A DNA stretch of 38,508 nucleotides, taken from a virus. Positions within the stretch are counted from its first letter, which is position 1, and each line of letters begins with the position of its first letter. The DNA lies in the IMG/VR virus record IMGVR_UViG_3300045988_070743, positions 1 through 38,508 of that record; one strand, given 5' to 3'. Positions 1 through 38,508 of this stretch are shown here, in pieces. The translations under genes and the position numbers were made by a program. The notes under the pieces are model-generated. The model did not search any database. It saw only the letters and a program-made list of their open reading frames with translations, and had not been told where the DNA came from.

Positions 1-190
1 CTAAATCAAAGTTACTAACTAAATCTGCCATACGATTGTTAGAATAGCTCTGTAAAGCCGATTCTAGCGTTGTATGGTATGAGATAGGCTTTTGTACGTC
101 TATCTCATTTCCTTCTTTGTCTTTACCTTTTGCAAATGTTACAAGGGCGAATGAACCACCGCTAGAAGTGATTGCATAATTGTTTTGTAA
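1..190. repeat. Terminal direct repeat, copy 1 (matches 38319..38508)
   Basis: 189/190 identical by direct comparison. The only difference is C106 versus T38424. Confidence 0.95.
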
Positions 191-199
191 TCTAATCAT
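1..199 (-). CDS. Hypothetical protein, 5' part of an 88-aa ORF that runs off the left edge
   Basis: ATG at 199-197 follows AAGGAGAAAGAAA. The frame is open to position 1. The same sequence at the right end continues in frame to a TGA at 38253-38251. Confidence 0.6.
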   Translation of the reverse strand, partial: MIRLQNNYAITSSGGSFALVTFAKGKDKEGNEIDVQKPISYHTTLESALQSYSNNRMADLVSNFDL

Positions 200-211
200 T
201 TTCTTTCTCCT

Positions 212-484
212 TCATAAACACTGTCCATCGTGTTTTGCCTCTCTAATACAATTTAAATTGAGTAAAAATTCTTTCTTCAAAACGATTTGGTTTGCCTTTC
301 TTTCTACAATTTTGTGCAAACTACATATTCTGCTATTATCAACTTCTGATAAGCAGTCAGATTCTTTTAAAACATTCTCCAACTCATCTTTATACTTTTT
401 TAGACATTCTGTGTCATCTTCAATTTCTATAGTGTACATTTCAATTAAAGAATCAAGTTCTTCTTCAATCCTTGTTTTAATCAT
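212..484 (-). CDS. Hypothetical protein (90 aa, acidic)
   Basis: GGAG lies 8 nt upstream of the ATG. It is coupled to neighbours by overlapping stop and start. No recognisable motif. Confidence 0.6.
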   Translation of the reverse strand: MIKTRIEEELDSLIEMYTIEIEDDTECLKKYKDELENVLKESDCLSEVDNSRICSLHKIVERKANQIVLKKEFLLNLNCIREAKHDGQCL

Positions 485-714
485 TGTTCTTGCTCCTTTA
501 GCTTTTTAACAAATTCATCAGTTTCTTTTTTGATTTGCACCATTCTTTTAAGTTTTCTCAAACTTGCGTTTTGCTTTTTTCTCAGTTTATTCATAATTAA
601 TTCTTGTTCTTTTTTTGAATCATCCTCAAGCATTTGTCTAAATTGTTCTTTAACCTTTTTTTTATACTCTTCTTCTGTGAATCTGTTTTTTTCTAATAAT
701 TCTTTTTCTTCCAT
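481..714 (-). CDS. Hypothetical Lys/Glu-rich coiled-coil protein (77 aa)
   Basis: ORF with an upstream GGAGGA. The composition suggests a coiled coil. Confidence 0.55.
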   Translation of the reverse strand: MEEKELLEKNRFTEEEYKKKVKEQFRQMLEDDSKKEQELIMNKLRKKQNASLRKLKRMVQIKKETDEFVKKLKEQEQ

Positions 715-759
715 TTAAAAATCATCCTCCTTGTTTATTTCTCCTTTTCAAAATAAAAC

Positions 760-1122
760 TTAATCTTCTTCTTTCTCTTTTAAATATTCCTCATATTTAT
801 CAACTATAAATTCATCCATCTCTTGTTTTGTGATTCCTAGACTTAATAATTCATCTTTGCAATTCATTCCATAGTTCCATGAATCCGTGTCCAAATAGTG
901 TTCTAGTGAATTGTTCTCAACATCTAACCATTTGCAACGACATTCTAGAATGTGTTGCTTATACTGGTCTATTTTTTCGGCCAAATCATTTATTTCTTTT
1001 TTTGCTTGTGCAACATCTTTATCATGTGATTCTTGTTCCTTTTTTAGTTTTCTTTCTAAACACTCGTTATTACTTTTTAACGAATCATATGTTTCTAGTG
1101 ACATTTGAACAAACTCTTTCAT
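760..1122 (-). CDS. Hypothetical protein (120 aa)
   Basis: GGAGGA lies 9 nt upstream of the ATG. There is a TAATG overlap with the upstream small ORF. Confidence 0.6.
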   Translation of the reverse strand: MKEFVQMSLETYDSLKSNNECLERKLKKEQESHDKDVAQAKKEINDLAEKIDQYKQHILECRCKWLDVENNSLEHYLDTDSWNYGMNCKDELLSLGITKQEMDEFIVDKYEEYLKEKEED

Positions 1123-1292
1123 TAAAAATCATCCTCCTCATTTGAATTATCATTAATAATTGCGTTGTATAAGTATTCAATACGCTCTTTGTATTCCTCT
1201 TTTGTGATTTCTGATAAAGGCTTTTTGAATGATGTTGGCAATAATTTAAATCCGAATTCTTTTTCAAATTCTTCTAAATCTTTTTCTGTCAT
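1122..1292 (-). CDS. Small hypothetical protein (56 aa), absent from the ORF track
   Basis: Sequence is MTEKDLEEFEKEFGFKLLPTSFKK...NEEDDF. It has an ATGA overlap with the upstream stop and a TAATG overlap with the downstream start. Confidence 0.55.
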   Translation of the reverse strand: MTEKDLEEFEKEFGFKLLPTSFKKPLSEITKEEYKERIEYLYNAIINDNSNEEDDF

Positions 1293-1555
1293 ACTTCCAC
1301 ATCCTCATCTTGTGGCATTTGGTAAAACTTGTTTTTTTCGATTAAATGGTAACAATTTGTGCCAAAAGCTGGCATAATTTTACTTGGATATGGACATTCA
1401 ATTCTTCCTTGAATTTCATCCAATACCTTTAAAGCCTTTTTTTCATTTGAGTACTTACCAAGTAATGAACAATCGCCCCATATTTGATTAGCACCATCAA
1501 TTTCTAAATCATCAATTTTGGTTAAAATCTTTCTGTCTTGACTTCTAATCCACAT
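1289..1555 (-). CDS. Hypothetical protein (88 aa)
   Basis: ATG follows GAAGGGG. It is tightly packed in the early operon. Confidence 0.55.
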   Translation of the reverse strand: MWIRSQDRKILTKIDDLEIDGANQIWGDCSLLGKYSNEKKALKVLDEIQGRIECPYPSKIMPAFGTNCYHLIEKNKFYQMPQDEDVEV

Positions 1556-1557
1556 AC

Positions 1558-2073
1558 CTAGTACCCCTTCGCTAATCTTTGATAATTCACTTTATTCTTT
1601 TCATAATAAGCTTCATATACTTGTTCAATTGTGAAACCTAGGTATTCACTTATTGCGGTTAATCTTTCCAACTTGTCCCATTTCCATGAAACTAAATCAG
1701 AAAAAGCTACTGTTAACCCAAACTTGTGATTTCTCATAAGGCTTAATATATTTTTTGAATTTCTTTTAAACGTACAAGTATATTCAATCCCCTTTTCTCC
1801 GTTAATGAAGTGGTTCTGATAACTTAACACGAAATGCCAAACATCGACTAATTCGCCTAAAACCTTTTTATCGTCAACCGGTGCTTGCGTTTTTTTCCAC
1901 CAACACCAGTTTCCTTTTAATTCATGAGTCAATTCACCGACTTCATCTAGAATAGCGAAACACAACTTCTCTTCATCAATTTCAGTTAATCCGTATTCTT
2001 TCATAATTGCTTCATCCAATTTGGCTTGCATTTGAAGCATTTCTTTAATCAATTCAATATCTTTACTTGTCAT
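1558..2073 (-). CDS. Dimeric (all-alpha, MazG-like) dUTPase family protein
   Basis: 171 aa with dUTPase_2-type motifs recalled from the family: ILDEVGELTHE, ELVDVWHFVLS, KNKVNYQRL. Confidence 0.65.
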   Translation of the reverse strand: MTSKDIELIKEMLQMQAKLDEAIMKEYGLTEIDEEKLCFAILDEVGELTHELKGNWCWWKKTQAPVDDKKVLGELVDVWHFVLSYQNHFINGEKGIEYTCTFKRNSKNILSLMRNHKFGLTVAFSDLVSWKWDKLERLTAISEYLGFTIEQVYEAYYEKNKVNYQRLAKGY

Positions 2074-2091
2074 ATTTATTTATCTCTCTTT

Positions 2092-2832
2092 CTATGCTCC
2101 TAATATTTCCCTTCTAACTCTTTCCATTTCCTTATGTACATCTGCATACGATTGATTGTTTTCTTGTACATAGAATTTAGAATCTAGTTTAACAGGATTG
2201 CTCTTATTTCTTTTCATCCATTCATCATGTACCCACTTCTGAATCACGAGTGAATGATTTTTATATTTTTTCCCACTCGTTTCAATATACTCATCCAATA
2301 TCTTTATATGCTCATCTAATGAATCACCATATAAATCTAATAGGTGTGTGTGTTCTTTATCTGTAAGTAACACGTGTGAATATTCTCCGTATTTATGTTT
2401 GTGCGTACATACATTAATATTATTTTTATTTAATTCATTTTTAGTTGAATTATTATTTAATTTAATAGGGTTTAGATTTTCTAATTTTAGATTTTCTATT
2501 TTTAGATTTTCTATTTTTAGATTTTCTAAATTCCGAGGATTGTCTATTAATGTATATTGCCAATCAACAATTAAATTACCTTCTCTAATAGGTTCACGAA
2601 TTAAATATCCTTTATTCATTAATTCTTTTAACCCGGAACGAACACTTGATATTCCATCTGTAGCTAATGCTTTAATACTGTTTTCCTTAAAGTCCCAATT
2701 ATCCGGAAGGCTTAACATTTGGCAAAACAAGCCTTTTGCTTTATAGGATAGTTCTCTATCGTGAAATATTTCATTGTTAACGTGTGTATACCCACTTTGT
2801 AGGCTTTTCTTTAGTTCTGCTATTCTAATCAC
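2092..2832 (-). CDS. Replisome organizer / DnaD-like replication initiation protein
   Basis: N-terminal winged-helix-like region (KAKGLFCQMLSLPDNWDF...GLKELMNKGYL). A central ENLKIENLKIENLKLENL repeat is encoded by iterons. GTG 2832 abuts the SD, and ATA 2823-2821 is better spaced. Confidence 0.65.
   Translation of the reverse strand: MIRIAELKKSLQSGYTHVNNEIFHDRELSYKAKGLFCQMLSLPDNWDFKENSIKALATDGISSVRSGLKELMNKGYLIREPIREGNLIVDWQYTLIDNPRNLENLKIENLKIENLKLENLNPIKLNNNSTKNELNKNNINVCTHKHKYGEYSHVLLTDKEHTHLLDLYGDSLDEHIKILDEYIETSGKKYKNHSLVIQKWVHDEWMKRNKSNPVKLDSKFYVQENNQSYADVHKEMERVRREILGA
2471..2530. repeat. Four tandem 15-bp iterons (tttagattttcta[at][at]), candidate origin of replication
   Basis: Direct reading gives copies at 2471, 2486, 2501 and 2516. 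They lie in frame inside the organizer gene, as in other phage replisome-organizer origins. Confidence 0.7.
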
Positions 2833-3202
2833 CCCCTAGAATTTCTACCTCTATTCTTGGATTTTGTTTATCTGTAAATACTGAATGATTCACTTGATTA
2901 ATGTATTTCCTTGAATCATCCTCTAAAATTCCTGTTCTAACTAATGAATCTTGAATGAATTTAGTTGCAAATGTTACGTTATCAACATCACGCCTTGAAT
3001 TTGGTTCATACCAATTAATATTTAATTTAATTGGGTAATTCTTAACTTCGTAAATTTCGCCAAAGTTTACTGCCTGTAAGATATAAGCCATTACAAGACG
3101 CTCGTTCTTTTTCTTCATTTCCGCTCCTTTGTAACGATTTGTTCTACAAGCATTAATATATTCATTCAATCCATCTAGCTTTCCTTTTATTACAAACTTT
3201 AT
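2825..3202 (-). CDS. rusA: RusA-family Holliday junction resolvase (probable ATA start)
   Basis: Motifs LNEYINACRTNRYKGAEMKKK, DVDNV and ILEDDS. The conserved N-terminal strand KFVIKGKLDG lies upstream of the first canonical start (TTG 3169). ATA 3202-3200 overlaps the upstream TAA and follows GGGGGA. Confidence 0.7.
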   Translation of the reverse strand: MKFVIKGKLDGLNEYINACRTNRYKGAEMKKKNERLVMAYILQAVNFGEIYEVKNYPIKLNINWYEPNSRRDVDNVTFATKFIQDSLVRTGILEDDSRKYINQVNHSVFTDKQNPRIEVEILGGD

Positions 3203-3738
3203 TTTTCTTCCCCCTTGATTCCTTTATCTAAATAATATTGAGTGTTGATTCCTAATTGTTCTGCATAATCTAATATGCAATCAATTAATACTCCCATTTG
3301 CTTTGTGTCCATTTGTGATGAGCCTAGAAACAATCTACAATTTACAAATTCGTTTCCATTGTCTCTTATCTCAGTGCCCAATATTTGCACCGCTCTAACT
3401 CCATGTGCTTGAGCCAACGAATCAACACCATCTTTCAAAACTGAAACATATGTATATAAAGCTTTAGCCATTCTCAAAAATTCGCAGTACATATCCCATG
3501 TATCGTTATGACTAGCGTTTTCGTTTTCGCTTATTTCCTTGATTAATGCCCACATAAGCCGATTCTGATTATTCGTACGTAAATGTTTAACCGAATCTAT
3601 AATCACGCTATATTCCCCTTTTTTGAGTGTCTGAGCGTATGATTCGTACAGTGGCTCAGATAGTTCGAATGTTATTTCTAGGTTTCCATCTTCATTTCTT
3701 GATTTTCGGATGAAATTACCTATCAACTTTGTTTTCAA
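3199..3738 (-). CDS. NinB/Orf-like recombination mediator
   Basis: RTNNQNRLMWALIKEIS and LGSSQMDTKQMGVLIDCILDYAEQLGI resemble lambda NinB motifs. The TTG start overlaps the upstream TGA. Confidence 0.55.
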   Translation of the reverse strand: MKTKLIGNFIRKSRNEDGNLEITFELSEPLYESYAQTLKKGEYSVIIDSVKHLRTNNQNRLMWALIKEISENENASHNDTWDMYCEFLRMAKALYTYVSVLKDGVDSLAQAHGVRAVQILGTEIRDNGNEFVNCRLFLGSSQMDTKQMGVLIDCILDYAEQLGINTQYYLDKGIKGEEK

Positions 3739-3965
3739 AATGGACTGTGCTCCATTTCTTCAAATTTTTGAAGTCTGAACAATTCCTTTTGCTCTTCTGT
3801 AATTCCTAGCTCTTTCATCTTGTTAACATCTGTCCAAGAATCTTGATACGGATTGAAATTCTCATCCATAATGTAATTCTCTAAATCCTCAATTCTTTTA
3901 GCTTGAGAAAAATAGATTTCTCTAGGATATGTTTCTTGGTTCTTAATAACATTGTATGAAAACAT
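3735..3965 (-). CDS. Hypothetical protein (76 aa)
   Basis: GGAGG lies 5 nt upstream of the ATG. Confidence 0.6.
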   Translation of the reverse strand: MFSYNVIKNQETYPREIYFSQAKRIEDLENYIMDENFNPYQDSWTDVNKMKELGITEEQKELFRLQKFEEMEHSPF

Positions 3966-3974
3966 ATTTACCTC

Positions 3975-4271
3975 CTATAAATAGTTCTTATGAAATATCT
4001 TCATAAATTCACTTCTTGTGTGTGCCTTCTCAAACGCCTGTTGGCATTCTTTTTTTAACTTCATGTCTAATTTGTGATTAAAATGTACTCCTTCACTGCT
4101 CATGTTGTGATGTCTAGCACATAATCTTACATAACACCCATGCTCAATTGATTTTTTTCGGTTTGCAGTGCCGAAATAAATTTCGTGCGTGTGCAAATCT
4201 AAAGTTGAACCACATACATAACATTTAGACATGTCTTTTTGTAAAATTGACTTATCTCGTTTTATTTCCAA
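3975..4271 (-). CDS. HNH-like zinc-binding nuclease-family protein
   Basis: CYVCGS...LHTHEI...LCARHH pattern (CxxC ... H ... CxxHH). It sits in the recombination module. The start is ambiguous: TTG 4271 or an internal ATG. Confidence 0.4.
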   Translation of the reverse strand: MEIKRDKSILQKDMSKCYVCGSTLDLHTHEIYFGTANRKKSIEHGCYVRLCARHHNMSSEGVHFNHKLDMKLKKECQQAFEKAHTRSEFMKIFHKNYL

Positions 4272-4567
4272 GTTACCTTAACACTAGATTTAACTTGTGT
4301 TTCCTTTGCTAATTGGTGCATAAGACCTAATTCATTCACTAACTTTGTATCAATAGTTGTTCTTGTATATGGTTCTACATATGCAATTTTCACAACATCA
4401 TTTTCAAATGATTTGATACCGTTATTTTCCATAGCTTCTAAGATATTTTTCTTAATATCTTTTTCTAATTTGTCCATTTCCTTTTTGTATTCTTGAAATG
4501 ATTTTAATTTGCTTAATGCTTCCTGTTGAATTTCAATTTGTCCATTTGTTACGTTTACTAATTCCAT
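4262..4567 (-). CDS. Hypothetical protein (101 aa)
   Basis: The best start is ATG 4567, 8 nt after AAGGAGG. The track ORF extends to 4594. Confidence 0.55.
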   Translation of the reverse strand: MELVNVTNGQIEIQQEALSKLKSFQEYKKEMDKLEKDIKKNILEAMENNGIKSFENDVVKIAYVEPYTRTTIDTKLVNELGLMHQLAKETQVKSSVKVTWK

Positions 4568-4580
4568 TTTTCTTTCCTCC

Positions 4581-5246
4581 TTATGCTTTCGCATTTTCTT
4601 TGTAAATAGCTCCGTATGCTTTAATTAATGCCACTAGACCGTTTCCATTTAGATTAGGAATATCTTGTGAACTGATTTTATATTCGGCTTTTAAATGTTC
4701 ACAAAACGCTTCTGAATGTGTATCAATTCCTAACTTCTGTAATTCATTCTGTGCTTTAAAACAACGCATACGAATTTCATCTAACTTGTTATTGTTTTCG
4801 GCTTTCTGTTGTTTTGTTTGTGCATTTTGAATAGTTTCATGTTGTTCGTCTGTATCTGCGTCTTTTGTATCATCTAAGTTGAATAAACCGTTTAACGCAT
4901 ATTTTCTAGCATATGAACTGCATGAACCAGTTACTTGTGAAGCGTCCATACCTTTTTTATTTTCTTCTTCTCTAGCCATTGCCTTTACTTTAATTAATTC
5001 GTTTGAATCCCAATCGTTTAAAATTGCATTTGCTACGACATAATATCTATCTTTAATAACTTCAATCTCATCTGTAAGAATCAAAGTTGCTCTATACTTA
5101 ACACAAATCTTTTTTGCTTCTGCTAAGATATCCTCTGCCGACCTATAACTATATTTACCAAACTTGTTATATTGATTCTTCCCCACTTTCATTTCGTTTT
5201 GTATATGAGATAGCTTTTCATATACATTCATTTTCTTTTCTTCCAT
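4581..5246 (-). CDS. erf: ERF-family single-strand annealing protein
   Basis: KFGKYSYRSAEDILAEAKK and KKGMDASQVTGSCSSYARKYALNGLFNLDD motifs. GGAG lies 9 nt upstream of the ATG. Confidence 0.75.
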   Translation of the reverse strand: MEEKKMNVYEKLSHIQNEMKVGKNQYNKFGKYSYRSAEDILAEAKKICVKYRATLILTDEIEVIKDRYYVVANAILNDWDSNELIKVKAMAREEENKKGMDASQVTGSCSSYARKYALNGLFNLDDTKDADTDEQHETIQNAQTKQQKAENNNKLDEIRMRCFKAQNELQKLGIDTHSEAFCEHLKAEYKISSQDIPNLNGNGLVALIKAYGAIYKENAKA

Positions 5247-5266
5247 CTTCCGTTTCTCCTTTTTTT

Positions 5267-5275
5267 CTGCTATAA
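5267..5275 (+). promoter_or_regulatory. Extended -10 promoter TGCTATAAT on the plus strand
   Basis: Exact TGnTATAAT match read in the erf-upstream intergenic region. It points away from every annotated gene. Confidence 0.45.
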
Positions 5276-5281
5276 TGTATG

Positions 5282-5348
5282 TGTTCTTAATTTAAGAACG
5301 TCATTTCTTGTGTGTGCGTGCTTTGTCGAGTGCGCACCTCTTTTTTTT
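5282..5348 (+). ncRNA. Candidate ~65-nt antisense small RNA (two hairpins plus U-run)
   Basis: Downstream of TGCTATAAT there is a perfect 8-bp-arm palindrome, GTTCTTAA-T-TTAAGAAC (5283-5299). It is followed by hairpin GTGTGCGT/GTGCGCAC (5312-5337) and T8 (5341-5348), a plus-strand-specific intrinsic terminator. Confidence 0.4.
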
Positions 5349-5577
5349 ATTGAAATAACATTCCATAAGTCTTACCAAAACATGCGATAGTCATTAATAG
5401 AATCATAATTGTTGCGAATAACAGAATATTCACACACGTTGTGATTCTTTTTTGATATCTTTTTTCTCTTAAAAGTTCTTTTTCTTCCTTGCTTAAATGT
5501 ATTCGTTTTGGATTAAATGGATAAATGCTTAACTCCATTTCTTCATCTTGAATACTGTTCATTCTTATATCTTCCAT
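5347..5577 (-). CDS. Small C-terminally membrane-anchored protein (76 aa)
   Basis: GGAG lies 6 nt upstream of the ATG. The hydrophobic stretch is CVNILLFATIMILLMTIACF. Confidence 0.6.
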   Translation of the reverse strand: MEDIRMNSIQDEEMELSIYPFNPKRIHLSKEEKELLREKRYQKRITTCVNILLFATIMILLMTIACFGKTYGMLFQ

Positions 5578-5579
5578 GT

Positions 5580-5837
5580 TTATCTCCTAAAGCTTTTTTT
5601 GAACTCAGGAGCACACTTCAAGAATGTTTCTGTGGGAATCACCTTTTGATGAATATTTCTTTGTGTAAACGAATCTTCCCATTCAGTTCCTGTTTCTTTT
5701 TTGTAAGCTTCTTTTACTGCCTTCATAATACTGTAGCAGTAGTTTTTTTTCGTTTGCGGTTTGTATCTATCTAAGTCATAAAGAGCGATTATATCGTCTT
5801 TATTTAGAAGTGCTTTATACTCAATAATCACTTGCAT
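5580..5837 (-). CDS. Hypothetical protein (85 aa; possibly a DUF3173-like DNA-binding protein)
   Basis: The best start is ATG 5837, or GTG 5831, after GGAGG. The track ORF extends to 5873, overlapping the upstream gene. Confidence 0.45.
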   Translation of the reverse strand: MQVIIEYKALLNKDDIIALYDLDRYKPQTKKNYCYSIMKAVKEAYKKETGTEWEDSFTQRNIHQKVIPTETFLKCAPEFKKSFRR

Positions 5838-6006
5838 ACACCTCCATTCTAGATTCGCAAGTATTGATTTCATTTACTTCTTGTAAATCCCTAACATTCA
5901 AGTGATTAGCAATTTCTTTTGCTTCTTCACTGTCATGTGCTTCAACTTCGAATGTGACATTTGCAGTCACATCGAAGGTTACGAAATATGTTCTAGTTTC
6001 AGTCAT
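5821..6006 (-). CDS. Hypothetical protein (61 aa)
   Basis: ATG 6006 lies 6 nt after GAGGTG. The track start at 6030 lacks an SD. Confidence 0.55.
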   Translation of the reverse strand: MTETRTYFVTFDVTANVTFEVEAHDSEEAKEIANHLNVRDLQEVNEINTCESRMEVYASDY

Positions 6007-6127
6007 GTTTCTCACCTCTTTTCGATTCATCTAAGATACAAGCGATATATCCTTGATGAAATTCTGAAAGCTCATAGCCTTTCTTTTGTAGTTCGCCTAA
6101 GGCTTCAAATATTCTCTTGTCTAGTAT
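5999..6127 (-). CDS. Candidate 42-aa ORF with ATA start
   Basis: The open frame (I/M)LDKRIFEALGELQKKGYELSEFHQGYIACILDESKRGEKHD has no canonical start. AAAGAGGGTG lies 6 nt upstream of ATA 6127-6125. The stop overlaps the next ATG. Confidence 0.4.
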   Translation of the reverse strand: MLDKRIFEALGELQKKGYELSEFHQGYIACILDESKRGEKHD

Positions 6128-6210
6128 TGTTTCACCCTCTTTCTTTTTGACCTGTCATCATCAGTGCTAGTAGGTCATCTCTAGCAGATAAGCCTTTCGG
6201 CTTATTTCGA

Positions 6211-6477
6211 CTAATTTGTAGGAGCTATTCTTTCTACTTGATTCAATTTGAATAAGTAAGCTTTTGCTAAAAAGAAATTGTTTTCTATTTTTTCTTCTCC
6301 ATTTGTGTCTGTATACTTCTTCGCTTTAGGTTTCCAAAGTTTTGTGCAAACTGTAGCGTGCTCACCTTTCTTAACTTTGAATCCCATTTCTTTCCATTTT
6401 TGGAATGTGTGGAGAGGTTCAAACTCTCCCATTCCTAATGCTTTCTTTGTATTTTGGATAATTTCTTCGTTTGTCAT
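6211..6477 (-). CDS. Hypothetical protein (88 aa; ArdC-N/DUF1738-like motif)
   Basis: TFQKWKEMGFKVKKGEHA resembles the ArdC N-terminal ssDNA-binding motif. GGAGG lies 9 nt upstream of the ATG. Confidence 0.35.
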   Translation of the reverse strand: MTNEEIIQNTKKALGMGEFEPLHTFQKWKEMGFKVKKGEHATVCTKLWKPKAKKYTDTNGEEKIENNFFLAKAYLFKLNQVERIAPTN

Positions 6478-6494
6478 TTCTTGCGTCCTCCTTA

Positions 6495-6719
6495 TTAATC
6501 ATCCCATTTTAAAATTGCTTCTAATTCGTATTTGTATGTTTCGTGAATTAGTATTTCATTTTCAAGTTGTTCAATTCTTTCGCAAGATAGTTTTGTGCAA
6601 TTTGTATTCACTCTTTGAGCTTGGTTAACCAACCATTCTTTTTCTTGCTCAAGTGAACGCTTTTTGATTTCAATTTGCCAATTCACTCTTACTAGAAACT
6701 TTTCAATTTCGCTTCTCAT
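6495..6719 (-). CDS. Hypothetical coiled-coil protein (74 aa)
   Basis: GGAGG lies 9 nt upstream of the ATG, with a TAATG overlap. Confidence 0.55.
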   Translation of the reverse strand: MRSEIEKFLVRVNWQIEIKKRSLEQEKEWLVNQAQRVNTNCTKLSCERIEQLENEILIHETYKYELEAILKWDD

Positions 6720-6946
6720 TATTTGTTACCTCCCCTTCTTTTGATTTCTCTAAGTTCTTCAATTGTTCCGTTTGTTGTATCAAGCCATTTGAAATAAGTA
6801 GCTCTTTCTTCAACAACTCCTCTATATGGATGATAGCCATTTGCATATAGCTCATTAATAAATGCTTTCTTTGTAGGGTATTCCATTTCAATGAACACCT
6901 TTCTACCTGTATACTTTTCAACTGCTAATGTTACGTATGTTTTCAT
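6719..6946 (-). CDS. First early-operon protein (75 aa), function unknown
   Basis: GGAGGG lies 8 nt upstream of the ATG, immediately downstream of the early promoter and operators. No obvious HTH. Confidence 0.55.
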   Translation of the reverse strand: MKTYVTLAVEKYTGRKVFIEMEYPTKKAFINELYANGYHPYRGVVEERATYFKWLDTTNGTIEELREIKRRGGNK

Positions 6947-7062
6947 TTCTTGTGCCCTCCGCAGTACTCATTTGTACTTTACAAGTACATTATAGTACTT
7001 TTGAATGACATTGTAAAGTATTTTTTGTCCTTTTAATTTACAAGTTTATTCTTTGTGATATT
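6947..7062. promoter_or_regulatory. Divergent genetic-switch region: early lytic promoter plus GTAC-type operators
   Basis: Minus-sense TTTACA (7017-7012), 17 nt, TATAAT (6994-6989). The -10 is bracketed by AGTAC/GTACT. The palindrome TGTACTT-N3-AAGTACA is at 6973-6989, with a further GAGTACT half-site. Confidence 0.65.
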
Positions 7063-7464
7063 ATGAATATAGAGGAGGTAAAACATTTGACTATAGGTGA
7101 AAGAATAAATGCTATTAGGTCTAACTTGAACCTAAGCATGGAAAAGTTCGGAAAGAAAATTGGTATAACTCGAAGTAGTGTCAATTCACTCGAAAAAGGT
7201 GTAAACAATCCTAGTGACCAAACAATCAAATTAATTTGTAAAGAATATAATGTTGATTACTTTTGGTTAACTGAGGGTAAAGGCAATATGTTTCTAGAAT
7301 TGCCGGATAACACTATTGATGAATTAATTGATGAATACCAAATCAACCCAAATCAAAAGCCACTTATCAAGGCTTACTTAAAATCAAGTGAAGAAACAAA
7401 GGAAAGGTTATTGGATTTCATTTATGGAATCATTAAGGAATTAGACAATGCGGAACAAAACTAA
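7063..7464 (+). CDS. XRE-family HTH repressor (cI-like)
   Basis: IGERINAIRSNLNLSMEKFGKKIGITRSSVNSLEKG is a classic XRE HTH. The likely start is TTG 7087, 8 nt after GGAGG. ATG 7063 lacks an SD. Confidence 0.8.
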   Translation: MNIEEVKHLTIGERINAIRSNLNLSMEKFGKKIGITRSSVNSLEKGVNNPSDQTIKLICKEYNVDYFWLTEGKGNMFLELPDNTIDELIDEYQINPNQKPLIKAYLKSSEETKERLLDFIYGIIKELDNAEQN

Positions 7465-8092
7465 AACACCACCTATTAAGAAAGGTGGAAGTAAGAAGAA
7501 AAAGATATTTTTATGGTGTGCAATTATTATTGTCGTTTTTTATGCAATTATTGCTATTGCTCCTAGTGAACCACAAAAGAAGTTAACATATACTGAAGAA
7601 ATAGCAGAAAATTGGGAAGTACCGGAAAAAGAAGTAAAATCTATTGTATCTGTTGCTAAAGAACTAGGAATTAAAAAATCAAAACTTCATATCACTCATT
7701 TAGATGAGGATTCTTGCACAATTAAATATATAGACACTGATATTACTTTTAATATTAAAGATGATACTGTAAGCACTGTTAAAAAGGATGAAACAGTATT
7801 CTATGAAAATGGTTCAGTTACTAGAATGCCTAGAACTGTTATTATGACACCAGCAGAAAAAGAAGCTTTATATGATTGGGTAGACATGGCAATCGCAATT
7901 CATTCAGATTTCAAAATATCGAAATTAGATAAAATCTCAAATTTCGATTGGATTAAACAAGATAATTCTTATGCAGTAAAAGGATACGCATATGTAGATG
8001 ATAAGAAACTTGGCTTTGTCATTACTTGTGATTGGACAGGAAACACTGATGAAGCACCAACTTTTAAAGAAATACAATGGTTTCCAAACTAA
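7448..8092 (+). CDS. N-terminally membrane-anchored protein co-transcribed with the repressor (candidate superinfection exclusion)
   Basis: A basic N-terminus is followed by the TM segment IFLWCAIIIVVFYAIIAIA. The functional guess rests on position only. Confidence 0.45.
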   Translation: MRNKTKTPPIKKGGSKKKKIFLWCAIIIVVFYAIIAIAPSEPQKKLTYTEEIAENWEVPEKEVKSIVSVAKELGIKKSKLHITHLDEDSCTIKYIDTDITFNIKDDTVSTVKKDETVFYENGSVTRMPRTVIMTPAEKEALYDWVDMAIAIHSDFKISKLDKISNFDWIKQDNSYAVKGYAYVDDKKLGFVITCDWTGNTDEAPTFKEIQWFPN

Positions 8093-8118
8093 AAAAGAGC
8101 GAAATTAATCGCTCTTTT
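8091..8118. terminator. Bidirectional intrinsic terminator
   Basis: AGAGCGA-aattaa-TCGCTCT hairpin flanked by an A-run and a T-run. Confidence 0.7.
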
Positions 8119-8233
8119 CATCTGTGGAATTTATCCAAATCCGTTGAGTATACTCATATACCTTTGCCACTTCTTTTTCTTCTAGTTCTTCTAACATTCT
8201 ATTAATTAATACATACATTTCATACTTCGTCAT
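8105..8233 (-). CDS. Small acidic protein downstream of int (42 aa), absent from the ORF track
   Basis: GGGGGA lies 6 nt upstream of ATG 8233. Sequence is MTKYEMYVLINRMLEELEEKEVAKVYEYTQRIWINSTDEKSD. The stop lies in the terminator loop. Confidence 0.45.
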   Translation of the reverse strand: MTKYEMYVLINRMLEELEEKEVAKVYEYTQRIWINSTDEKSD

Positions 8234-8312
8234 GTGGCTTCCCCCTTTCCTTAGAATTAATAACTCTAACGTTATTACTTATCTAACTATTTTTCAAGGG
8301 TAATTTTTAGTG

Positions 8313-9410
8313 CTAAAATTTGTCTTTCTCCATAAATTGTACAATGCCTTTATCTGCTTGAGGTAACCAATGAGCGTACACTGATAGCACTGTATCAAGG
8401 TTATCACCTAATCTTTTTGCAATATCGTATACAGAGAAATTCACTGTTCCATCTGTAACCATATTGTTAATCATGTAAGAAGCGCAGGAGTGCCTTAAAT
8501 CGTGTATTCTTATAATAGGTATCTGCTCATTTTGTTGTAGCTTGATATTCGTTCTCTTAATCGTTTCATTCATTTCTCTTCTAACCGTACTACGATAAAA
8601 AGGTATTGTCATGCCGAATATATAGTCATTCTCATTTGCGTGCATATTCTCTTTAAATATCTTGTATTCATCAGATAGAAACTTCGGCATAGTAATTAAT
8701 CTATAACTATTATTTGTTTTTGGCGTTGTTGTTTTTCTCAATGTTTCTGCCCATGTCTTTTGTATATTAATAGTATTATTTACTAAATCAATATCTTTCC
8801 ACTGTAAAGCTAATGTTTCGCCTATTCTCATACCCATATAGAATTGATTCATAAATAATAAATGATATACCGGTTTATCTTCATTTGCTATAAACTTGTT
8901 GAATTGCTCAACTGTCCAATACATCATGTCTTTCTTTTTTTTGTTTGGGTCTTTCTTCAAATCAATCTTATTACATGGATTCACTTGAATATATCCTTGT
9001 CTTACTGCATAGTTCAATACTGCTCTAAATTTAGTATAATAGTTTAGCACTGAATCAAATGTCATTGACTGCATTAATTTATTAATAGCTTTTTCGATAT
9101 TGTTTGATGAAAGCTTTTTTATTTCACATTCTCCCAACTCATCTTCCCAATATTTCAGAATTGCTCTTTGTGTAAAGTATGTACTTTCCTTAATTCTCTT
9201 TTCCGAGTATACTTGATATTGATAAGATAGTTTATTGAACGTGATAGTTGCGTTCGGTTCTTTTAAATTCTCTTTGAATAGAATCTCGGCTTTTATAGCG
9301 TCCTTCTTTTTTTCAAAGCCACGCTTCTTATATTGCTTGGTCTTTCCATTCAATTTGTATGAACCATAATACATCCATTTGCCTGTTGCTTCATCTTTCT
9401 TGACTGCCAT
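8313..9410 (-). CDS. int: Tyrosine integrase
   Basis: RIHDLRHSCASY ... LGD ... VYAH catalytic-region motifs. The best start is ATG 9410, 6 nt after GAGGTG. The track ORF extends to 9440. Confidence 0.9.
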   Translation of the reverse strand: MAVKKDEATGKWMYYGSYKLNGKTKQYKKRGFEKKKDAIKAEILFKENLKEPNATITFNKLSYQYQVYSEKRIKESTYFTQRAILKYWEDELGECEIKKLSSNNIEKAINKLMQSMTFDSVLNYYTKFRAVLNYAVRQGYIQVNPCNKIDLKKDPNKKKKDMMYWTVEQFNKFIANEDKPVYHLLFMNQFYMGMRIGETLALQWKDIDLVNNTINIQKTWAETLRKTTTPKTNNSYRLITMPKFLSDEYKIFKENMHANENDYIFGMTIPFYRSTVRREMNETIKRTNIKLQQNEQIPIIRIHDLRHSCASYMINNMVTDGTVNFSVYDIAKRLGDNLDTVLSVYAHWLPQADKGIVQFMEKDKF

Positions 9411-9477
9411 TTCTTGCACCTCTTTTTCTAAATCATACACAAGAAAAAGGATAAAAAAAAGGCATAATTCATGAAAG

Positions 9478-9652
9478 AATATGCCAAAAATATGCCAATA
9501 TTCATATATATGCTTTATATATAGGATTTTATTTATTATATCAGAATCGAACAGGTATATTCCACTCTGTCATTGTGGTAATTTATAGTACTTTTGTGTA
9601 CTCTAGAATACTGTAATTTTCAATATAAAATATGCCAATAAATATGCCAATA
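9478..9652. mobile_element. attP region with four arm-type repeats A(A/T)ATATGCCAA(T/A)A
   Basis: ATATGCCAA occurs at 9479-9487, 9490-9498, 9630-9638 and 9642-9650, as two tandem pairs flanking ~130 bp next to int. The core cannot be defined without the host sequence. Confidence 0.6.
9582..9610 (-). promoter_or_regulatory. Candidate int promoter sharing an operator/-10 block with the switch region
   Basis: The 14-mer TTATAGTACTTTTG (9583-9596) is identical to 6990-7003. Minus-sense it reads AAAAGTACTATAAA with an adjacent GAGTACA half-site. Confidence 0.4.
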
Positions 9653-9684
9653 AAAAATGCAGACTATTTTTTTTCAGTCTGCAT
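9650..9684 (-). terminator. Intrinsic terminator of the accessory operon
   Basis: 9-bp stem ATGCAGACT/AGTCTGCAT (9657-9665 and 9676-9684), followed on the minus strand by a U-run. Confidence 0.65.
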
Positions 9685-9846
9685 ATCTTTTCTGATTAAT
9701 TTTTTGATATATCCCATTTTAGAATCAACTTCATCCAATTTCTTTATGATGTCTGCGTCCGTGTTGTAACTTAAACGAACGCAAACCATCGTTGTATTAA
9801 GCTTATTCGATTTATTGTTAGCTCTAATCTTTGCCTCAGAAGCCAT
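9664..9846 (-). CDS. Small ribbon-helix-helix-like DNA-binding protein (60 aa)
   Basis: ATG 9846 lies 7 nt after GGAGG. The pattern is MASEAKIRANNK...VCVRLSYNTDADIIKKLDEV...GYIKKLIRKD (beta strand plus two helices). Confidence 0.45.
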   Translation of the reverse strand: MASEAKIRANNKSNKLNTTMVCVRLSYNTDADIIKKLDEVDSKMGYIKKLIRKDMQTEKK

Positions 9847-9857
9847 TAACATTCCTC

Positions 9858-10151
9858 CTAATACCACTCATCATCGTCGTCAAATTCATTTGTAAATTCA
9901 AATGTTTGCCCATTCTCTTCAAATGTCGCAATTTCATATTGTCCAACATACAGTTTATCAAGTTTCCAATTTCGTACAAATCTAAGCTCGCAACTATTTC
10001 GATACGTGTCAACTAATTCAGAAATATTCAAGATTTCATATCCACAATCAATCGCTTTCTGCTCATCTTCCATGTCCTCAATTATATAAATCTTATGACA
10101 TCCATCATATGCAAATTTATTTCCAACTACCTCAACATTATTAATTTTCAT
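9858..10151 (-). CDS. Hypothetical protein (97 aa, acidic C-terminus)
   Basis: GGAGG lies 8 nt upstream of the ATG. Confidence 0.6.
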   Translation of the reverse strand: MKINNVEVVGNKFAYDGCHKIYIIEDMEDEQKAIDCGYEILNISELVDTYRNSCELRFVRNWKLDKLYVGQYEIATFEENGQTFEFTNEFDDDDEWY

Positions 10152-10163
10152 TTCTTGTTCCTC

Positions 10164-10367
10164 CTATTCGCTATACATAAATGCGAAATTATCACTAATC
10201 TTTTCTTTTCTTTCAATGTAGCCAATTAAGAAATCCCATTGTCTGCAAGATATTACATCATCTTTGTAATATCTTCCTACAATTTCTTTCAATTCTTCTC
10301 CATTAACTGTATCCATCTTTTCATTTACTTCTTTACATACCTTTTGCAATTGCTTTAAATTTGTCAT
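10164..10367 (-). CDS. Hypothetical protein (67 aa)
   Basis: GGAGG lies upstream of the ATG. Confidence 0.6.
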   Translation of the reverse strand: MTNLKQLQKVCKEVNEKMDTVNGEELKEIVGRYYKDDVISCRQWDFLIGYIERKEKISDNFAFMYSE

Positions 10368-10443
10368 CTTGTGTTCCTCCTAAATTATTCAATTGTGATT
10401 TTCTTTCGTTGTATCTGTTACTACTAGAATGCCACTTAATATA

Positions 10444-10533
10444 TTACTTAACAAACCATACAATCAATATCGCAATTAATAATACAATAATAATTGTGTC
10501 TAAAATCATTTTAATTTTTTGCAGTCTTTCCAT
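10444..10533 (-). CDS. 29-aa hydrophobic peptide (MERLQKIKMILDTIIIVLLIAILIVWFVK)
   Basis: AAGGAGAAATAAAAA precedes ATG 10533. Single TM helix. Absent from the ORF track. Confidence 0.5.
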   Translation of the reverse strand: MERLQKIKMILDTIIIVLLIAILIVWFVK

Positions 10534-10579
10534 TTTTTATTTCTCCTTTTGTATGATACAATCAAGGTGAGCTAGGGAA

Positions 10580-10699
10580 TCAATTCCCTAAGCTCTTAAT
10601 GAATGTTATTATTAGCACTATAATCTCAATAACATTCTTAGCAATCTCTAAGTAGATGTTTACCCGTTCTGCTTTGTGATTGCCTTTTTTGTGGCTCAT
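10580..10699 (-). CDS. 39-aa peptide with basic N-terminus and hydrophobic C-terminus (MSHKKGNHKAERVNIYLEIAKNVIEIIVLIITFIKSLGN)
   Basis: AGGAGG lies 7 nt upstream of ATG 10699. It replaces the SD-less 62-aa track ORF 10638..10826 in another frame. Confidence 0.5.
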   Translation of the reverse strand: MSHKKGNHKAERVNIYLEIAKNVIEIIVLIITFIKSLGN

Positions 10700-10749
10700 T
10701 GACCATCCTCCTTTCCTTTAATTCCTTGCCTTTATCTGACCACATATAT

Positions 10750-10778
10750 AGTATAACATACACGTATATACGTGTAAA
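10750..10778 (-). promoter_or_regulatory. Sigma-A-type promoter TTTACA-17-TATACT with an embedded perfect 16-bp palindrome
   Basis: -35 at 10778-10773 and -10 at 10755-10750. ACACGTATATACGTGT (10760-10775) fills the spacer. Confidence 0.6.
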
Positions 10779-10791
10779 GAACTTTTTTAGG

Positions 10792-10823
10792 AAAATAAAA
10801 AAAGCCCTGATAAACAGAGCTTC
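10792..10823 (-). terminator. Intrinsic terminator after the lysin gene
   Basis: Minus-sense AGCUCUG-UUUA-UCAGGGCU followed by U7. Confidence 0.65.
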
Positions 10824-10897
10824 CATAGATTAACATCAAAATGAATATTAACCTCAAACCTATTCAATTATAACATACATACACATAGGCTTTAATA

Positions 10898-12640
10898 TTA
10901 TTTAAATAGTTTCGAAACCTTTTTTAATATTTTTAAAATCAAAGCGATAATACGATTGATTCCATTTACATTAATTTTATCATTTGAATCGCTTGTATCG
11001 TTTGAATCATCTTTTTTAGGATTGCTCAACTCATCTAAATATTGTGATACTAATAATTTAAAATCATCCCAACCTTCATCAAGAATCTTGTGTGGGCAAT
11101 ATTTATAATTACCACTTGTCATCTTGTAATCTTGGTGCTTTTTTAAGCAATCAATACTCAATCCATATTTATACAATAGCTCAGATGCAAGTCTTGCTCC
11201 ATTCTCTCTAGCTTTTTTCCATTCATCTTGTGAATCGTTATCATTATCCTTGGCGATTTCGATTTGGATACCTGTTCTATTACCAAATCCATATGCTCCA
11301 TCACCTGTTGCAAATGCATTACGATTCAATGGTAATGATTCAATGATGTCTTTATCATCCACCGAGAAATGCCAAGATTTATATTCCTTCGAATTGTGCA
11401 ATGCATTATTTAAAGCTCTAGCAGTTCCATTTGGTGTTGCCGAGTTATGGATGATAATCGCTTGAGGTTTATTCATTAAATAAGGGCATTTGTAAGGATA
11501 CAATCTCTTATTAATTAAATCAACGATAATACCGTCATGTTCAAGAACTTCATCAGTTTTATCCTTTCCTTCGTAATCTCCTTCATTAACCGATGTAAAT
11601 CCATTTGTATTTACAATGGGTTTCGAAGGGGTTGTGGGTGTTTCGGTAGGTGTTGTCGTTGGCTTTGAGTTGTTCGGAGCAGTAAATGTTGCCCACATTT
11701 GCGTTCTATCCTCTGTTGCAGATACGGCAACGAATACTTTTTTATCTCCGTCTTTGCCTACTACATATCTGTGCCCATTTCCTACATACTTCCAATAATA
11801 GCGAATTGAATCACCAGTGTTGTATGTTTTGCAAACATCACCTTTTGGCGAATCGTAACGTGCTCTCACACCGTCTACCGTGAATGTAGCGATACCATCT
11901 TCTTGTGTTAGGGTAATTGATTCGGTAGGTTTTTGTTCTTCAATAGAAGTAAATGTTGCCCACGGTTCTGTACCTTGCTCATTTCCATTCACTGCCACGA
12001 AATAACGATAGCTTGCACCATCTGCTTGATGTTCAACCCATGAAATATATCTGTGCCCATTTCCTACATATTTTTGCGTGTATTCTAGCTTTGCCCCTTT
12101 TTTCAATGTTTCTGCTACGATTCCATTTGGTGTATCTCTTCTTTTCTGAATGTCATACATTAATGTAGCATAAGCGTGTTCATCTATTAATTTAGATTCT
12201 ATATAATCGCTATTTTGAGTTTGATTTACTAAACATTTAGGTCTAAAGCCTGTATCATATGTGGCACTGTATGGAAATTTACATAAATTAAATGCTCCTC
12301 CTGCACCACCTTGATTTTGTCCTAAGAACCAACCATATTTTCCATCAATATCAGAATCAAAAATTGCAATATGCGAATATGGTGTAACTCCTGGCACTAC
12401 TTTGAACACGACAATATCACCGGGTTGATATACAGATACTTCAACACTGTTTTTCAAGATTCCATTTGTCTTTCTATATAGCCAAATGTCTTTAGCGTAT
12501 TTACTGACTGTACAACTAATTCTTGGGTATCCTAGTTTCTCATACCAATACATTGCACCATCCCAACATTGAGAGCCGTAAGCTCCATCAATGTCAATTC
12601 TTTTGCCTAATACAGCGTTTTTAAAACTTTGATAATCTAT
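10898..12640 (-). CDS. Modular peptidoglycan hydrolase (lysin): CHAP, 2x SH3b-like, Thr/Pro linker, amidase_2, amphipathic tail; probable ATA start
   Basis: CHAP motifs DIDGAYGSQCWDG (catalytic Cys) and YSHIAIF...GQNQ. Two SH3b-like repeats (...YVGNGHRY...WATFT). Amidase_2-like IIIHNSATP...WHFSVDD...YKYCPHKIL. The Cys lies upstream of the first ATG (12553). AGGAGG lies 9 nt upstream of ATA 12640-12638. Confidence 0.85.
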   Translation of the reverse strand: MDYQSFKNAVLGKRIDIDGAYGSQCWDGAMYWYEKLGYPRISCTVSKYAKDIWLYRKTNGILKNSVEVSVYQPGDIVVFKVVPGVTPYSHIAIFDSDIDGKYGWFLGQNQGGAGGAFNLCKFPYSATYDTGFRPKCLVNQTQNSDYIESKLIDEHAYATLMYDIQKRRDTPNGIVAETLKKGAKLEYTQKYVGNGHRYISWVEHQADGASYRYFVAVNGNEQGTEPWATFTSIEEQKPTESITLTQEDGIATFTVDGVRARYDSPKGDVCKTYNTGDSIRYYWKYVGNGHRYVVGKDGDKKVFVAVSATEDRTQMWATFTAPNNSKPTTTPTETPTTPSKPIVNTNGFTSVNEGDYEGKDKTDEVLEHDGIIVDLINKRLYPYKCPYLMNKPQAIIIHNSATPNGTARALNNALHNSKEYKSWHFSVDDKDIIESLPLNRNAFATGDGAYGFGNRTGIQIEIAKDNDNDSQDEWKKARENGARLASELLYKYGLSIDCLKKHQDYKMTSGNYKYCPHKILDEGWDDFKLLVSQYLDELSNPKKDDSNDTSDSNDKINVNGINRIIALILKILKKVSKLFK

Positions 12641-12665
12641 TAAAAAAAACCTCCTTTATATGCCA

Positions 12666-12674
12666 ATTATAGCA
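12666..12674 (-). promoter_or_regulatory. Extended -10 promoter TGCTATAAT directly upstream of the lysin SD
   Basis: Minus-sense TGCTATAAT, read as the reverse complement of attatagca. It is the same 9-mer as at 5267-5275. Confidence 0.4.
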
Positions 12675-12692
12675 CATAAAAGAGGTTTTTTA

Positions 12693-13130
12693 TCACTGGT
12701 ATACAGAGAACATTTCTCTTAATTTATCTCTTACCATTTCTCTTTCTTCTTGAAAGTCGCTAGACGTTTTCATTTCTTCTAAGATTCCATACATAGCACT
12801 TAAAAAGGCTTCTAACTCACGAATTGAATTTTGTTTATCTAGTTCATTGTTGCCTTTTCGATATTCTTTTTTAGCTTCTATGTATTTCCTAAAATGAGAA
12901 TTCATTAATGCGATATTATCATCAATTTCCGTTCCTTCAATATTTGTATCATTTGTTTTTAATGCGTTTATAGCAGTTCTTCCATCACTCATAGCTAGTA
13001 TTGTATCAATGTCTTTGATATTGTCTAAAGCTTGGCTCATGACTTTAAAATCTAAATCATTGTATCCTCTTTCTAATCCTCTCATCGCTTCCGTTAAGAG
13101 GTCTAGATTTCTTTTTCTAACCTCTTGCAT
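12693..13130 (-). CDS. Hypothetical helical protein (145 aa)
   Basis: ORF with TAGGTG upstream of the ATG. Last gene of the holin-lysin cargo block. Confidence 0.6.
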   Translation of the reverse strand: MQEVRKRNLDLLTEAMRGLERGYNDLDFKVMSQALDNIKDIDTILAMSDGRTAINALKTNDTNIEGTEIDDNIALMNSHFRKYIEAKKEYRKGNNELDKQNSIRELEAFLSAMYGILEEMKTSSDFQEEREMVRDKLREMFSVYQ

Positions 13131-13137
13131 GATACAC

Positions 13138-13557
13138 CTACGCTAACTTCTTAATGATGATATTTGCATTTTGAACAGATAAATCTAAGCCACTATTATT
13201 ACCTAGCGTAATTGTGTAAGACGCACCACAAGGTACTTGAATCAATGTAACTCCACTTACATTTCCATATGCGCTTGCAGTAGCTACATTATATAGAGAT
13301 TCTGTTCCTCCTACTGCTTCTCCATTCTGTTCTAATTCTAAAGAAGCAACTCCTACCGTTGTGCTTGTGATGTCTGCCGTATATTCTACTTCATAGATTC
13401 CTTGTTTCGTTAATGTAAACAGCCCACTTCCTACATCATGAGCGAGCCAACCTTTACATGCACATTGGCATGATTTTGTTCTTACTCTGTTTGTTGGGAA
13501 TAATACATTTTGTCCATTTGCTACTGTCTGAATTGACGTTGCTATACTATTAATCAT
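13138..13557 (-). CDS. BclA C-terminal domain-like (C1q/TNF-like jelly-roll) protein without a collagen stalk
   Basis: GLFTLTKQGIYEVEYTADIT, LELEQNGEAVGGTES and the C-terminal QNANIIIKKLA parallel the B. anthracis BclA C-terminal domain (...FYKITVIANTA, LTIQVNGVPVPGTGS, ...ASIIIEKVA) as I recall it. Confidence 0.6.
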   Translation of the reverse strand: MINSIATSIQTVANGQNVLFPTNRVRTKSCQCACKGWLAHDVGSGLFTLTKQGIYEVEYTADITSTTVGVASLELEQNGEAVGGTESLYNVATASAYGNVSGVTLIQVPCGASYTITLGNNSGLDLSVQNANIIIKKLA

Positions 13558-13573
13558 TTTCTTTTCCTCCTAT

Positions 13574-13604
13574 ATAAAATAAATGGGTAGCCTTTCGACT
13601 ACCC
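13574..13604 (-). terminator. Intrinsic terminator (GNRA-loop hairpin)
   Basis: Minus-sense GGGUAGUC-GAAA-GGCUACCC followed by AUUUAUUUUAU. Confidence 0.6.
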
Positions 13605-13639
13605 TATAATCCAAAGGCTATTGCCTAATCTCTTTCGAG

Positions 13640-14251
13640 CTAGATTTGGTTACATCCACAACCTGTCATATTATACGCATAATAAGGTGAGCAAGTAAGA
13701 TATGCAGGTTTTGGCGTTGGTTGCAATGTATTGATAATATTTGCAGATTGTGCCTGTTGGCTCAATTGGAAGTTTGCAGTTAATAAATCTCTGTCTCTAT
13801 CTGCTAATTTATCACGCAATTCTTGCATTGTGTTAGCATTGATTAATGCTCTTGTTGCTTCGCCTTCTGAGTGAATTGCAGTGGTAATATCACACGTGTT
13901 TTTAAAACTTTGTGCGTTTACACCATCAATCGCTCTTTGTGTTGCACAACAACATTCTTGGTTTTGTTGACCTAGATTCTGCAAACCTAATTGTGTCGTG
14001 TATCGGCTTTCTAGAATGTCTCTTGAATTTTGGAAACCTTGGCTAGATACATTTTGATTTGTATTGAACAAATCACGCTTAATAAATTCTTGATTCATTA
14101 ATTCGTCATTCTGTAGGTTGCCATTGTTACCCCAATTTCCACCAAATAGTAAAAATAACAGGATAATCCAAATCCAATATCCTCCACCAAATTCATTGTT
14201 GTTTCTGTCTGCTAAATCGTACATTGGTTGAATACCATTCATGCTTTCCAT
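13640..14251 (-). CDS. Membrane protein with N/Q-rich middle and Cys-rich segments (203 aa)
   Basis: GGAGG lies 8 nt upstream of the ATG. TM segment YWIWIILLFLLFGG. Cys clusters ECCCATQ and TGCGCNQI at the C-terminus. Confidence 0.6.
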   Translation of the reverse strand: MESMNGIQPMYDLADRNNNEFGGGYWIWIILLFLLFGGNWGNNGNLQNDELMNQEFIKRDLFNTNQNVSSQGFQNSRDILESRYTTQLGLQNLGQQNQECCCATQRAIDGVNAQSFKNTCDITTAIHSEGEATRALINANTMQELRDKLADRDRDLLTANFQLSQQAQSANIINTLQPTPKPAYLTCSPYYAYNMTGCGCNQI

Positions 14252-14275
14252 TTATATTTCCTCCTTTCAACGCAA

Positions 14276-14485
14276 TTAGCGTTTTAGCCAATATTGACTA
14301 GCCACATTTTCAAATTGTTGTTTTTGTTGTGGCGTTAAATTCCCCATCATATTATTCAATAATACTTTGGGATTCTGTCCACTTTGCATTAATTGTTGTA
14401 CTTGATTAAATGCTTGTGGATTTCTTTGTTGTAACATACCCAACAACATTTGTTGAGGGTTCATCATATTCATTAAAGGATTCAC
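14276..14485 (-). CDS. Met/Gln/Asn-rich small protein (69 aa)
   Basis: The GTG start overlaps the upstream TGA (GTGA), with GGAG 8 nt upstream. Low-complexity MNPLMNMMNPQQMLLGMLQQ... Confidence 0.55.
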   Translation of the reverse strand: MNPLMNMMNPQQMLLGMLQQRNPQAFNQVQQLMQSGQNPKVLLNNMMGNLTPQQKQQFENVASQYWLKR

Positions 14486-14916
14486 GCTTTAAGCTCCTTC
14501 CTAGGCGTTTCTTTATCTACCTTTGTATTTATATTACTTCCGTTTGTTAGACCTAATATCATAGCTTCTAGCTTGTCTAAGCGTTGTTCTATGTTGTCTT
14601 TCTTCGGCTCTGTTTCTTCTTGGAATCTGTATTTCTTGAAACTGCCGTCTAAAGACTTCATGTAGAATACTGAATCATTTCTATCTAGCATAATACTAGG
14701 CAGACCGTTCACCATCATATTCCTTGCTTCTTGTTCATTATTAACCCACTTACCATTAAAATCATTCAATGCCATGTTAGGTGTGATTTGGTTATTGATG
14801 TTAATAGGTGGAATATTCGCCATCTGTTGAATCGTCTGTAACTGTGATTCAATCATTTGCTTTTGATTCATTAAATTGTTAATTCTGTCATTAATTGGAT
14901 TATACATTTCGCTCAC
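14482..14916 (-). CDS. N/Q-rich hypothetical protein (144 aa)
   Basis: GTG 14916, or ATG 14907, follows GGAG/GAGGTG. It is preceded by a terminator and a TTGACA box. Confidence 0.6.
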   Translation of the reverse strand: MSEMYNPINDRINNLMNQKQMIESQLQTIQQMANIPPININNQITPNMALNDFNGKWVNNEQEARNMMVNGLPSIMLDRNDSVFYMKSLDGSFKKYRFQEETEPKKDNIEQRLDKLEAMILGLTNGSNINTKVDKETPRKELKA

Positions 14917-14983
14917 CTCTTTACACTCCTAATTATATTCATAGGCAGTTTCAGTTTGTTTTCACATTAATGTCAAGTAAATG

Positions 14984-15011
14984 CCAAAAAAAAGAGGTTT
15001 TTCAACCTCTT
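14984..15011 (-). terminator. Intrinsic terminator after the sigma-region-4 gene
   Basis: Minus-sense AAGAGGUU-GAAA-AACCUCUU followed by U-run. It overlaps the stop codon. Confidence 0.65.
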
Positions 15012-15276
15012 AATTCTTGTCTAGATACGTTTCTTTTTCACTGCTTTTTCTTGGTGGTAAAACTGCGCTATACTTTTCTACTTCATCATACTTGTTCTTT
15101 ATTCTTTTGATGATTCTATTCACACTAGAAACACTCATATTTAATCTGTCAGCTTGTTCTCTGACTGTCCATCCGTATATTCTTGTTCTTAGAATCATTT
15201 CTTCATCTTTAGTTAATAAAGCTAGATTAATAAATTCTTCAAGAATAATCTTATTCCAAGGTACTTGATTCGTCAT
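15010..15276 (-). CDS. Small sigma-70 region-4-like HTH protein (88 aa)
   Basis: LTKDEEMILRTRIYGWTVREQADRLNMSVSSVNRIIKRIKNKY matches the region-4 HTH pattern. The start overlaps the holin 3' end by 26 nt. Confidence 0.55.
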   Translation of the reverse strand: MTNQVPWNKIILEEFINLALLTKDEEMILRTRIYGWTVREQADRLNMSVSSVNRIIKRIKNKYDEVEKYSAVLPPRKSSEKETYLDKN

Positions 15277-15766
15277 TGTCTTGTTCTTCGTTAATAAGTT
15301 TATCTGCTACTTCTAATCCTTTAGTTAATACTTTTGGTACATTGTAACCACATTGTAATAAATTCTCCATAACGCTACGAGATTCATTAATACATAGCGA
15401 AGCTAACACAAACCAACCTAGCAATGTAGACACATGGAAATCAATCCCTAGAATTTCTCCTACTTCTACTAAAAATGCACTGAATGTGAACGCAACCACA
15501 ATCATAATCCAATAGCCTAGCTTTTTTAAAACACCGGTCCAACCTTTGTTGCTATTGATTTTATGAGCAATAGCCGACTTCATGCACCCTGTAATATAAT
15601 CCACTACATTCATAAATAAGAAGAACGCAAATAAATACCAATGCTCGCCTAATACGTATGTTAATACGGCTACGGCAACACCACACATTGCATTAATCTT
15701 ATCTAGAAAAAACATACTTCTTGCTATTTGCTTAAATCCTCCATTTTTATTTTCTATTAAATTCAC
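15251..15766 (-). CDS. Holin (Phage_holin_4_1 / TcdE-like family)
   Basis: Multi-TM protein with VVDYITGCMKSAI and INESRSVMENL family motifs. The start is uncertain: GTG 15766 abuts the SD, and ATA 15757, ATA 15727 and ATG 15715 are all in frame. Confidence 0.75.
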   Translation of the reverse strand: MNLIENKNGGFKQIARSMFFLDKINAMCGVAVAVLTYVLGEHWYLFAFFLFMNVVDYITGCMKSAIAHKINSNKGWTGVLKKLGYWIMIVVAFTFSAFLVEVGEILGIDFHVSTLLGWFVLASLCINESRSVMENLLQCGYNVPKVLTKGLEVADKLINEEQDNDESSTLE

Positions 15767-15769
15767 TCC

Positions 15770-16783
15770 TTACATGATTTTTAAATTATCAACCTCTAAT
15801 TCTAAGGTTCTATATCCACTCTTAATAACTTCAAATATATTTCTAATTCTTGCAGTTATTACTAGTCCAATTTCTGCTACTATAACATCAACTTTATCAC
15901 CTAAATCATAGTCCACCTTATACTCGTATGAATCCGTATTTAAATTAAAATTCACATTCTCTTTAATTTGATAATCTGCTAGTTTTTCAATTCCTTTTTG
16001 AATTAACACCTTCTTATATTCATCAAGTGTTGTACCTTCTCCCATACGCTCAGAACGTGCGTCTACATACAATTTCTTGATTCTTTCATTCTTATCTTTT
16101 CTAGCGTCATATTCAACGTAAATACGCTCTTCGCCTTGCCCCTCTCCACAAATGATTGCATAGTTCTTGTATTTACTAGAATCAATCATAACGTCCGGTT
16201 CTTCAACATTTCTGAATTCTGTTGAAAAGGTAACAAAATTGTTTCCGTCTGTATTGTTTTGAGTCAAATCACGTCCTCGATACAATACAAATGTGAACGT
16301 ACTTGATACATAGTCATATTCTATGCGAAAAGACAATTCTAACGGATATAACATCTCATAAAGCTTCTTATCAAGGCTTGCTCCTGTTTCTTGTAAGTCT
16401 ACGGTATCTGTAATGGATTCATCATATCTATACCCCATTTCCCATGAACAATACCTATCTAATAATTTCTTTACGACATCAACAATATTTCCACTGCTTG
16501 AGAATGTAGGATAAATACAATCATCTGCTAGAATCTTTTCAAAGAAAGAACCTCTAAGCAACATTTGTTTAGTGTTGTTTGAAACCGAATAATGCGGTAT
16601 TTCTACAATCCCTAACTCTTTATCCTCAGTAGAATAGATATATTGGATGTCGCTTGAATACTGCCCTATATCAATATAAATCTCGAAATCTCCTGTTTCA
16701 TAATATCTCCGATTCCACTGCACGTTATAAGGTGCTAGATGAGTTACGATATTGAAATCTTTATCTAATCCAAAGTAAGACAT
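15770..16783 (-). CDS. Tail tip / baseplate protein (Siphovirus Gp37-like, Tal position)
   Basis: 337 aa immediately after Dit. The N-terminal YNVQWNRRYYETGDFEIYI resembles the Gp37-like family as recalled. Confidence 0.45.
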   Translation of the reverse strand: MSYFGLDKDFNIVTHLAPYNVQWNRRYYETGDFEIYIDIGQYSSDIQYIYSTEDKELGIVEIPHYSVSNNTKQMLLRGSFFEKILADDCIYPTFSSSGNIVDVVKKLLDRYCSWEMGYRYDESITDTVDLQETGASLDKKLYEMLYPLELSFRIEYDYVSSTFTFVLYRGRDLTQNNTDGNNFVTFSTEFRNVEEPDVMIDSSKYKNYAIICGEGQGEERIYVEYDARKDKNERIKKLYVDARSERMGEGTTLDEYKKVLIQKGIEKLADYQIKENVNFNLNTDSYEYKVDYDLGDKVDVIVAEIGLVITARIRNIFEVIKSGYRTLELEVDNLKIM

Positions 16784-16784
16784 A

Positions 16785-17657
16785 CTATATACCTAAATAC
16801 CTTTCGTTGTAGTAAACAGTGCAAGCTAGGTTCGTATCTCCATTATCTGCCGTATATCCTATGATATTCTCACCTAAATTAATAGTCATATCATTGAATG
16901 ATGAAGTTCTATCAACTTTGCCAATACAATTCACGCCATTCTTCTTTATTGAAATAGGTTCAGAAACTAAATCGATTTCTAATACATCACCATTGTGTAA
17001 CGTATCTAATACACGAATATATTTATCTTTATTGAATAGTTTCGGATTTGTCACATCTCCAAATGCTTCAATGACGGCCCTGCAATATGTTTCTGTATCA
17101 CCTTGATTATCAATATAAATTTCTCTAGCGAATGTGAATGTTCCAAAGTTTACGCCTGTTTCCGGTATTTCGAAATTAAATGCTAAACCACCGCCGATTT
17201 CTGCAATATTCTTTGCAAAATCATCAAATGAAAGTAATAAAGGTTGCGTGCATAGAATCGTAAAATTAAGCTCTAAATCTTTGTAGATGTTAACAGTAGG
17301 CAAGCTATACGCATATAAACGACCTCTGCAATACTTCTTTTCTCCCATGTACTCAACTATCACATCAAATACATGAGAATATTGGAAGAAGCGCCGTAGC
17401 TTCTCCCTTTCTTCTCTTTTTTCTTCTAGTGAACCTTTAAAGATAGCTTTCACGCTTCTTTCTTTCGTTGGAATACGTGAACCGATTAATCTAGCACCAT
17501 TTCCAAATGCGTTGTCTTGCGTAGTGTATGAAGGTGCTACATAATCAAATCCATCTAAGCCATCATTTGAAGGAATCCTCCATCTTTTTTGGTTGTCAAT
17601 TTCAAATTCTGTGCCATCATCCCTACGGACAATAACTCTTACTTTATTGATATCTAT
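16785..17657 (-). CDS. Distal tail protein (Dit); probable ATA start
   Basis: The frame is open for 68 codons upstream of the first canonical start (GTG 17453), with no ATG, GTG or TTG. ATA 17657-17655 overlaps the TMP stop (ATAG), 7 nt after GGAGGTG. Confidence 0.7.
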   Translation of the reverse strand: MDINKVRVIVRRDDGTEFEIDNQKRWRIPSNDGLDGFDYVAPSYTTQDNAFGNGARLIGSRIPTKERSVKAIFKGSLEEKREEREKLRRFFQYSHVFDVIVEYMGEKKYCRGRLYAYSLPTVNIYKDLELNFTILCTQPLLLSFDDFAKNIAEIGGGLAFNFEIPETGVNFGTFTFAREIYIDNQGDTETYCRAVIEAFGDVTNPKLFNKDKYIRVLDTLHNGDVLEIDLVSEPISIKKNGVNCIGKVDRTSSFNDMTINLGENIIGYTADNGDTNLACTVYYNERYLGI

Positions 17658-20233
17658 TGAACTACACCTCCATATCCATATCTTGCTTGCATACGTAACA
17701 TTCTAGCGATTTCATCCGGACTTTGAGCTTTATTGTAGAAGTTGATAGTCTGTCCATTGTTATTCGTTGTAACACTAGGCATAATTTGGACCATATCTTT
17801 TGCTACGGCACGAATCCACGCTTTATTCTTTTCTAAAGGAACGACTGCTTCTGCTCCATTACCTTCTAACAATCCAATTTGACCGCGTTTCAATACACCA
17901 CCAAGCTCTAGTTTTGGAATCTTTCCAATGCTAACTCCGGGAATCTTATTGATGATACTGATTGCACCATTAATTCCACCGATAACACCATTTACCATTC
18001 CTTTTACACTTCCAACTAATGATTGCACTGCTCCTTCAATTCCATTGAATACACCACCTACAAAGCCTTTTAAACCGCTCCATGCATTCTGTATTCCATG
18101 TAGAACATTTGAAATCTTATTTCCTACTTTATCCATCACGATTTTTACTTTTGACCACACATCGTCAAATACATTTGAAATAGTATCTTTTACACCTGCG
18201 AAGCTAGAATCAATTATATCAATCACATTTTGTACAATATTTCCAATATTATCGAATACACCTTTGATAACATTCCATATGCTTTCAAATATGCTTGAAA
18301 TTGACTGGAATAAACCACTTGCAAATTGAATGATTGCAGATACTACCTCACTTATCTTGCCCCAAATATTCGTTGCAACAGTTACGATTAAAGACCAAAT
18401 ATTAGATATGATAGATGCAATGATTTGAACAATCGGCATGATGATAGACAATATTGTAGAAATTGCACTTCCAACATATGAAATCACCATACTAATGAAC
18501 GAAATGATTCCACTTACAACACTTCCAACTATCGAAAGAATAGATGTGATTACAGGAATTAATCCAACTATGTTTGAAATCACCATCTTTATAATCGCTA
18601 GGATAGGTGGACCAACCACGCTCAGAATCTTTTGTGCTTGGTTTACGATATTTTGAATAGCTTCAATAATCTTAGCTAATATATCTTTTGCAATAGGTTC
18701 AAGTGCAATCTTCATTTTGTCGATTGCGTCTTTTACCTTATCAAAAGCAGGAGCTAACACTTCAGAAACTTGGCTTGTGATTTTTGTGATTCCACTTGTA
18801 TCAATCTTACTTAATACATTTGAAATTACATCACCAACTTTAGCAAATCCTTGTTGAATACCTTGTATCGCTACTGTAATTAGTCCAATAATACCGGAAA
18901 GAATAGGAGTAATCGCTTCGCCTATTGGAGTAAATGAGTTTAAGAATGTACGCCCTAAGCCACTTAAAGCGTTCTTTAAACCACCATTTGCAATATCTTT
19001 AACCTTTTCCATTGCTCCTTGTACATCTTTATATTTATTCCCTACTGTCGTTAAGGACTGAATGAATCCGGCGTTGAAATCTTCTCCCATTGTACCGAAA
19101 GCCGTTGCAGATTTATTCAATTTTTCTTGTTCATTTGTAGTCTTTGAAATATCTTCTACAATCGCATTCACAACATCTTTTTGAGTTGCTCTTCCTTCTT
19201 GCCATGCCTTAAATACATCTTGTGTTTTGGTATCAAAACTATCTAAAGCTCCTTCAATAGTTCCATCAACTAACCTTGTGGTAACTTCGTTAATTGCGTC
19301 ATTTACTTTGTCAAGGTTATAAGCTCCACCGTCTAAACCATTCTGCATTAATTGGAAGTATTCTTCTGCCGAATATCCTGCTTGCTTGAATTTACCGGAG
19401 TATTCTGAAATGTTGTCGCCTAACTCATCTGATTTGTTTAAACCATTCTGAGCACCTGTAGCCATAAGGTCGAAAGCTTCTTGAGAAGTAATTCCGAACT
19501 GCTTCATTAATTGTTGAGCACCTCTAAGAGTTTCGTTCTCGTCCATGCCGAATGTGTCTCTTAATGTCAATAAATCCTCAGTTACATTCTTTAAATCAAC
19601 ATCGCTTATGCCTTGCATTTGTTGCTTGACACGTGCCATCATATCAGCAACATCTGAAACATCTGAGCCGAAATTATTAGACCAAACATCACGAGCAATG
19701 TTTTTAAATTTATTCATTTCATTGCTTGAAGCACCTGTTTGAGCTTGAAATTTAGCCATAGCGTCATCTAGCTCCACGGCTTGGTTAACACCTGTCTTAA
19801 TAGCTAGTGCCATACCTCCGATAGCTCCTGCTACGGCAGTAACGCCTACAACACCTCCTACGCCTAATCCTGTTAATGTTTCAGTGATTGCAGTAGCTTC
19901 CGGACTAATGTTCTGAATCTTTCCTAATAGTCCATCAAATCCACCTTGAATTGACTCTAATGCACTGTTTCCTACTTGCTTAAATACATCAAATTTAGAA
20001 CCTGTTTCTTGTGTTTCTGTTTGTGTATTCTTTTGCTCTTCGTTTAAATCTTTAAGTTTTTCTTTAATCTTCGGTGGTGCTTTTGAACCATCAGAACCTA
20101 GCTTATCAATCGCTTTTGAAGTTTCTTTAATAGCATTTGTAGCTCCACTTGTGACTACATGAACGGATTTCATTCCATTCTCTAGACCACTTGTATCAAT
20201 CTTTGTATCAAACTTTAATGTTCCGTCTGATAT
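17654..20233 (-). CDS. Tape measure protein; probable ATA start
   Basis: 859 aa with a Gly/Ala/Ile-rich repetitive TM-like core. The conserved-looking N-terminus GTLKFDTKIDTSGLENG lies upstream of the first ATG (20173). ATA 20233-20231 directly follows an in-frame TGA and GGAGGTGG. Confidence 0.8.
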   Translation of the reverse strand: MSDGTLKFDTKIDTSGLENGMKSVHVVTSGATNAIKETSKAIDKLGSDGSKAPPKIKEKLKDLNEEQKNTQTETQETGSKFDVFKQVGNSALESIQGGFDGLLGKIQNISPEATAITETLTGLGVGGVVGVTAVAGAIGGMALAIKTGVNQAVELDDAMAKFQAQTGASSNEMNKFKNIARDVWSNNFGSDVSDVADMMARVKQQMQGISDVDLKNVTEDLLTLRDTFGMDENETLRGAQQLMKQFGITSQEAFDLMATGAQNGLNKSDELGDNISEYSGKFKQAGYSAEEYFQLMQNGLDGGAYNLDKVNDAINEVTTRLVDGTIEGALDSFDTKTQDVFKAWQEGRATQKDVVNAIVEDISKTTNEQEKLNKSATAFGTMGEDFNAGFIQSLTTVGNKYKDVQGAMEKVKDIANGGLKNALSGLGRTFLNSFTPIGEAITPILSGIIGLITVAIQGIQQGFAKVGDVISNVLSKIDTSGITKITSQVSEVLAPAFDKVKDAIDKMKIALEPIAKDILAKIIEAIQNIVNQAQKILSVVGPPILAIIKMVISNIVGLIPVITSILSIVGSVVSGIISFISMVISYVGSAISTILSIIMPIVQIIASIISNIWSLIVTVATNIWGKISEVVSAIIQFASGLFQSISSIFESIWNVIKGVFDNIGNIVQNVIDIIDSSFAGVKDTISNVFDDVWSKVKIVMDKVGNKISNVLHGIQNAWSGLKGFVGGVFNGIEGAVQSLVGSVKGMVNGVIGGINGAISIINKIPGVSIGKIPKLELGGVLKRGQIGLLEGNGAEAVVPLEKNKAWIRAVAKDMVQIMPSVTTNNNGQTINFYNKAQSPDEIARMLRMQARYGYGGVVQ

Positions 20234-20253
20234 TCAATTTGCCACCTCCTTTT

Positions 20254-20817
20254 CTAAACATCGAAATATGAATCAAATTCATCCTTCATTTCTTGTTCCT
20301 CTATTGTTAATTCGATTGGGAAAGACCACGCTTCTTTTGCTCTTTGATATGCTTTATCTTGTGTATCATTCTTTGAAGGCTTTTCATATCCTCTAACACT
20401 CTTTGCATATCCCCATAAAGTTGAATCACCAACGATATTATTCGCCAATGCTAAGAACTTATGCCAATGCATATTGCATTCTGTTAAATCAATGCCGTAA
20501 AGTTGCATAAAAGCCGAATAAATATATTCCCCATCTTGCACATAGTCTAAAGTCTTAACGCCTGTAGAATCACTTCTAGGCGTACTAGAAGGGTTATATA
20601 AGAATCGTTCTAGCTCTTTTAAAATATGCTTATCTATGATAGGTGGTTCATTTACGAATAAATAAGAGCAATCTATTTCATCAATGATATAATGATTAAA
20701 TCTTTCTAATTCTTCATAGAATCTTATCCATAATCGAAAATCTGTATTTAATAAAATAGGCTCGCCATCTAGCGATTGTATGCTATTTGGCAAGCCTTTT
20801 GTCCGTAAATCAATCAT
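20254..20817 (-). CDS. Phage Gp15-family tail assembly protein
   Basis: ILLNTDFRLWIRFYEEL motif and position between the chaperone and TMP. ATGA overlap with the upstream gene. Confidence 0.55.
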   Translation of the reverse strand: MIDLRTKGLPNSIQSLDGEPILLNTDFRLWIRFYEELERFNHYIIDEIDCSYLFVNEPPIIDKHILKELERFLYNPSSTPRSDSTGVKTLDYVQDGEYIYSAFMQLYGIDLTECNMHWHKFLALANNIVGDSTLWGYAKSVRGYEKPSKNDTQDKAYQRAKEAWSFPIELTIEEQEMKDEFDSYFDV

Positions 20818-21176
20818 TTATTTTCCGTAACCTTTGAAACTGCATTGCTTGCATCAATTAAGCTTTTGATTGCTTTATCGTTCATTAATGTTCTAGCTTT
20901 CTTCATTGCTTGTTCATTTGTTTTTCTTGAATATTCTTCATCAATTAAATTCACAATATATAACACTTCCATTAAATCTACTTGTTCAATATCTACGCTA
21001 CCTAACATGCTTTCAATCTGTTCATCTGTTAATACTGTTTTAAGATAGTCGAATTTAGCTCGATATGCTTCTTCATGTGTAGCATGAAATGCGTTACAAG
21101 CGTCCTCTGCTTTTAATACCTCAATTGTTTTAGGTGGGATTTCATACTGTTTCCCTTCATACGTGATTCTATTCAT
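20814..21176 (-). CDS. Tail assembly chaperone (gpG-position)
   Basis: 120 aa, immediately after the tail tube gene. GAGGT lies 5 nt upstream of the ATG. Confidence 0.5.
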   Translation of the reverse strand: MNRITYEGKQYEIPPKTIEVLKAEDACNAFHATHEEAYRAKFDYLKTVLTDEQIESMLGSVDIEQVDLMEVLYIVNLIDEEYSRKTNEQAMKKARTLMNDKAIKSLIDASNAVSKVTENK

Positions 21177-21192
21177 GATTTACCTCTTTTCT

Positions 21193-21699
21193 TTATACTT
21201 CTGATGTACCTTCTGTGAATGTCACTGTTCCATCTGCTACCTTTGCAGTACCAACACGAATATCGCTTGCAAAGTTAATATTGAAGTTGATTTTTGAATC
21301 GACACCGCTTAACGTGTCAAAGATTAATTTAGCGTCAACTTCCCATGCTCTATATCCTTTTGTTTTGTCTCCGTCAAACATGAACGCAATTAAAGCTTTT
21401 GTATTTACTTCTTCGTTGTTTGGCACGGATTTCATCATTTTTTCGTAAATATATTCGAAATCATCTTCGCCTTTAATCATTGTTAAATCTTGCGAAATTT
21501 GAGGTGAATAATTCTTTAATGATTCTGTTGGGTTCTTATCTGCGATAAAGTCATATGTTTCTGTTTCACTGTTAAACGAAATATCTAAAGTTGTAGACTT
21601 TTTAATTCGCTTATATCCTGTTCCCATTTCCAAGAACAAACCAATCATATACTTCTTGACTGTCTGTCCTACGCTTACTTCAGTTCCTTGAGTTGCTAT
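21193..21699 (-). CDS. Major tail (tube) protein; probable ATA start
   Basis: Position and size fit. The frame is open 17 codons upstream of ATG 21648. ATA 21699-21697 overlaps the upstream TAA (TAATA), 8 nt after GGAG. Confidence 0.6.
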   Translation of the reverse strand: MATQGTEVSVGQTVKKYMIGLFLEMGTGYKRIKKSTTLDISFNSETETYDFIADKNPTESLKNYSPQISQDLTMIKGEDDFEYIYEKMMKSVPNNEEVNTKALIAFMFDGDKTKGYRAWEVDAKLIFDTLSGVDSKINFNINFASDIRVGTAKVADGTVTFTEGTSEV

Positions 21700-22118
21700 T
21701 AATTAAGCTCCTTTCTGTATTTAATTTGAATAGTCAACGCATATACTGCTTGACTATCCTCATTTGTGTATAGATATAAACCACTTGAAACGGAAACATC
21801 ATCACAATATTTGTTTCCGTCTAGTTGTGGCAATTCTCCGTTTAAATTCTTTTCATCAATCCAATTTTCTAATTCTTCTAGAAAAACATTGTTGTCTTGC
21901 CTTTCTGATTCAATTTGTGTATTCCTACGTGCTAGAAACGTGTAGTATTCAGTACGCATTTGAGAGCCGTCAATGTATGTATCTACAATTGCGTTAGGTT
22001 CTTTATACAACGCATAAGAGATAGCTTGTTGCGCTAAAACATCCGTTTCAATACGTTCATCTATCTGTATATTTCCATAGCCATAAAGCCACTGAATCAA
22101 TGCTTTTGATACTGTCAT
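21699..22118 (-). CDS. Tail terminator / head-tail joining protein
   Basis: 139 aa directly upstream of the tube gene, with an ATGA overlap. Confidence 0.5.
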   Translation of the reverse strand: MTVSKALIQWLYGYGNIQIDERIETDVLAQQAISYALYKEPNAIVDTYIDGSQMRTEYYTFLARRNTQIESERQDNNVFLEELENWIDEKNLNGELPQLDGNKYCDDVSVSSGLYLYTNEDSQAVYALTIQIKYRKELN

Positions 22119-22471
22119 TCTCCGTCTCCTATCATCTGTTGTGCTTTCTTTAAGATTGTTTCTGCTCCACCATTTCGCATAGCTTTTTCAAACCAATGGT
22201 CTGTTTTTCCACCAACGAAATGAGCATTCTCTTTGTTGTAATACCACCGTCTAGCATATGGAGCACTTGGCCCACCTTGCTTTACTAATCCACTACCGAT
22301 TTGTGTTAATCGTGTAGCCGAGTTAATCAATGCTCCTGTGTCTCTAGGCGTATAGGGGGACATAAGCCTAATGACTTCAGAATCAATCATTTGTTGAACT
22401 CGTCCACGTTCTTCAAGTCCTCTTGATTGTTTAATTTGGGGAATTGATTCAACATCAAGTTTGACTTTCAT
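22115..22471 (-). CDS. HK97 gp10-family neck protein
   Basis: PRDTGALINS...YARRWYY pattern. The best start is ATG 22471. The track ORF extends to 22549, overlapping the upstream gene. Confidence 0.55.
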   Translation of the reverse strand: MKVKLDVESIPQIKQSRGLEERGRVQQMIDSEVIRLMSPYTPRDTGALINSATRLTQIGSGLVKQGGPSAPYARRWYYNKENAHFVGGKTDHWFEKAMRNGGAETILKKAQQMIGDGE

Positions 22472-22473
22472 TC

Positions 22474-22893
22474 CTATTGACCAACAACCTCCCAATGTTT
22501 CAACATATCGACATTCGTACAATCTGTTACGCTTTGAATCGTTGTCCATTTGTATTTCTTTTTAGCTTCATTTATTGCTTTAATACTAGATAAATCTTCT
22601 TCAACTTCTCCAAAGAATACAAAATCTGTCTTATCCGTATTTAACGTGAAATGCTTTTGCTTCTCATCATTTGAAAGTTTCGCATATGCGTAAGGTTCAA
22701 CATATCCCTCACGATATAGAATGGTAATATTTGTGGATGTTGCTATGCTCAGAATATTACCATTTGCGGTTCTAACGGTTGATTGTCTCCACATACATTT
22801 ATCAAGAATAGAAGCTTGAAACCTATCTTCTCTTGTCAATGTGTCATAGTAGTGATTAACAAGTGTAATTGAATCCTCAAAGAATCCTATCAT
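22474..22893 (-). CDS. Head closure / head-tail adaptor protein
   Basis: ATGA-coupled start at 22893. Assignment rests on its position in the connector cluster. Confidence 0.45.
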   Translation of the reverse strand: MIGFFEDSITLVNHYYDTLTREDRFQASILDKCMWRQSTVRTANGNILSIATSTNITILYREGYVEPYAYAKLSNDEKQKHFTLNTDKTDFVFFGEVEEDLSSIKAINEAKKKYKWTTIQSVTDCTNVDMLKHWEVVGQ

Positions 22894-23237
22894 AATGCAA
22901 TCCATCTTTCTTTCATTAAATCAGTATCACCTAACCAAAAGGCGATAATATCCTCAAGCATGTTTCTTTTGTCTGAGTGTGAAGCGTTTATAAAGCTTTT
23001 GGAATATCCACCATTTGAAATACTTGATACACCATCAATTGAATCTTGAAAGATTACATTGTTCAATACATCGCAAATACAATCTTTTAAAGTGCTTTCG
23101 TTCTGTTCGTTAATAGAATCAACATTCACATACTTCAATACCATTGCTTCTGCTTTGTAAGAATACTGATTGAATTGATTTTCATCGAATTTAGGAAAAT
23201 GGGAATTGTAATATTCCCAATCTAAAATATTGTTCAT
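22890..23237 (-). CDS. Head-tail connector protein (gp6/gp15-like)
   Basis: 115 aa, first gene after the capsid block. GGGGG lies 7 nt upstream of the ATG. Confidence 0.5.
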   Translation of the reverse strand: MNNILDWEYYNSHFPKFDENQFNQYSYKAEAMVLKYVNVDSINEQNESTLKDCICDVLNNVIFQDSIDGVSSISNGGYSKSFINASHSDKRNMLEDIIAFWLGDTDLMKERWIAL

Positions 23238-23258
23238 TTTACAACCCCCTTTTTTTAG

Positions 23259-23408
23259 CTATTTTTTCTTTTTATCTTGAGGTTTAGCTTCCTCTTTTTC
23301 TTCTGTGGGTTCTTCTTTTTCTTCTTCATTAACTGTAGGCTCGTTAACTTTTGGTTGTTCAACCTCTTTATTGATGGAAGGATAGCCCCATCCGATTTCC
23401 GTTGCCAT
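23259..23408 (-). CDS. Small acidic Glu/Lys/Pro-rich protein (49 aa), absent from the ORF track
   Basis: TAATG overlap with the capsid stop. Sequence is MATEIGWGYPSINKEVEQPKVNEPTVNEEEKEEPTEEKEEAKPQDKKKK. Confidence 0.45.
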   Translation of the reverse strand: MATEIGWGYPSINKEVEQPKVNEPTVNEEEKEEPTEEKEEAKPQDKKKK

Positions 23409-24277
23409 TACTTAGCACTAGCAGATAAGTAAATACCTGCTACCTTATTTGCGTATACATCAACGATTCCATACTTACGATATTTCAATACATCTGAATC
23501 TGATTCAATGTTATTGCTTGCCGGAATTACATTTGAAACGGTGTGTTTATCCCATTTCATAACGGCAGGCTTGTGAACAATTAAGAAGTTAATTGCGTGT
23601 CCATCTTCTGCCTTTTCGTATCCGCCTTCAAGCTCTGTATCTTTTCCACTCAACAATTTAATTTTTGTATAGAAACGTGTTGAAGGTACAGGAACAACTT
23701 TTGCGAATCCTTGTAAAGCTTCACGAGATTTGTAAGTGTCCAACGCCTTAACGCTATTTAATAATGTTGGTGTTGAATACAAGATACGTTGTTCGCTAGG
23801 AACTTCATCCTCATCCATTTTAGTGATAGCCGTTAATAATGCGCTCAAGAACTCTTCTGCACCTGTATAATCTTCTGCAACTGTTGTGATTCCTGTTGTG
23901 CCGGCAATTTTGGCGAATGTGTAAGCGTCTGCTTCCGGTGCTACCTTTGTACGCATTAATTCCGCTCCTGCCATACCGAACGCAATATTCATTGATTCTG
24001 CGTTATCCTGTGTATCAACTGAGATTTTAGTTCCTCGGTCATAGTCGAATGTAGCAGTTTTCCATTCTAATTTAACTGAGTTACCTGTATAACCACTGTT
24101 TCTATCGTAGTTTCCTAAACCCTTGACTGAAATTTGTGGATAGATGATTTCTTTTGCGTTCGCTCCTGCTCTAACCATTGTAGCGTCTGCGTTTAAATCA
24201 CCTGTAACTGAAGCTAACTTATATACCTCATCCAAATTTGAGACATACGTTTTAGCTAATGCAATTTGATTTGGTAT
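23408..24277 (-). CDS. Major capsid protein; probable ATA start
   Basis: 289 aa directly after the scaffold gene. AAGGAGG lies 9 nt upstream of ATA 24277-24275, with an in-frame TAA two codons upstream. The first canonical start (TTG 24235) has no SD. Confidence 0.7.
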   Translation of the reverse strand: MPNQIALAKTYVSNLDEVYKLASVTGDLNADATMVRAGANAKEIIYPQISVKGLGNYDRNSGYTGNSVKLEWKTATFDYDRGTKISVDTQDNAESMNIAFGMAGAELMRTKVAPEADAYTFAKIAGTTGITTVAEDYTGAEEFLSALLTAITKMDEDEVPSEQRILYSTPTLLNSVKALDTYKSREALQGFAKVVPVPSTRFYTKIKLLSGKDTELEGGYEKAEDGHAINFLIVHKPAVMKWDKHTVSNVIPASNNIESDSDVLKYRKYGIVDVYANKVAGIYLSASAK

Positions 24278-24291
24278 TAATTAAATCCTCC

Positions 24292-24876
24292 TTATTTCTT
24301 TTCTGTAGTTAAACCCATTACTTGTCTTAATAGTAAATCTTCTGCGTTTGGGTTTTCTCCTTGCCCACTGCTTCCAACGATATTTCCTGTAACAGTAGGT
24401 TCATTTTGTTCTTTTTCAAATAAGATTGGCTTATTTTCTTTTAATGTTTTAAAAGCTTTGTCAATGTCATTTGTTTGGTCTTTTGATTTAAGCAAATCAT
24501 CATAGTTGAATTGTGATTTTGCTAAATCGAAATCCTTACATCCGTATTCTTTAGCCTTTGCGCTTAATACGGAATCAAGATTCATTTTGCTAATCTGGGT
24601 TTCGTAGTTTGTCTTTTGAGTGTCAATATCATTCGTCAATGTATTGATTTTTTTTCTTAACTCTTCTACATCAACTCCCTCATAGCTTTCCTTGAATTTA
24701 TCAAACTTTGTTTGAATATCCTTTGCGTTGCCCTCTGCTAAAGATAGCTTTTCTTTCTGCTTGTCAAACTCTGCAATCGTCTTATAGTTGTCATTTACTA
24801 GATTTGTAATTGACTCCTCTTGTTCTTTGGTTAATTCAATGTTTGATTCTTTTAAAATTTCAATAATGTTTTTCAT
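24292..24876 (-). CDS. Scaffolding protein
   Basis: 194-aa helical, charged protein between the MuF-like and capsid genes. Confidence 0.6.
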   Translation of the reverse strand: MKNIIEILKESNIELTKEQEESITNLVNDNYKTIAEFDKQKEKLSLAEGNAKDIQTKFDKFKESYEGVDVEELRKKINTLTNDIDTQKTNYETQISKMNLDSVLSAKAKEYGCKDFDLAKSQFNYDDLLKSKDQTNDIDKAFKTLKENKPILFEKEQNEPTVTGNIVGSSGQGENPNAEDLLLRQVMGLTTEKK

Positions 24877-24953
24877 TTGCCCTCCTAAAGTCTTTTATAA
24901 ACCGAATCTTCTCCGGTATGGTTATGGCTAACTTTATTTTAACTTGAATAATA

Positions 24954-24968
24954 GCTCACAATGTGAGC
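24954..24968 (-). terminator. Hairpin GCTCACAATGTGAGC (copy 1), attenuator/terminator after the MuF-like gene
   Basis: The identical 15-mer recurs at 36215-36229. The U-run here is weak. Confidence 0.35.
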
Positions 24969-24971
24969 GTT

Positions 24972-26153
24972 TTAGCCGATTCTAAGCCTATCGTTGTGAA
25001 CTCTGTCTCCCATTTCAGAACTGAAAGCTTTATATACTGCATTTGCGTGTTTTAGCTTAATTTTAGCTTCTGTACTGCCTAATCCTTGATTGTCCAATAA
25101 GATTACTTCCCTTTTCAATGCTCTGATATTTCTTTCTAGCTCTCTTTGATACTGTCTAGCTTCATATCCTTCATATTTTTTTCCTTGGAATGTGAAAGGC
25201 TTTGTATCAATATTCTTTAACTGCTCTTTTGTGTAAGCATAAGGCATATCCACATCCCAAACAGGTTGTGCAAAGTGTCTACATCCATAATCTTTTTCTT
25301 CTCCATGCGTCAACTGAAACAAGCTAGGATATAGTTTCCCTTGCGTATCGTATCGCTTCCCTTGCCACTTCTTATGACTTGGTCTTGCGTTTGCGTGAGC
25401 GTCAAACTCAAATACAGTAACTCCCATATCTTTTGCACATTTATTGTTAATTTCTTGTGATGATTCTTTTTCTGCATACTGCATTTGTTGTCTCACCCAT
25501 ACATCCACATTTCTTTTCACGCCTGTATCATATTCCACAATCTTTACACCACTATCCGCCAATTTAGAGATAGCTTTTCTACAAGAATCATCAATTGTGC
25601 ATTTACCACCTACTACATTTTTAACTTCTTCTTGAACTACCTTTGTAAAGAATACCGGTAATTTATCTTTACCGATTGCATACGTGTTAGCACTTGTCTT
25701 GATGTATTTCTTCCAATGCTTTGATGTGTCATTTTGTGGACTGATATATAAATCCATTTTGAGCTTCTTTTTGATAGGTTTCCCGCTTGCTACTTCGATT
25801 AAATCAAGCGTTCCTTGCTTACTTTCTTCAAAATCCTTTTTAGATTCCTTGATTACATTTTTTTTAAGGCTTTTTGATTCTTTTTTCGTAAATTTACGCA
25901 AATCTACGAGTGATTTTGCCAATATCTCATTAAATTTTGCGTTTTCTTCGGTGCTTTTCTCTAAAACTTCACGAATTTTATTAGATACGAATATCATCAT
26001 TCCTAATTCAAATACACTAGCACGCTTTACGCTTTTTCTTTCTCTTTCTTCGAGTTTTCTTCTTTTCTCAATCTGCTTTTTTAGGCGTTCTTGTTTCCTT
26101 TCTTCTTGCCTTTTTTCGCGTTCTTGCTCCCTTTGTTCTTCTTCACTTAACAT
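24972..26153 (-). CDS. Minor head protein (SPP1 gp7 / Mu F family)
   Basis: HANARPSHKKWQGKRY motif and a highly charged N-terminus. GGAGGG lies 7 nt upstream of the ATG. Confidence 0.7.
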   Translation of the reverse strand: MLSEEEQREQEREKRQEERKQERLKKQIEKRRKLEERERKSVKRASVFELGMMIFVSNKIREVLEKSTEENAKFNEILAKSLVDLRKFTKKESKSLKKNVIKESKKDFEESKQGTLDLIEVASGKPIKKKLKMDLYISPQNDTSKHWKKYIKTSANTYAIGKDKLPVFFTKVVQEEVKNVVGGKCTIDDSCRKAISKLADSGVKIVEYDTGVKRNVDVWVRQQMQYAEKESSQEINNKCAKDMGVTVFEFDAHANARPSHKKWQGKRYDTQGKLYPSLFQLTHGEEKDYGCRHFAQPVWDVDMPYAYTKEQLKNIDTKPFTFQGKKYEGYEARQYQRELERNIRALKREVILLDNQGLGSTEAKIKLKHANAVYKAFSSEMGDRVHNDRLRIG

Positions 26154-26169
26154 TTATATGCCCTCCTAC

Positions 26170-26193
26170 ATAAAAAGGGCATTTAAACCCTTT
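26170..26193 (-). terminator. Weak intrinsic terminator after the fibre cassette
   Basis: Minus-sense AAGGG-UUUAAAUG-CCCUU followed by UUUAU. Confidence 0.35.
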
Positions 26194-26209
26194 AAAACGC
26201 TTTTAAAGC

Positions 26210-26329
26210 TTATTTAATTAATTCTTTTATCTGATTCTCTGTAATCCATCCAATAGAAGCAAATATTTCTAAATCACTCTTTGTAAATAAGCCTAATTCA
26301 TAATACGATTTAATTAATTCATAACTCAT
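26210..26329 (-). CDS. XkdX-family small protein (39 aa), absent from the ORF track
   Basis: MSYELIKSYYELGLFTKSDLEIFASIGWITENQIKELIK fits the XkdX pattern (YY..G.....V..FV..G.IT..Q). Confidence 0.6.
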   Translation of the reverse strand: MSYELIKSYYELGLFTKSDLEIFASIGWITENQIKELIK

Positions 26330-26330
26330 G

Positions 26331-26672
26331 TTACTTCACCCCATTCACTTGAGCTTTTAATTGAGCAATCTGTAACATTAATTGTGCGTTAATCTTCTGT
26401 TGCTCAGTTGGTACTGTTTTTGGCTCTTCAATCGTTGGCTTTTCTGCTTCTGCAACCTCAACTACTTTACCTTCTACATATTTGTAATTATATCTACCAT
26501 ATTTATCAAACAATCCTTTTTCTAAATACTGTGATTGAGCGTGTACGAATTTATCACCTTCTCCTTCATCAATATTTGTCATGGCTTGCATTTCTTCGTT
26601 TGATAGAAAGATTTCAGAATTAATTGATGTAACTTGCTTATCTTCATCTAATTTGACATATACTTTATACAT
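26331..26672 (-). CDS. XkdW-like tail-fibre-associated protein
   Basis: MYKVYVKLDEDKQVTSINS...IDEGEGDKFVHAQSQY...YNYKY, paired with XkdX as in PBSX-like fibre cassettes. The start is the second ATG (26672). Confidence 0.4.
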   Translation of the reverse strand: MYKVYVKLDEDKQVTSINSEIFLSNEEMQAMTNIDEGEGDKFVHAQSQYLEKGLFDKYGRYNYKYVEGKVVEVAEAEKPTIEEPKTVPTEQQKINAQLMLQIAQLKAQVNGVK

Positions 26673-26687
26673 TCTTATCATTCCTTT

Positions 26688-27584
26688 CTACGCATAAATT
26701 TCTGCGTCTAATTCAATGTAACTGTTTTCATCAAAGACGACAGTCATATTTTGTTGAGATACACCTGAAGGAGCCACGAGTAACGTGATTTCTGAATATT
26801 TGGTTAGTGTGATAGGTTGCAAATCACTGAATTTATACTTTACATATCCACCGTAATAATAAACCCAAAAGCTTCCTACACCCTTAACAGTCGGCCTTGT
26901 TCGCATGTTTAATACGGTTTCACATCCGACATACATTTGTGTTGTAAAATAGCCATTTAGTGATGTATTTACAACATTGTAATACATCATACATCTTTGT
27001 AGTTCGTTTGCGTAATTTGGTGCTACGTAAGTGGTAGCTTTACTGCCTTTCTCCAATTTAATCCATTCAATCGTAATTGATGCACCTTGCTTTAATTCTA
27101 TACTTGCCTCCTTTAAATAAGATAAAGTTACGGTATTTAAGCCTTTTACAATCTTCTTTCCATTTGCATGATTGTATAAATACGCATTACCTGTTACTGC
27201 CTTAATATTGCACGATAATGTGCACGTATCATTGATTGCGTGTGCTAAGATTTGTTTAAACCATGAACTTGTATCGGTAGTAGCTAATGATGTGATTGTG
27301 GCCGTACCATCAATATTGTATACTACTTGAGCATTAATACTAATCCATCTATCTAGTGTATACGTTGGCTTTGTAGTGTTGTTTGAATATGTTCCACGTC
27401 CTCTTTGGTCAACTCTGAAATTTGAGTTAAGCAATAAATTTGGATTACTGAATCTTTCTGCCATGTAATCCATTAATTGCGACAACGTACCTTTTTTTAA
27501 TCCTGCTCCGTTATGAACAGGCAATAAGCTTGTATCTGTAAAGCTAGGTAATGCGTCTAATTCTGTCACTTGTTTTCCTGGCAT
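26688..27584 (-). CDS. Receptor-binding / tail fibre-like protein
   Basis: NLLLNSNFRVDQRG...YTLDRW motif typical of Firmicute phage fibre proteins. ATG 27584 lies 6 nt after GGAGG. Confidence 0.5.
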   Translation of the reverse strand: MPGKQVTELDALPSFTDTSLLPVHNGAGLKKGTLSQLMDYMAERFSNPNLLLNSNFRVDQRGRGTYSNNTTKPTYTLDRWISINAQVVYNIDGTATITSLATTDTSSWFKQILAHAINDTCTLSCNIKAVTGNAYLYNHANGKKIVKGLNTVTLSYLKEASIELKQGASITIEWIKLEKGSKATTYVAPNYANELQRCMMYYNVVNTSLNGYFTTQMYVGCETVLNMRTRPTVKGVGSFWVYYYGGYVKYKFSDLQPITLTKYSEITLLVAPSGVSQQNMTVVFDENSYIELDAEIYA

Positions 27585-27585
27585 G

Positions 27586-27831
27586 TTATTCCTCCTTGAC
27601 TTTATATGTCCAATCCGTGCCGACTTCTCCACTTGCTACCTCGTAAGACCAATCGGCTAGGATAGTATTTCCTTTTTCATCCACTAAATCTTGAGCACTT
27701 GTTGCGTTCAAATTCGTGGTAAAGTGATTATTCATCACCATTTGATTCAATGCGTTATGTGAAGTAGTTACAGACTTTATTTTCGAGACAAGCCACTGAA
27801 TAGAAGCTTTGTCTTTAAATACGAAAAACAT
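27586..27831 (-). CDS. 81-aa protein consisting mainly of the NNHFTT...DWTYKVK domain
   Basis: The C-terminal ~50 aa are paralogous to the C-terminus of 29047..29856. Confidence 0.55.
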   Translation of the reverse strand: MFFVFKDKASIQWLVSKIKSVTTSHNALNQMVMNNHFTTNLNATSAQDLVDEKGNTILADWSYEVASGEVGTDWTYKVKEE

Positions 27832-27834
27832 ATG

Positions 27835-28443
27835 CTAACCCCACATTGTGTTTAAATCGTTTGTTGTAATCGCAGTTAATTCTGATTTCTTAACATATGC
27901 CGATAAATCAATGTCTGTATTACCAATCTTTTCAAATGTTTTGCTTTCTGATAACCAAATATATTCATTATAAATATCTTGTGTTCCGTGTGAATGTGCT
28001 ACCAAATAGATAACACCATTTGAACCTGTAGCAGGTAAGCTCGTTACCTTTTCATATCTAATAGATGTAATATTACCTACTGCCGAATTAATCAACGATT
28101 GTACTTGTGATTGCGTTTGATACCCTTTAGCCGTGATAATTGACTCAACGCTCGTCGCCGACTGATATCCACTGTCATTTGTTAATTGTGATGTCTTTGT
28201 AGGCACTGTAACATCCACGGCTTTTGAGCTTGGCGTTAATTTCGTACCATTTACCTTTACAGACTCAATCACATTCACTTGAGCACCACTTGCGATACCA
28301 CTTAATTTGTTTTTTTCTGCATTAGTATAGTCATTTGTCGATAAGCCTTTACCACTTACAACATTAACTTTCCCACCTAATTCAGATTTAATTTTACTGA
28401 TTAAGAGCGTCAATCCACTCTTATCTAAATATTCAATAGCTAT
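27835..28443 (-). CDS. Tail fibre repeat protein (GKGLSTNDYT...EKNKL motif); probable ATA start
   Basis: GGAGG lies 7 nt upstream of ATA 28443-28441. The N-terminal AIEYLDKSGLTLLISKIK lies upstream of the SD-less TTG 28413. Confidence 0.6.
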   Translation of the reverse strand: MAIEYLDKSGLTLLISKIKSELGGKVNVVSGKGLSTNDYTNAEKNKLSGIASGAQVNVIESVKVNGTKLTPSSKAVDVTVPTKTSQLTNDSGYQSATSVESIITAKGYQTQSQVQSLINSAVGNITSIRYEKVTSLPATGSNGVIYLVAHSHGTQDIYNEYIWLSESKTFEKIGNTDIDLSAYVKKSELTAITTNDLNTMWG

Positions 28444-28454
28444 TCTTTTTCCTC

Positions 28455-28754
28455 CTATAGACTATTCCATAATTCATCTAGTTCGGTTGTTGATACAGAT
28501 GTCACAGAACCTTCTGCCATAGCTCCAATATCTTCCGGAGTATATACCGGTCTTGTTTCTGCTTTAGCCCACGTTGGAACTGTTGGGTCTATTTCTTCAA
28601 CCTCTCCAATGATTTCATTACCATTTAATTTAGGTTTGTTCTTTAGCTTGTTGTAATCACTTGTACCTTCAACAAACTTCTCATCTGAGATTTCAATTTG
28701 AAGCTTGTCTGATTCATCTTGTATATTCATTTGAATATCTTGCATTAGAATCAT
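28455..28754 (-). CDS. Fibre-associated protein (99 aa; DYNKLKNKPKLNGNEIIG motif)
   Basis: ATGA-coupled ATG after AAGGAAGTG. Confidence 0.5.
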   Translation of the reverse strand: MILMQDIQMNIQDESDKLQIEISDEKFVEGTSDYNKLKNKPKLNGNEIIGEVEEIDPTVPTWAKAETRPVYTPEDIGAMAEGSVTSVSTTELDELWNSL

Positions 28755-29050
28755 GTAATCACTTCCTTATTCAATACTCTATATACCTTTGTTGTCTTGA
28801 CAGGAGAAGCAATAGCAACTCCTCCTTTTGTAATCATTCTTAATTGAATATTACAAGTACCCTCTTTGAAATTGAGCGTTTCTTCTTGACTTAACAACAC
28901 TGAAATAACATTTCCTTCAATGTCTAAATCACTTGATTCTTTTTTTAAGATATATCCGTTCTGTTCAAATACCACATAGATATTCTGCATTTCATTTAAA
29001 TCAATATCGTTTATTGTGATTTGAATTGTTGGCGTAGTTCCTTGTCTCAT
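28751..29050 (-). CDS. Fibre-associated protein (99 aa)
   Basis: ATGA-coupled ATG 29050. The track ORF extends to TTG 29071. Confidence 0.5.
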   Translation of the reverse strand: MRQGTTPTIQITINDIDLNEMQNIYVVFEQNGYILKKESSDLDIEGNVISVLLSQEETLNFKEGTCNIQLRMITKGGVAIASPVKTTKVYRVLNKEVIT

Positions 29051-29856
29051 GATTTCACCTTGTAAGTCCAATCTTTGCCTACTTCACCCGACTCAACTTC
29101 ATACGCCCAATCGGCTAGCATTTCATGACCGTTCTCATCTACCAGTGTTCCATCTTCTGTTAATAGAATCGTAGTGAAATGGTTATTCATAAGCATTTGT
29201 TCTACATTTGCAATTCGGTTCATTAACTTACCTGCGGTATTTGAATCCAACGTATCTTTTACGCTTGCGAACCATTCATTGAACTCTGTTCTATTTGCAT
29301 TCATTTCAGATTCATTCTGAGCTTTAATTTCCTTGAATAACTCAGTAACTTGAGTGAACAAATCCAATGATTGTACGCTCTTAATTGCGCTTGTAACTGC
29401 TCCGCAACGTGTAGAATCTAATCTTGTATCAGTAATATCTGAGCCTTTAACTTCACTTGAATTACCTGTGACCGTGACTGTAGCTAGTACTAAATCATAA
29501 ATAGAATCACTTCTTGTAATTCCACTGTTAATATCACTTGCAACTAATGTGATGTTTCTGTGTGCGTCATTATCATTCAGTCTAAGAATAATATTGTAGC
29601 TTTTGGTTGCGTTATTCTTTTCTAGTGTGATGGTTTCGTCATCCCTTTGCCAATAGAATGCTCCATTGATATTCGCTCGTCCTGCTTTAACTGTTAATGT
29701 TAAGCCTTGAGCTTTCTCGACTCTTAAATGGTCTGAACCGGAATCATCTACGAACACGCCATTTGTAAAGTAGCTTGAGAATAATCTTCTGAAAGCGTCA
29801 TATAATACTAATCTATCGCCATTTCTTGAGACGAATGGAAAATATGTTGTTGCTAT
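29047..29856 (-). CDS. Fibre/structural protein (269 aa); probable ATA start
   Basis: The frame is open 33 codons upstream of GTG 29757 (ATTYFPFVSRNGDRLVLYDAFRRLFSSYFTNGV), with an in-frame TGA 3 codons upstream. ATA 29856-29854 overlaps the portal TAG. Confidence 0.6.
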   Translation of the reverse strand: MATTYFPFVSRNGDRLVLYDAFRRLFSSYFTNGVFVDDSGSDHLRVEKAQGLTLTVKAGRANINGAFYWQRDDETITLEKNNATKSYNIILRLNDNDAHRNITLVASDINSGITRSDSIYDLVLATVTVTGNSSEVKGSDITDTRLDSTRCGAVTSAIKSVQSLDLFTQVTELFKEIKAQNESEMNANRTEFNEWFASVKDTLDSNTAGKLMNRIANVEQMLMNNHFTTILLTEDGTLVDENGHEMLADWAYEVESGEVGKDWTYKVKS

Positions 29857-31256
29857 TCTTCTTCATCCTCCTCTCCATCATCTTGAATTTCTTCATTTAA
29901 TAACTCAGTTGCTTCTTCTTCAGTAAAGCCGTATTGCTTCATAAAGTACATAATTTTCAATCTTGGAATATCAAATGTTAATGCGTCATTCCTTAACGCT
30001 TGTGCCGTGCTTTGCTTATCCTCGATATATGTATCGTCATAATCAATCGCAATGTCTAATGAATTGATATTAAGCTTTCTGCCTTGTGTCAATTCATAGA
30101 AGTATGCTATTGCTTGAATGATATCTTGAATATATGCAGTAGACTCTTTTCGTTGTGCATTCACTTCCTTCATTGCGTCTTGATTCTCACCGATATATTC
30201 GGTAGCAGTGACAATTCTTCCACTTTCAAAGGTGTATTTCTTTGTGCCAAATCCAAACATCATAGATAAGATACTTAATGCGGTTTCTAGTGATTGCACA
30301 ACTTCTTGTGTTCTAACTGTTGGATTGTATTCTTGCCATAACGCTTTTTCTTCCGGTAGTTTGTCTCTACCTAATTGAACGAAGATATTCTTTAATTGTG
30401 GATTCTGTTTAACCTTTCCATTCTTGTCTTTCTGCATTAACGCTTCATTTACAAGAACGATTTTATCTGATTTCAATAAATCTCGATTCCACATTGTCAT
30501 TGTCAAATCAATTGTTTTTAAAGGAGCGATTGCGCTCCAAATCTTTGGTAAGCCGTACCCTTGCATTTGTAAGTTGTTGACTTTTGCGTTTCTCATAATC
30601 GCAAACGGCTTGACCACATCTAATTGAACAATTTGAGCACGGTCTTTTATTTCTTCGCCTGTATCTTTGAAGTAATGTGTTTCTGCAATATATCTTTCGT
30701 CTTGTCCTTTTAAGAACATGACCATCACATATACTTTTTTTAATTTCTCATAATTTACTCCAACGAAAGCAACTTCCACAATTTCATCATTAATAACAGT
30801 TAGTGGAAGGATATTCATGGAATCACAATAATTAATTCTAATTTCTCCCCCACTGAATGTACCATCTTCATAAATCTCGGCATTTGATACCGTCACATAA
30901 GCTCCTACCGTACCATTTGCAGACATTTGCTCAACTTGTTTCCTATACATTACATCAAATCTATTCTTTGTTAGAATGTCTGAAATAATGTCATTTGTAG
31001 CACTGTCCTCTGTTGCGTTTATATCCAAGATTTCAATTAAGTTTGCATCATCTTCACACAAACGCTTTGCAAAGTCTGTCTTATCCAATGTATATTGCTC
31101 ATTATTTAATGTGTATGCCGTATGAAATTCTGTTTCGGTATTTGTGTACCACTTGTTGCACAATTCAATAATTTCAATTGCGTTTGTGTCTACATAATAC
31201 CCTCTATCGTTTAGGTAATTCTGAAACCACGGTCTACGTGTGTTAGATGTTTCTAT
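29853..31256 (-). CDS. Portal protein (SPP1 gp6-like); probable ATA start
   Basis: 467 aa directly after terL. TAAGGAGG lies 6 nt upstream of ATA 31256-31254. The first canonical start (TTG 31163) is 31 codons downstream with no SD. Confidence 0.75.
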   Translation of the reverse strand: METSNTRRPWFQNYLNDRGYYVDTNAIEIIELCNKWYTNTETEFHTAYTLNNEQYTLDKTDFAKRLCEDDANLIEILDINATEDSATNDIISDILTKNRFDVMYRKQVEQMSANGTVGAYVTVSNAEIYEDGTFSGGEIRINYCDSMNILPLTVINDEIVEVAFVGVNYEKLKKVYVMVMFLKGQDERYIAETHYFKDTGEEIKDRAQIVQLDVVKPFAIMRNAKVNNLQMQGYGLPKIWSAIAPLKTIDLTMTMWNRDLLKSDKIVLVNEALMQKDKNGKVKQNPQLKNIFVQLGRDKLPEEKALWQEYNPTVRTQEVVQSLETALSILSMMFGFGTKKYTFESGRIVTATEYIGENQDAMKEVNAQRKESTAYIQDIIQAIAYFYELTQGRKLNINSLDIAIDYDDTYIEDKQSTAQALRNDALTFDIPRLKIMYFMKQYGFTEEEATELLNEEIQDDGEEDEEE

Positions 31257-31259
31257 TTC

Positions 31260-32597
31260 TTACCTCCTTAAATCTATATATCCACTATGTGTGATAAATG
31301 TATAGCAGAACGAATCCCAATCATCATTGATATTGTTTACGTTCTCATCTTTTGGGATGTCTATCTTTTCATCCCATACTAATTCGCTCAATGCGTTAAT
31401 TAAATTCTTACAATGTTCTTCTATCTTCAATCTACCTGTAACAAGTAAGCTATCAACCGTTATAGGACGGTCTGCTAACTCATTCTTCTTAACTGGTGCA
31501 ATTATACTACCGTCTAATCCTTCGGCGTAGAAATAAGCTCTAAGCGTGTTTATCAACGTATTAGAAGCACTGTCCGGAAATATCCATTCTACATATCCGT
31601 AACATTCAACACAACGCTTATAGAACCTTACAAATGCTTTGCAAAACTTTGTTGCGTCTATTGCATTTGACTTTGCCATGTCTCCTTCATCAAGTGCCCA
31701 CATATAATCCCAATCGTTCGTAAATCCTGTTAAATGCCATGAATATTTCGAGCCATTGTCTCCAAAATCAACGCCTATGATTAAATGACTGAACCTTTTT
31801 CCTTTTTCTTTCATCTTCTCTTTTAAATGTTGATATTTGAATAGGTAAGGTTTGCAATCATTAGCAAAATAAGGGAATACAAGTCCTTCGGCAACCATTC
31901 TTTCCCCTAGAATATCTCGCTTGTACCATACTGAATTCATATCATATTTGTTTTGGATTTCTTCGATTCTTTCTTGGCTCATTGTAGCATTGTCAAAAAT
32001 ATTGAAGTGCTCATATCTGTACCAATCTAACCCCATGAATTTATCTATGTAATTCTTATAAATGTCTGCGTTTGGATTTGATGGGTTTAAATCCCATAAT
32101 GTAAATGGATGTACGCTTGCAATCTGTCTTGCCATTGCTACCTTAATAAAACTTGTTCTAGAATCCTCACAATCGTAATGCTCATTTATTTCGGTCGCTA
32201 TCCATCCGCCATATGAGTTACCTAATATACTCTTATATGAATCGGACTTCCCACCACCTGTAAATATAACTATCTTTTCGCCTGTCTTTGTTTGAATAAA
32301 TAGTGCTTCGTTTGATTTGTATTTACCCCAACGACAACGTCCACGAAAGATATGCTCTAAGCCGAAACCATTGCAGTCACCTATATTTAATTTTGCATTC
32401 GGTAAGCTTGACCCACTCGCTAAATGTATTTTATCTTCACATGTTTCTAAATACATTGAAAAGATTATGCAGTGGTCAATCGTTTTACCACTTCGTACCG
32501 CTCCTTCTGCTACACTTTGTTTGTAATTTAGGGCGGTCTTAATATAATTCTTATGTTTATCTGAAAATTTCCCCCAAGGAATCGTTCTAGTCATCAT
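31260..32597 (-). CDS. terL: Terminase large subunit
   Basis: Walker A GAVRSGKT. 445 aa. ATGA-type coupling to terS. Confidence 0.85.
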   Translation of the reverse strand: MMTRTIPWGKFSDKHKNYIKTALNYKQSVAEGAVRSGKTIDHCIIFSMYLETCEDKIHLASGSSLPNAKLNIGDCNGFGLEHIFRGRCRWGKYKSNEALFIQTKTGEKIVIFTGGGKSDSYKSILGNSYGGWIATEINEHYDCEDSRTSFIKVAMARQIASVHPFTLWDLNPSNPNADIYKNYIDKFMGLDWYRYEHFNIFDNATMSQERIEEIQNKYDMNSVWYKRDILGERMVAEGLVFPYFANDCKPYLFKYQHLKEKMKEKGKRFSHLIIGVDFGDNGSKYSWHLTGFTNDWDYMWALDEGDMAKSNAIDATKFCKAFVRFYKRCVECYGYVEWIFPDSASNTLINTLRAYFYAEGLDGSIIAPVKKNELADRPITVDSLLVTGRLKIEEHCKNLINALSELVWDEKIDIPKDENVNNINDDWDSFCYTFITHSGYIDLRR

Positions 32598-32959
32598 TTT
32601 AATAAATCTGCTAAAGGCGTTAAGTCCTCAATCTCATGCGTCATTGTTTGCTCAACCTTTTCGGTCTGTCCAAGCATTTGTTTACCTAACCAAATAAGCA
32701 TGGTCGTATTTCCTTTTGACGCTTTGTCAAATTGCATACGTCTTAAACTTCTTTTTGAGTGGCTTATACCTCTTTTATATATCTGACAAAACTTTTTATT
32801 TCTTAGCAATGTTCTTACTGAACACCCTAGAAAATCTGCAATTTCTTCTTGAGTACATCCAATAGAAGCAAGCTTTTCAACTGCTTCATAATCAATCTTT
32901 ATTCTTGGACGTCCTCCTGCGTGTTTCTCTGCTATTTTAATACCCCCTATAACAATCAT
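32594..32959 (-). CDS. terS: Terminase small subunit (HTH)
   Basis: GGRPRIKIDYEAVEKLASIGCTQEEIADFLGCSVRTL motif. ATG 32959 has no SD. ATA 32935-32933 lies 6 nt after GGGGGT and 1 nt after the upstream ORF stop. Confidence 0.7.
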   Translation of the reverse strand: MIVIGGIKIAEKHAGGRPRIKIDYEAVEKLASIGCTQEEIADFLGCSVRTLLRNKKFCQIYKRGISHSKRSLRRMQFDKASKGNTTMLIWLGKQMLGQTEKVEQTMTHEIEDLTPLADLLK

Positions 32960-33086
32960 ATTGATTCAATTGTTTTTTAAGCCTTTGCAATCTTTTTCTT
33001 AAATCTCTTTTTCTATATTCTGATGTCGTGTTTTCTAATTCTTCTTCAACGCTTTTCATTTGGCGTAAATATTCTTCTCTAGACAT
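32937..33086 (-). CDS. 49-aa basic coiled-coil ORF, absent from the ORF track
   Basis: MSREEYLRQMKSVEEELENTTSEYRKRDLRKRLQRLKKQLNQYDCYRGY. The ATG overlaps the radical-SAM gene 3' end. Confidence 0.45.
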   Translation of the reverse strand: MSREEYLRQMKSVEEELENTTSEYRKRDLRKRLQRLKKQLNQYDCYRGY

Positions 33087-34386
33087 GTCTTGCTTCTTCT
33101 GTTTCAAGTTCTGTAATCTCCTCTGTTCTTTTTAAGAATGTTACTGAATTATCATATTCGTAAATGATGTCATTATTTTCATCAAATCCTACAGGCTTTA
33201 AGACTTTTTCAAAAATCTTATAAGGTGATTGTCCTGCTTTTGGTGAATTCCATAAATAATGCAGATAATCTTTCATTGTCATTCCTGCATATTTCGCCCT
33301 AGCTTCTGATGAATTTGTATTAAAACCAATTGCTTTGTTACGTTCAAAATCTAAGAAGTACATATCCTTTTCAATATCTTTCCAATGTACTCTTCCATGT
33401 TTCTTTGCAATTTGTAAAGCTCCACTAAAATTTCCTCTTGAGTAATCCCAATTCTTGCCTAATGCGCAACAACAACAGTTATTCGAGCATTCTTTAAAGT
33501 GTGCGTCTGATACATAGAATCTCATGCCTAATTCATCACATAGCTCTTTCATCTTTTGAATGTATTTAGCCTTTACTTTTCTGTTAAGTCTTAAATATCC
33601 ACTTCCATTTGAATGTTTTCTATAAAAATCTACAATATCAAATCCTGCACATTCACTAATCACATCATAATGCTCCTTAGCTTGTTTAATAGAGCGCATT
33701 TCTAAGCAAAAGAACTCTGTAGTAACTGCAGTAGCTCCTGCCTTTTTTGCTTCTCTAATTAAATCTAGATAGGTTTTATCTGACACTCCTACAATAAATG
33801 GACGCAACCTTAAAGTTGCACCACCTTTTGATAGTTCAGTATACTTTTTCATTGCTTCAAGTCTTTTTCTTGGACTTGGCACACCTACTTCGATTTTTCT
33901 TGCGTCCTCTTCATCTAGTGTGATGATACTAAACTTAACATTCCAATTGTCTGCGTCTTTGAATAACTCTTGATATTTAGGGTCGTTAAATACCCATGCC
34001 GATTTCGTACTAAAACAGATAGGATAGTTAATAGATTTTAGATACTTGAGCATTTCATAGGTTTTACCATATTTCTTTTCATATCCGTCGAATTGGTCCG
34101 ATAATCCACCATATTGAATAGGACGTCTGTCTTTAATGTATTTATAGAATTGTGATTTTGTATCTTCTCCACTGAAAATCTTTTTACACTTCTCAACATT
34201 GATACATTTCACATCTTTATTAAGATATGCTTCTTTACTTGCACCAATACCTCTTTGATATTGGCTAAAACAATAAACACATCCAAATGAACAGTTGGAA
34301 TATGTGTCAAATGTTACCGGTAATGAGCAATCTGCGATTTCTCCTGTCCATCTTGGTGATTGATATGTCTCACTGATTTTATTCAC
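33079..34386 (-). CDS. Radical SAM protein (SPL/COG1533-like)
   Basis: CSFGCVYC = CxxxCxxC cluster near the N-terminus, and a second Cys cluster CSNNCCCCALG. GTG lies 7 nt after GGAGG. Confidence 0.7.
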   Translation of the reverse strand: MNKISETYQSPRWTGEIADCSLPVTFDTYSNCSFGCVYCFSQYQRGIGASKEAYLNKDVKCINVEKCKKIFSGEDTKSQFYKYIKDRRPIQYGGLSDQFDGYEKKYGKTYEMLKYLKSINYPICFSTKSAWVFNDPKYQELFKDADNWNVKFSIITLDEEDARKIEVGVPSPRKRLEAMKKYTELSKGGATLRLRPFIVGVSDKTYLDLIREAKKAGATAVTTEFFCLEMRSIKQAKEHYDVISECAGFDIVDFYRKHSNGSGYLRLNRKVKAKYIQKMKELCDELGMRFYVSDAHFKECSNNCCCCALGKNWDYSRGNFSGALQIAKKHGRVHWKDIEKDMYFLDFERNKAIGFNTNSSEARAKYAGMTMKDYLHYLWNSPKAGQSPYKIFEKVLKPVGFDENNDIIYEYDNSVTFLKRTEEITELETEEARHV

Positions 34387-34387
34387 C

Positions 34388-35149
34388 TTATATCCTCCAT
34401 TTCCTTTTCAACAATACTGTTCTATCTTTTTTTGTTACCATATCCGGATATTTCTTTACTAGGCGTCTAAGCCATAGTTCTTGTTCTCCTCTTTGGTATC
34501 TGTCATACATTCCGCCTTTTTCCTTTCCCATGTAAGATTTATTTGGCACAATGTTATTTACTCTAGCTATGATATACCCTTGCCTAATCATTCTTAGATT
34601 CAATTCATAATCCTCTAACATATCCCATTTCTCATCAAATTTGATTTCTTCACTTTTAATAACAAAACACAATCCACCTTGTACGAGTGTATTGAATGAA
34701 TATGTTTCACCTTTCTTAACATAGCTAGCTATATTCATATTATTGGTTGTGGGTAGACATCCCATGAAGTGAATATTGTTCTTTTGCATAAATGAGAATA
34801 CCTCATTAAATGTCTTATCCAACTCAGTGATTTTTTTCTGCGTTCCACATTTATTCCCTTGCTTTTCTTCCCATTTTCTAAAATCTCTGATGTCATCATC
34901 TAGTAAGATGATTTTTGCCCCATTTTCAAAATAATTTAGAATGTTATTTCTATTCGAAGCTACGTTATTCCCACGCCTAGTAATGATTTGAGCTTGACTC
35001 CCTAATTCTTCAACATAAGTTTTGAAATCATTTGAATCATTTAAGCTAATAACAATTCTTTCATCTTCAATCCCGCATTCTTTTAGTGCGTGATATGTTT
35101 TACATTTTGGTCTATGATAACTTGCTATTGCATAATAGATGTTATTCAT
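34388..35149 (-). CDS. GT-A fold glycosyltransferase-like protein
   Basis: N-terminal YYAIASYHRP strand and the IILLDDDI (DxD) motif. Confidence 0.5.
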   Translation of the reverse strand: MNNIYYAIASYHRPKCKTYHALKECGIEDERIVISLNDSNDFKTYVEELGSQAQIITRRGNNVASNRNNILNYFENGAKIILLDDDIRDFRKWEEKQGNKCGTQKKITELDKTFNEVFSFMQKNNIHFMGCLPTTNNMNIASYVKKGETYSFNTLVQGGLCFVIKSEEIKFDEKWDMLEDYELNLRMIRQGYIIARVNNIVPNKSYMGKEKGGMYDRYQRGEQELWLRRLVKKYPDMVTKKDRTVLLKRKWRI

Positions 35150-35723
35150 GCATTAATTCCTTGATGTCGTAGCACACTTTTAATTCAGTTACCTGTAAAA
35201 GTTTCTCTAAGAATAGTTGCTCTTCCTCTGTTTCATATGTAATGATTACACGTTGTTTTTTTAACATTTCTTCTGAATGTTCGCTAAATGCGTCCATAAG
35301 CTCGTTGTCATATCCTTCTGCTTCCATATCCTCAGTTAATGCACTAATTTCAAAATCGCCAAATCCGAAATCTCTCATGTCGATTCCGTCGATTTCTTCT
35401 AGCTCTTCCATTTCTGTTTTTAATGCGTCTAAATCCCACGAAGCTTTTTCTGCCGTTTTATTATCTGCAATTCTAAATGCTTTTACTTGCTCATCCGTTA
35501 AATCATCTGCAACCACACAAGGAACAGTTTCTAAGCCTAATTCTTGACTAGCTTTATATCGTGTATGACCTGCAACAATAACTCCATTTTTATCAATAAC
35601 AATAGGGACTTTGAAGCCGAATTCCTCAATAGAATTTTTAACAAATTTCACTGCTCCATCATTGATTCTAGGGTTATTCTCATAAGGTTTTAGCTCATTT
35701 AATCTTTTTTCAACAATATTCAT
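35142..35723 (-). CDS. ParB/sulfiredoxin-like nuclease-domain protein
   Basis: LKPYENNPRIND...PIVIDKNGVIVAGHTRYKAS motif. ATG 35723 follows GGAGGGG. The track ORF extends to 35747. Confidence 0.7.
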   Translation of the reverse strand: MNIVEKRLNELKPYENNPRINDGAVKFVKNSIEEFGFKVPIVIDKNGVIVAGHTRYKASQELGLETVPCVVADDLTDEQVKAFRIADNKTAEKASWDLDALKTEMEELEEIDGIDMRDFGFGDFEISALTEDMEAEGYDNELMDAFSEHSEEMLKKQRVIITYETEEEQLFLEKLLQVTELKVCYDIKELMHE

Positions 35724-35743
35724 TATTTCCCCTCCTTTTAAAC

Positions 35744-35989
35744 TCATAGAGCGTCATTTACATTTATACAAGTATTTGTATTCTTGATGTATTCATCACA
35801 GTATAATTCCTTTTTATCGCCGTTATACGTCACCTCATAGTAATTGTCTGTGCTTTGAGCACTAATTAATGCTTTATTGTTTTGAAGCACTCTAACCATC
35901 CATACAACGAACATTTCACTGATTGCAATATTTGGGTTTACTTGAAATACTGCATTCATTGCTAATTCTTGAAATTCTTTTGAACCCAT
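35744..35989 (-). CDS. Hypothetical protein (81 aa), first ORF after the tRNA
   Basis: GGAGG lies 5 nt upstream of the ATG. Confidence 0.6.
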   Translation of the reverse strand: MGSKEFQELAMNAVFQVNPNIAISEMFVVWMVRVLQNNKALISAQSTDNYYEVTYNGDKKELYCDEYIKNTNTCINVNDAL

Positions 35990-36004
35990 ATTCTCCTCCT
36001 TATT

Positions 36005-36032
36005 ATTAAAAGAACCGAGACAAATGCTCGGT
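36005..36032 (-). terminator. Intrinsic terminator downstream of the tRNA locus
   Basis: Minus-sense ACCGAG-CAUUUGU-CUCGGU followed by UCUUUUAAU. Confidence 0.6.
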
Positions 36033-36114
36033 AATATATCAAAGCCTAATTGTATGCCATTGTTGGTATTTAATATCTAATTTGGGAAGGACTTACTGAT
36101 AGGCTTTGTAATCA

Positions 36115-36190
36115 TGGTTGCAGGAGAAGGAATTGCACCATTCGACCTCTAGCTAATAAGACTAGTGAGCTACTACTGCTCTATCCTGCT
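36115..36190 (-). tRNA. tRNA-like gene, anticodon UAU (reads AUA), with initiator-type features
   Basis: 5'-AGCAGGAUAGAGCAGUAGUAGCUCACUAGUCUUAUUAGCUAGAGGUCGAAUGGUGCAAUUCCUUCUCCUGCAACCA-3'. Acceptor 2-7/66-71 is paired and 1:72 is an A.A mismatch. U8; D stem GAGC/GCUC; anticodon stem CUAGU/GCUAG; loop CU-UAU-UA. Variable loop AGGUC; T arm GAA(U)GG-UGCAAUU-CCUUC; A73; encoded CCA. Folded by hand only. Confidence 0.65.
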
Positions 36191-36206
36191 AAAACAATTA
36201 TTACAT

Positions 36207-36230
36207 GAAAAAATGCTCACAATGTGAGCA
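36207..36230 (-). terminator. Intrinsic terminator after the late-activator gene (hairpin copy 2)
   Basis: Minus-sense UGCUCAC-AUU-GUGAGCA followed by U6. It overlaps the stop codon. Confidence 0.7.
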
Positions 36231-36543
36231 CTTTCTTCAAGTTCTTGTTTATTTTTCTTGGAATTTCTTCTCTTGCATAACCCACAATATTAGATGTCTT
36301 TTCTGCACTAAATCCCTTTATATATCTATACTCAATCATTGTTCGAGTCGTATCATCAAGTTGGCTTAATTTATCTTTTACATAATTCATTCTTCTTGCA
36401 TAATCTGCATGAGCCAAGAATAGCTCGGCTTTTAAAGGATAAATTGCTTCATCCCTTTGTAGCTCTGCTATCTTTTGCTCATAATATGTGTACGATTGGC
36501 ATTCACACAAGAAGTGTCTCTTAATATCTTCATACGTGCTCAT
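36217..36543 (-). CDS. ArpU/RinA-like late transcriptional activator (sigma region-4-like)
   Basis: MIEYRYIKGFSAEKTSNIVGYAREEIPRKINKNLKKV HTH pattern. It is the last gene before the late region. Confidence 0.55.
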   Translation of the reverse strand: MSTYEDIKRHFLCECQSYTYYEQKIAELQRDEAIYPLKAELFLAHADYARRMNYVKDKLSQLDDTTRTMIEYRYIKGFSAEKTSNIVGYAREEIPRKINKNLKKVLTL

Positions 36544-36743
36544 GAACTGTATACCTTATACAATCTATCTTTTAATTCGCCAACTTCACTTCTTAATTTC
36601 TTGATTTCTTTAGCTTGAGTATGAATTGTTGCGTTTCTTTCTTTTATAGTCTGCTTCAATTCAATATTCTTCCTTCCTAGTCTATTGTTTTTATAAATTA
36701 ACTCTTTAATCCTTTCTTCATAATTCATTTCTATTAATTTCAC
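36540..36743 (-). CDS. Hypothetical coiled-coil protein (up to 67 aa)
   Basis: GTG 36743 abuts the SD. ATA 36734-36732 (8 nt after GGAGG) and ATG 36728 are in frame. Confidence 0.5.
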   Translation of the reverse strand: MKLIEMNYEERIKELIYKNNRLGRKNIELKQTIKERNATIHTQAKEIKKLRSEVGELKDRLYKVYSS

Positions 36744-36746
36744 CTC

Positions 36747-37229
36747 CTAGAATGGTAAATCATCTGAAGCAATTTCAAAATTGCTTCCATCGTTATATTC
36801 TTGTTGTGCAATTTGTTGTGTCAAACTAGGTTGTGCATACGTGTTTTGCGTTCCGTAAGTGTTGTTATATGCTTGATTCGGTTGTTGATATGTATTTACA
36901 TTAGGATTGTAATTCTGCCCATTAGAAGCGCTTTTAGGTGGTAATTGTACGTTACTAGCTACCACTTCAGTGATATAAATTCTTTGTCCTTGTTGGTTCT
37001 CATAATTTCTAACACTGATTCTTCCTTCAACAGTAACTAAATCGCCTTTCTTACAATACATATTTACAATGTCTGCTAATTTATTCCATGCTACGCAATT
37101 AATAAAATCTGTAGTGTTATTGTATCCGTTTACTGCTACCGTAAATTTTGCTACGCTATTTCCATTTTGTGTTTTTGCTAACTCAACGTCTTTAGTTAAG
37201 TGCCCTGCTATTACTGCTACATTAATCAT
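36747..37229 (-). CDS. ssb: Single-stranded DNA-binding protein
   Basis: OB-fold N-terminus, Q/N/Y-rich linker and acidic tip DDLPF. Confidence 0.85.
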   Translation of the reverse strand: MINVAVIAGHLTKDVELAKTQNGNSVAKFTVAVNGYNNTTDFINCVAWNKLADIVNMYCKKGDLVTVEGRISVRNYENQQGQRIYITEVVASNVQLPPKSASNGQNYNPNVNTYQQPNQAYNNTYGTQNTYAQPSLTQQIAQQEYNDGSNFEIASDDLPF

Positions 37230-37243
37230 TTTCTACCTCTTTT

Positions 37244-37852
37244 CTATTTTTCACTTACTTCACAATTTGCTAAAATATCTTGAATCTTTGTATCATAATC
37301 AACACATTTGAAATATCCTTTATCTTTTAACTTTATTAATCGCTTAAACTTTGAAAGTGTATAACCTTCATGAACATAACTATATGTTTGGATTAAATCA
37401 TATTCAAACTGGCTCAATTTATATGTTGGCTTCTTGTATGGACTTGCTAACCATCTAAGTCTTTCTTCTCCACAACGACCACAAGGACCACCAAAATCAC
37501 ATTTATCACAATGTACATCCTTACACCGCATAGGTTTTCCGTTAGTTACCGCAAAACTATTAATACCAAATATTCCTATATCATCGAAATATCTTTCAAG
37601 ATTCGTTTCTTGTTTTATTTCCTGCTTTTCATCTTCTAACCAACCAAGTTCTTCACATTGTTTATGAATTGCATTTTCTAACAAATGATTAATATTAATA
37701 GTAATTCTTCCATAACAATATAAATTTGTAATTGTTACACGTTTTTTCTCAAACAATATGCTATTTTCAAAATCAGAAATATAAAGCAAAACACCTTCAC
37801 TTTCTTCTTTTTTTTCATAGCCTAATTCTTCAAACATCTGTTCTGCATTCAT
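37244..37852 (-). CDS. Cys-rich protein, paralog B (202 aa)
   Basis: ATG 37852 follows GAGGTGG. The N-terminal ~75 aa are paralogous to 37863..38264. C-terminal CKDVHCDKCDFGGPCGRCG cluster. Confidence 0.6.
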   Translation of the reverse strand: MNAEQMFEELGYEKKEESEGVLLYISDFENSILFEKKRVTITNLYCYGRITININHLLENAIHKQCEELGWLEDEKQEIKQETNLERYFDDIGIFGINSFAVTNGKPMRCKDVHCDKCDFGGPCGRCGEERLRWLASPYKKPTYKLSQFEYDLIQTYSYVHEGYTLSKFKRLIKLKDKGYFKCVDYDTKIQDILANCEVSEK

Positions 37853-37862
37853 TAAATCCACC

Positions 37863-38264
37863 TCAATCAACAATCTTTCTACCACAATTTGGACAATACT
37901 TAGGTGTGTATTCGTAAGTACATTCATCACCAGTGTCATCATCTTCGTCCACTTTAATTTCTTGATACTCTTCAAGTACAATCCCACAATTTGAACATTC
38001 GAATCGGTCACATAAATTGTACTCGGACAGATTTTCGCAAGTCTTTTCATCTAGCCATCCAAGCTCTTCTGCTTGTTTATCAATAGCTTGCAATATATCT
38101 CCCTCGATTTTCACTTCCATGTAGGTGTCTATATTAATTTCTTTTTCTGATAAGTCGAACGTTATTTCAAAAGTTGAGTATCCAAATTTTTGTAAATAAA
38201 TTATTTTGTCATCTTCTACATTTCTTTTGTATCCTAGTTCTTCAAATATTTCACTTGCAGTCAT
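37863..38264 (-). CDS. Zinc-ribbon protein, paralog A (133 aa)
   Basis: N-terminal EIFEELGY...AEELGWLDEK domain, plus CSNCG...CPNCG zinc ribbon. Confidence 0.6.
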   Translation of the reverse strand: MTASEIFEELGYKRNVEDDKIIYLQKFGYSTFEITFDLSEKEINIDTYMEVKIEGDILQAIDKQAEELGWLDEKTCENLSEYNLCDRFECSNCGIVLEEYQEIKVDEDDDTGDECTYEYTPKYCPNCGRKIVD

Positions 38265-38508
38265 ACGTTTTTATTTCCTCCTTAAGCTCGTTTATAGCTT
38301 GTTTAACAACTTTCAAATCTAAATCAAAGTTACTAACTAAATCTGCCATACGATTGTTAGAATAGCTCTGTAAAGCCGATTCTAGCGTTGTATGGTATGA
38401 GATAGGCTTTTGTACGTCTATCTTATTTCCTTCTTTGTCTTTACCTTTTGCAAATGTTACAAGGGCGAATGAACCACCGCTAGAAGTGATTGCATAATTG
38501 TTTTGTAA
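38251..38508 (-). CDS. 3' part of the 88-aa ORF that wraps around the window ends
   Basis: In frame with repeat copy 2. The stop is TGA at 38253-38251. The start would lie 9 nt beyond the right edge. Confidence 0.6.
   Translation of the reverse strand, partial: LQNNYAITSSGGSFALVTFAKGKDKEGNKIDVQKPISYHTTLESALQSYSNNRMADLVSNFDLDLKVVKQAINELKEEIKTYDCK
38319..38508. repeat. Terminal direct repeat, copy 2 (matches 1..190)
   Basis: Offset is 38,318 nt. There is a single mismatch at 38424. Confidence 0.95.

Follow-up and report, generated by a model that had tools for sequence, protein, structure and literature searches.

At least ten late genes of a phage of the gut bacterium Holdemanella begin with ATA instead of ATG, and the same phage carries a tRNA gene with initiator-type features whose anticodon, UAU, is cognate to AUA. 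In sister phages, members of this tRNA family have the anticodon CCU and late genes start with AGG. We think it likely, as an inference from sequence without biochemistry, that the phage encodes an initiator tRNA of altered anticodon, which provides the late genes with a private start codon. The window, that is, the whole stretch of DNA analysed, is 38,508 nucleotides long (IMG/VR record IMGVR_UViG_3300045988_070743, positions 1-38,508).

ATA is the start codon of ten late genes

All ten genes lie on the minus strand. They encode the portal protein (29853-31256; ATA at 31256, with the SD AAGGAGGT at a spacing of 6), a head protein (phrog_1220; 29047-29856; ATA at 29856, in an ATAG overlap with the portal stop), a structural-module protein of unknown function (phrog_24103; 27835-28443; ATA at 28443), the major capsid protein (23408-24277; ATA at 24277), a minor head protein (phrog_556; 22115-22477; ATA at 22477, in an ATAG overlap), the tail tube protein (21193-21699; ATA at 21699, in a TAATA overlap), the tape measure protein (17654-20233; ATA at 20233, immediately past an in-frame TGA), the distal tail protein Dit (16785-17657; ATA at 17657, in an ATAG overlap with the tape measure stop), a holin (PF05105, phrog_199; 15251-15757; ATA at 15757, with the SD AAGGAG), and an endolysin with CHAP and Amidase_2 domains (10898-12640; ATA at 12640).

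A first-pass annotation had proposed that eight of these genes, all but the minor head protein and holin genes, lack a canonical start and begin at an SD-spaced ATA, and this core reading held on five lines of evidence. The eight positions were correct, and the number of codons from each ATA to the first in-frame ATG, GTG or TTG was exact (31, 33, 10, 14, 17, 20, 68 and 29, from portal to endolysin). Each ATA does lie 6-11 nt past an SD, which matches the anti-SD over 6-10 nt, and the overlaps and the TGA-ATA junction are as described. The lack of an SD at the portal's canonical start was also confirmed, and extends to all eight downstream canonical codons. Some details failed: an in-frame stop was said to lie no more than six codons above every ATA, which is not so for Dit (the nearest is 15 codons up); the SD was said to be of the GGAGG type throughout, and that of the tail tube gene is AGAAAGGAG; and the name "fibre" was given to the genes at 29856 and 28443, which match PHROG head-protein families and a PHROG family of unknown function, respectively. 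AUA was rightly flagged as normally a poor initiator, and the cognate initiator-like tRNA(UAU) was overlooked. Eight was also an undercount, as the holin and minor head protein genes are added here and a small gene on the minus strand (36540-36734) is a probable eleventh. Its ATA, at 36734, retains an SD spacing of 7-8 across three differing upstream contexts; an in-frame ATG is also present two codons downstream, and this start is probable rather than settled.

The pattern is far beyond chance, as estimated from base composition: an in-frame ATA among the two or three codons at SD spacing is expected in fewer than about 10% of genes, and one was observed in every late gene without a canonical start near its 5' end. 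By gene class, ATA is used by 10 of 31 late genes and by at most one of the approximately 32 non-late phage genes.

Comparison with relatives identifies these ATA codons as the true starts. Each is present in 19-38 independent IMG/VR metagenomic contigs, as well as in ENA and Logan assemblies, which rules out a sequencing artefact, and the sole replacement observed at the conserved codons is ATG (in 5 of 19 relatives at 28443, 1 of 34 at 21699 in the tube gene, and 3 of 28 at 15757 in the holin gene). The ATA at 22477 is invariant in 34 relatives, and the ATG two codons past it changes to ATC, ATA or ATT. The first-pass annotation would have been refuted by homologues that start at the downstream canonical codons. 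When this comparison was run with L091, a relative with ordinary starts, the L091 ATG aligned instead with the ATA: M-ADGTLLFETKLD of its tape measure protein matches I-SDGTLKFDTKID of the Holdemanella phage codon for codon, and the portal, capsid and tube proteins align just as exactly. In the stretch from the ATA to the first canonical codon, variable sites are distributed 47:26:143 by codon position (p = 3e-24), so it evolves as coding sequence, and PHROG and Pfam profile matches begin at residues 2-6 of the ATA-started proteins. An SD-led non-canonical start is marked by functional SD spacing, coding conservation from that codon onward and an ATG at the equivalent position of orthologues; the ATA codons show all three.

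The possibility that ATA is an artefact or not a start at all, through sequencing error, pseudogenes, initiation at the downstream TTG, GTG or ATG, or reassignment of ATA to methionine, is all but excluded. In its favor, gene callers and RefSeq do place starts downstream (for example, the 436-aa portal WP_337527002.1 and the 365-aa "MAG TPA portal" entries). Against it, the identical ATA recurs in dozens of independent assemblies, substitutions above the canonical codon show codon periodicity, and conserved N-terminal residues precede the canonical codons. Among these is the CHAP catalytic cysteine of the endolysin (GSQCWDG), correctly reported in the first pass as encoded above the first ATG: the Pfam CHAP match scores 29.3 bits (cut-off 26), and DGAYGSQCWD aligns with DGSFGWQCFD of Pfam CHAP and solved CHAP domains, which places the catalytic residue at Cys25, ahead of the first ATG (codon 30). 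Where ATA occurs inside genes, it aligns with Ile, Val and Leu and not with Met, indicating that the sense meaning of AUA remains isoleucine.

A phage tRNA with initiator-type features

The tRNA(UAU) gene lies at 36118-36190 on the minus strand, 4.9 kb upstream of the portal gene, with a genomic CCA at 36115-36117. A terminator-like hairpin (36214-36230; TGCTCACATTGTGAGCA and then a T run on the minus strand) is placed between it and a sigma-r4-like gene. The tRNA scores 48 bits with the Rfam tRNA model and 94.8 bits with a covariance model built for this analysis; ARAGORN, run on the 38,508-nt phage sequence, did not call it, because of a T arm bulge and an odd loop (UGCAAUU) in the Holdemanella phage lineage. 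It was found in 32 IMG/VR contigs of the phage's group, and the cloverleaf of 21 distinct homologous tRNAs has compensatory changes in 15 of 20 pairs.

In initiator tRNAs, an unpaired 1:72 is the primary determinant of formylation and also gives resistance to peptidyl-tRNA hydrolase, and A11:U24 in the D stem is the secondary formylation determinant (PMC4611024); elongators have pyrimidine11:purine24 there. G2:C71, C3:G70 and A73 are also determinants, known from the work of RajBhandary and Blanquet. All of these hallmarks are present in the phage tRNA, where 1:72 is an A1xA72 mismatch. Across the 21 distinct sequences, no standard pair occurs at 1:72 (AxA, GxA, CxA, UxU or AxG) and acceptor pairs 2-7 are always paired; 2:71 is GC in 20 and GU in one, 3:70 is CG in all 21, and A73 is invariant. 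A11:U24 is shared by the Holdemanella phage and every UAU or CAU member (11 of the 21), whereas the CCU members have U11:A24, contrary to the initiator pattern. In Val-CAC and Ala-CGC, ordinary tRNAs encoded on the same contigs, 1:72 is a Watson-Crick pair. The three consecutive anticodon-stem G:C pairs (29:41, 30:40 and 31:39), described as conserved in all initiator tRNAs (PMC4611024), are absent from the phage tRNA (A29-U41, G30-C40, U31.G39), and across the family G30:C40 alone is invariant. Position 37 is U.

An alternative that we consider unlikely is that the host initiator tRNA (CAU) reads AUA by a third-position mismatch, aided by strong SDs and translational coupling, and that tRNA(UAU) is an elongator tRNA-Ile supplementing AUA decoding. 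In support of the elongator assignment, ARAGORN calls the homologues tRNA-Ile(tat), the three G:C pairs are missing, and ATA is used 1.25-1.7 times as often in the phage as in the host flanks. This excess is modest (11.8 per 1000 codons in late genes and 16.2 in other phage genes, compared to 9.4 in 12 host flank genes), and the occurrence of ATA in the flank genes implies that the host itself already decodes AUA. In an elongator tRNA-Ile(UAU), 1:72 would be paired to allow EF-Tu binding, 11:24 would be pyrimidine:purine and position 37 would be a purine (t6A). The phage tRNA has none of these: 1:72 is unpaired in 21 of 21 sequences, through five types of mismatch and beside elongator-type neighbors that are paired, and the phage tRNA has A11:U24 and U37. 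A11:U24 and G2:C71/C3:G70 are features of initiators.

Anticodon predicts start codon across lineages

The tRNA family occurs with three anticodons, UAU, CCU and CAU, and the anticodon predicts the start codon. SD-spaced codons lying before the first canonical start comprise 17 ATA and no AGG at the UAU loci (the Holdemanella phage, L074 and the Amedibacillus phage L090), eight AGG and no ATA at the CCU loci, and neither at the CAU loci. Sixteen further AGG starts are present in eight additional contigs, which were retrieved by the CCU tRNA sequence pattern only. At one orthologous position, the tape measure start is ATG in L091, ATA in the Holdemanella phage, L074 and L090, and AGG in L077. 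The CAU version is found in the sister phages L079, L084 and L085; in L079, for example, the D arm is UGGAGCAG..AGCUC and the T arm GCAGGUUCAAAUCCUGC. D and T arms of this type closely match those of Firmicute tRNAfMet.

These data bear on the other half of the alternative above, reading of AUA by the host initiator. In its favor, all ATA starts have an SD match of at least 6 nt, several overlap the upstream stop codon, and in L091 one gene, RusA (position 848), apparently starts with ATA and the 21 kb retrieved for this phage contain no tRNA. However, there are no ATA starts in the host flank genes or in most early phage genes, and AGG mismatches CAU at the middle base, yet start codons track the anticodon; near-cognate reading cannot explain the CCU/AGG system.

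We consider it very unlikely that initiation fidelity is relaxed across the Erysipelotrichaceae, relatives of the Mollicutes, such that ATA and ATG are interchangeable for any gene and the phage pattern reflects AT-biased drift. Consistent with this notion, phages of Holdemanella and of Amedibacillus, both genera of the Erysipelotrichaceae, have ATA starts, and close relatives swap ATA and ATG. Against it, all 12 host flank genes start with ATG, ATA is concentrated in late phage genes, and five or six orthologous genes keep ATA across lineages just 55-60% identical in portal protein. It also leaves unexplained the AGG starts of Lachnospiraceae phages and the matching tRNAs.

A proposed private start codon and its relation to known systems

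In the mechanism that we propose, a single base change would have converted the anticodon of a phage initiator from CAU to UAU, allowing it to pair perfectly with AUA at the P site of the ribosome. Late genes with a strong SD and ATA (portal, head proteins, capsid, tube, tape measure, Dit, holin and lysin) would then be initiated by the phage tRNA and not by host tRNAfMet. The unpaired 1:72, together with G2:C71, C3:G70 and A11:U24, would permit formylation and recognition by IF2 and would also exclude the tRNA from EF-Tu, so that internal AUA would still be read as isoleucine by host tRNA. Sister phages have the same scaffold with a CCU anticodon and AGG late starts, and others retain CAU and ATG. 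The ATA and AGG starts, the tRNAs with their conserved features and the agreement of anticodon with start codon across lineages are seen directly in the sequences. Charging with Met or Ile, formylation and P-site use are all inferred, as there are no expression, charging, formylation or proteomic data.

Several observations count against this mechanism: the anticodon stem without three consecutive G:C pairs, U37, the T arm bulge and odd loop of the Holdemanella phage lineage, U11:A24 in the CCU group, the RusA start of L091, and the position of the probable start at 36734, upstream of the tRNA gene. In addition, MetRS reads the CAU anticodon (PMC4611024), which leaves the charging of the UAU and CCU tRNAs, and the amino acid involved, unexplained. 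As to purpose, the system might lock or time the translation of late and lysis genes, it might make the phage independent of a host initiator tRNA against which defence or the phage itself acts, or it might reflect neutral drift allowed by an extra tRNA; all three are possible and untested.

A bolder reading, which we also find likely, is that some temperate gut-Firmicute phages have initiator tRNAs mutated from CAU to UAU or CCU and late starts moved to AUA or AGG, and that such a phage-private start codon is to initiation what stop-codon recoding is to elongation. A CAU initiator anticodon and starts of the AUG family are, to our knowledge, regarded as all but universal. In the literature searched we found no precedent for a natural initiator tRNA with a non-CAU anticodon, only engineered cases; if correct, these would be the first natural examples known to us and an exception to the CAU/AUG rule. 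The N-termini of late proteins might then not be methionine, and phages would have a new means of gating late and lysis gene expression or of escaping the host initiator tRNA. Standard gene callers ignore ATA and AGG starts, and as a result public databases contain truncated versions of portal, capsid, tube, tape measure, Dit, holin and lysin (the cluster of the truncated 436-aa portal has 1406 member sequences). The phage tRNAs are labelled tRNA-Ile or tRNA-Arg.

Compared to bacterial tRNAfMet (CAU), the phage tRNA shares the unpaired 1:72, G2:C71, C3:G70, A11:U24, A73 and G30:C40; it differs in its anticodon (UAU, or CCU in sister phages), in keeping one of three anticodon-stem G:C pairs, in having U37 rather than A37, and in being phage-encoded. 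Near-cognate starts (GUG, UUG and the AUU of infC) are likewise non-AUG starts with an SD, but they rely on mismatch tolerance and IF3 control whereas the phage tRNA is fully cognate, and efficient AGG initiation would not be expected from near-cognate reading by the host initiator. In uncultivated Bacilli, AGG has been reassigned to Met, with a natural tRNA(CCU) bearing methionine identity features (eLife 2021, PMC8629427), suggesting that a non-arginyl aminoacyl-tRNA synthetase can plausibly charge a CCU tRNA, although there a host tRNA changes elongation throughout the host, and no phage initiator is involved.

Phages of the crAss-like and Lak groups recode stop codons via phage-encoded suppressor tRNAs. 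There too, a phage-borne tRNA gives a new meaning to a codon that clusters in late or lytic genes, may gate late expression, and leads standard gene callers to mis-annotate genes, but the change concerns stop codons at elongation rather than a start codon at initiation, with the sense meaning of AUA still Ile. There is also a likeness to engineered orthogonal initiator tRNAs, in which a changed anticodon moves initiation to the non-AUG codon that it complements. Anticodon-mutated E. coli initiator tRNAs initiate at the matching codon, CCU/AGG being the best-performing and most robust pair (bioRxiv 10.64898/2026.04.16.719103), and amber-initiator biocontainment makes phage genes dependent on an engineered initiator tRNA (bioRxiv 10.1101/2024.07.29.605542). 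Those are laboratory constructs, whereas the phage system is apparently natural, evolved and self-carried, and could offer synthetic biology evolved orthogonal initiator/start-codon pairs, among them the same CCU/AGG pair that ranks first in E. coli.

ATA start codons in the late module

The first-pass annotation had claimed that eight late genes lack a canonical start codon and begin instead at ATA, and all eight codons are present where it had placed them: in the portal (31256), a head protein (29856), a gene of unknown function (28443), the major capsid protein (24277), the tail tube (21699), the tape measure (20233), Dit (17657) and the lysin (12640). At each site a Shine-Dalgarno (SD) match of 6-10 nt to the anti-SD is followed by 6-11 nt to the ATA. 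The first in-frame ATG, GTG or TTG lies 31, 33, 10, 14, 17, 20, 68 and 29 codons downstream, respectively, as had been reported, and no SD was found at these downstream codons. The CHAP catalytic cysteine of the lysin, residue 25, is indeed encoded upstream of the first ATG (codon 30). The claim that an in-frame stop lies within 6 codons above each ATA failed for Dit, where it is 15 codons above. Most of the proposed gene identities were supported by profiles: portal (phrog_533), major capsid (phrog_422), tape measure (PF10145), Dit (PF22768) and lysin (CHAP and Amidase_2). Neither gene labeled as a fibre was matched as such; the gene at 29856 has the profile of a head protein (phrog_1220), and that at 28443 belongs to a family of unknown function.

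Five independent grounds, all inferred from sequence alone, show that the ATA codons are real starts, confirming and extending the earlier reading. All 38 IMG/VR relatives, which come from several metagenomes and have portals 95-99% identical, start the portal gene with ATA, and ATA is found in 19-34 relatives at each of the other sites; such retention means that the codon is not an error. The sole alternative seen at these codons is ATG (5/19 at 28443 and 1/34 at 21699), and in L091, a related phage with ordinary ATG starts, the ATG aligns exactly with the window's ATA in the portal, capsid, tube and tape measure genes. In the stretch from the ATA down to the first canonical codon, variable sites are distributed 47:26:143 by codon position (p = 3e-24). 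The N-terminal 30 residues of the portal, which would be lost under a TTG start, are conserved among its homologues, and PHROG profile matches start at residues 2-6. Public gene calls are truncated accordingly, as in a 436-aa portal cluster of 1406 members that includes WP_337527002.1 (Holdemanella sp.).

ATA starts extend beyond these eight genes. The holin (15757) has an SD-spaced ATA that is ATG in 3 of 28 relatives, and in a minor head protein (22477) the ATA is invariant while an ATG two codons downstream varies to ATC, ATA or ATT; a small gene at 36734 probably also starts at ATA. In total, about 10 of the 31 late-module genes start this way vs at most 1 of the 32 other genes. At internal positions ATA aligns with Ile, Val and Leu; the sense code is therefore unchanged, and we reject reassignment of ATA to Met. 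Other candidates did not survive: the ATA at 32902 was rejected because relatives have GTA there, that at 15303 was left without support, and the integrase has an ordinary ATG at 9410. A frameshift signal suggested by an out-of-frame ATG or TTG four bases 5' of the tape-measure ATA was dropped, as there is nothing comparable at the other sites. In L091, a RusA-like gene (836-1234) apparently begins at an SD-spaced ATA (ITFTIHGRLDGLNEY), and no UAU tRNA was found within the 21 kb of this phage available.

The genome is that of a temperate siphovirus; its GC content is low (31-36%), almost all of its genes lie on the minus strand, and no deposited phage with DNA similarity to it was found in either near or distant search mode. 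Cluster names and the portal entry WP_337527002.1 identify the host as a Holdemanella sp.; a portal-alignment scan of genome contigs yielded only distant Lachnospiraceae prophages and no host, and an integrase look-up returned only circular-form contigs without host flank. Host flanks were obtained via a small gene near attR, and the 12 flanking host genes in this small sample all start with ATG. In the integrated copies L093 and L094, the host junction lies just beyond a 60-aa gene (about 10500-10640). Part of the non-coding gap 5' of the integrase (~9410-9664, minus strand) looks like the 3' end of a tRNA (CCTGTTCGATTCTG); it is probably attP, and a host tRNA gene would be the integration site.

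A phage-borne tRNA with anticodon UAU

ARAGORN detected no tRNA in the window; an Rfam match (48 bits) places one on the minus strand at 36118-36190, with a terminator-like hairpin on one side and the packaging module on the other. The anticodon loop reads CU-UAU-UA, which gives the anticodon UAU, cognate to AUA. Position 1 is an A opposite A72, and the tRNA has G2:C71, C3:G70, A11:U24, A73 and an encoded CCA. In bacterial initiator tRNAs, an unpaired 1:72 is the primary determinant of formylation and A11:U24 a secondary one (PMC4611024). Three features speak against an initiator: of the three G:C pairs of the anticodon stem a single one is present, position 37 carries a U, and the T arm has an irregular form.

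A Pfam search of the neighbouring genes found no adjoining tRNA-modifying or charging enzyme; the matches were to DUF6275, ParB_N, a TET-associated glycosyltransferase and a radical SAM protein. The gene immediately 5' of the tRNA (36217-36543, minus strand) has a weak Sigma70 region-4 match and may encode the late-gene activator, which would put the tRNA at the early/late boundary. The interval from the tRNA to the terminase (33079-35723, minus strand), with its ParB_N-like protein, TET-associated glycosyltransferase (PF20691) and weak radical-SAM match, has the look of a DNA-modification module.

The same tRNA is present in 32 IMG/VR contigs of the window's phage group. A UAU tRNA also occurs in the L073-L075 lineage, whose portal is about 60% identical, and in L090, a prophage of Amedibacillus; both again use ATA to start the portal, capsid, tube and tape measure genes. 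A covariance model found homologous initiator-like tRNAs in Lachnospiraceae relatives. Some have the anticodon CCU (L077, 13680-13750; L078, 13610-13680; L081, 15334-15404; L082, 9319-9389; L087, 2694-2764) and others CAU (L079, 14016-14087; L084, 9047-9118; L085, 6850-6922). The CCU form is also carried by L134-L141. Across 21 distinct sequences, compensatory changes in 15 of 20 pairs back the cloverleaf; acceptor pairs 2-7 are formed in every one, and none has a standard pair at 1:72. In ordinary tRNAs on the same contigs (Val-CAC, Ala-CGC), 1:72 is paired.

Several members of the family have unusual features or surroundings. The CAU tRNAs of the sister prophages L079, L084 and L085 have a normal anticodon without the three anticodon-stem G:C pairs; one idea, no more than a possibility, is that an ordinary phage-borne CAU initiator tRNA serves to evade tRNA-targeting nucleases. 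UAU variants in L024 (804-879) and L031 (363-438) have a different anticodon stem, that of L024 (UCGGU/GCCGA) being the same as in the CCU group, which suggests that the two types have exchanged or converged. In L134 (1104-1176) and L139 (775-847), a second, odd tRNA (anticodon CGC) with an AU-rich acceptor stem and a paired 1:72 directly adjoins the CCU tRNA. The early region of L090 encodes an RtcB RNA ligase (1235-2419), which could have a part in tRNA repair in the course of infection.

Start codons follow the tRNA anticodon across loci

We counted SD-spaced codons at least 5 codons upstream of the first canonical start. Loci with a UAU tRNA have 17 ATA and no AGG cases, those with CCU have 8 AGG and no ATA, and those with CAU have neither; the start codon thus follows the anticodon. 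The loci of one group are related to each other, which makes the figures descriptive; as independent units there are about three lineages with UAU, at least four with CCU and three with CAU.

The AGG cases were supplied by the distant Lachnospiraceae prophages (Roseburia and others) from the portal-alignment scan, in which SD-spaced AGG starts the terS, portal, minor capsid, capsid and tape measure genes. In one of these, L077, homologous portals have their M at the position of the AGG, and the AGG of the tape measure lines up with M or I (R-ADGSLIFDTKLD vs M-ADGTLLFETKLD and I-ADGTLLFETKLD). Eight IMG/VR contigs for which the CCU tRNA pattern was the only search criterion gave a further 16 cases; those in L136 are in the terminase small subunit, portal, minor capsid and major capsid genes, and those in L140 in six genes. 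AGG/CCU is a counterpart of ATA/UAU, making two such start-codon systems.

The main rival explanation is that the UAU tRNA is an elongator tRNA-Ile and that a host tRNA initiates at ATA by near-cognate pairing. We regard this as unlikely, since it accounts neither for the conservation of the 1:72 mismatch nor for a parallel system with AGG and CCU.

Proposed reprogramming of initiator tRNAs and its precedent

Most probably, initiation at ATA relies on an initiator tRNA that the phage encodes and whose anticodon has been reprogrammed. In the simplest scenario, the phage family would carry its own initiator tRNA, the anticodon of which would have mutated from CAU to UAU or CCU in some lineages (each a single base change), and the late-gene start codons would then have moved to the matching codon. 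Charging of the UAU tRNA with Met or Ile is inferred only, as MetRS normally reads CAU; formylation and P-site use despite the weak anticodon stem are likewise inferred, as is any selective advantage. Wobble pairing of U34 with AUG is also conceivable; the phage would then be able to use either ATA or ATG, consistent with the observed flips. Against this, lineages only 55-60% identical keep ATA in the same set of orthologous genes, a hint of selection.

In the open-access papers and preprints searched, we found neither a natural ATA- or AGG-start phage system nor a natural non-CAU initiator tRNA. Engineered precedent exists: E. coli initiator tRNAs given a mutated anticodon start translation at the codon complementary to it, most robustly for the CCU/AGG pair (bioRxiv 10.64898/2026.04.16.719103), and the proposed mechanism is thus mechanically possible.

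Follow-up and report, generated by a model that had tools for sequence, protein, structure and literature searches.

A phage-encoded initiator-type tRNA(UAU) as a probable natural initiator for AUA-start genes of a gut phage lineage

The window (the whole stretch of viral DNA analysed, 38,508 nt) encodes a tRNA of the initiator type with the anticodon UAU, and 12 of its minus-strand genes start with ATA. This combination was confirmed as real and far beyond chance. From the sequence evidence below, all of it computational, we consider it probable (roughly 75%) that the tRNA is a natural orthogonal initiator serving the AUA starts of phage genes. No published precedent for a natural phage initiator tRNA serving AUA starts was found in the literature. 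If true, the phage would have a natural channel of its own for initiating translation, including that of capsid, tail and lysis proteins.

In each of the 12 genes, a Shine-Dalgarno sequence (SD) of at least 5 nt lies 6–11 nt before an in-frame ATA, where the frame opens past the stop of the previous gene. No usable canonical start (ATG, GTG or TTG) was found at the opening of these 12 frames. The genes are as follows, the higher coordinate being the first base of the ATA:

36540..36734, minus strand: g36734, 64-aa coiled-coil protein upstream of the tRNA, ATA start aggaggtgaaattaATAg (frame and orthologues)
29853..31256, minus strand: portal protein, ATA start aaggaggtaagaaATAg (PHROG 533)
29047..29856, minus strand: head protein (phrog_1220), ATA start (residue 3 aligned to profile position 8)
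27835..28443, minus strand: g28443, phrog_24103 gene, ATA start aggaggaaaaagaATAg (profile 4–195 matched from residue 4)
23408..24277, minus strand: major capsid protein, ATA start (PHROG 422, 3–288 aligned to 3–294)
22115..22477, minus strand: g22477, head-tail connector or minor head protein (phrog_556), ATA start gggaggttgttggtcaATAg, overlapping the upstream stop as ATAG
21193..21699, minus strand: phrog_3099 gene in the position of a major tail protein, ATA start aaggagcttaattaATAg
17654..20233, minus strand: tape measure protein, ATA start aaggaggtggcaaattgaATA (PHROG tape-measure families)
16785..17657, minus strand: distal tail protein Dit, ATA start ggaggtgtagttcaATAg (PHROG 33)
15251..15757, minus strand: holin, ATA start aaggagtgaatttaATAg (PHROG 199)
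10898..12640, minus strand: endolysin with N-terminal CHAP-like and amidase domains, ATA start aaaggaggttttttttaATAg (PHROG lysis families from residue 3–5)
2825..3202, minus strand: RusA-like Holliday junction resolvase, ATA start gggggaagaaaaATAaag (PHROG 1682 from residue 2)

When the triplets behind orphan SDs in the window were ranked, ATA came first with 13 hits, and the next triplet had 7. A detector match at 32902, inside terS, was rejected as an ordinary internal codon. With the same detector, 12 ATA versus 24 canonical starts were found in the window and 5 versus 1056 in a control set of related phages (Fisher p ~1e-15). Most genes of the window are still ATG-started (~45 ATG starts), and the neighbours of the ATA-start genes use ATG, as originally described, and also GTG or TTG. 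In several cases, the ATA shares bases with the stop codon of the gene before it (ATAG or TAATA).

Judged by the alignments, the ATA codons are the start positions, because they stand opposite ATG in orthologues and the PHROG profiles of the proteins align from the first residues. The codon-for-codon match with ATG of relatives was seen for the capsid, lysin, RusA-like, g28443 and g22477 genes, and the reverse case also occurred (w14251, with ATG, aligned with ATA in L173). The capsid ATA aligned with the ATG of PMBT5, MT835795, RG-TP1 and the sister clade (MPNxI/MANxI vs IPNQI); in a database capsid cluster of 1224 members, the proteins are shortened to 275 aa. Orthologues of g28443 have ATA in six cases and ATG in two (L007, L009), and those of g22477 read ggaggtgacggctaaATG in L171 versus gaaggtgactgctaaATA in L101. 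For the RusA-like gene, ~40 relatives show ATA, and L015 and L020, which lack the tRNA, show ATG at that codon.

Conservation of ATA was complete (16/16 orthologues each) for g36734 (66–95% protein identity; L126 and L129 likewise), the portal gene (L101 has a portal-sized ORF, aaggaggtaagtgaATAg) and the phrog_1220 head gene, whose ATA overlaps the portal stop as ATAG. The phrog_3099 start is conserved in L012 and L173, and L173 also has ATA in the tape measure, Dit and holin genes. In the Dit gene, 83 open codons precede the first canonical start, and the tape-measure stop shares bases with the ATA (ATAG), again as in L173. The holin gene has a second SD and ATA (ggaggatttaagcaaATAg) at 15727, 10 codons downstream. 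In the tape measure gene, the first in-frame ATG lies 20 codons past the ATA; this start is the least certain of the set because its SD spacing is the longest.

The original prediction that the lysin has its own extended -10 box yet an ATA start was correct, and the box TGCTATAAT is followed by AAGGAGG and the ATA at 12640:

12666..12674, minus strand: promoter-like extended -10 box TGCTATAAT preceding the lysin SD (sequence reading)

Some database gene calls run through this box (MCYNRHIRRIFL-IDYQ...). The lysin orthologue of a Holdemanella prophage has ATG at the same codon (MTYEQFKN vs IDYQSFKN). The ATG at 12553 was rejected as the lysin start; it would remove the stretch GSQCWDG, which we take to be the CHAP catalytic-cysteine motif. 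That the ATA set consists of late genes holds for most of it, but two members fall outside the late block, both upstream of the tRNA: the RusA-like early gene (3202), at a distance of ~5–6 kb on the circular map, and g36734.

The tRNA itself was located as follows:

36115..36190, minus strand: initiator-derived tRNA, anticodon UAU (Rfam, covariance model, sequence reading, cloverleaf covariation)

An Rfam search of the window matched RF00005 at 36118–36190 (minus strand; 48 bits, E 2e-7), and our own covariance model gave 92 bits for 36115–36190 (minus strand), including the encoded CCA. ARAGORN, run on the window, called no tRNA at 36115–36190 (minus strand). Its anticodon loop reads CUUAUUA, which places UAU at the anticodon and U at position 37. 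Further features are A1xA72, G2:C71, C3:G70, G30:C40, A73, a D-stem GAGC/GCUC with A11:U24, a variable loop AGGUC and the 3' end GCAACCA. The top E. coli match was metZWV, a cluster of three tRNA-Met genes in tandem (78% identity across 99% of the query). With its initiator-type body and metZWV as the nearest E. coli match, the tRNA is to be read as initiator-derived; an identity as tRNA-Ile elongator was rejected.

Structural selection was assessed on 15 distinct tRNA variants with slid controls and 500 shuffles. Cloverleaf cells were paired in 95% of cases (~45% in slid controls), 11 pairs had changes on both sides, and none of the 500 shuffles reached the observed covariation score. The anticodon stem of one variant carried three compensated pairs. 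This pattern indicates a genuine tRNA whose structure is under selection.

Position 1:72 was unpaired in 12 of the 15 variants, with A at position 1 in sub-types A and B and C1xA72 in sub-type C. G30:C40, the essential pair of the initiator anticodon stem (Shetty 2017, PMC5389676), was retained in 14 of 15. The other two of the three consecutive G:C pairs typical of canonical initiators are missing; the window's sub-type has A:U at 29:41 and U.G at 31:39, the latter in a Y:R orientation that differs from the natural au/GC/gu variants. Sub-type A could be partly crippled, since its T-stem is bulged, its T-loop reads UGCAAUU and its D-loop lacks GG. Charging is uncertain because U37 removes t6A37, an identity element for E. 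coli IleRS.

A sigma-A-like extended -10 box of its own precedes the tRNA, and terminator-like hairpins flank it on both sides:

36197..36205, minus strand: extended -10-like box TGTAATAAT, putative tRNA promoter, ending 6 nt before tRNA position 1 (sequence reading)
36208..36231, minus strand: terminator-like hairpin GTGCTCACA-TGTGAGCA then TTTTTT, following the sigma-like gene and closely upstream of the tRNA
36014..36032, minus strand: terminator-like hairpin ACCGAGCATTTGTCTCGGT and T-run, downstream of the tRNA
36217..36543, minus strand: small sigma-like protein, ATG start (weak matches: Pfam Sigma70_r4, E 0.008; NCBIfam sigma ShbA, E 4e-4)

Sub-types A and B both conserve the motif TGnNATAAT before the tRNA; sub-type C has TATAAT 18 nt upstream. 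The upstream hairpin is conserved in relatives. Conservation of the downstream one extends over sub-types A and B, and sub-type C has an analogous hairpin. The sigma-70 region-4-like protein encoded directly upstream of the tRNA is a candidate late-gene regulator. A DNA-modification module (ParB-like, glycosyltransferase and radical-SAM genes) adjoins the tRNA.

Every tRNA-bearing locus had ATA starts. They accompanied all three sub-types in >100 human-gut contigs from IMG/VR, ENA and Logan, covering many samples, and were also present in L129 and L126, which lack the modification module. L173, from a further sub-clade, has 10 ATA starts in a locus that ends short of the tRNA position. Among relatives without the tRNA (radical-SAM-gene relatives, PMBT5, RG-TP1 and the sister clade), no ATA starts were found above the 0.5% background. 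Likewise, in 80 control loci (1.38 Mb) the covariance model found no tRNA(UAU), and ATA starts stayed at the ~0.5% background (5 versus 1056 canonical starts). Fisher p for the co-variation was ~1e-12 to 1e-15. Hence, the co-variation among related phages that was expected from the original prediction was observed, and its central claim, that the initiator-type tRNA(UAU) and the AUA-start genes form one system, is strongly supported by this co-occurrence and by the ancestry of the tRNA. As the three sub-types are mutually related and belong to one phage lineage, the co-occurrence may go back to one event in phylogenetic terms. No ATA starts were seen in the examined DNA with other initiator-like tRNA(UAU) genes, which are of the A37 type (high-GC contigs and five bacterial genomes).

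These data also bear on an artefact, by which the ATA codons would be systematic sequencing or assembly errors of ATG (e.g. at modified guanines), or the tRNA a pseudogene. The adjoining modification module and the rejection by ARAGORN would fit. However, the same ATA starts and tRNA recur in the >100 independent contigs, many of them apparently SPAdes or MEGAHIT assemblies judging by record names (NODE_/k141_), and 259 internal ATG codons and the ~45 ATG starts are unaffected. ATA starts without the module in L129 and L126, and the compensatory changes indicating a tRNA under selection, also speak against it. The artefact is already contradicted by independent assemblies and covariation, and we regard it as virtually untenable.

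The start codon is specific: no ATT, ATC or CTG starts were found. In 21 aligned cases, start ATAs corresponded to ATA 20 times and to ATG once, whereas internal ATAs were kept in only 21–54% and drifted to ATT or ATC. Internal ATA makes up 17% of isoleucine codons (14.6% in late genes), compared with an A-ending share of 47–69% in other codon families. Internal AUA is avoided by the phage; hence there is no elongator demand for the tRNA(UAU). The base at -1 was A in 18 of 18 ATA-start gene families versus 23 of 51 canonical starts (p = 1e-5), and this A is the complement of U37. Experiments on tRNAfMet, an A37U variant among them, have demonstrated that position 37 pairs with mRNA position -1; the normal initiator with A37 prefers U(-1) (PMC10018350).

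On this basis we consider it unlikely that the host tRNA(CAU) reads the ATA codons as ordinary near-cognate starts of low efficiency, which would be helped by strong SDs and translational coupling and would tune protein ratios, next to an unrelated tRNA(UAU) (an AUA-decoding helper or a relic). It is true that S. aureus AUA starts with extended SDs reach 10–30% of AUG (bioRxiv 10.1101/2025.06.19.660503). They work without a special tRNA, so the ATA genes might not depend on theirs, and the earlier assumption that the host initiator by itself translates such genes poorly is plausible, though not absolute. Strong SDs at all ATA starts, the overlaps with upstream stops, and the exchange of ATA and ATG between close relatives, which means that replacing ATA is not lethal, fit weak starts as well. 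Yet ATA alone is used, never the codons comparably weak for a CAU initiator; 12 genes are concerned, among them that of the most abundant virion protein; and related phages lacking the tRNA stay at background. Moreover, weak starts agree poorly with the initiator-type 1:72 mismatch, the avoidance of internal AUA and an invariant A(-1) that fits U37 and not A37.

Alternatively, the tRNA could be mainly a replacement for a host initiator that is depleted or cleaved (tRNA-targeting defence or toxin), reading AUG by U.G wobble with a nuclease-resistant loop, the ATA starts being secondary and tolerated. An eLife 2023 paper (PMC10264068) reports phage tRNAs whose altered anticodon loops let them escape anticodon nucleases, the loop here differs from that of tRNAfMet at positions 34 and 37, and ATG still starts most phage genes. 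A back-up role does not account for the maintenance of start ATAs (20/21, while internal ones drift) or for the invariant A(-1), and no nuclease or defence context was identified; we think it distinctly unlikely as the main function. It is compatible with an initiator dedicated to AUA starts and would add a reason for one.

The dedicated initiator would have arisen from a bacterial tRNAfMet by a change of the anticodon from CAU to UAU, giving perfect pairing with AUA in the ribosomal P site. AUG would have been replaced by AUA behind strong SDs in the 12 genes, including portal, major capsid, tape measure, Dit, holin and endolysin. In E. coli, the 1:72 mismatch disfavours EF-Tu binding, and together with G2:C71, C3:G70, A73 and A11:U24 it directs formylation and keeps the tRNA out of elongation. 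Since the acceptor-end and D-stem features and G30:C40 are kept, one expects the tRNA to be charged, to receive its formyl group from the host formyltransferase and to be brought in by IF2. Judging from engineered initiators with mutated anticodons, it probably carries isoleucine. U37 would pair with the invariant A(-1) in a four-base A-AUA:UAU-U interaction, strengthening an all-A/U codon-anticodon helix. The temporal gating, or translational lock, of the original prediction is purely conjectural.

Compared with bacterial tRNAfMet (E. coli metZWV/metY type), the phage tRNA shares the 1:72 mismatch, G2:C71, C3:G70, A73-CCA, A11:U24, AGGUC and G30:C40. It differs in being phage-encoded, in UAU for CAU and U37 for A37, in A:U (or G:C) and U.G as flanking pairs of the 3GC motif, in A1 (sub-types A and B), and in the bulged T-stem and non-canonical elbow of sub-type A. 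The weak AUA/AUU starts of infC and of S. aureus ccpN and citZ resemble the phage starts in placing AUA behind an extended SD (bioRxiv 10.1101/2025.06.19.660503). Those are isolated, deliberately inefficient, regulatory and without a dedicated tRNA, whereas the phage has 12 per 38-kb genome, major capsid included, with ATA only and a cognate initiator-type tRNA.

That an IleRS can charge UAU-anticodon tRNAs is indicated by tRNA-Ile(UAU) of Mycoplasma mobile and a tilS-bypass suppressor of B. subtilis (PMC3575796, PMC3919564). The UAU anticodon reads AUA there too, but those tRNAs are elongators in which 1:72 is paired and the body is that of tRNA-Ile. An initiator body, the 1:72 mismatch and U37 set the phage tRNA apart, and the phage avoids internal AUA. 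In mitochondria, a single tRNA-Met (CAU with modified C34) reads AUG and AUA in initiation and elongation. As in the phage, AUA is reportedly a genuine initiation codon there (PMC11775629). In contrast, the phage has a separate genome-encoded UAU initiator beside the normal one of its host.

Recoded stop codons of gut phages are concentrated in structural and lysis genes, and a translational lock on late genes was proposed for them. Such recoding with phage suppressor tRNAs was reportedly described by Ivanova 2014, Borges 2022 and Peters 2022 in crAss-like, Lak and other gut phages. There, too, a phage tRNA alters the reading of one codon enriched in structural and lysis genes. However, those phages reassign a stop in elongation, while here a start codon would be reassigned via an initiator tRNA and no sense or stop codon changes its meaning inside genes.

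The same principle, an initiator body with a new anticodon, underlies the engineered amber initiator tRNA-CUA and i-tRNA-AAC/GAC. Engineered initiators are charged as dictated by the anticodon, formylated by the host FMT and start at the cognate non-AUG codon (bioRxiv 10.64898/2025.12.21.695813); an amber initiator is reported from phage biocontainment (preprint 10.1101/2024.07.29.605542). These are laboratory constructs, whereas the phage tRNA is natural, fixed in a phage lineage and matched by ~12 start codons per genome and an apparently co-adapted 37/-1 pair.

The sequence is a siphovirus-like temperate phage genome of 38.5 kb with a G+C content of 31–36% and almost all genes on the minus strand. 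It is circularly permuted: in relatives, the run from 5907 down to 1565 continues into 37321 and onwards. The main features are as follows.

6946 to 1, then 38508 to 36747, minus strand: early and replication genes, first in transcription order
36747–37229, minus strand: SSB, within the early/replication block
36540–36734, minus strand: small coiled-coil gene, after the early and replication genes
36217–36543, minus strand: small protein with a weak sigma-70 region-4 match, just before the tRNA
36115–36190, minus strand: initiator-like tRNA(UAU)
After the tRNA and before the ParB-like module, minus strand: DUF6275 gene
33079–35723, minus strand: ParB-like protein (ParB_N), TET-associated glycosyltransferase (PF20691) and PA0069/Rv2578c-type radical SAM protein
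32594–32959, minus strand: terS, reassigned from Pfam/NCBIfam
31260–32597, minus strand: terL, reassigned from Pfam/NCBIfam
8313–9440: integrase, after the lysis genes
7063–7464, plus strand: divergent HTH repressor

After terL, the order is portal, head genes, scaffold, major capsid, connectors, tail, tape measure, Dit, minor tail, holin and endolysin. The 435-aa protein at 33079–34386 was rejected as 'TerL', as Pfam and NCBIfam both identify it as the radical SAM protein. It was the query for one set of relatives, and these loci are still usable. The glycosyltransferase/ParB-like/radical-SAM module lies directly downstream of tRNA(UAU); DNA modification is its probable function. Two related loci (L129 and L126) lack it, and a QueT gene takes its place in a third (L173).

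The related contigs came from human-gut metagenomes, and a Holdemanella chromosome of 2.5 Mb (GCA_964261755.1) has a prophage with a 78%-identical endolysin. Together, these make Holdemanella or another member of the Erysipelotrichaceae a plausible host. The prophage bearing that lysin differs from the window phage and has another tail type; its lysin starts with ATG and adjoins two transposases as well as dprA, topA, trmFO, xerC and rpsB. No match came from GenBank phages in a megablast with the late region or from an exact look-up of the integrase, and a single-protein query with the portal reached only relatives at 95–99%.

Twelve minus-strand genes were led by a Shine–Dalgarno (SD) sequence of ≥5 nt with an in-frame ATA 6–11 nt downstream and no usable ATG, GTG or TTG. 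Their frames open at or near the stop of the preceding gene. The ATA positions (all minus strand) and products are listed below.

36734, minus strand: small coiled-coil protein
31256, minus strand: portal
29856, minus strand: head protein
28443, minus strand: gene of unknown function (g28443)
24277, minus strand: major capsid (gene 23408–24277)
22477, minus strand: head-tail connector or minor head protein (g22477)
21699, minus strand: probably major tail
20233, minus strand: tape measure
17657, minus strand: Dit
15757, minus strand: holin
12640, minus strand: endolysin (gene 10898–12640)
3202, minus strand: RusA-like resolvase

The original prediction treated the ATA genes as a late set. By position, this fits 10 of the 12, which lie in the packaging-to-lysis block, and does not fit the RusA-like gene and the coiled-coil gene, which lie upstream of it.

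All ORFs are intact under table 11; only the initiation codons are altered. PHROG alignments begin at the N-termini (query to profile residue 3 to 3 for the capsid, 3 to 8 for the head protein, 4 to 4 for g28443 and 3 to 6 for the lysin; from residue 2 for the RusA-like protein). Starting the lysin at its next ATG would remove GSQCWDG, which we take to be the CHAP catalytic-cysteine motif. A thirteenth candidate, an ATA in terS (32902, preceded by AGGAGG), was discarded because both the codon (ATA/GTA) and the −1 base vary among relatives.

At five sites (31254–31262, 29853–29856, 22474–22477, 21697–21701 and 17654–17657, minus strand), the ATA overlaps or abuts the upstream stop as ATAG or TAATA. 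This is the ATA counterpart of the familiar ATGA overlap and suggests translational coupling. The holin ORF holds two SD-led ATA sites ten codons apart (15757 and 15727, minus strand), both with A at −1 and G at +4; from this arrangement, they could form a dual-start holin/antiholin pair with ATA at both starts.

ARAGORN found no tRNA in the window. The Rfam tRNA model scored 48 bits at 36118–36190 on the minus strand (gathering threshold 29), and a purpose-built covariance model also found the gene. It reads AGCAGGA UA GAGC AGUAGUA GCUC A CUAGU CUUAUUA GCUAG AGGUC GAA(U)GG UGCAAUU CCUUC UCCUGCA A CCA. The anticodon is UAU here and in every family member. Position 37, a purine in almost all tRNAs, is U in the window tRNA. 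The 3′ end carries A73 followed by an encoded CCA.

The family has three sub-types. Sub-type A (the window's) has a T-stem bulge and the T-loop UGCAAUU and lacks GG in the D-loop, probably the reason that ARAGORN misses it. The bulge is a single base of variable identity (U/C/G). Sub-type B has a GG D-loop and a canonical T-arm, and sub-type C has C1xA72, the classical bacterial form. Between A and B (window versus L085 and L097), both partners of an elbow tertiary pair change, G18 to A and U55 to G, possibly a compensated elbow change.

Position 1:72, an AxA mismatch in the window, is unpaired in 12 of 15 distinct variants, and no other position is systematically unpaired; all 15 have G2:C71 and C3:G70. 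Across the 15 sequences, 95% of cloverleaf cells were paired, compared with ~45% when partners were slid. Eleven pairs changed on both sides, a covariation matched by none of 500 shuffles, and a single sub-type A variant had three fully compensated anticodon-stem pairs. An artefact is excluded by this covariation and by the more than 100 independent assemblies.

A hairpin with a T-run follows the sigma-like gene upstream of the tRNA, the end of a conserved TGnNATAAT box lies 6 nt ahead of tRNA position 1, and a second terminator-like hairpin lies downstream. The layout in sub-type C is equivalent, with TATAAT 18 nt upstream. Judged by these motifs, the tRNA appears to be a stand-alone unit between terminator-like hairpins with its own housekeeping-type promoter box.

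The tRNA resembles initiators rather than elongators. Its best match in E. coli (78% identity over 99% of the query, at four places per genome) is the tandem triple tRNA-Met cluster metZWV, and the nearest cultured-phage sequences are all annotated as tRNA-Met. The D-stem GAGC/GCUC includes A11:U24, a pair specific to initiators, while elongators have Y11:R24. This pair counts as evidence only for the window, the relatives found by blastn and Mycobacterium phage Phabba, because the search pattern forced it in the other variants. In E. coli, formylation is determined by G2:C71, C3:G70 and A73. The phage tRNA shares these three with the tRNAfMet class, as well as a 1:72 position without a Watson–Crick pair and overall homology; both also have AGGUC as variable loop and end in GCAACCA.

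The two differ in the anticodon (CAU in tRNAfMet) and in the three consecutive G:C pairs of tRNAfMet (29:41, 30:40 and 31:39), which are absent as a full motif. The window has A:U, G:C and U.G at these positions and most variants have G:C, G:C and U.G, so that the family's commonest anticodon stem departs from tRNAfMet at 31:39 only. G30:C40 is retained in 14 of 15 variants; in E. coli this pair is both required and enough, and initiators of the au/GC/gu type occur naturally (PMC5389676). The traits of an elongator tRNA-Ile(UAU), namely a paired 1:72, an Ile-type body and a purine (t6A) at 37, are not matched: the phage tRNA has the 1:72 mismatch, an initiator-type D-stem and U37 instead. The Phabba tRNA-Met (L073, 301–375) is also initiator-like, with A1xC72, A11:U24 and anticodon CAU, and its anticodon stem CUAGC/GCUAG is near the window's CUAGU/GCUAG. 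Phage-borne initiator tRNAs with A1 hence exist outside this clade.

As far as sequences can tell, the phage carries an initiator-derived tRNA cognate to AUA, and AUA stands at the start position in 12 genes. The original prediction, an AUA-initiation regulon gated by this tRNA, called for a survey of relatives, and there the expected co-occurrence appeared: tRNA and ATA starts were jointly present or jointly absent, and the start context was matched to the tRNA. Every locus carrying sub-type A, B or C had ATA starts. A sub-type C locus (L101, ~67% nucleotide identity) had them on portal- and capsid-sized ORFs and two others. L173, from a further sub-clade, had 10 in 20.8 kb; this locus ends short of the tRNA position.

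Phages lacking the tRNA used conventional starts. In the relatives found with the radical-SAM protein (61–83% identity), neither blastn nor ARAGORN nor Rfam gave a tRNA(UAU). Nearly all of their apparent orphan ATA starts were rejected as ATA codons directly before a real ATG or GTG, and the four remaining isolated hits resemble chance. PMBT5 (a complete genome without the tRNA) and RG-TP1 (tRNA-Asn only) use ATG. A sister clade with a ~69% identical capsid had no ATA starts in ~20 kb of late genes. In a control of 80 further sister-group loci (1.38 Mb), 1056 SD-led canonical starts stood against 5 background ATA, and ARAGORN, a pattern search and a covariance model all found no tRNA(UAU). When the window or L173 was compared with the control loci, Fisher tests gave p ~1e-12 to 1e-15. 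The association may go back to one evolutionary event and have been kept since then, as all three sub-types come from a single phage lineage.

Weak covariance-model hits in three control loci were rejected as a different tRNA-like fragment with the loop CUAACUA (L188 8236–8308, L189 13740–13812 and L203 14161–14233, minus strand). Its acceptor stem is incomplete, it lies on the strand opposite the late genes, and it may be a tRNA fragment from an attachment site. In L023, a rumen phage linked to the window phage by its radical-SAM gene, ARAGORN calls a tRNA with a four-base anticodon (ctgg) at 4744–4814, beside tRNA-Trp and tRNA-Gln (Rfam 44 bits).

The initiator-type pattern with a UAU anticodon was found in 42 stretches of the viral collection; with GAU or AAU, it was found in none. 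Among 185,579 species-representative genomes it occurred in five, all unrelated and high-GC, and in no host prophage. The UAU initiator-like tRNAs of other lineages, viral (L076, L077, L078/L086, L084 and L088) and bacterial (L092–L096: Thermoleophilia, Terracidiphilus, Collinsella, Dehalococcoidia and Roseobacter), have A37. Several are C1xU72 or paired at 1:72, and most lie on high-GC contigs. No ATA starts were found within a few kb around each of them, and the claim is limited to the U37 phage lineage.

Orthologues place ATG where the window has ATA. For the capsid, ATG-GCx-AAC (M-A-N) is the opening in Eggerthella phage PMBT5, in MT835795 and in Ruminococcus phage RG-TP1; the large sister clade opens with M-P-N-x-I, compared with I-P-N-Q-I in the window and I-A-N-S-I in L101. 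The lysin reads M-TYEQFKN in the Holdemanella prophage and I-DYQSFKN in the window. ATG also opens the RusA-like gene in the tRNA-less L015 and L020, and g28443 in L007 and L009. For g22477, L171 has ATG and L101 has ATA; the ATG of window gene 14251 lines up with an ATA in L173, and the context is identical apart from this codon. In 21 aligned cases, the start-position ATA was kept in 20 and changed to ATG in one. Internal ATA codons were kept in only 21–54% and drifted to ATT, ATC or GTA, and the rejected ATA at 32902 behaves like these.

The phage had no ATT, ATC or CTG starts, which a CAU initiator reads about as poorly as ATA. Internal ATA made up 17% of Ile codons (14.6% in late genes), while the A-ending share in other codon families was 47–69%. 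As internal AUA is avoided, there is no elongation demand for the phage tRNA to supply, and the pattern of codon supplementation, a raised demand for the cognate codon, is not seen. The base at −1 was A in all 18 distinct ATA-start gene families, compared with 23 of 51 canonical starts (p = 1e-5), and G at +4 was enriched (12/18 versus 11/51). The normal initiator has A37 and prefers U at −1, and an A37U tRNAfMet shows that position 37 pairs with −1 (PMC10018350). In view of these experiments and the invariant A(−1), U37 and A(−1) look co-adapted, as A-AUA:UAU-U.

The host initiator might also read AUA with the help of the strong SDs. In S. aureus, AUA starts with strong SDs reach 10–30% of AUG (bioRxiv 10.1101/2025.06.19.660503), and a partial contribution of this kind is possible. 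The ATA-only pattern, the A(−1) signature and the co-variation with the tRNA are left unexplained by it. A possible role of tRNA(UAU) as a back-up or nuclease-resistant initiator would be compatible with initiation by the phage tRNA on AUA.

For such initiation, the charging of the tRNA would follow its anticodon, and IleRS is the probable enzyme; in M. mobile and B. subtilis, it accepts tRNAs whose anticodon is UAU (PMC3575796, PMC3919564). Going by the tRNAfMet rules and engineered anticodon-mutant initiators, its acceptor end would allow formylation. By analogy, IF2 would then deliver it to the P site, and IF3 would accept it on AUA because codon and anticodon are complementary.

The full reading is an orthogonal initiation channel in a temperate gut phage: a re-targeted tRNA, a co-evolved A-AUA signal, portal, capsid, tail, holin and lysin genes dependent on the tRNA, a translational lock or timer for virion production and lysis, and insulation from the host initiator pool. 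We hold it tentatively, at a probability of about 40%. The 'translational lock' on late genes in the original prediction is attractive, as holin, lysin, capsid and portal are all among the ATA-start genes. Against it stand the apparent housekeeping-type promoter box of the tRNA and the two ATA genes upstream, in the early/middle region.

Because standard gene callers cannot call ATA, public databases carry wrong annotations for the capsid, portal, lysin and further proteins of this abundant group of gut phages. In the capsid/lysin set (P0001, P0002, P0003, P0121 and P0122), capsid calls are short by 14 or 33 residues, and the capsid cluster called 14 residues short has 1224 member sequences. 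Lysin calls are cut to 551 aa or extended back through the gene's own −10 box and SD as MCYNRHIRRIFL-. The practical consequence at present is that proteins are truncated or spuriously extended and that the commonest form of the tRNA is missed by ARAGORN.

The open-access literature yielded no natural initiator tRNA(UAU) or ATA-start phage system, only engineered counterparts and weak AUA starts read by the host. We know of no natural non-CAU initiator tRNA paired with reassigned start codons. If confirmed, the system would be the first in nature to match an initiator tRNA bearing a non-CAU anticodon with a reassigned set of start codons. It would be a private, virus-encoded start signal and a new mode of late-gene and lysis control in phages, and would mean that nature can re-wire the identity of start codons, as it does with stop codons. 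For synthetic biology and phage biocontainment, it would offer a ready-made, evolution-tested orthogonal initiation pair, including a fourth base pair between 37 and −1.

The system would be the start-codon counterpart of phage stop-codon recoding. As in the code-switch systems of phages, a phage tRNA matches a codon that has another reading in the host or is read poorly there, here AUA at starts. The difference is that those systems reassign a stop codon in elongation, while here only initiation codons are concerned.

Follow-up and report, generated by a model that had tools for sequence, protein, structure and literature searches.

The identity of the start codon is among the most fixed features of bacterial translation. 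In a search of the full-text literature, we found no description of a natural initiator tRNA with an anticodon other than CAU together with matching recoded start codons; only engineered versions have been reported. These engineered systems, tRNA-fMet(CUA), i-tRNA(AAC), and amber-start biocontainment (10.1101/2024.07.29.605542; 10.1101/2021.05.25.445580; PMC11744186), combine an altered anticodon on an initiator scaffold with a matching non-AUG start codon, and the recoded genes depend on the special tRNA. In gut phages, suppressor tRNAs recode stop codons (10.1101/2021.08.26.457843), with the affected codons concentrated in late, structural, and lysis genes, and a translational gate on the lytic programme has been proposed. 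AUA-reading elongators, tRNA-Ile2(CAU, lysidine) and tRNA-Ile(UAU) (PMC10688831; PMC3919564), are also borne by low-GC Firmicutes-type phages; they have a paired 1:72, Y11:R24, and a purine at position 37, and codon supplementation accounts for them. In mitochondria, AUA is a genuine start codon and is read by a tRNA-Met with f5C34 (PMC2655697).

The phage locus described here lies in a stretch of 38,508 nucleotides of viral DNA, which in its entirety is referred to as the window. Its tRNA shares with bacterial tRNA-fMet (E. coli metZ/metW/metV) the unpaired 1:72, G2:C71, C3:G70, A11:U24, G12:C23, G30:C40, the variable loop AGGUC, A73, and the encoded CCA, and differs in being phage-encoded and in having the anticodon UAU instead of CAU, so that it should pair with AUA and should not be a substrate of MetRS. 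It further departs from tRNA-fMet in U31·G39, in retaining 1 or 2 of the three G:C pairs of the anticodon stem, in U37, in a 7-nt D loop, in a T loop beginning UGCAA (with G55), and in a bulged T stem. Like the engineered initiators, it carries an altered anticodon on an initiator scaffold and is accompanied by matching non-AUG starts, but the former are man-made, whereas the phage system is natural, carried by a phage, uses the sense codon AUA, and has been kept across diverged lineages. As in stop-codon recoding, a phage tRNA would alter codon reading, mainly in late, structural, and lysis genes; there, however, in-frame stops are read in elongation, whereas here a start codon and an initiator tRNA are concerned and the stops are standard. 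With the phage elongators our tRNA has in common the AUA-matching anticodon, its presence on a phage, and the low-GC Firmicutes-type genome, but none of their other features. In mitochondria, C34 of a single tRNA-Met is modified and the tRNA still reads AUG and inserts Met, whereas here a separate tRNA has a genomically encoded UAU.

The tRNA gene and its surroundings comprise the following features.

36115..36190, minus strand: initiator-type tRNA, anticodon UAU (anticodon at 36158..36156)
36217..36543, minus strand: late-activator-like gene, 108 aa, ATG start, weak match to sigma-70 region 4
36207..36230, minus strand: terminator-like hairpin GTGCTCAC-ATT-GTGAGCA then TTTTTT, between the activator gene and the tRNA
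36060..36033 and 36032..36014, minus strand: sigma-70-like promoter match and terminator-like hairpin, respectively (consensus matches, putative)
36540..36734, minus strand: small coiled-coil gene, possible ATA start at 36734 (AGGAGG, spacing 8)

The order given in the preliminary description, in which the activator gene is followed by a terminator, the tRNA, and the late genes, agrees with what we found: the tRNA begins about 17 nt past the T run of the terminator, and the late genes come next. The stem of this hairpin occupies 36230..36214, and the scan listed this stem too, on the opposite strand. The match of the activator-like protein to Pfam Sigma70_r4 (E 0.0076) is below the curated cut-off, and the protein also corresponds to phrog_36, a transcriptional regulator; in the sequence ATGA, its start codon overlaps the stop codon of the gene upstream. 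The putative promoter and hairpin at 36014..36060 sit between the tRNA and the first gene on the late side. The scan gave no convincing sigma-70 promoter directly upstream of the tRNA, which counts against the initiator reading. In the coiled-coil gene, an ATG two codons past the ATA at 36734 makes the start ambiguous; public gene calls begin at the ATG, and in 51 locus copies the ATA is conserved but the spacer is variable. Modification of the tRNA by nearby genes (radical SAM, glycosyltransferase, or ParB-like) was considered and rejected, because these genes vary in presence, unlike the tRNA and the ATA starts; in addition, the radical SAM protein resembles the PA0069/Rv2578c type.

Read directly, the tRNA is the 76-nt sequence AGCAGGAUAGAGCAGUAGUAGCUCACUAGUCUUAUUAGCUAGAGGUCGAAUGGUGCAAUUCCUUCUCCUGCAACCA on the minus strand, 36190..36115. 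The cloverleaf noted earlier from the letters alone was borne out by the Rfam covariance model for tRNA: RF00005 matched at 36190..36118 over the full model (positions 1-71) with 48.0 bits (E 2.2e-7), above the gathering score of 29 bits, and this was the sole Rfam match across the whole window. ARAGORN, also proposed as a check, gave a divided answer, in that it called no tRNA in the window copy, which counts against the initiator reading, and labelled the sister variants L035 and L265 as tRNA-Ile(tat). The minimum free energy (MFE) fold is in essence the cloverleaf; its energy, however, is no better than that of shuffled sequences (z = -0.75), a further point against, so that structural support rests on the covariance model and on covariation. 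In 22 distinct relatives, 94.8% of the cells of the cloverleaf were paired versus 81.9% in shuffles, and 12 cloverleaf pairs had changes on both sides, a number reached by 0 of 500 shuffles. The anticodon stem occurs in three versions that are kept paired via double changes (CUAGU/GCUAG, UCGGU/GCCGA, and UUGGU/GCCAA), and the anticodon loop CUUAUUA is constant across all three. The gene is full length and encodes its CCA, and the integrase is far away; an origin as an attP or tRNA fragment was rejected on these grounds. When the locus was compared by BLAST with 50,697 phage records, the sole match was a mycobacteriophage tRNA-Met at 78% identity. Our results demonstrate that the phage tRNA is real and conserved.

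They also demonstrate that it has a bacterial-initiator scaffold. The alignment with tRNA-fMet, tRNA-Met, and tRNA-Ile2 called for in the preliminary description was run with E. coli tRNAs (the annotated metZ, metT, ileX, and ileV, taken by coordinate), and the phage variants were closest to the initiator metZ, at 65-76% identity, versus 47-54% for metT (elongator Met), ileX (Ile2), and ileV (Ile1); when the phage tRNA was compared by BLAST with the genomes of E. coli, nothing matched. The features on which that description had relied are all seen in the sequence and alignment: the anticodon loop CU-UAU-UA, the A1·A72 mismatch, the initiator-type A11:U24 (D stem GAGC/GCUC), and the variable loop AGGUC and 3' end GCAACCA, the last two identical to those of metZ. 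Position 1:72 is A1·A72 in every variant of the UAU clade and C1·A72 in L268/L309, and it is unpaired in 18 of the 22 relatives, while A11:U24 and G12:C23 are invariant in all 22. G2:C71, C3:G70, and A73, the determinants for the formyltransferase, are likewise invariant in the alignment. A11:T24, G12:C23, and C3:G70 are the published discriminators of tRNA-fMet genes, A11:U24/G12:C23 being absent from Ile and Met elongators (PMC1635315), and all three are found in the phage tRNA. The scaffold departs from that of an elongator tRNA-Ile in A1·A72, A11:U24, U37, C3:G70, A4:U69, and G5:C68; the acceptor pairs of tRNA-Ile(CAT) are typically G3/A3 or C4:G69, C5:G68 (PMC1635315). In a family of 84 phage tRNAs on this scaffold, all apart from ours carry CAU, and just one of the 84 has a strong 1:72 pair. 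CAU, which confers methionine identity and reads AUG, GUG, and UUG, is replaced by UAU in every member of our clade. Genes for initiator-like tRNA(CAU) occur widely in phages, and U37 is found in three of them as well.

The deviations from a canonical initiator listed earlier were seen as well, with one correction. The anticodon stem lacks the run of three G:C pairs and reads A29:U41, G30:C40, U31·G39 (G29:C41, G30:C40, U31·G39 in variant B), where the canonical consensus is R29 G30 G31/Y39 C40 Y41; 1 or 2 of the three pairs at 29-31:39-41 are thus left, and this counts against the initiator reading. The only invariant one among them is G30:C40 (22 of 22 relatives), the middle pair, which alone suffices in E. 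coli (PMC5389676). Also unusual, and counted against an initiator, are U37, which makes t6A impossible, G55 in the T loop UGCAAUU, a T stem with one bulged base, and the short D loop. The D loop (AGUAGUA) is indeed 7 nt long, but it holds two Gs and not one, one of them at the G18/G19 site. Overall, the earlier proposal of an initiator-like tRNA predicted to read AUA is supported: the features cited for it hold, and its identity is highest to metZ.

Directly behind strong Shine-Dalgarno (SD) sequences, nine late genes have ATA at the position of the start codon, as follows.

29853..31256, minus strand: portal, ATA at 31256, AAGGAGG, spacing 7
29047..29856, minus strand: head protein, ATA at 29856, overlapping the portal stop as ATAG
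27835..28443, minus strand: late gene g28443 (phrog_24103), ATA at 28443, AGGAGG, spacing 7
23408..24277, minus strand: major capsid protein, ATA at 24277, AAGGAGG, spacing 9-10
21193..21699, minus strand: late gene g21699 (phrog_3099, tail-gene position), ATA at 21699
17654..20233, minus strand: tape measure, ATA at 20233, directly behind a TGA stop
16785..17657, minus strand: distal tail protein (Dit), ATA at 17657, overlapping the tape-measure stop as ATAG
15251..15757, minus strand: holin, ATA at 15757, AAGGAG, spacing 8
10898..12640, minus strand: endolysin, ATA at 12640, AAGGAGG, spacing 10

In five of the nine (head protein, g28443, major capsid, tape measure, and endolysin), the PHROG alignment begins at residues 2-7 as counted from the ATA. 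Positions 5-197 of phrog_5339 align to residues 2-187 of the head protein, positions 4-195 of 197 of phrog_24103 to residues 4-200 of g28443, and positions 3-294 of 297 of phrog_422 to residues 3-288 of the capsid; the tape measure matches PhageMin_Tail and phrog_58 (residues 7-846). The N-terminal profiles of the endolysin align from residue 3 (phrog_291 positions 6-69 to residues 3-66), and its first ATG is 29 codons downstream, past the QCWDG motif. The portal, in which phrog_533 positions 27-485 align to residues 22-465, has an in-frame stop two codons upstream of the ATA, and its first canonical start codon, a TTG, comes 31 codons in and lacks an SD. Dit matches SPP1_Dit, and the holin matches Phage_holin_4_1 (E 3e-31). 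The codon is ATA in all relatives for the portal (54 of 54), head protein (45 of 45), tape measure (32 of 32), and Dit (28 of 28, with the next codons varying synonymously) and in all close relatives for the capsid; ATG occurs in some relatives at g28443 (18 ATA, 7 ATG), g21699 (32 ATA, 1 ATG), and the holin (24 ATA, 3 ATG). Capsid homologues at 47-56% identity all have ATG at the aligned codon. Indels of 1 nt fall upstream of the codon in g28443 and between SD and ATA in the capsid. In the clade generally, the start codon is ATA or ATG only, never ATT or ATC, with synonymous variation in the codons beside it and frame-breaking indels a short way upstream. Among open reading frame heads with an SD, ATA is the second commonest (ATG 16, ATA 9, GTG 3). 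Counted by the same pipeline, the clade loci have 228 ATA and 255 ATG starts, and the sister phages 4 ATA and 368 ATG. Within the genome, ATA starts fall in 9 of 33 late genes versus 0-1 of 22 early genes. Stop codons are standard, genes ending at TAA, TAG, or TGA, and neither ARAGORN nor Rfam found a suppressor tRNA in the window. Judged by SD placement, profile alignments, and conservation, the ATA codons evidently serve as the start codons of nine late genes.

The tRNA and the ATA starts of the clade always co-occur. The activator terminator is contained in 88 of the locus copies retrieved, and in all 88 the tRNA follows it directly. A second lineage (L268/L309), with the acceptor stem CGCAAGG and C1·A72, has the same anticodon loop as the clade and ATA starts at terS, portal, and capsid. 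ATA starts are also present in a lineage at 85% capsid identity, in which the tRNA was not found within 10 kb of flank. L262, L263, and L267, which encode an initiator-like tRNA(UAU) with a purine at position 37, have no ATA starts in the available flank, indicating that an initiator-like scaffold with UAU need not imply ATA starts, a point against the reading of our tRNA as a decoder of such starts. A scan for further tRNAs with the CUUAUUA loop returned, besides the clade and L268, chance matches only, and the phage UAU tRNA was absent from all GTDB representative genomes. The CAU tRNA of the L093 type, which has the closest acceptor stem, was rejected as a clue to ancestry; it occurs in unrelated phages and so says nothing on this point. 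The phage is a temperate gut phage and is frequent in metagenomes of the human gut. Its activator protein is listed, in exact copies, in 97 blocks of a public assembly collection, all contigs carrying it are phage-sized, and the nearest genomic relatives of the capsid, at most 56% identical, are in a 'Tenericutes' MAG and in Oscillospiraceae.

These results suggest that the phage-encoded UAU initiator decodes the AUA starts and so gates translation of the late genes, a reading to which we assign a probability of about 0.8. In this mechanism, the anticodon of an initiator tRNA would have changed from CAU to UAU, giving perfect pairing with AUA in the ribosomal P site, and ATG would have been replaced by ATA as the start codon of the nine late genes; nine such starts are what a UAU initiator needs for a function. 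The tRNA would be charged, most likely with isoleucine by IleRS, would be formylated and enter via IF2, and would itself decode the nine codons. On B. subtilis ribosomes, a UAU anticodon binds AUA strongly and AUG weakly, and the tRNA studied there is a good substrate of IleRS (PMC3919564). The native E. coli initiator gave 238 units from AUA versus 7314 from AUG (PMC3643588), and its activity at AUA has been put at 0.1-1% (PMC11744186). Since the ordinary E. coli initiator reads AUA at just about 0.1-3% of the level of AUG, the ATA-start genes should need the phage tRNA, and they would be translated efficiently only once it is present. The private start codon would thereby gate virion and lysis proteins. 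The selective benefit may be that late and lysis genes are kept off in the lysogen or in early infection; alternatively, late translation may continue when the host initiator is attacked.

The latter benefit leads to an anti-defence explanation, in which an AUA-reading initiator is not recognised by VapC-like nucleases against tRNA-fMet, of the host or of a competitor, and the late genes moved to the matching codon so that late translation would go on after the host initiator is gone. The departures from a canonical initiator do cluster in the anticodon arm (U31·G39, U34, U37), which is the region where an enteric VapC cleaves initiator tRNA, and phage tRNAs have been proposed to escape anticodon nucleases via loop mutations (PMC10264068); the many phages with initiator-like tRNA(CAU) genes, including the three with U37, would fit as well. 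Yet a resistant CAU initiator would suffice without the recoding of nine genes, the early genes, which retain ATG, would not be rescued, and no nuclease or toxin is on record for the host. A timing gate is the simpler account of why ATA is confined to virion and lysis genes, and we regard the anti-defence explanation as unlikely.

Two further explanations separate the tRNA from the ATA starts. If the tRNA were an ordinary elongator tRNA-Ile(UAU) supplementing rare AUA codons, with the starts read by something else, its anticodon and the ARAGORN calls for L035 and L265 would be accounted for, AUA decoders encoded on prophages are a common feature of Firmicutes phages (PMC10688831), and ATA makes up 15-28% of the internal Ile codons of the phage. 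However, late genes contain fewer internal ATA codons (11 per 1000) than early genes do (20 per 1000), which argues against an elongator role, as do the unpaired 1:72, the initiator-diagnostic A11:U24/G12:C23 (PMC1635315), the preclusion of t6A by U37, and an identity of just 50-54% to the E. coli Ile tRNAs ileX and ileV. This explanation appears very improbable; it accounts neither for the nine ATA starts nor for the fact that they and the tRNA strictly occur together. It is scarcely credible that ATA provides deliberately weak starts for host tRNA-fMet and that the tRNA is unrelated or a decaying relic. Native initiators do show low-level initiation at AUA (PMC3643588), and rejection of the window copy by ARAGORN and its unremarkable fold energy could be expected of a relic, but large amounts of the major capsid protein, the portal, and the tape measure are required and the sister phages use ATG. 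A relic would also sit poorly with a tRNA that is present in all 88 locus copies, whose stems change in a compensatory way and whose anticodon loop is invariant, and with two lineages whose acceptor stems differ and which both have the same loop and ATA starts.

The ATA starts bear on annotation. Standard gene callers disallow ATA starts and therefore cut off the N-termini of ATA-start proteins; the public cluster of the capsid (1224 member sequences) has 275 aa instead of 289, and the portal in public calls has 436 aa instead of 467. As a whole, it is probable that this family of temperate gut phages possesses a natural orthogonal initiation channel, with a UAU initiator probably charged with fIle, AUA starts on virion and lysis genes, late proteins that need the phage tRNA, and non-Met N-termini. 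If true, this would parallel stop-codon recoding by suppressor tRNAs, would offer a ready-made natural part for orthogonal initiation and phage biocontainment, and would constitute a new layer of phage gene regulation in which translation is gated by a private start codon.

The tRNA gene that the preliminary description placed on the minus strand of the window, and the other features discussed here, are as follows.

36190..36115, minus strand: 76-nt tRNA(UAU), anticodon at 36158..36156
36177..36171 and 36137..36131: D loop and T loop of this tRNA
36543..36217, minus strand: late-activator-like gene (activator gene), 108 aa
33079..35989, minus strand: cargo genes between the tRNA and terS (DUF6275, ParB_N, TET-associated glycosyltransferase, radical SAM)
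9410..8313: tyrosine integrase

The Rfam tRNA model covers the whole of the tRNA sequence (AGCAGGAUAGAGCAGUAGUAGCUCACUAGUCUUAUUAGCUAGAGGUCGAAUGGUGCAAUUCCUUCUCCUGCAACCA) with a score of 48 bits (gathering score 29), which upholds the proposed 76-nt cloverleaf; it is the sole Rfam match within the window. The sequence also carries the anticodon loop CU-UAU-UA, the A1·A72 mismatch, the D stem GAGC/GCUC with A11:U24, the variable loop AGGUC and the 3' end GCAACCA that had been described, together with an anticodon stem lacking a run of three G:C pairs, U37, a bulged T stem and G55. The D loop has the described length of 7 nt but contains two Gs, not one. Of the tRNA finders that had been proposed as checks, the Rfam model was thus positive, but ARAGORN called no tRNA over the window; it labels two sister variants as tRNA-Ile(tat). 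The MFE structure is essentially the cloverleaf, but its folding energy was no better than that of shuffles.

At ~38.5 kb and 33% G+C, the window resembles the complete genome of a temperate siphophage. On the minus strand, SSB, a small coiled-coil gene, the 108-aa gene (a weak match to sigma-70 region 4) and a hairpin with a T run precede the tRNA. Downstream of the tRNA come a promoter-like site, a second hairpin and the variable cargo, and then terS, terL and the genes for portal, head, tail and lysis. The cargo block, whose radical SAM protein is PA0069/Rv2578c-like, has the appearance of a module for DNA modification or repair, and relatives that are otherwise near-identical differ in the genes it contains.

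The same locus was found on ~45 IMG/VR contigs, as well as on ENA and Logan contigs, and the tRNA lies directly 3' of the activator terminator in all 88 fetched copies that include this terminator. The clade tRNA occurs in ten distinct sequence variants, with three versions of the anticodon stem (CUAGU/GCUAG, UCGGU/GCCGA and UUGGU/GCCAA) that differ through paired changes around a constant loop, CUUAUUA. Across 22 relatives, 94.8% of cloverleaf cells are paired, compared with 81.9% in shuffles, and twelve cloverleaf pairs carry double changes. In the L037 variant, both the D loop (AGUGGUG) and the T loop (UUCAAAU) are normal, and the T stem has no bulge. Among 84 related phage tRNAs, the D loop AGUAGUA goes with the T loop UGC (12/12) and AGUGGU(A/G) with UUC (72/72), an association that is consistent with a tertiary contact that co-varies and with a functional L-shape, and suggests that in the AGUAGUA/UGC tRNAs an A:G contact may stand in for the G18:psi55 contact. 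Judged by these patterns, the tRNA is conserved and under selection.

When the three UAU variants were aligned to tRNAs annotated in E. coli K-12, identity was 65-76% to the initiator metZ, compared with 47-50% to the elongator metT (Met), 52-54% to ileX (Ile2) and 50-53% to ileV (Ile1). In a published survey of tRNA(CAT) genes, A11:T24 and G12:C23 discriminate fMet completely, C3:G70 typifies Met and fMet, though not Ile, and the 1:72 mismatch is nearly universal (PMC1635315); the window tRNA has all four features. The run of three G:C pairs in the anticodon stem is not kept, but G30:C40 is invariant (22/22 relatives), and this middle pair suffices in E. coli (PMC5389676). Its scaffold is not that of an elongator tRNA-Ile. 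The window tRNA shares the initiator scaffold with tRNA-fMet but lacks two defining features, the CAU anticodon and the three G:C pairs, and for this reason we do not file it as tRNA-fMet.

Scanning IMG/VR with the window-tRNA scaffold, its anticodon left free, returned >120 contigs and 84 distinct sequences, only one of which has a strong 1:72 pair; apart from the UAU clade, all carry CAU. By this comparison, the window tRNA derives from an initiator-like tRNA that is widespread in phages, with its anticodon changed from CAU to UAU. The CAU family (loci L070-L177, >120 contigs) has a 7-nt D loop and the 1:72 combinations A·A, C·A, U·U and U:A. A GGG/CCC anticodon stem occurs in only 17 of the 84 scaffold-family tRNAs, and three CAU members (L079, L080 and L094) also have U37.

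Every ORF of the window was surveyed for candidate starts and Shine-Dalgarno (SD) sites. In nine late genes, no ATG, GTG or TTG makes a plausible start; each of these genes instead has an ATA that sits 7-12 nt downstream of AAGGAG(G) and directly follows the upstream stop or overlaps it as ATAG. The positions of these ATA codons, and of a tenth candidate, are listed here.

31256: portal
29856: head protein
28443: g28443
24277: major capsid
21699: g21699
20233: tape measure
17657: Dit
15757: holin
12640: endolysin
36734: g36734, ambiguous, with an ATG two codons downstream

Among SD-preceded ORF heads, ATA ranks second (ATG 16, ATA 9, GTG 3, TTG 0). Four independent lines of sequence comparison show the ATA codons to be the predicted true starts of the nine late genes. 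PHROG profiles match the ATA-started translations from their first residues onward (capsid, residues 3-288 at profile positions 3-294 of 297; g28443, 4-200 at 4-195 of 197; head protein, 2-187 at 5-197; endolysin, 3-66 at 6-69), and the first canonical start codons lie 10-34 codons downstream of ATA. ATG (M-P/A-N...) occupies the position of the capsid ATA in ~43 capsid homologues that are 47-56% identical. Within the clade, the start is ATA in every copy of the capsid (35/35), portal (54/54), head-protein (45/45), tape-measure (32/32) and Dit (28/28) genes, and the only alternative at the remaining sites is ATG (g28443, 18 ATA and 7 ATG; holin, 24 and 3; g21699, 32 and 1). ATT and ATC, both silent for an internal Ile codon, were never seen at the clade ATA sites, while the neighboring codons vary synonymously and 1-2-nt indels occur between SD and ATA. 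An identical automatic procedure, applied to both groups as a control, gave 228 ATA, 255 ATG and 21 GTG starts in 35 clade loci, compared with 4 ATA, 368 ATG, 52 GTG and 20 TTG in 45 sister-phage loci. Public calls (protein clusters P0001-P0003; gene calls in L313-L316) shorten the capsid to 275 aa (a cluster of 1224 sequences) or 256 aa, versus 289, and the portal to 436 aa, versus 467.

At 36540..36543, an ATGA overlap joins the stop of the g36734 gene to the ATG of the activator gene, the SD of which is weak; activator synthesis could therefore be coupled in translation to an ATA-start gene. The activator homologue in the related L268 locus itself seems to have an ATA start.

In L268 and L309, the tRNA has a different acceptor stem (CGCAAGG...CCUUGCA) with a C1·A72 mismatch of the E. 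coli type and a T arm unlike that of the window, but an identical anticodon loop (CUUAUUA). Their terS, portal, capsid and other genes have ATA starts after SD sites; terL is 73% identical to that of the window, and the capsid, which matches its profile from residues 2-287 at positions 2-289, is 53% identical, with I1 aligned to I1. The L310 lineage (capsid identity 85%) has ATA starts too, but the tRNA was not found there within 10 kb of flank. The system has thus lasted through substantial divergence. Upstream of terS in L310, a QueT-like gene (780-1238) has an apparent ATA start after GGAGG.

Initiator-like tRNA(UAU) genes with purine 37 also occur in three unrelated phages, two of them high-GC (L262, 915-990; L263, 3772-3845, minus; L267, 2346-2420, minus), and no ATA starts were seen in the flanks examined. 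In sister phages with ATG starts, a tRNA(CAU) that has an initiator-type D stem and GGG/CCC lies immediately upstream of the major capsid gene (L212, L214, L216 and L244, 9259-9332; L217, 6009-6082). On a large phage contig that has 20 tRNA genes in an array (L002, 40-7563), a CAU cousin of the window tRNA (1177-1251) is followed by an unusually long, 96-nt 'tRNA-Ile(tat)' (1266-1361). An unrelated viral contig, picked up through a chance pattern match, carries a GOLLD RNA with an embedded tRNA (RF02032, 166 bits; L302, 9883-10358).

All three bases of a UAU anticodon pair with AUA. The native CAU initiator of E. coli uses AUA at ~3% of AUG (238 versus 7314 units; PMC3643588) or at 0.1-1% (PMC11744186), and anticodon-changed initiators start efficiently at the matching codon, GAU at AUC and CUA at UAG (PMC3643588). 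In B. subtilis, a tRNA whose UAU anticodon is unmodified binds AUA strongly but AUG only weakly, and IleRS charges it well (PMC3919564). The initiator scaffold and the nine ATA-start late genes support and extend the initiator-like, AUA-reading interpretation first put forward, and we estimate a probability of roughly 80% that the phage encodes an AUA-reading initiator tRNA and a set of late genes whose ATA starts match it. Simple codon supplementation by the tRNA is argued against by internal ATA codons, which are rarer in late than in early genes (11 versus 20 per 1000).

In function, the tRNA comes closest to engineered orthogonal initiators and to the biocontainment of phages through amber starts (10.1101/2024.07.29.605542; 10.1101/2021.05.25.445580). 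In logic, its nearest natural parallel is the recoding of stop codons in late genes by suppressor tRNAs of phages (10.1101/2021.08.26.457843). No natural phage initiator whose anticodon differs from CAU turned up in full-text literature searches.

As an AUA-reading initiator, the phage tRNA would be charged, probably with Ile, and formylated via its acceptor determinants; translation of the nine ATA genes would begin with it and would be poor in its absence. A possible purpose is anti-defence, freeing late translation from a cleavable host initiator, which would explain why changes cluster in the anticodon arm (PMC10264068). ATA starts occur in 9 of 33 late genes versus 0-1 of 22 early genes, and those genes encode virion and lysis functions; the simplest purpose would be a translational gate that keeps virion and lysis genes silent in the lysogen and in early infection.
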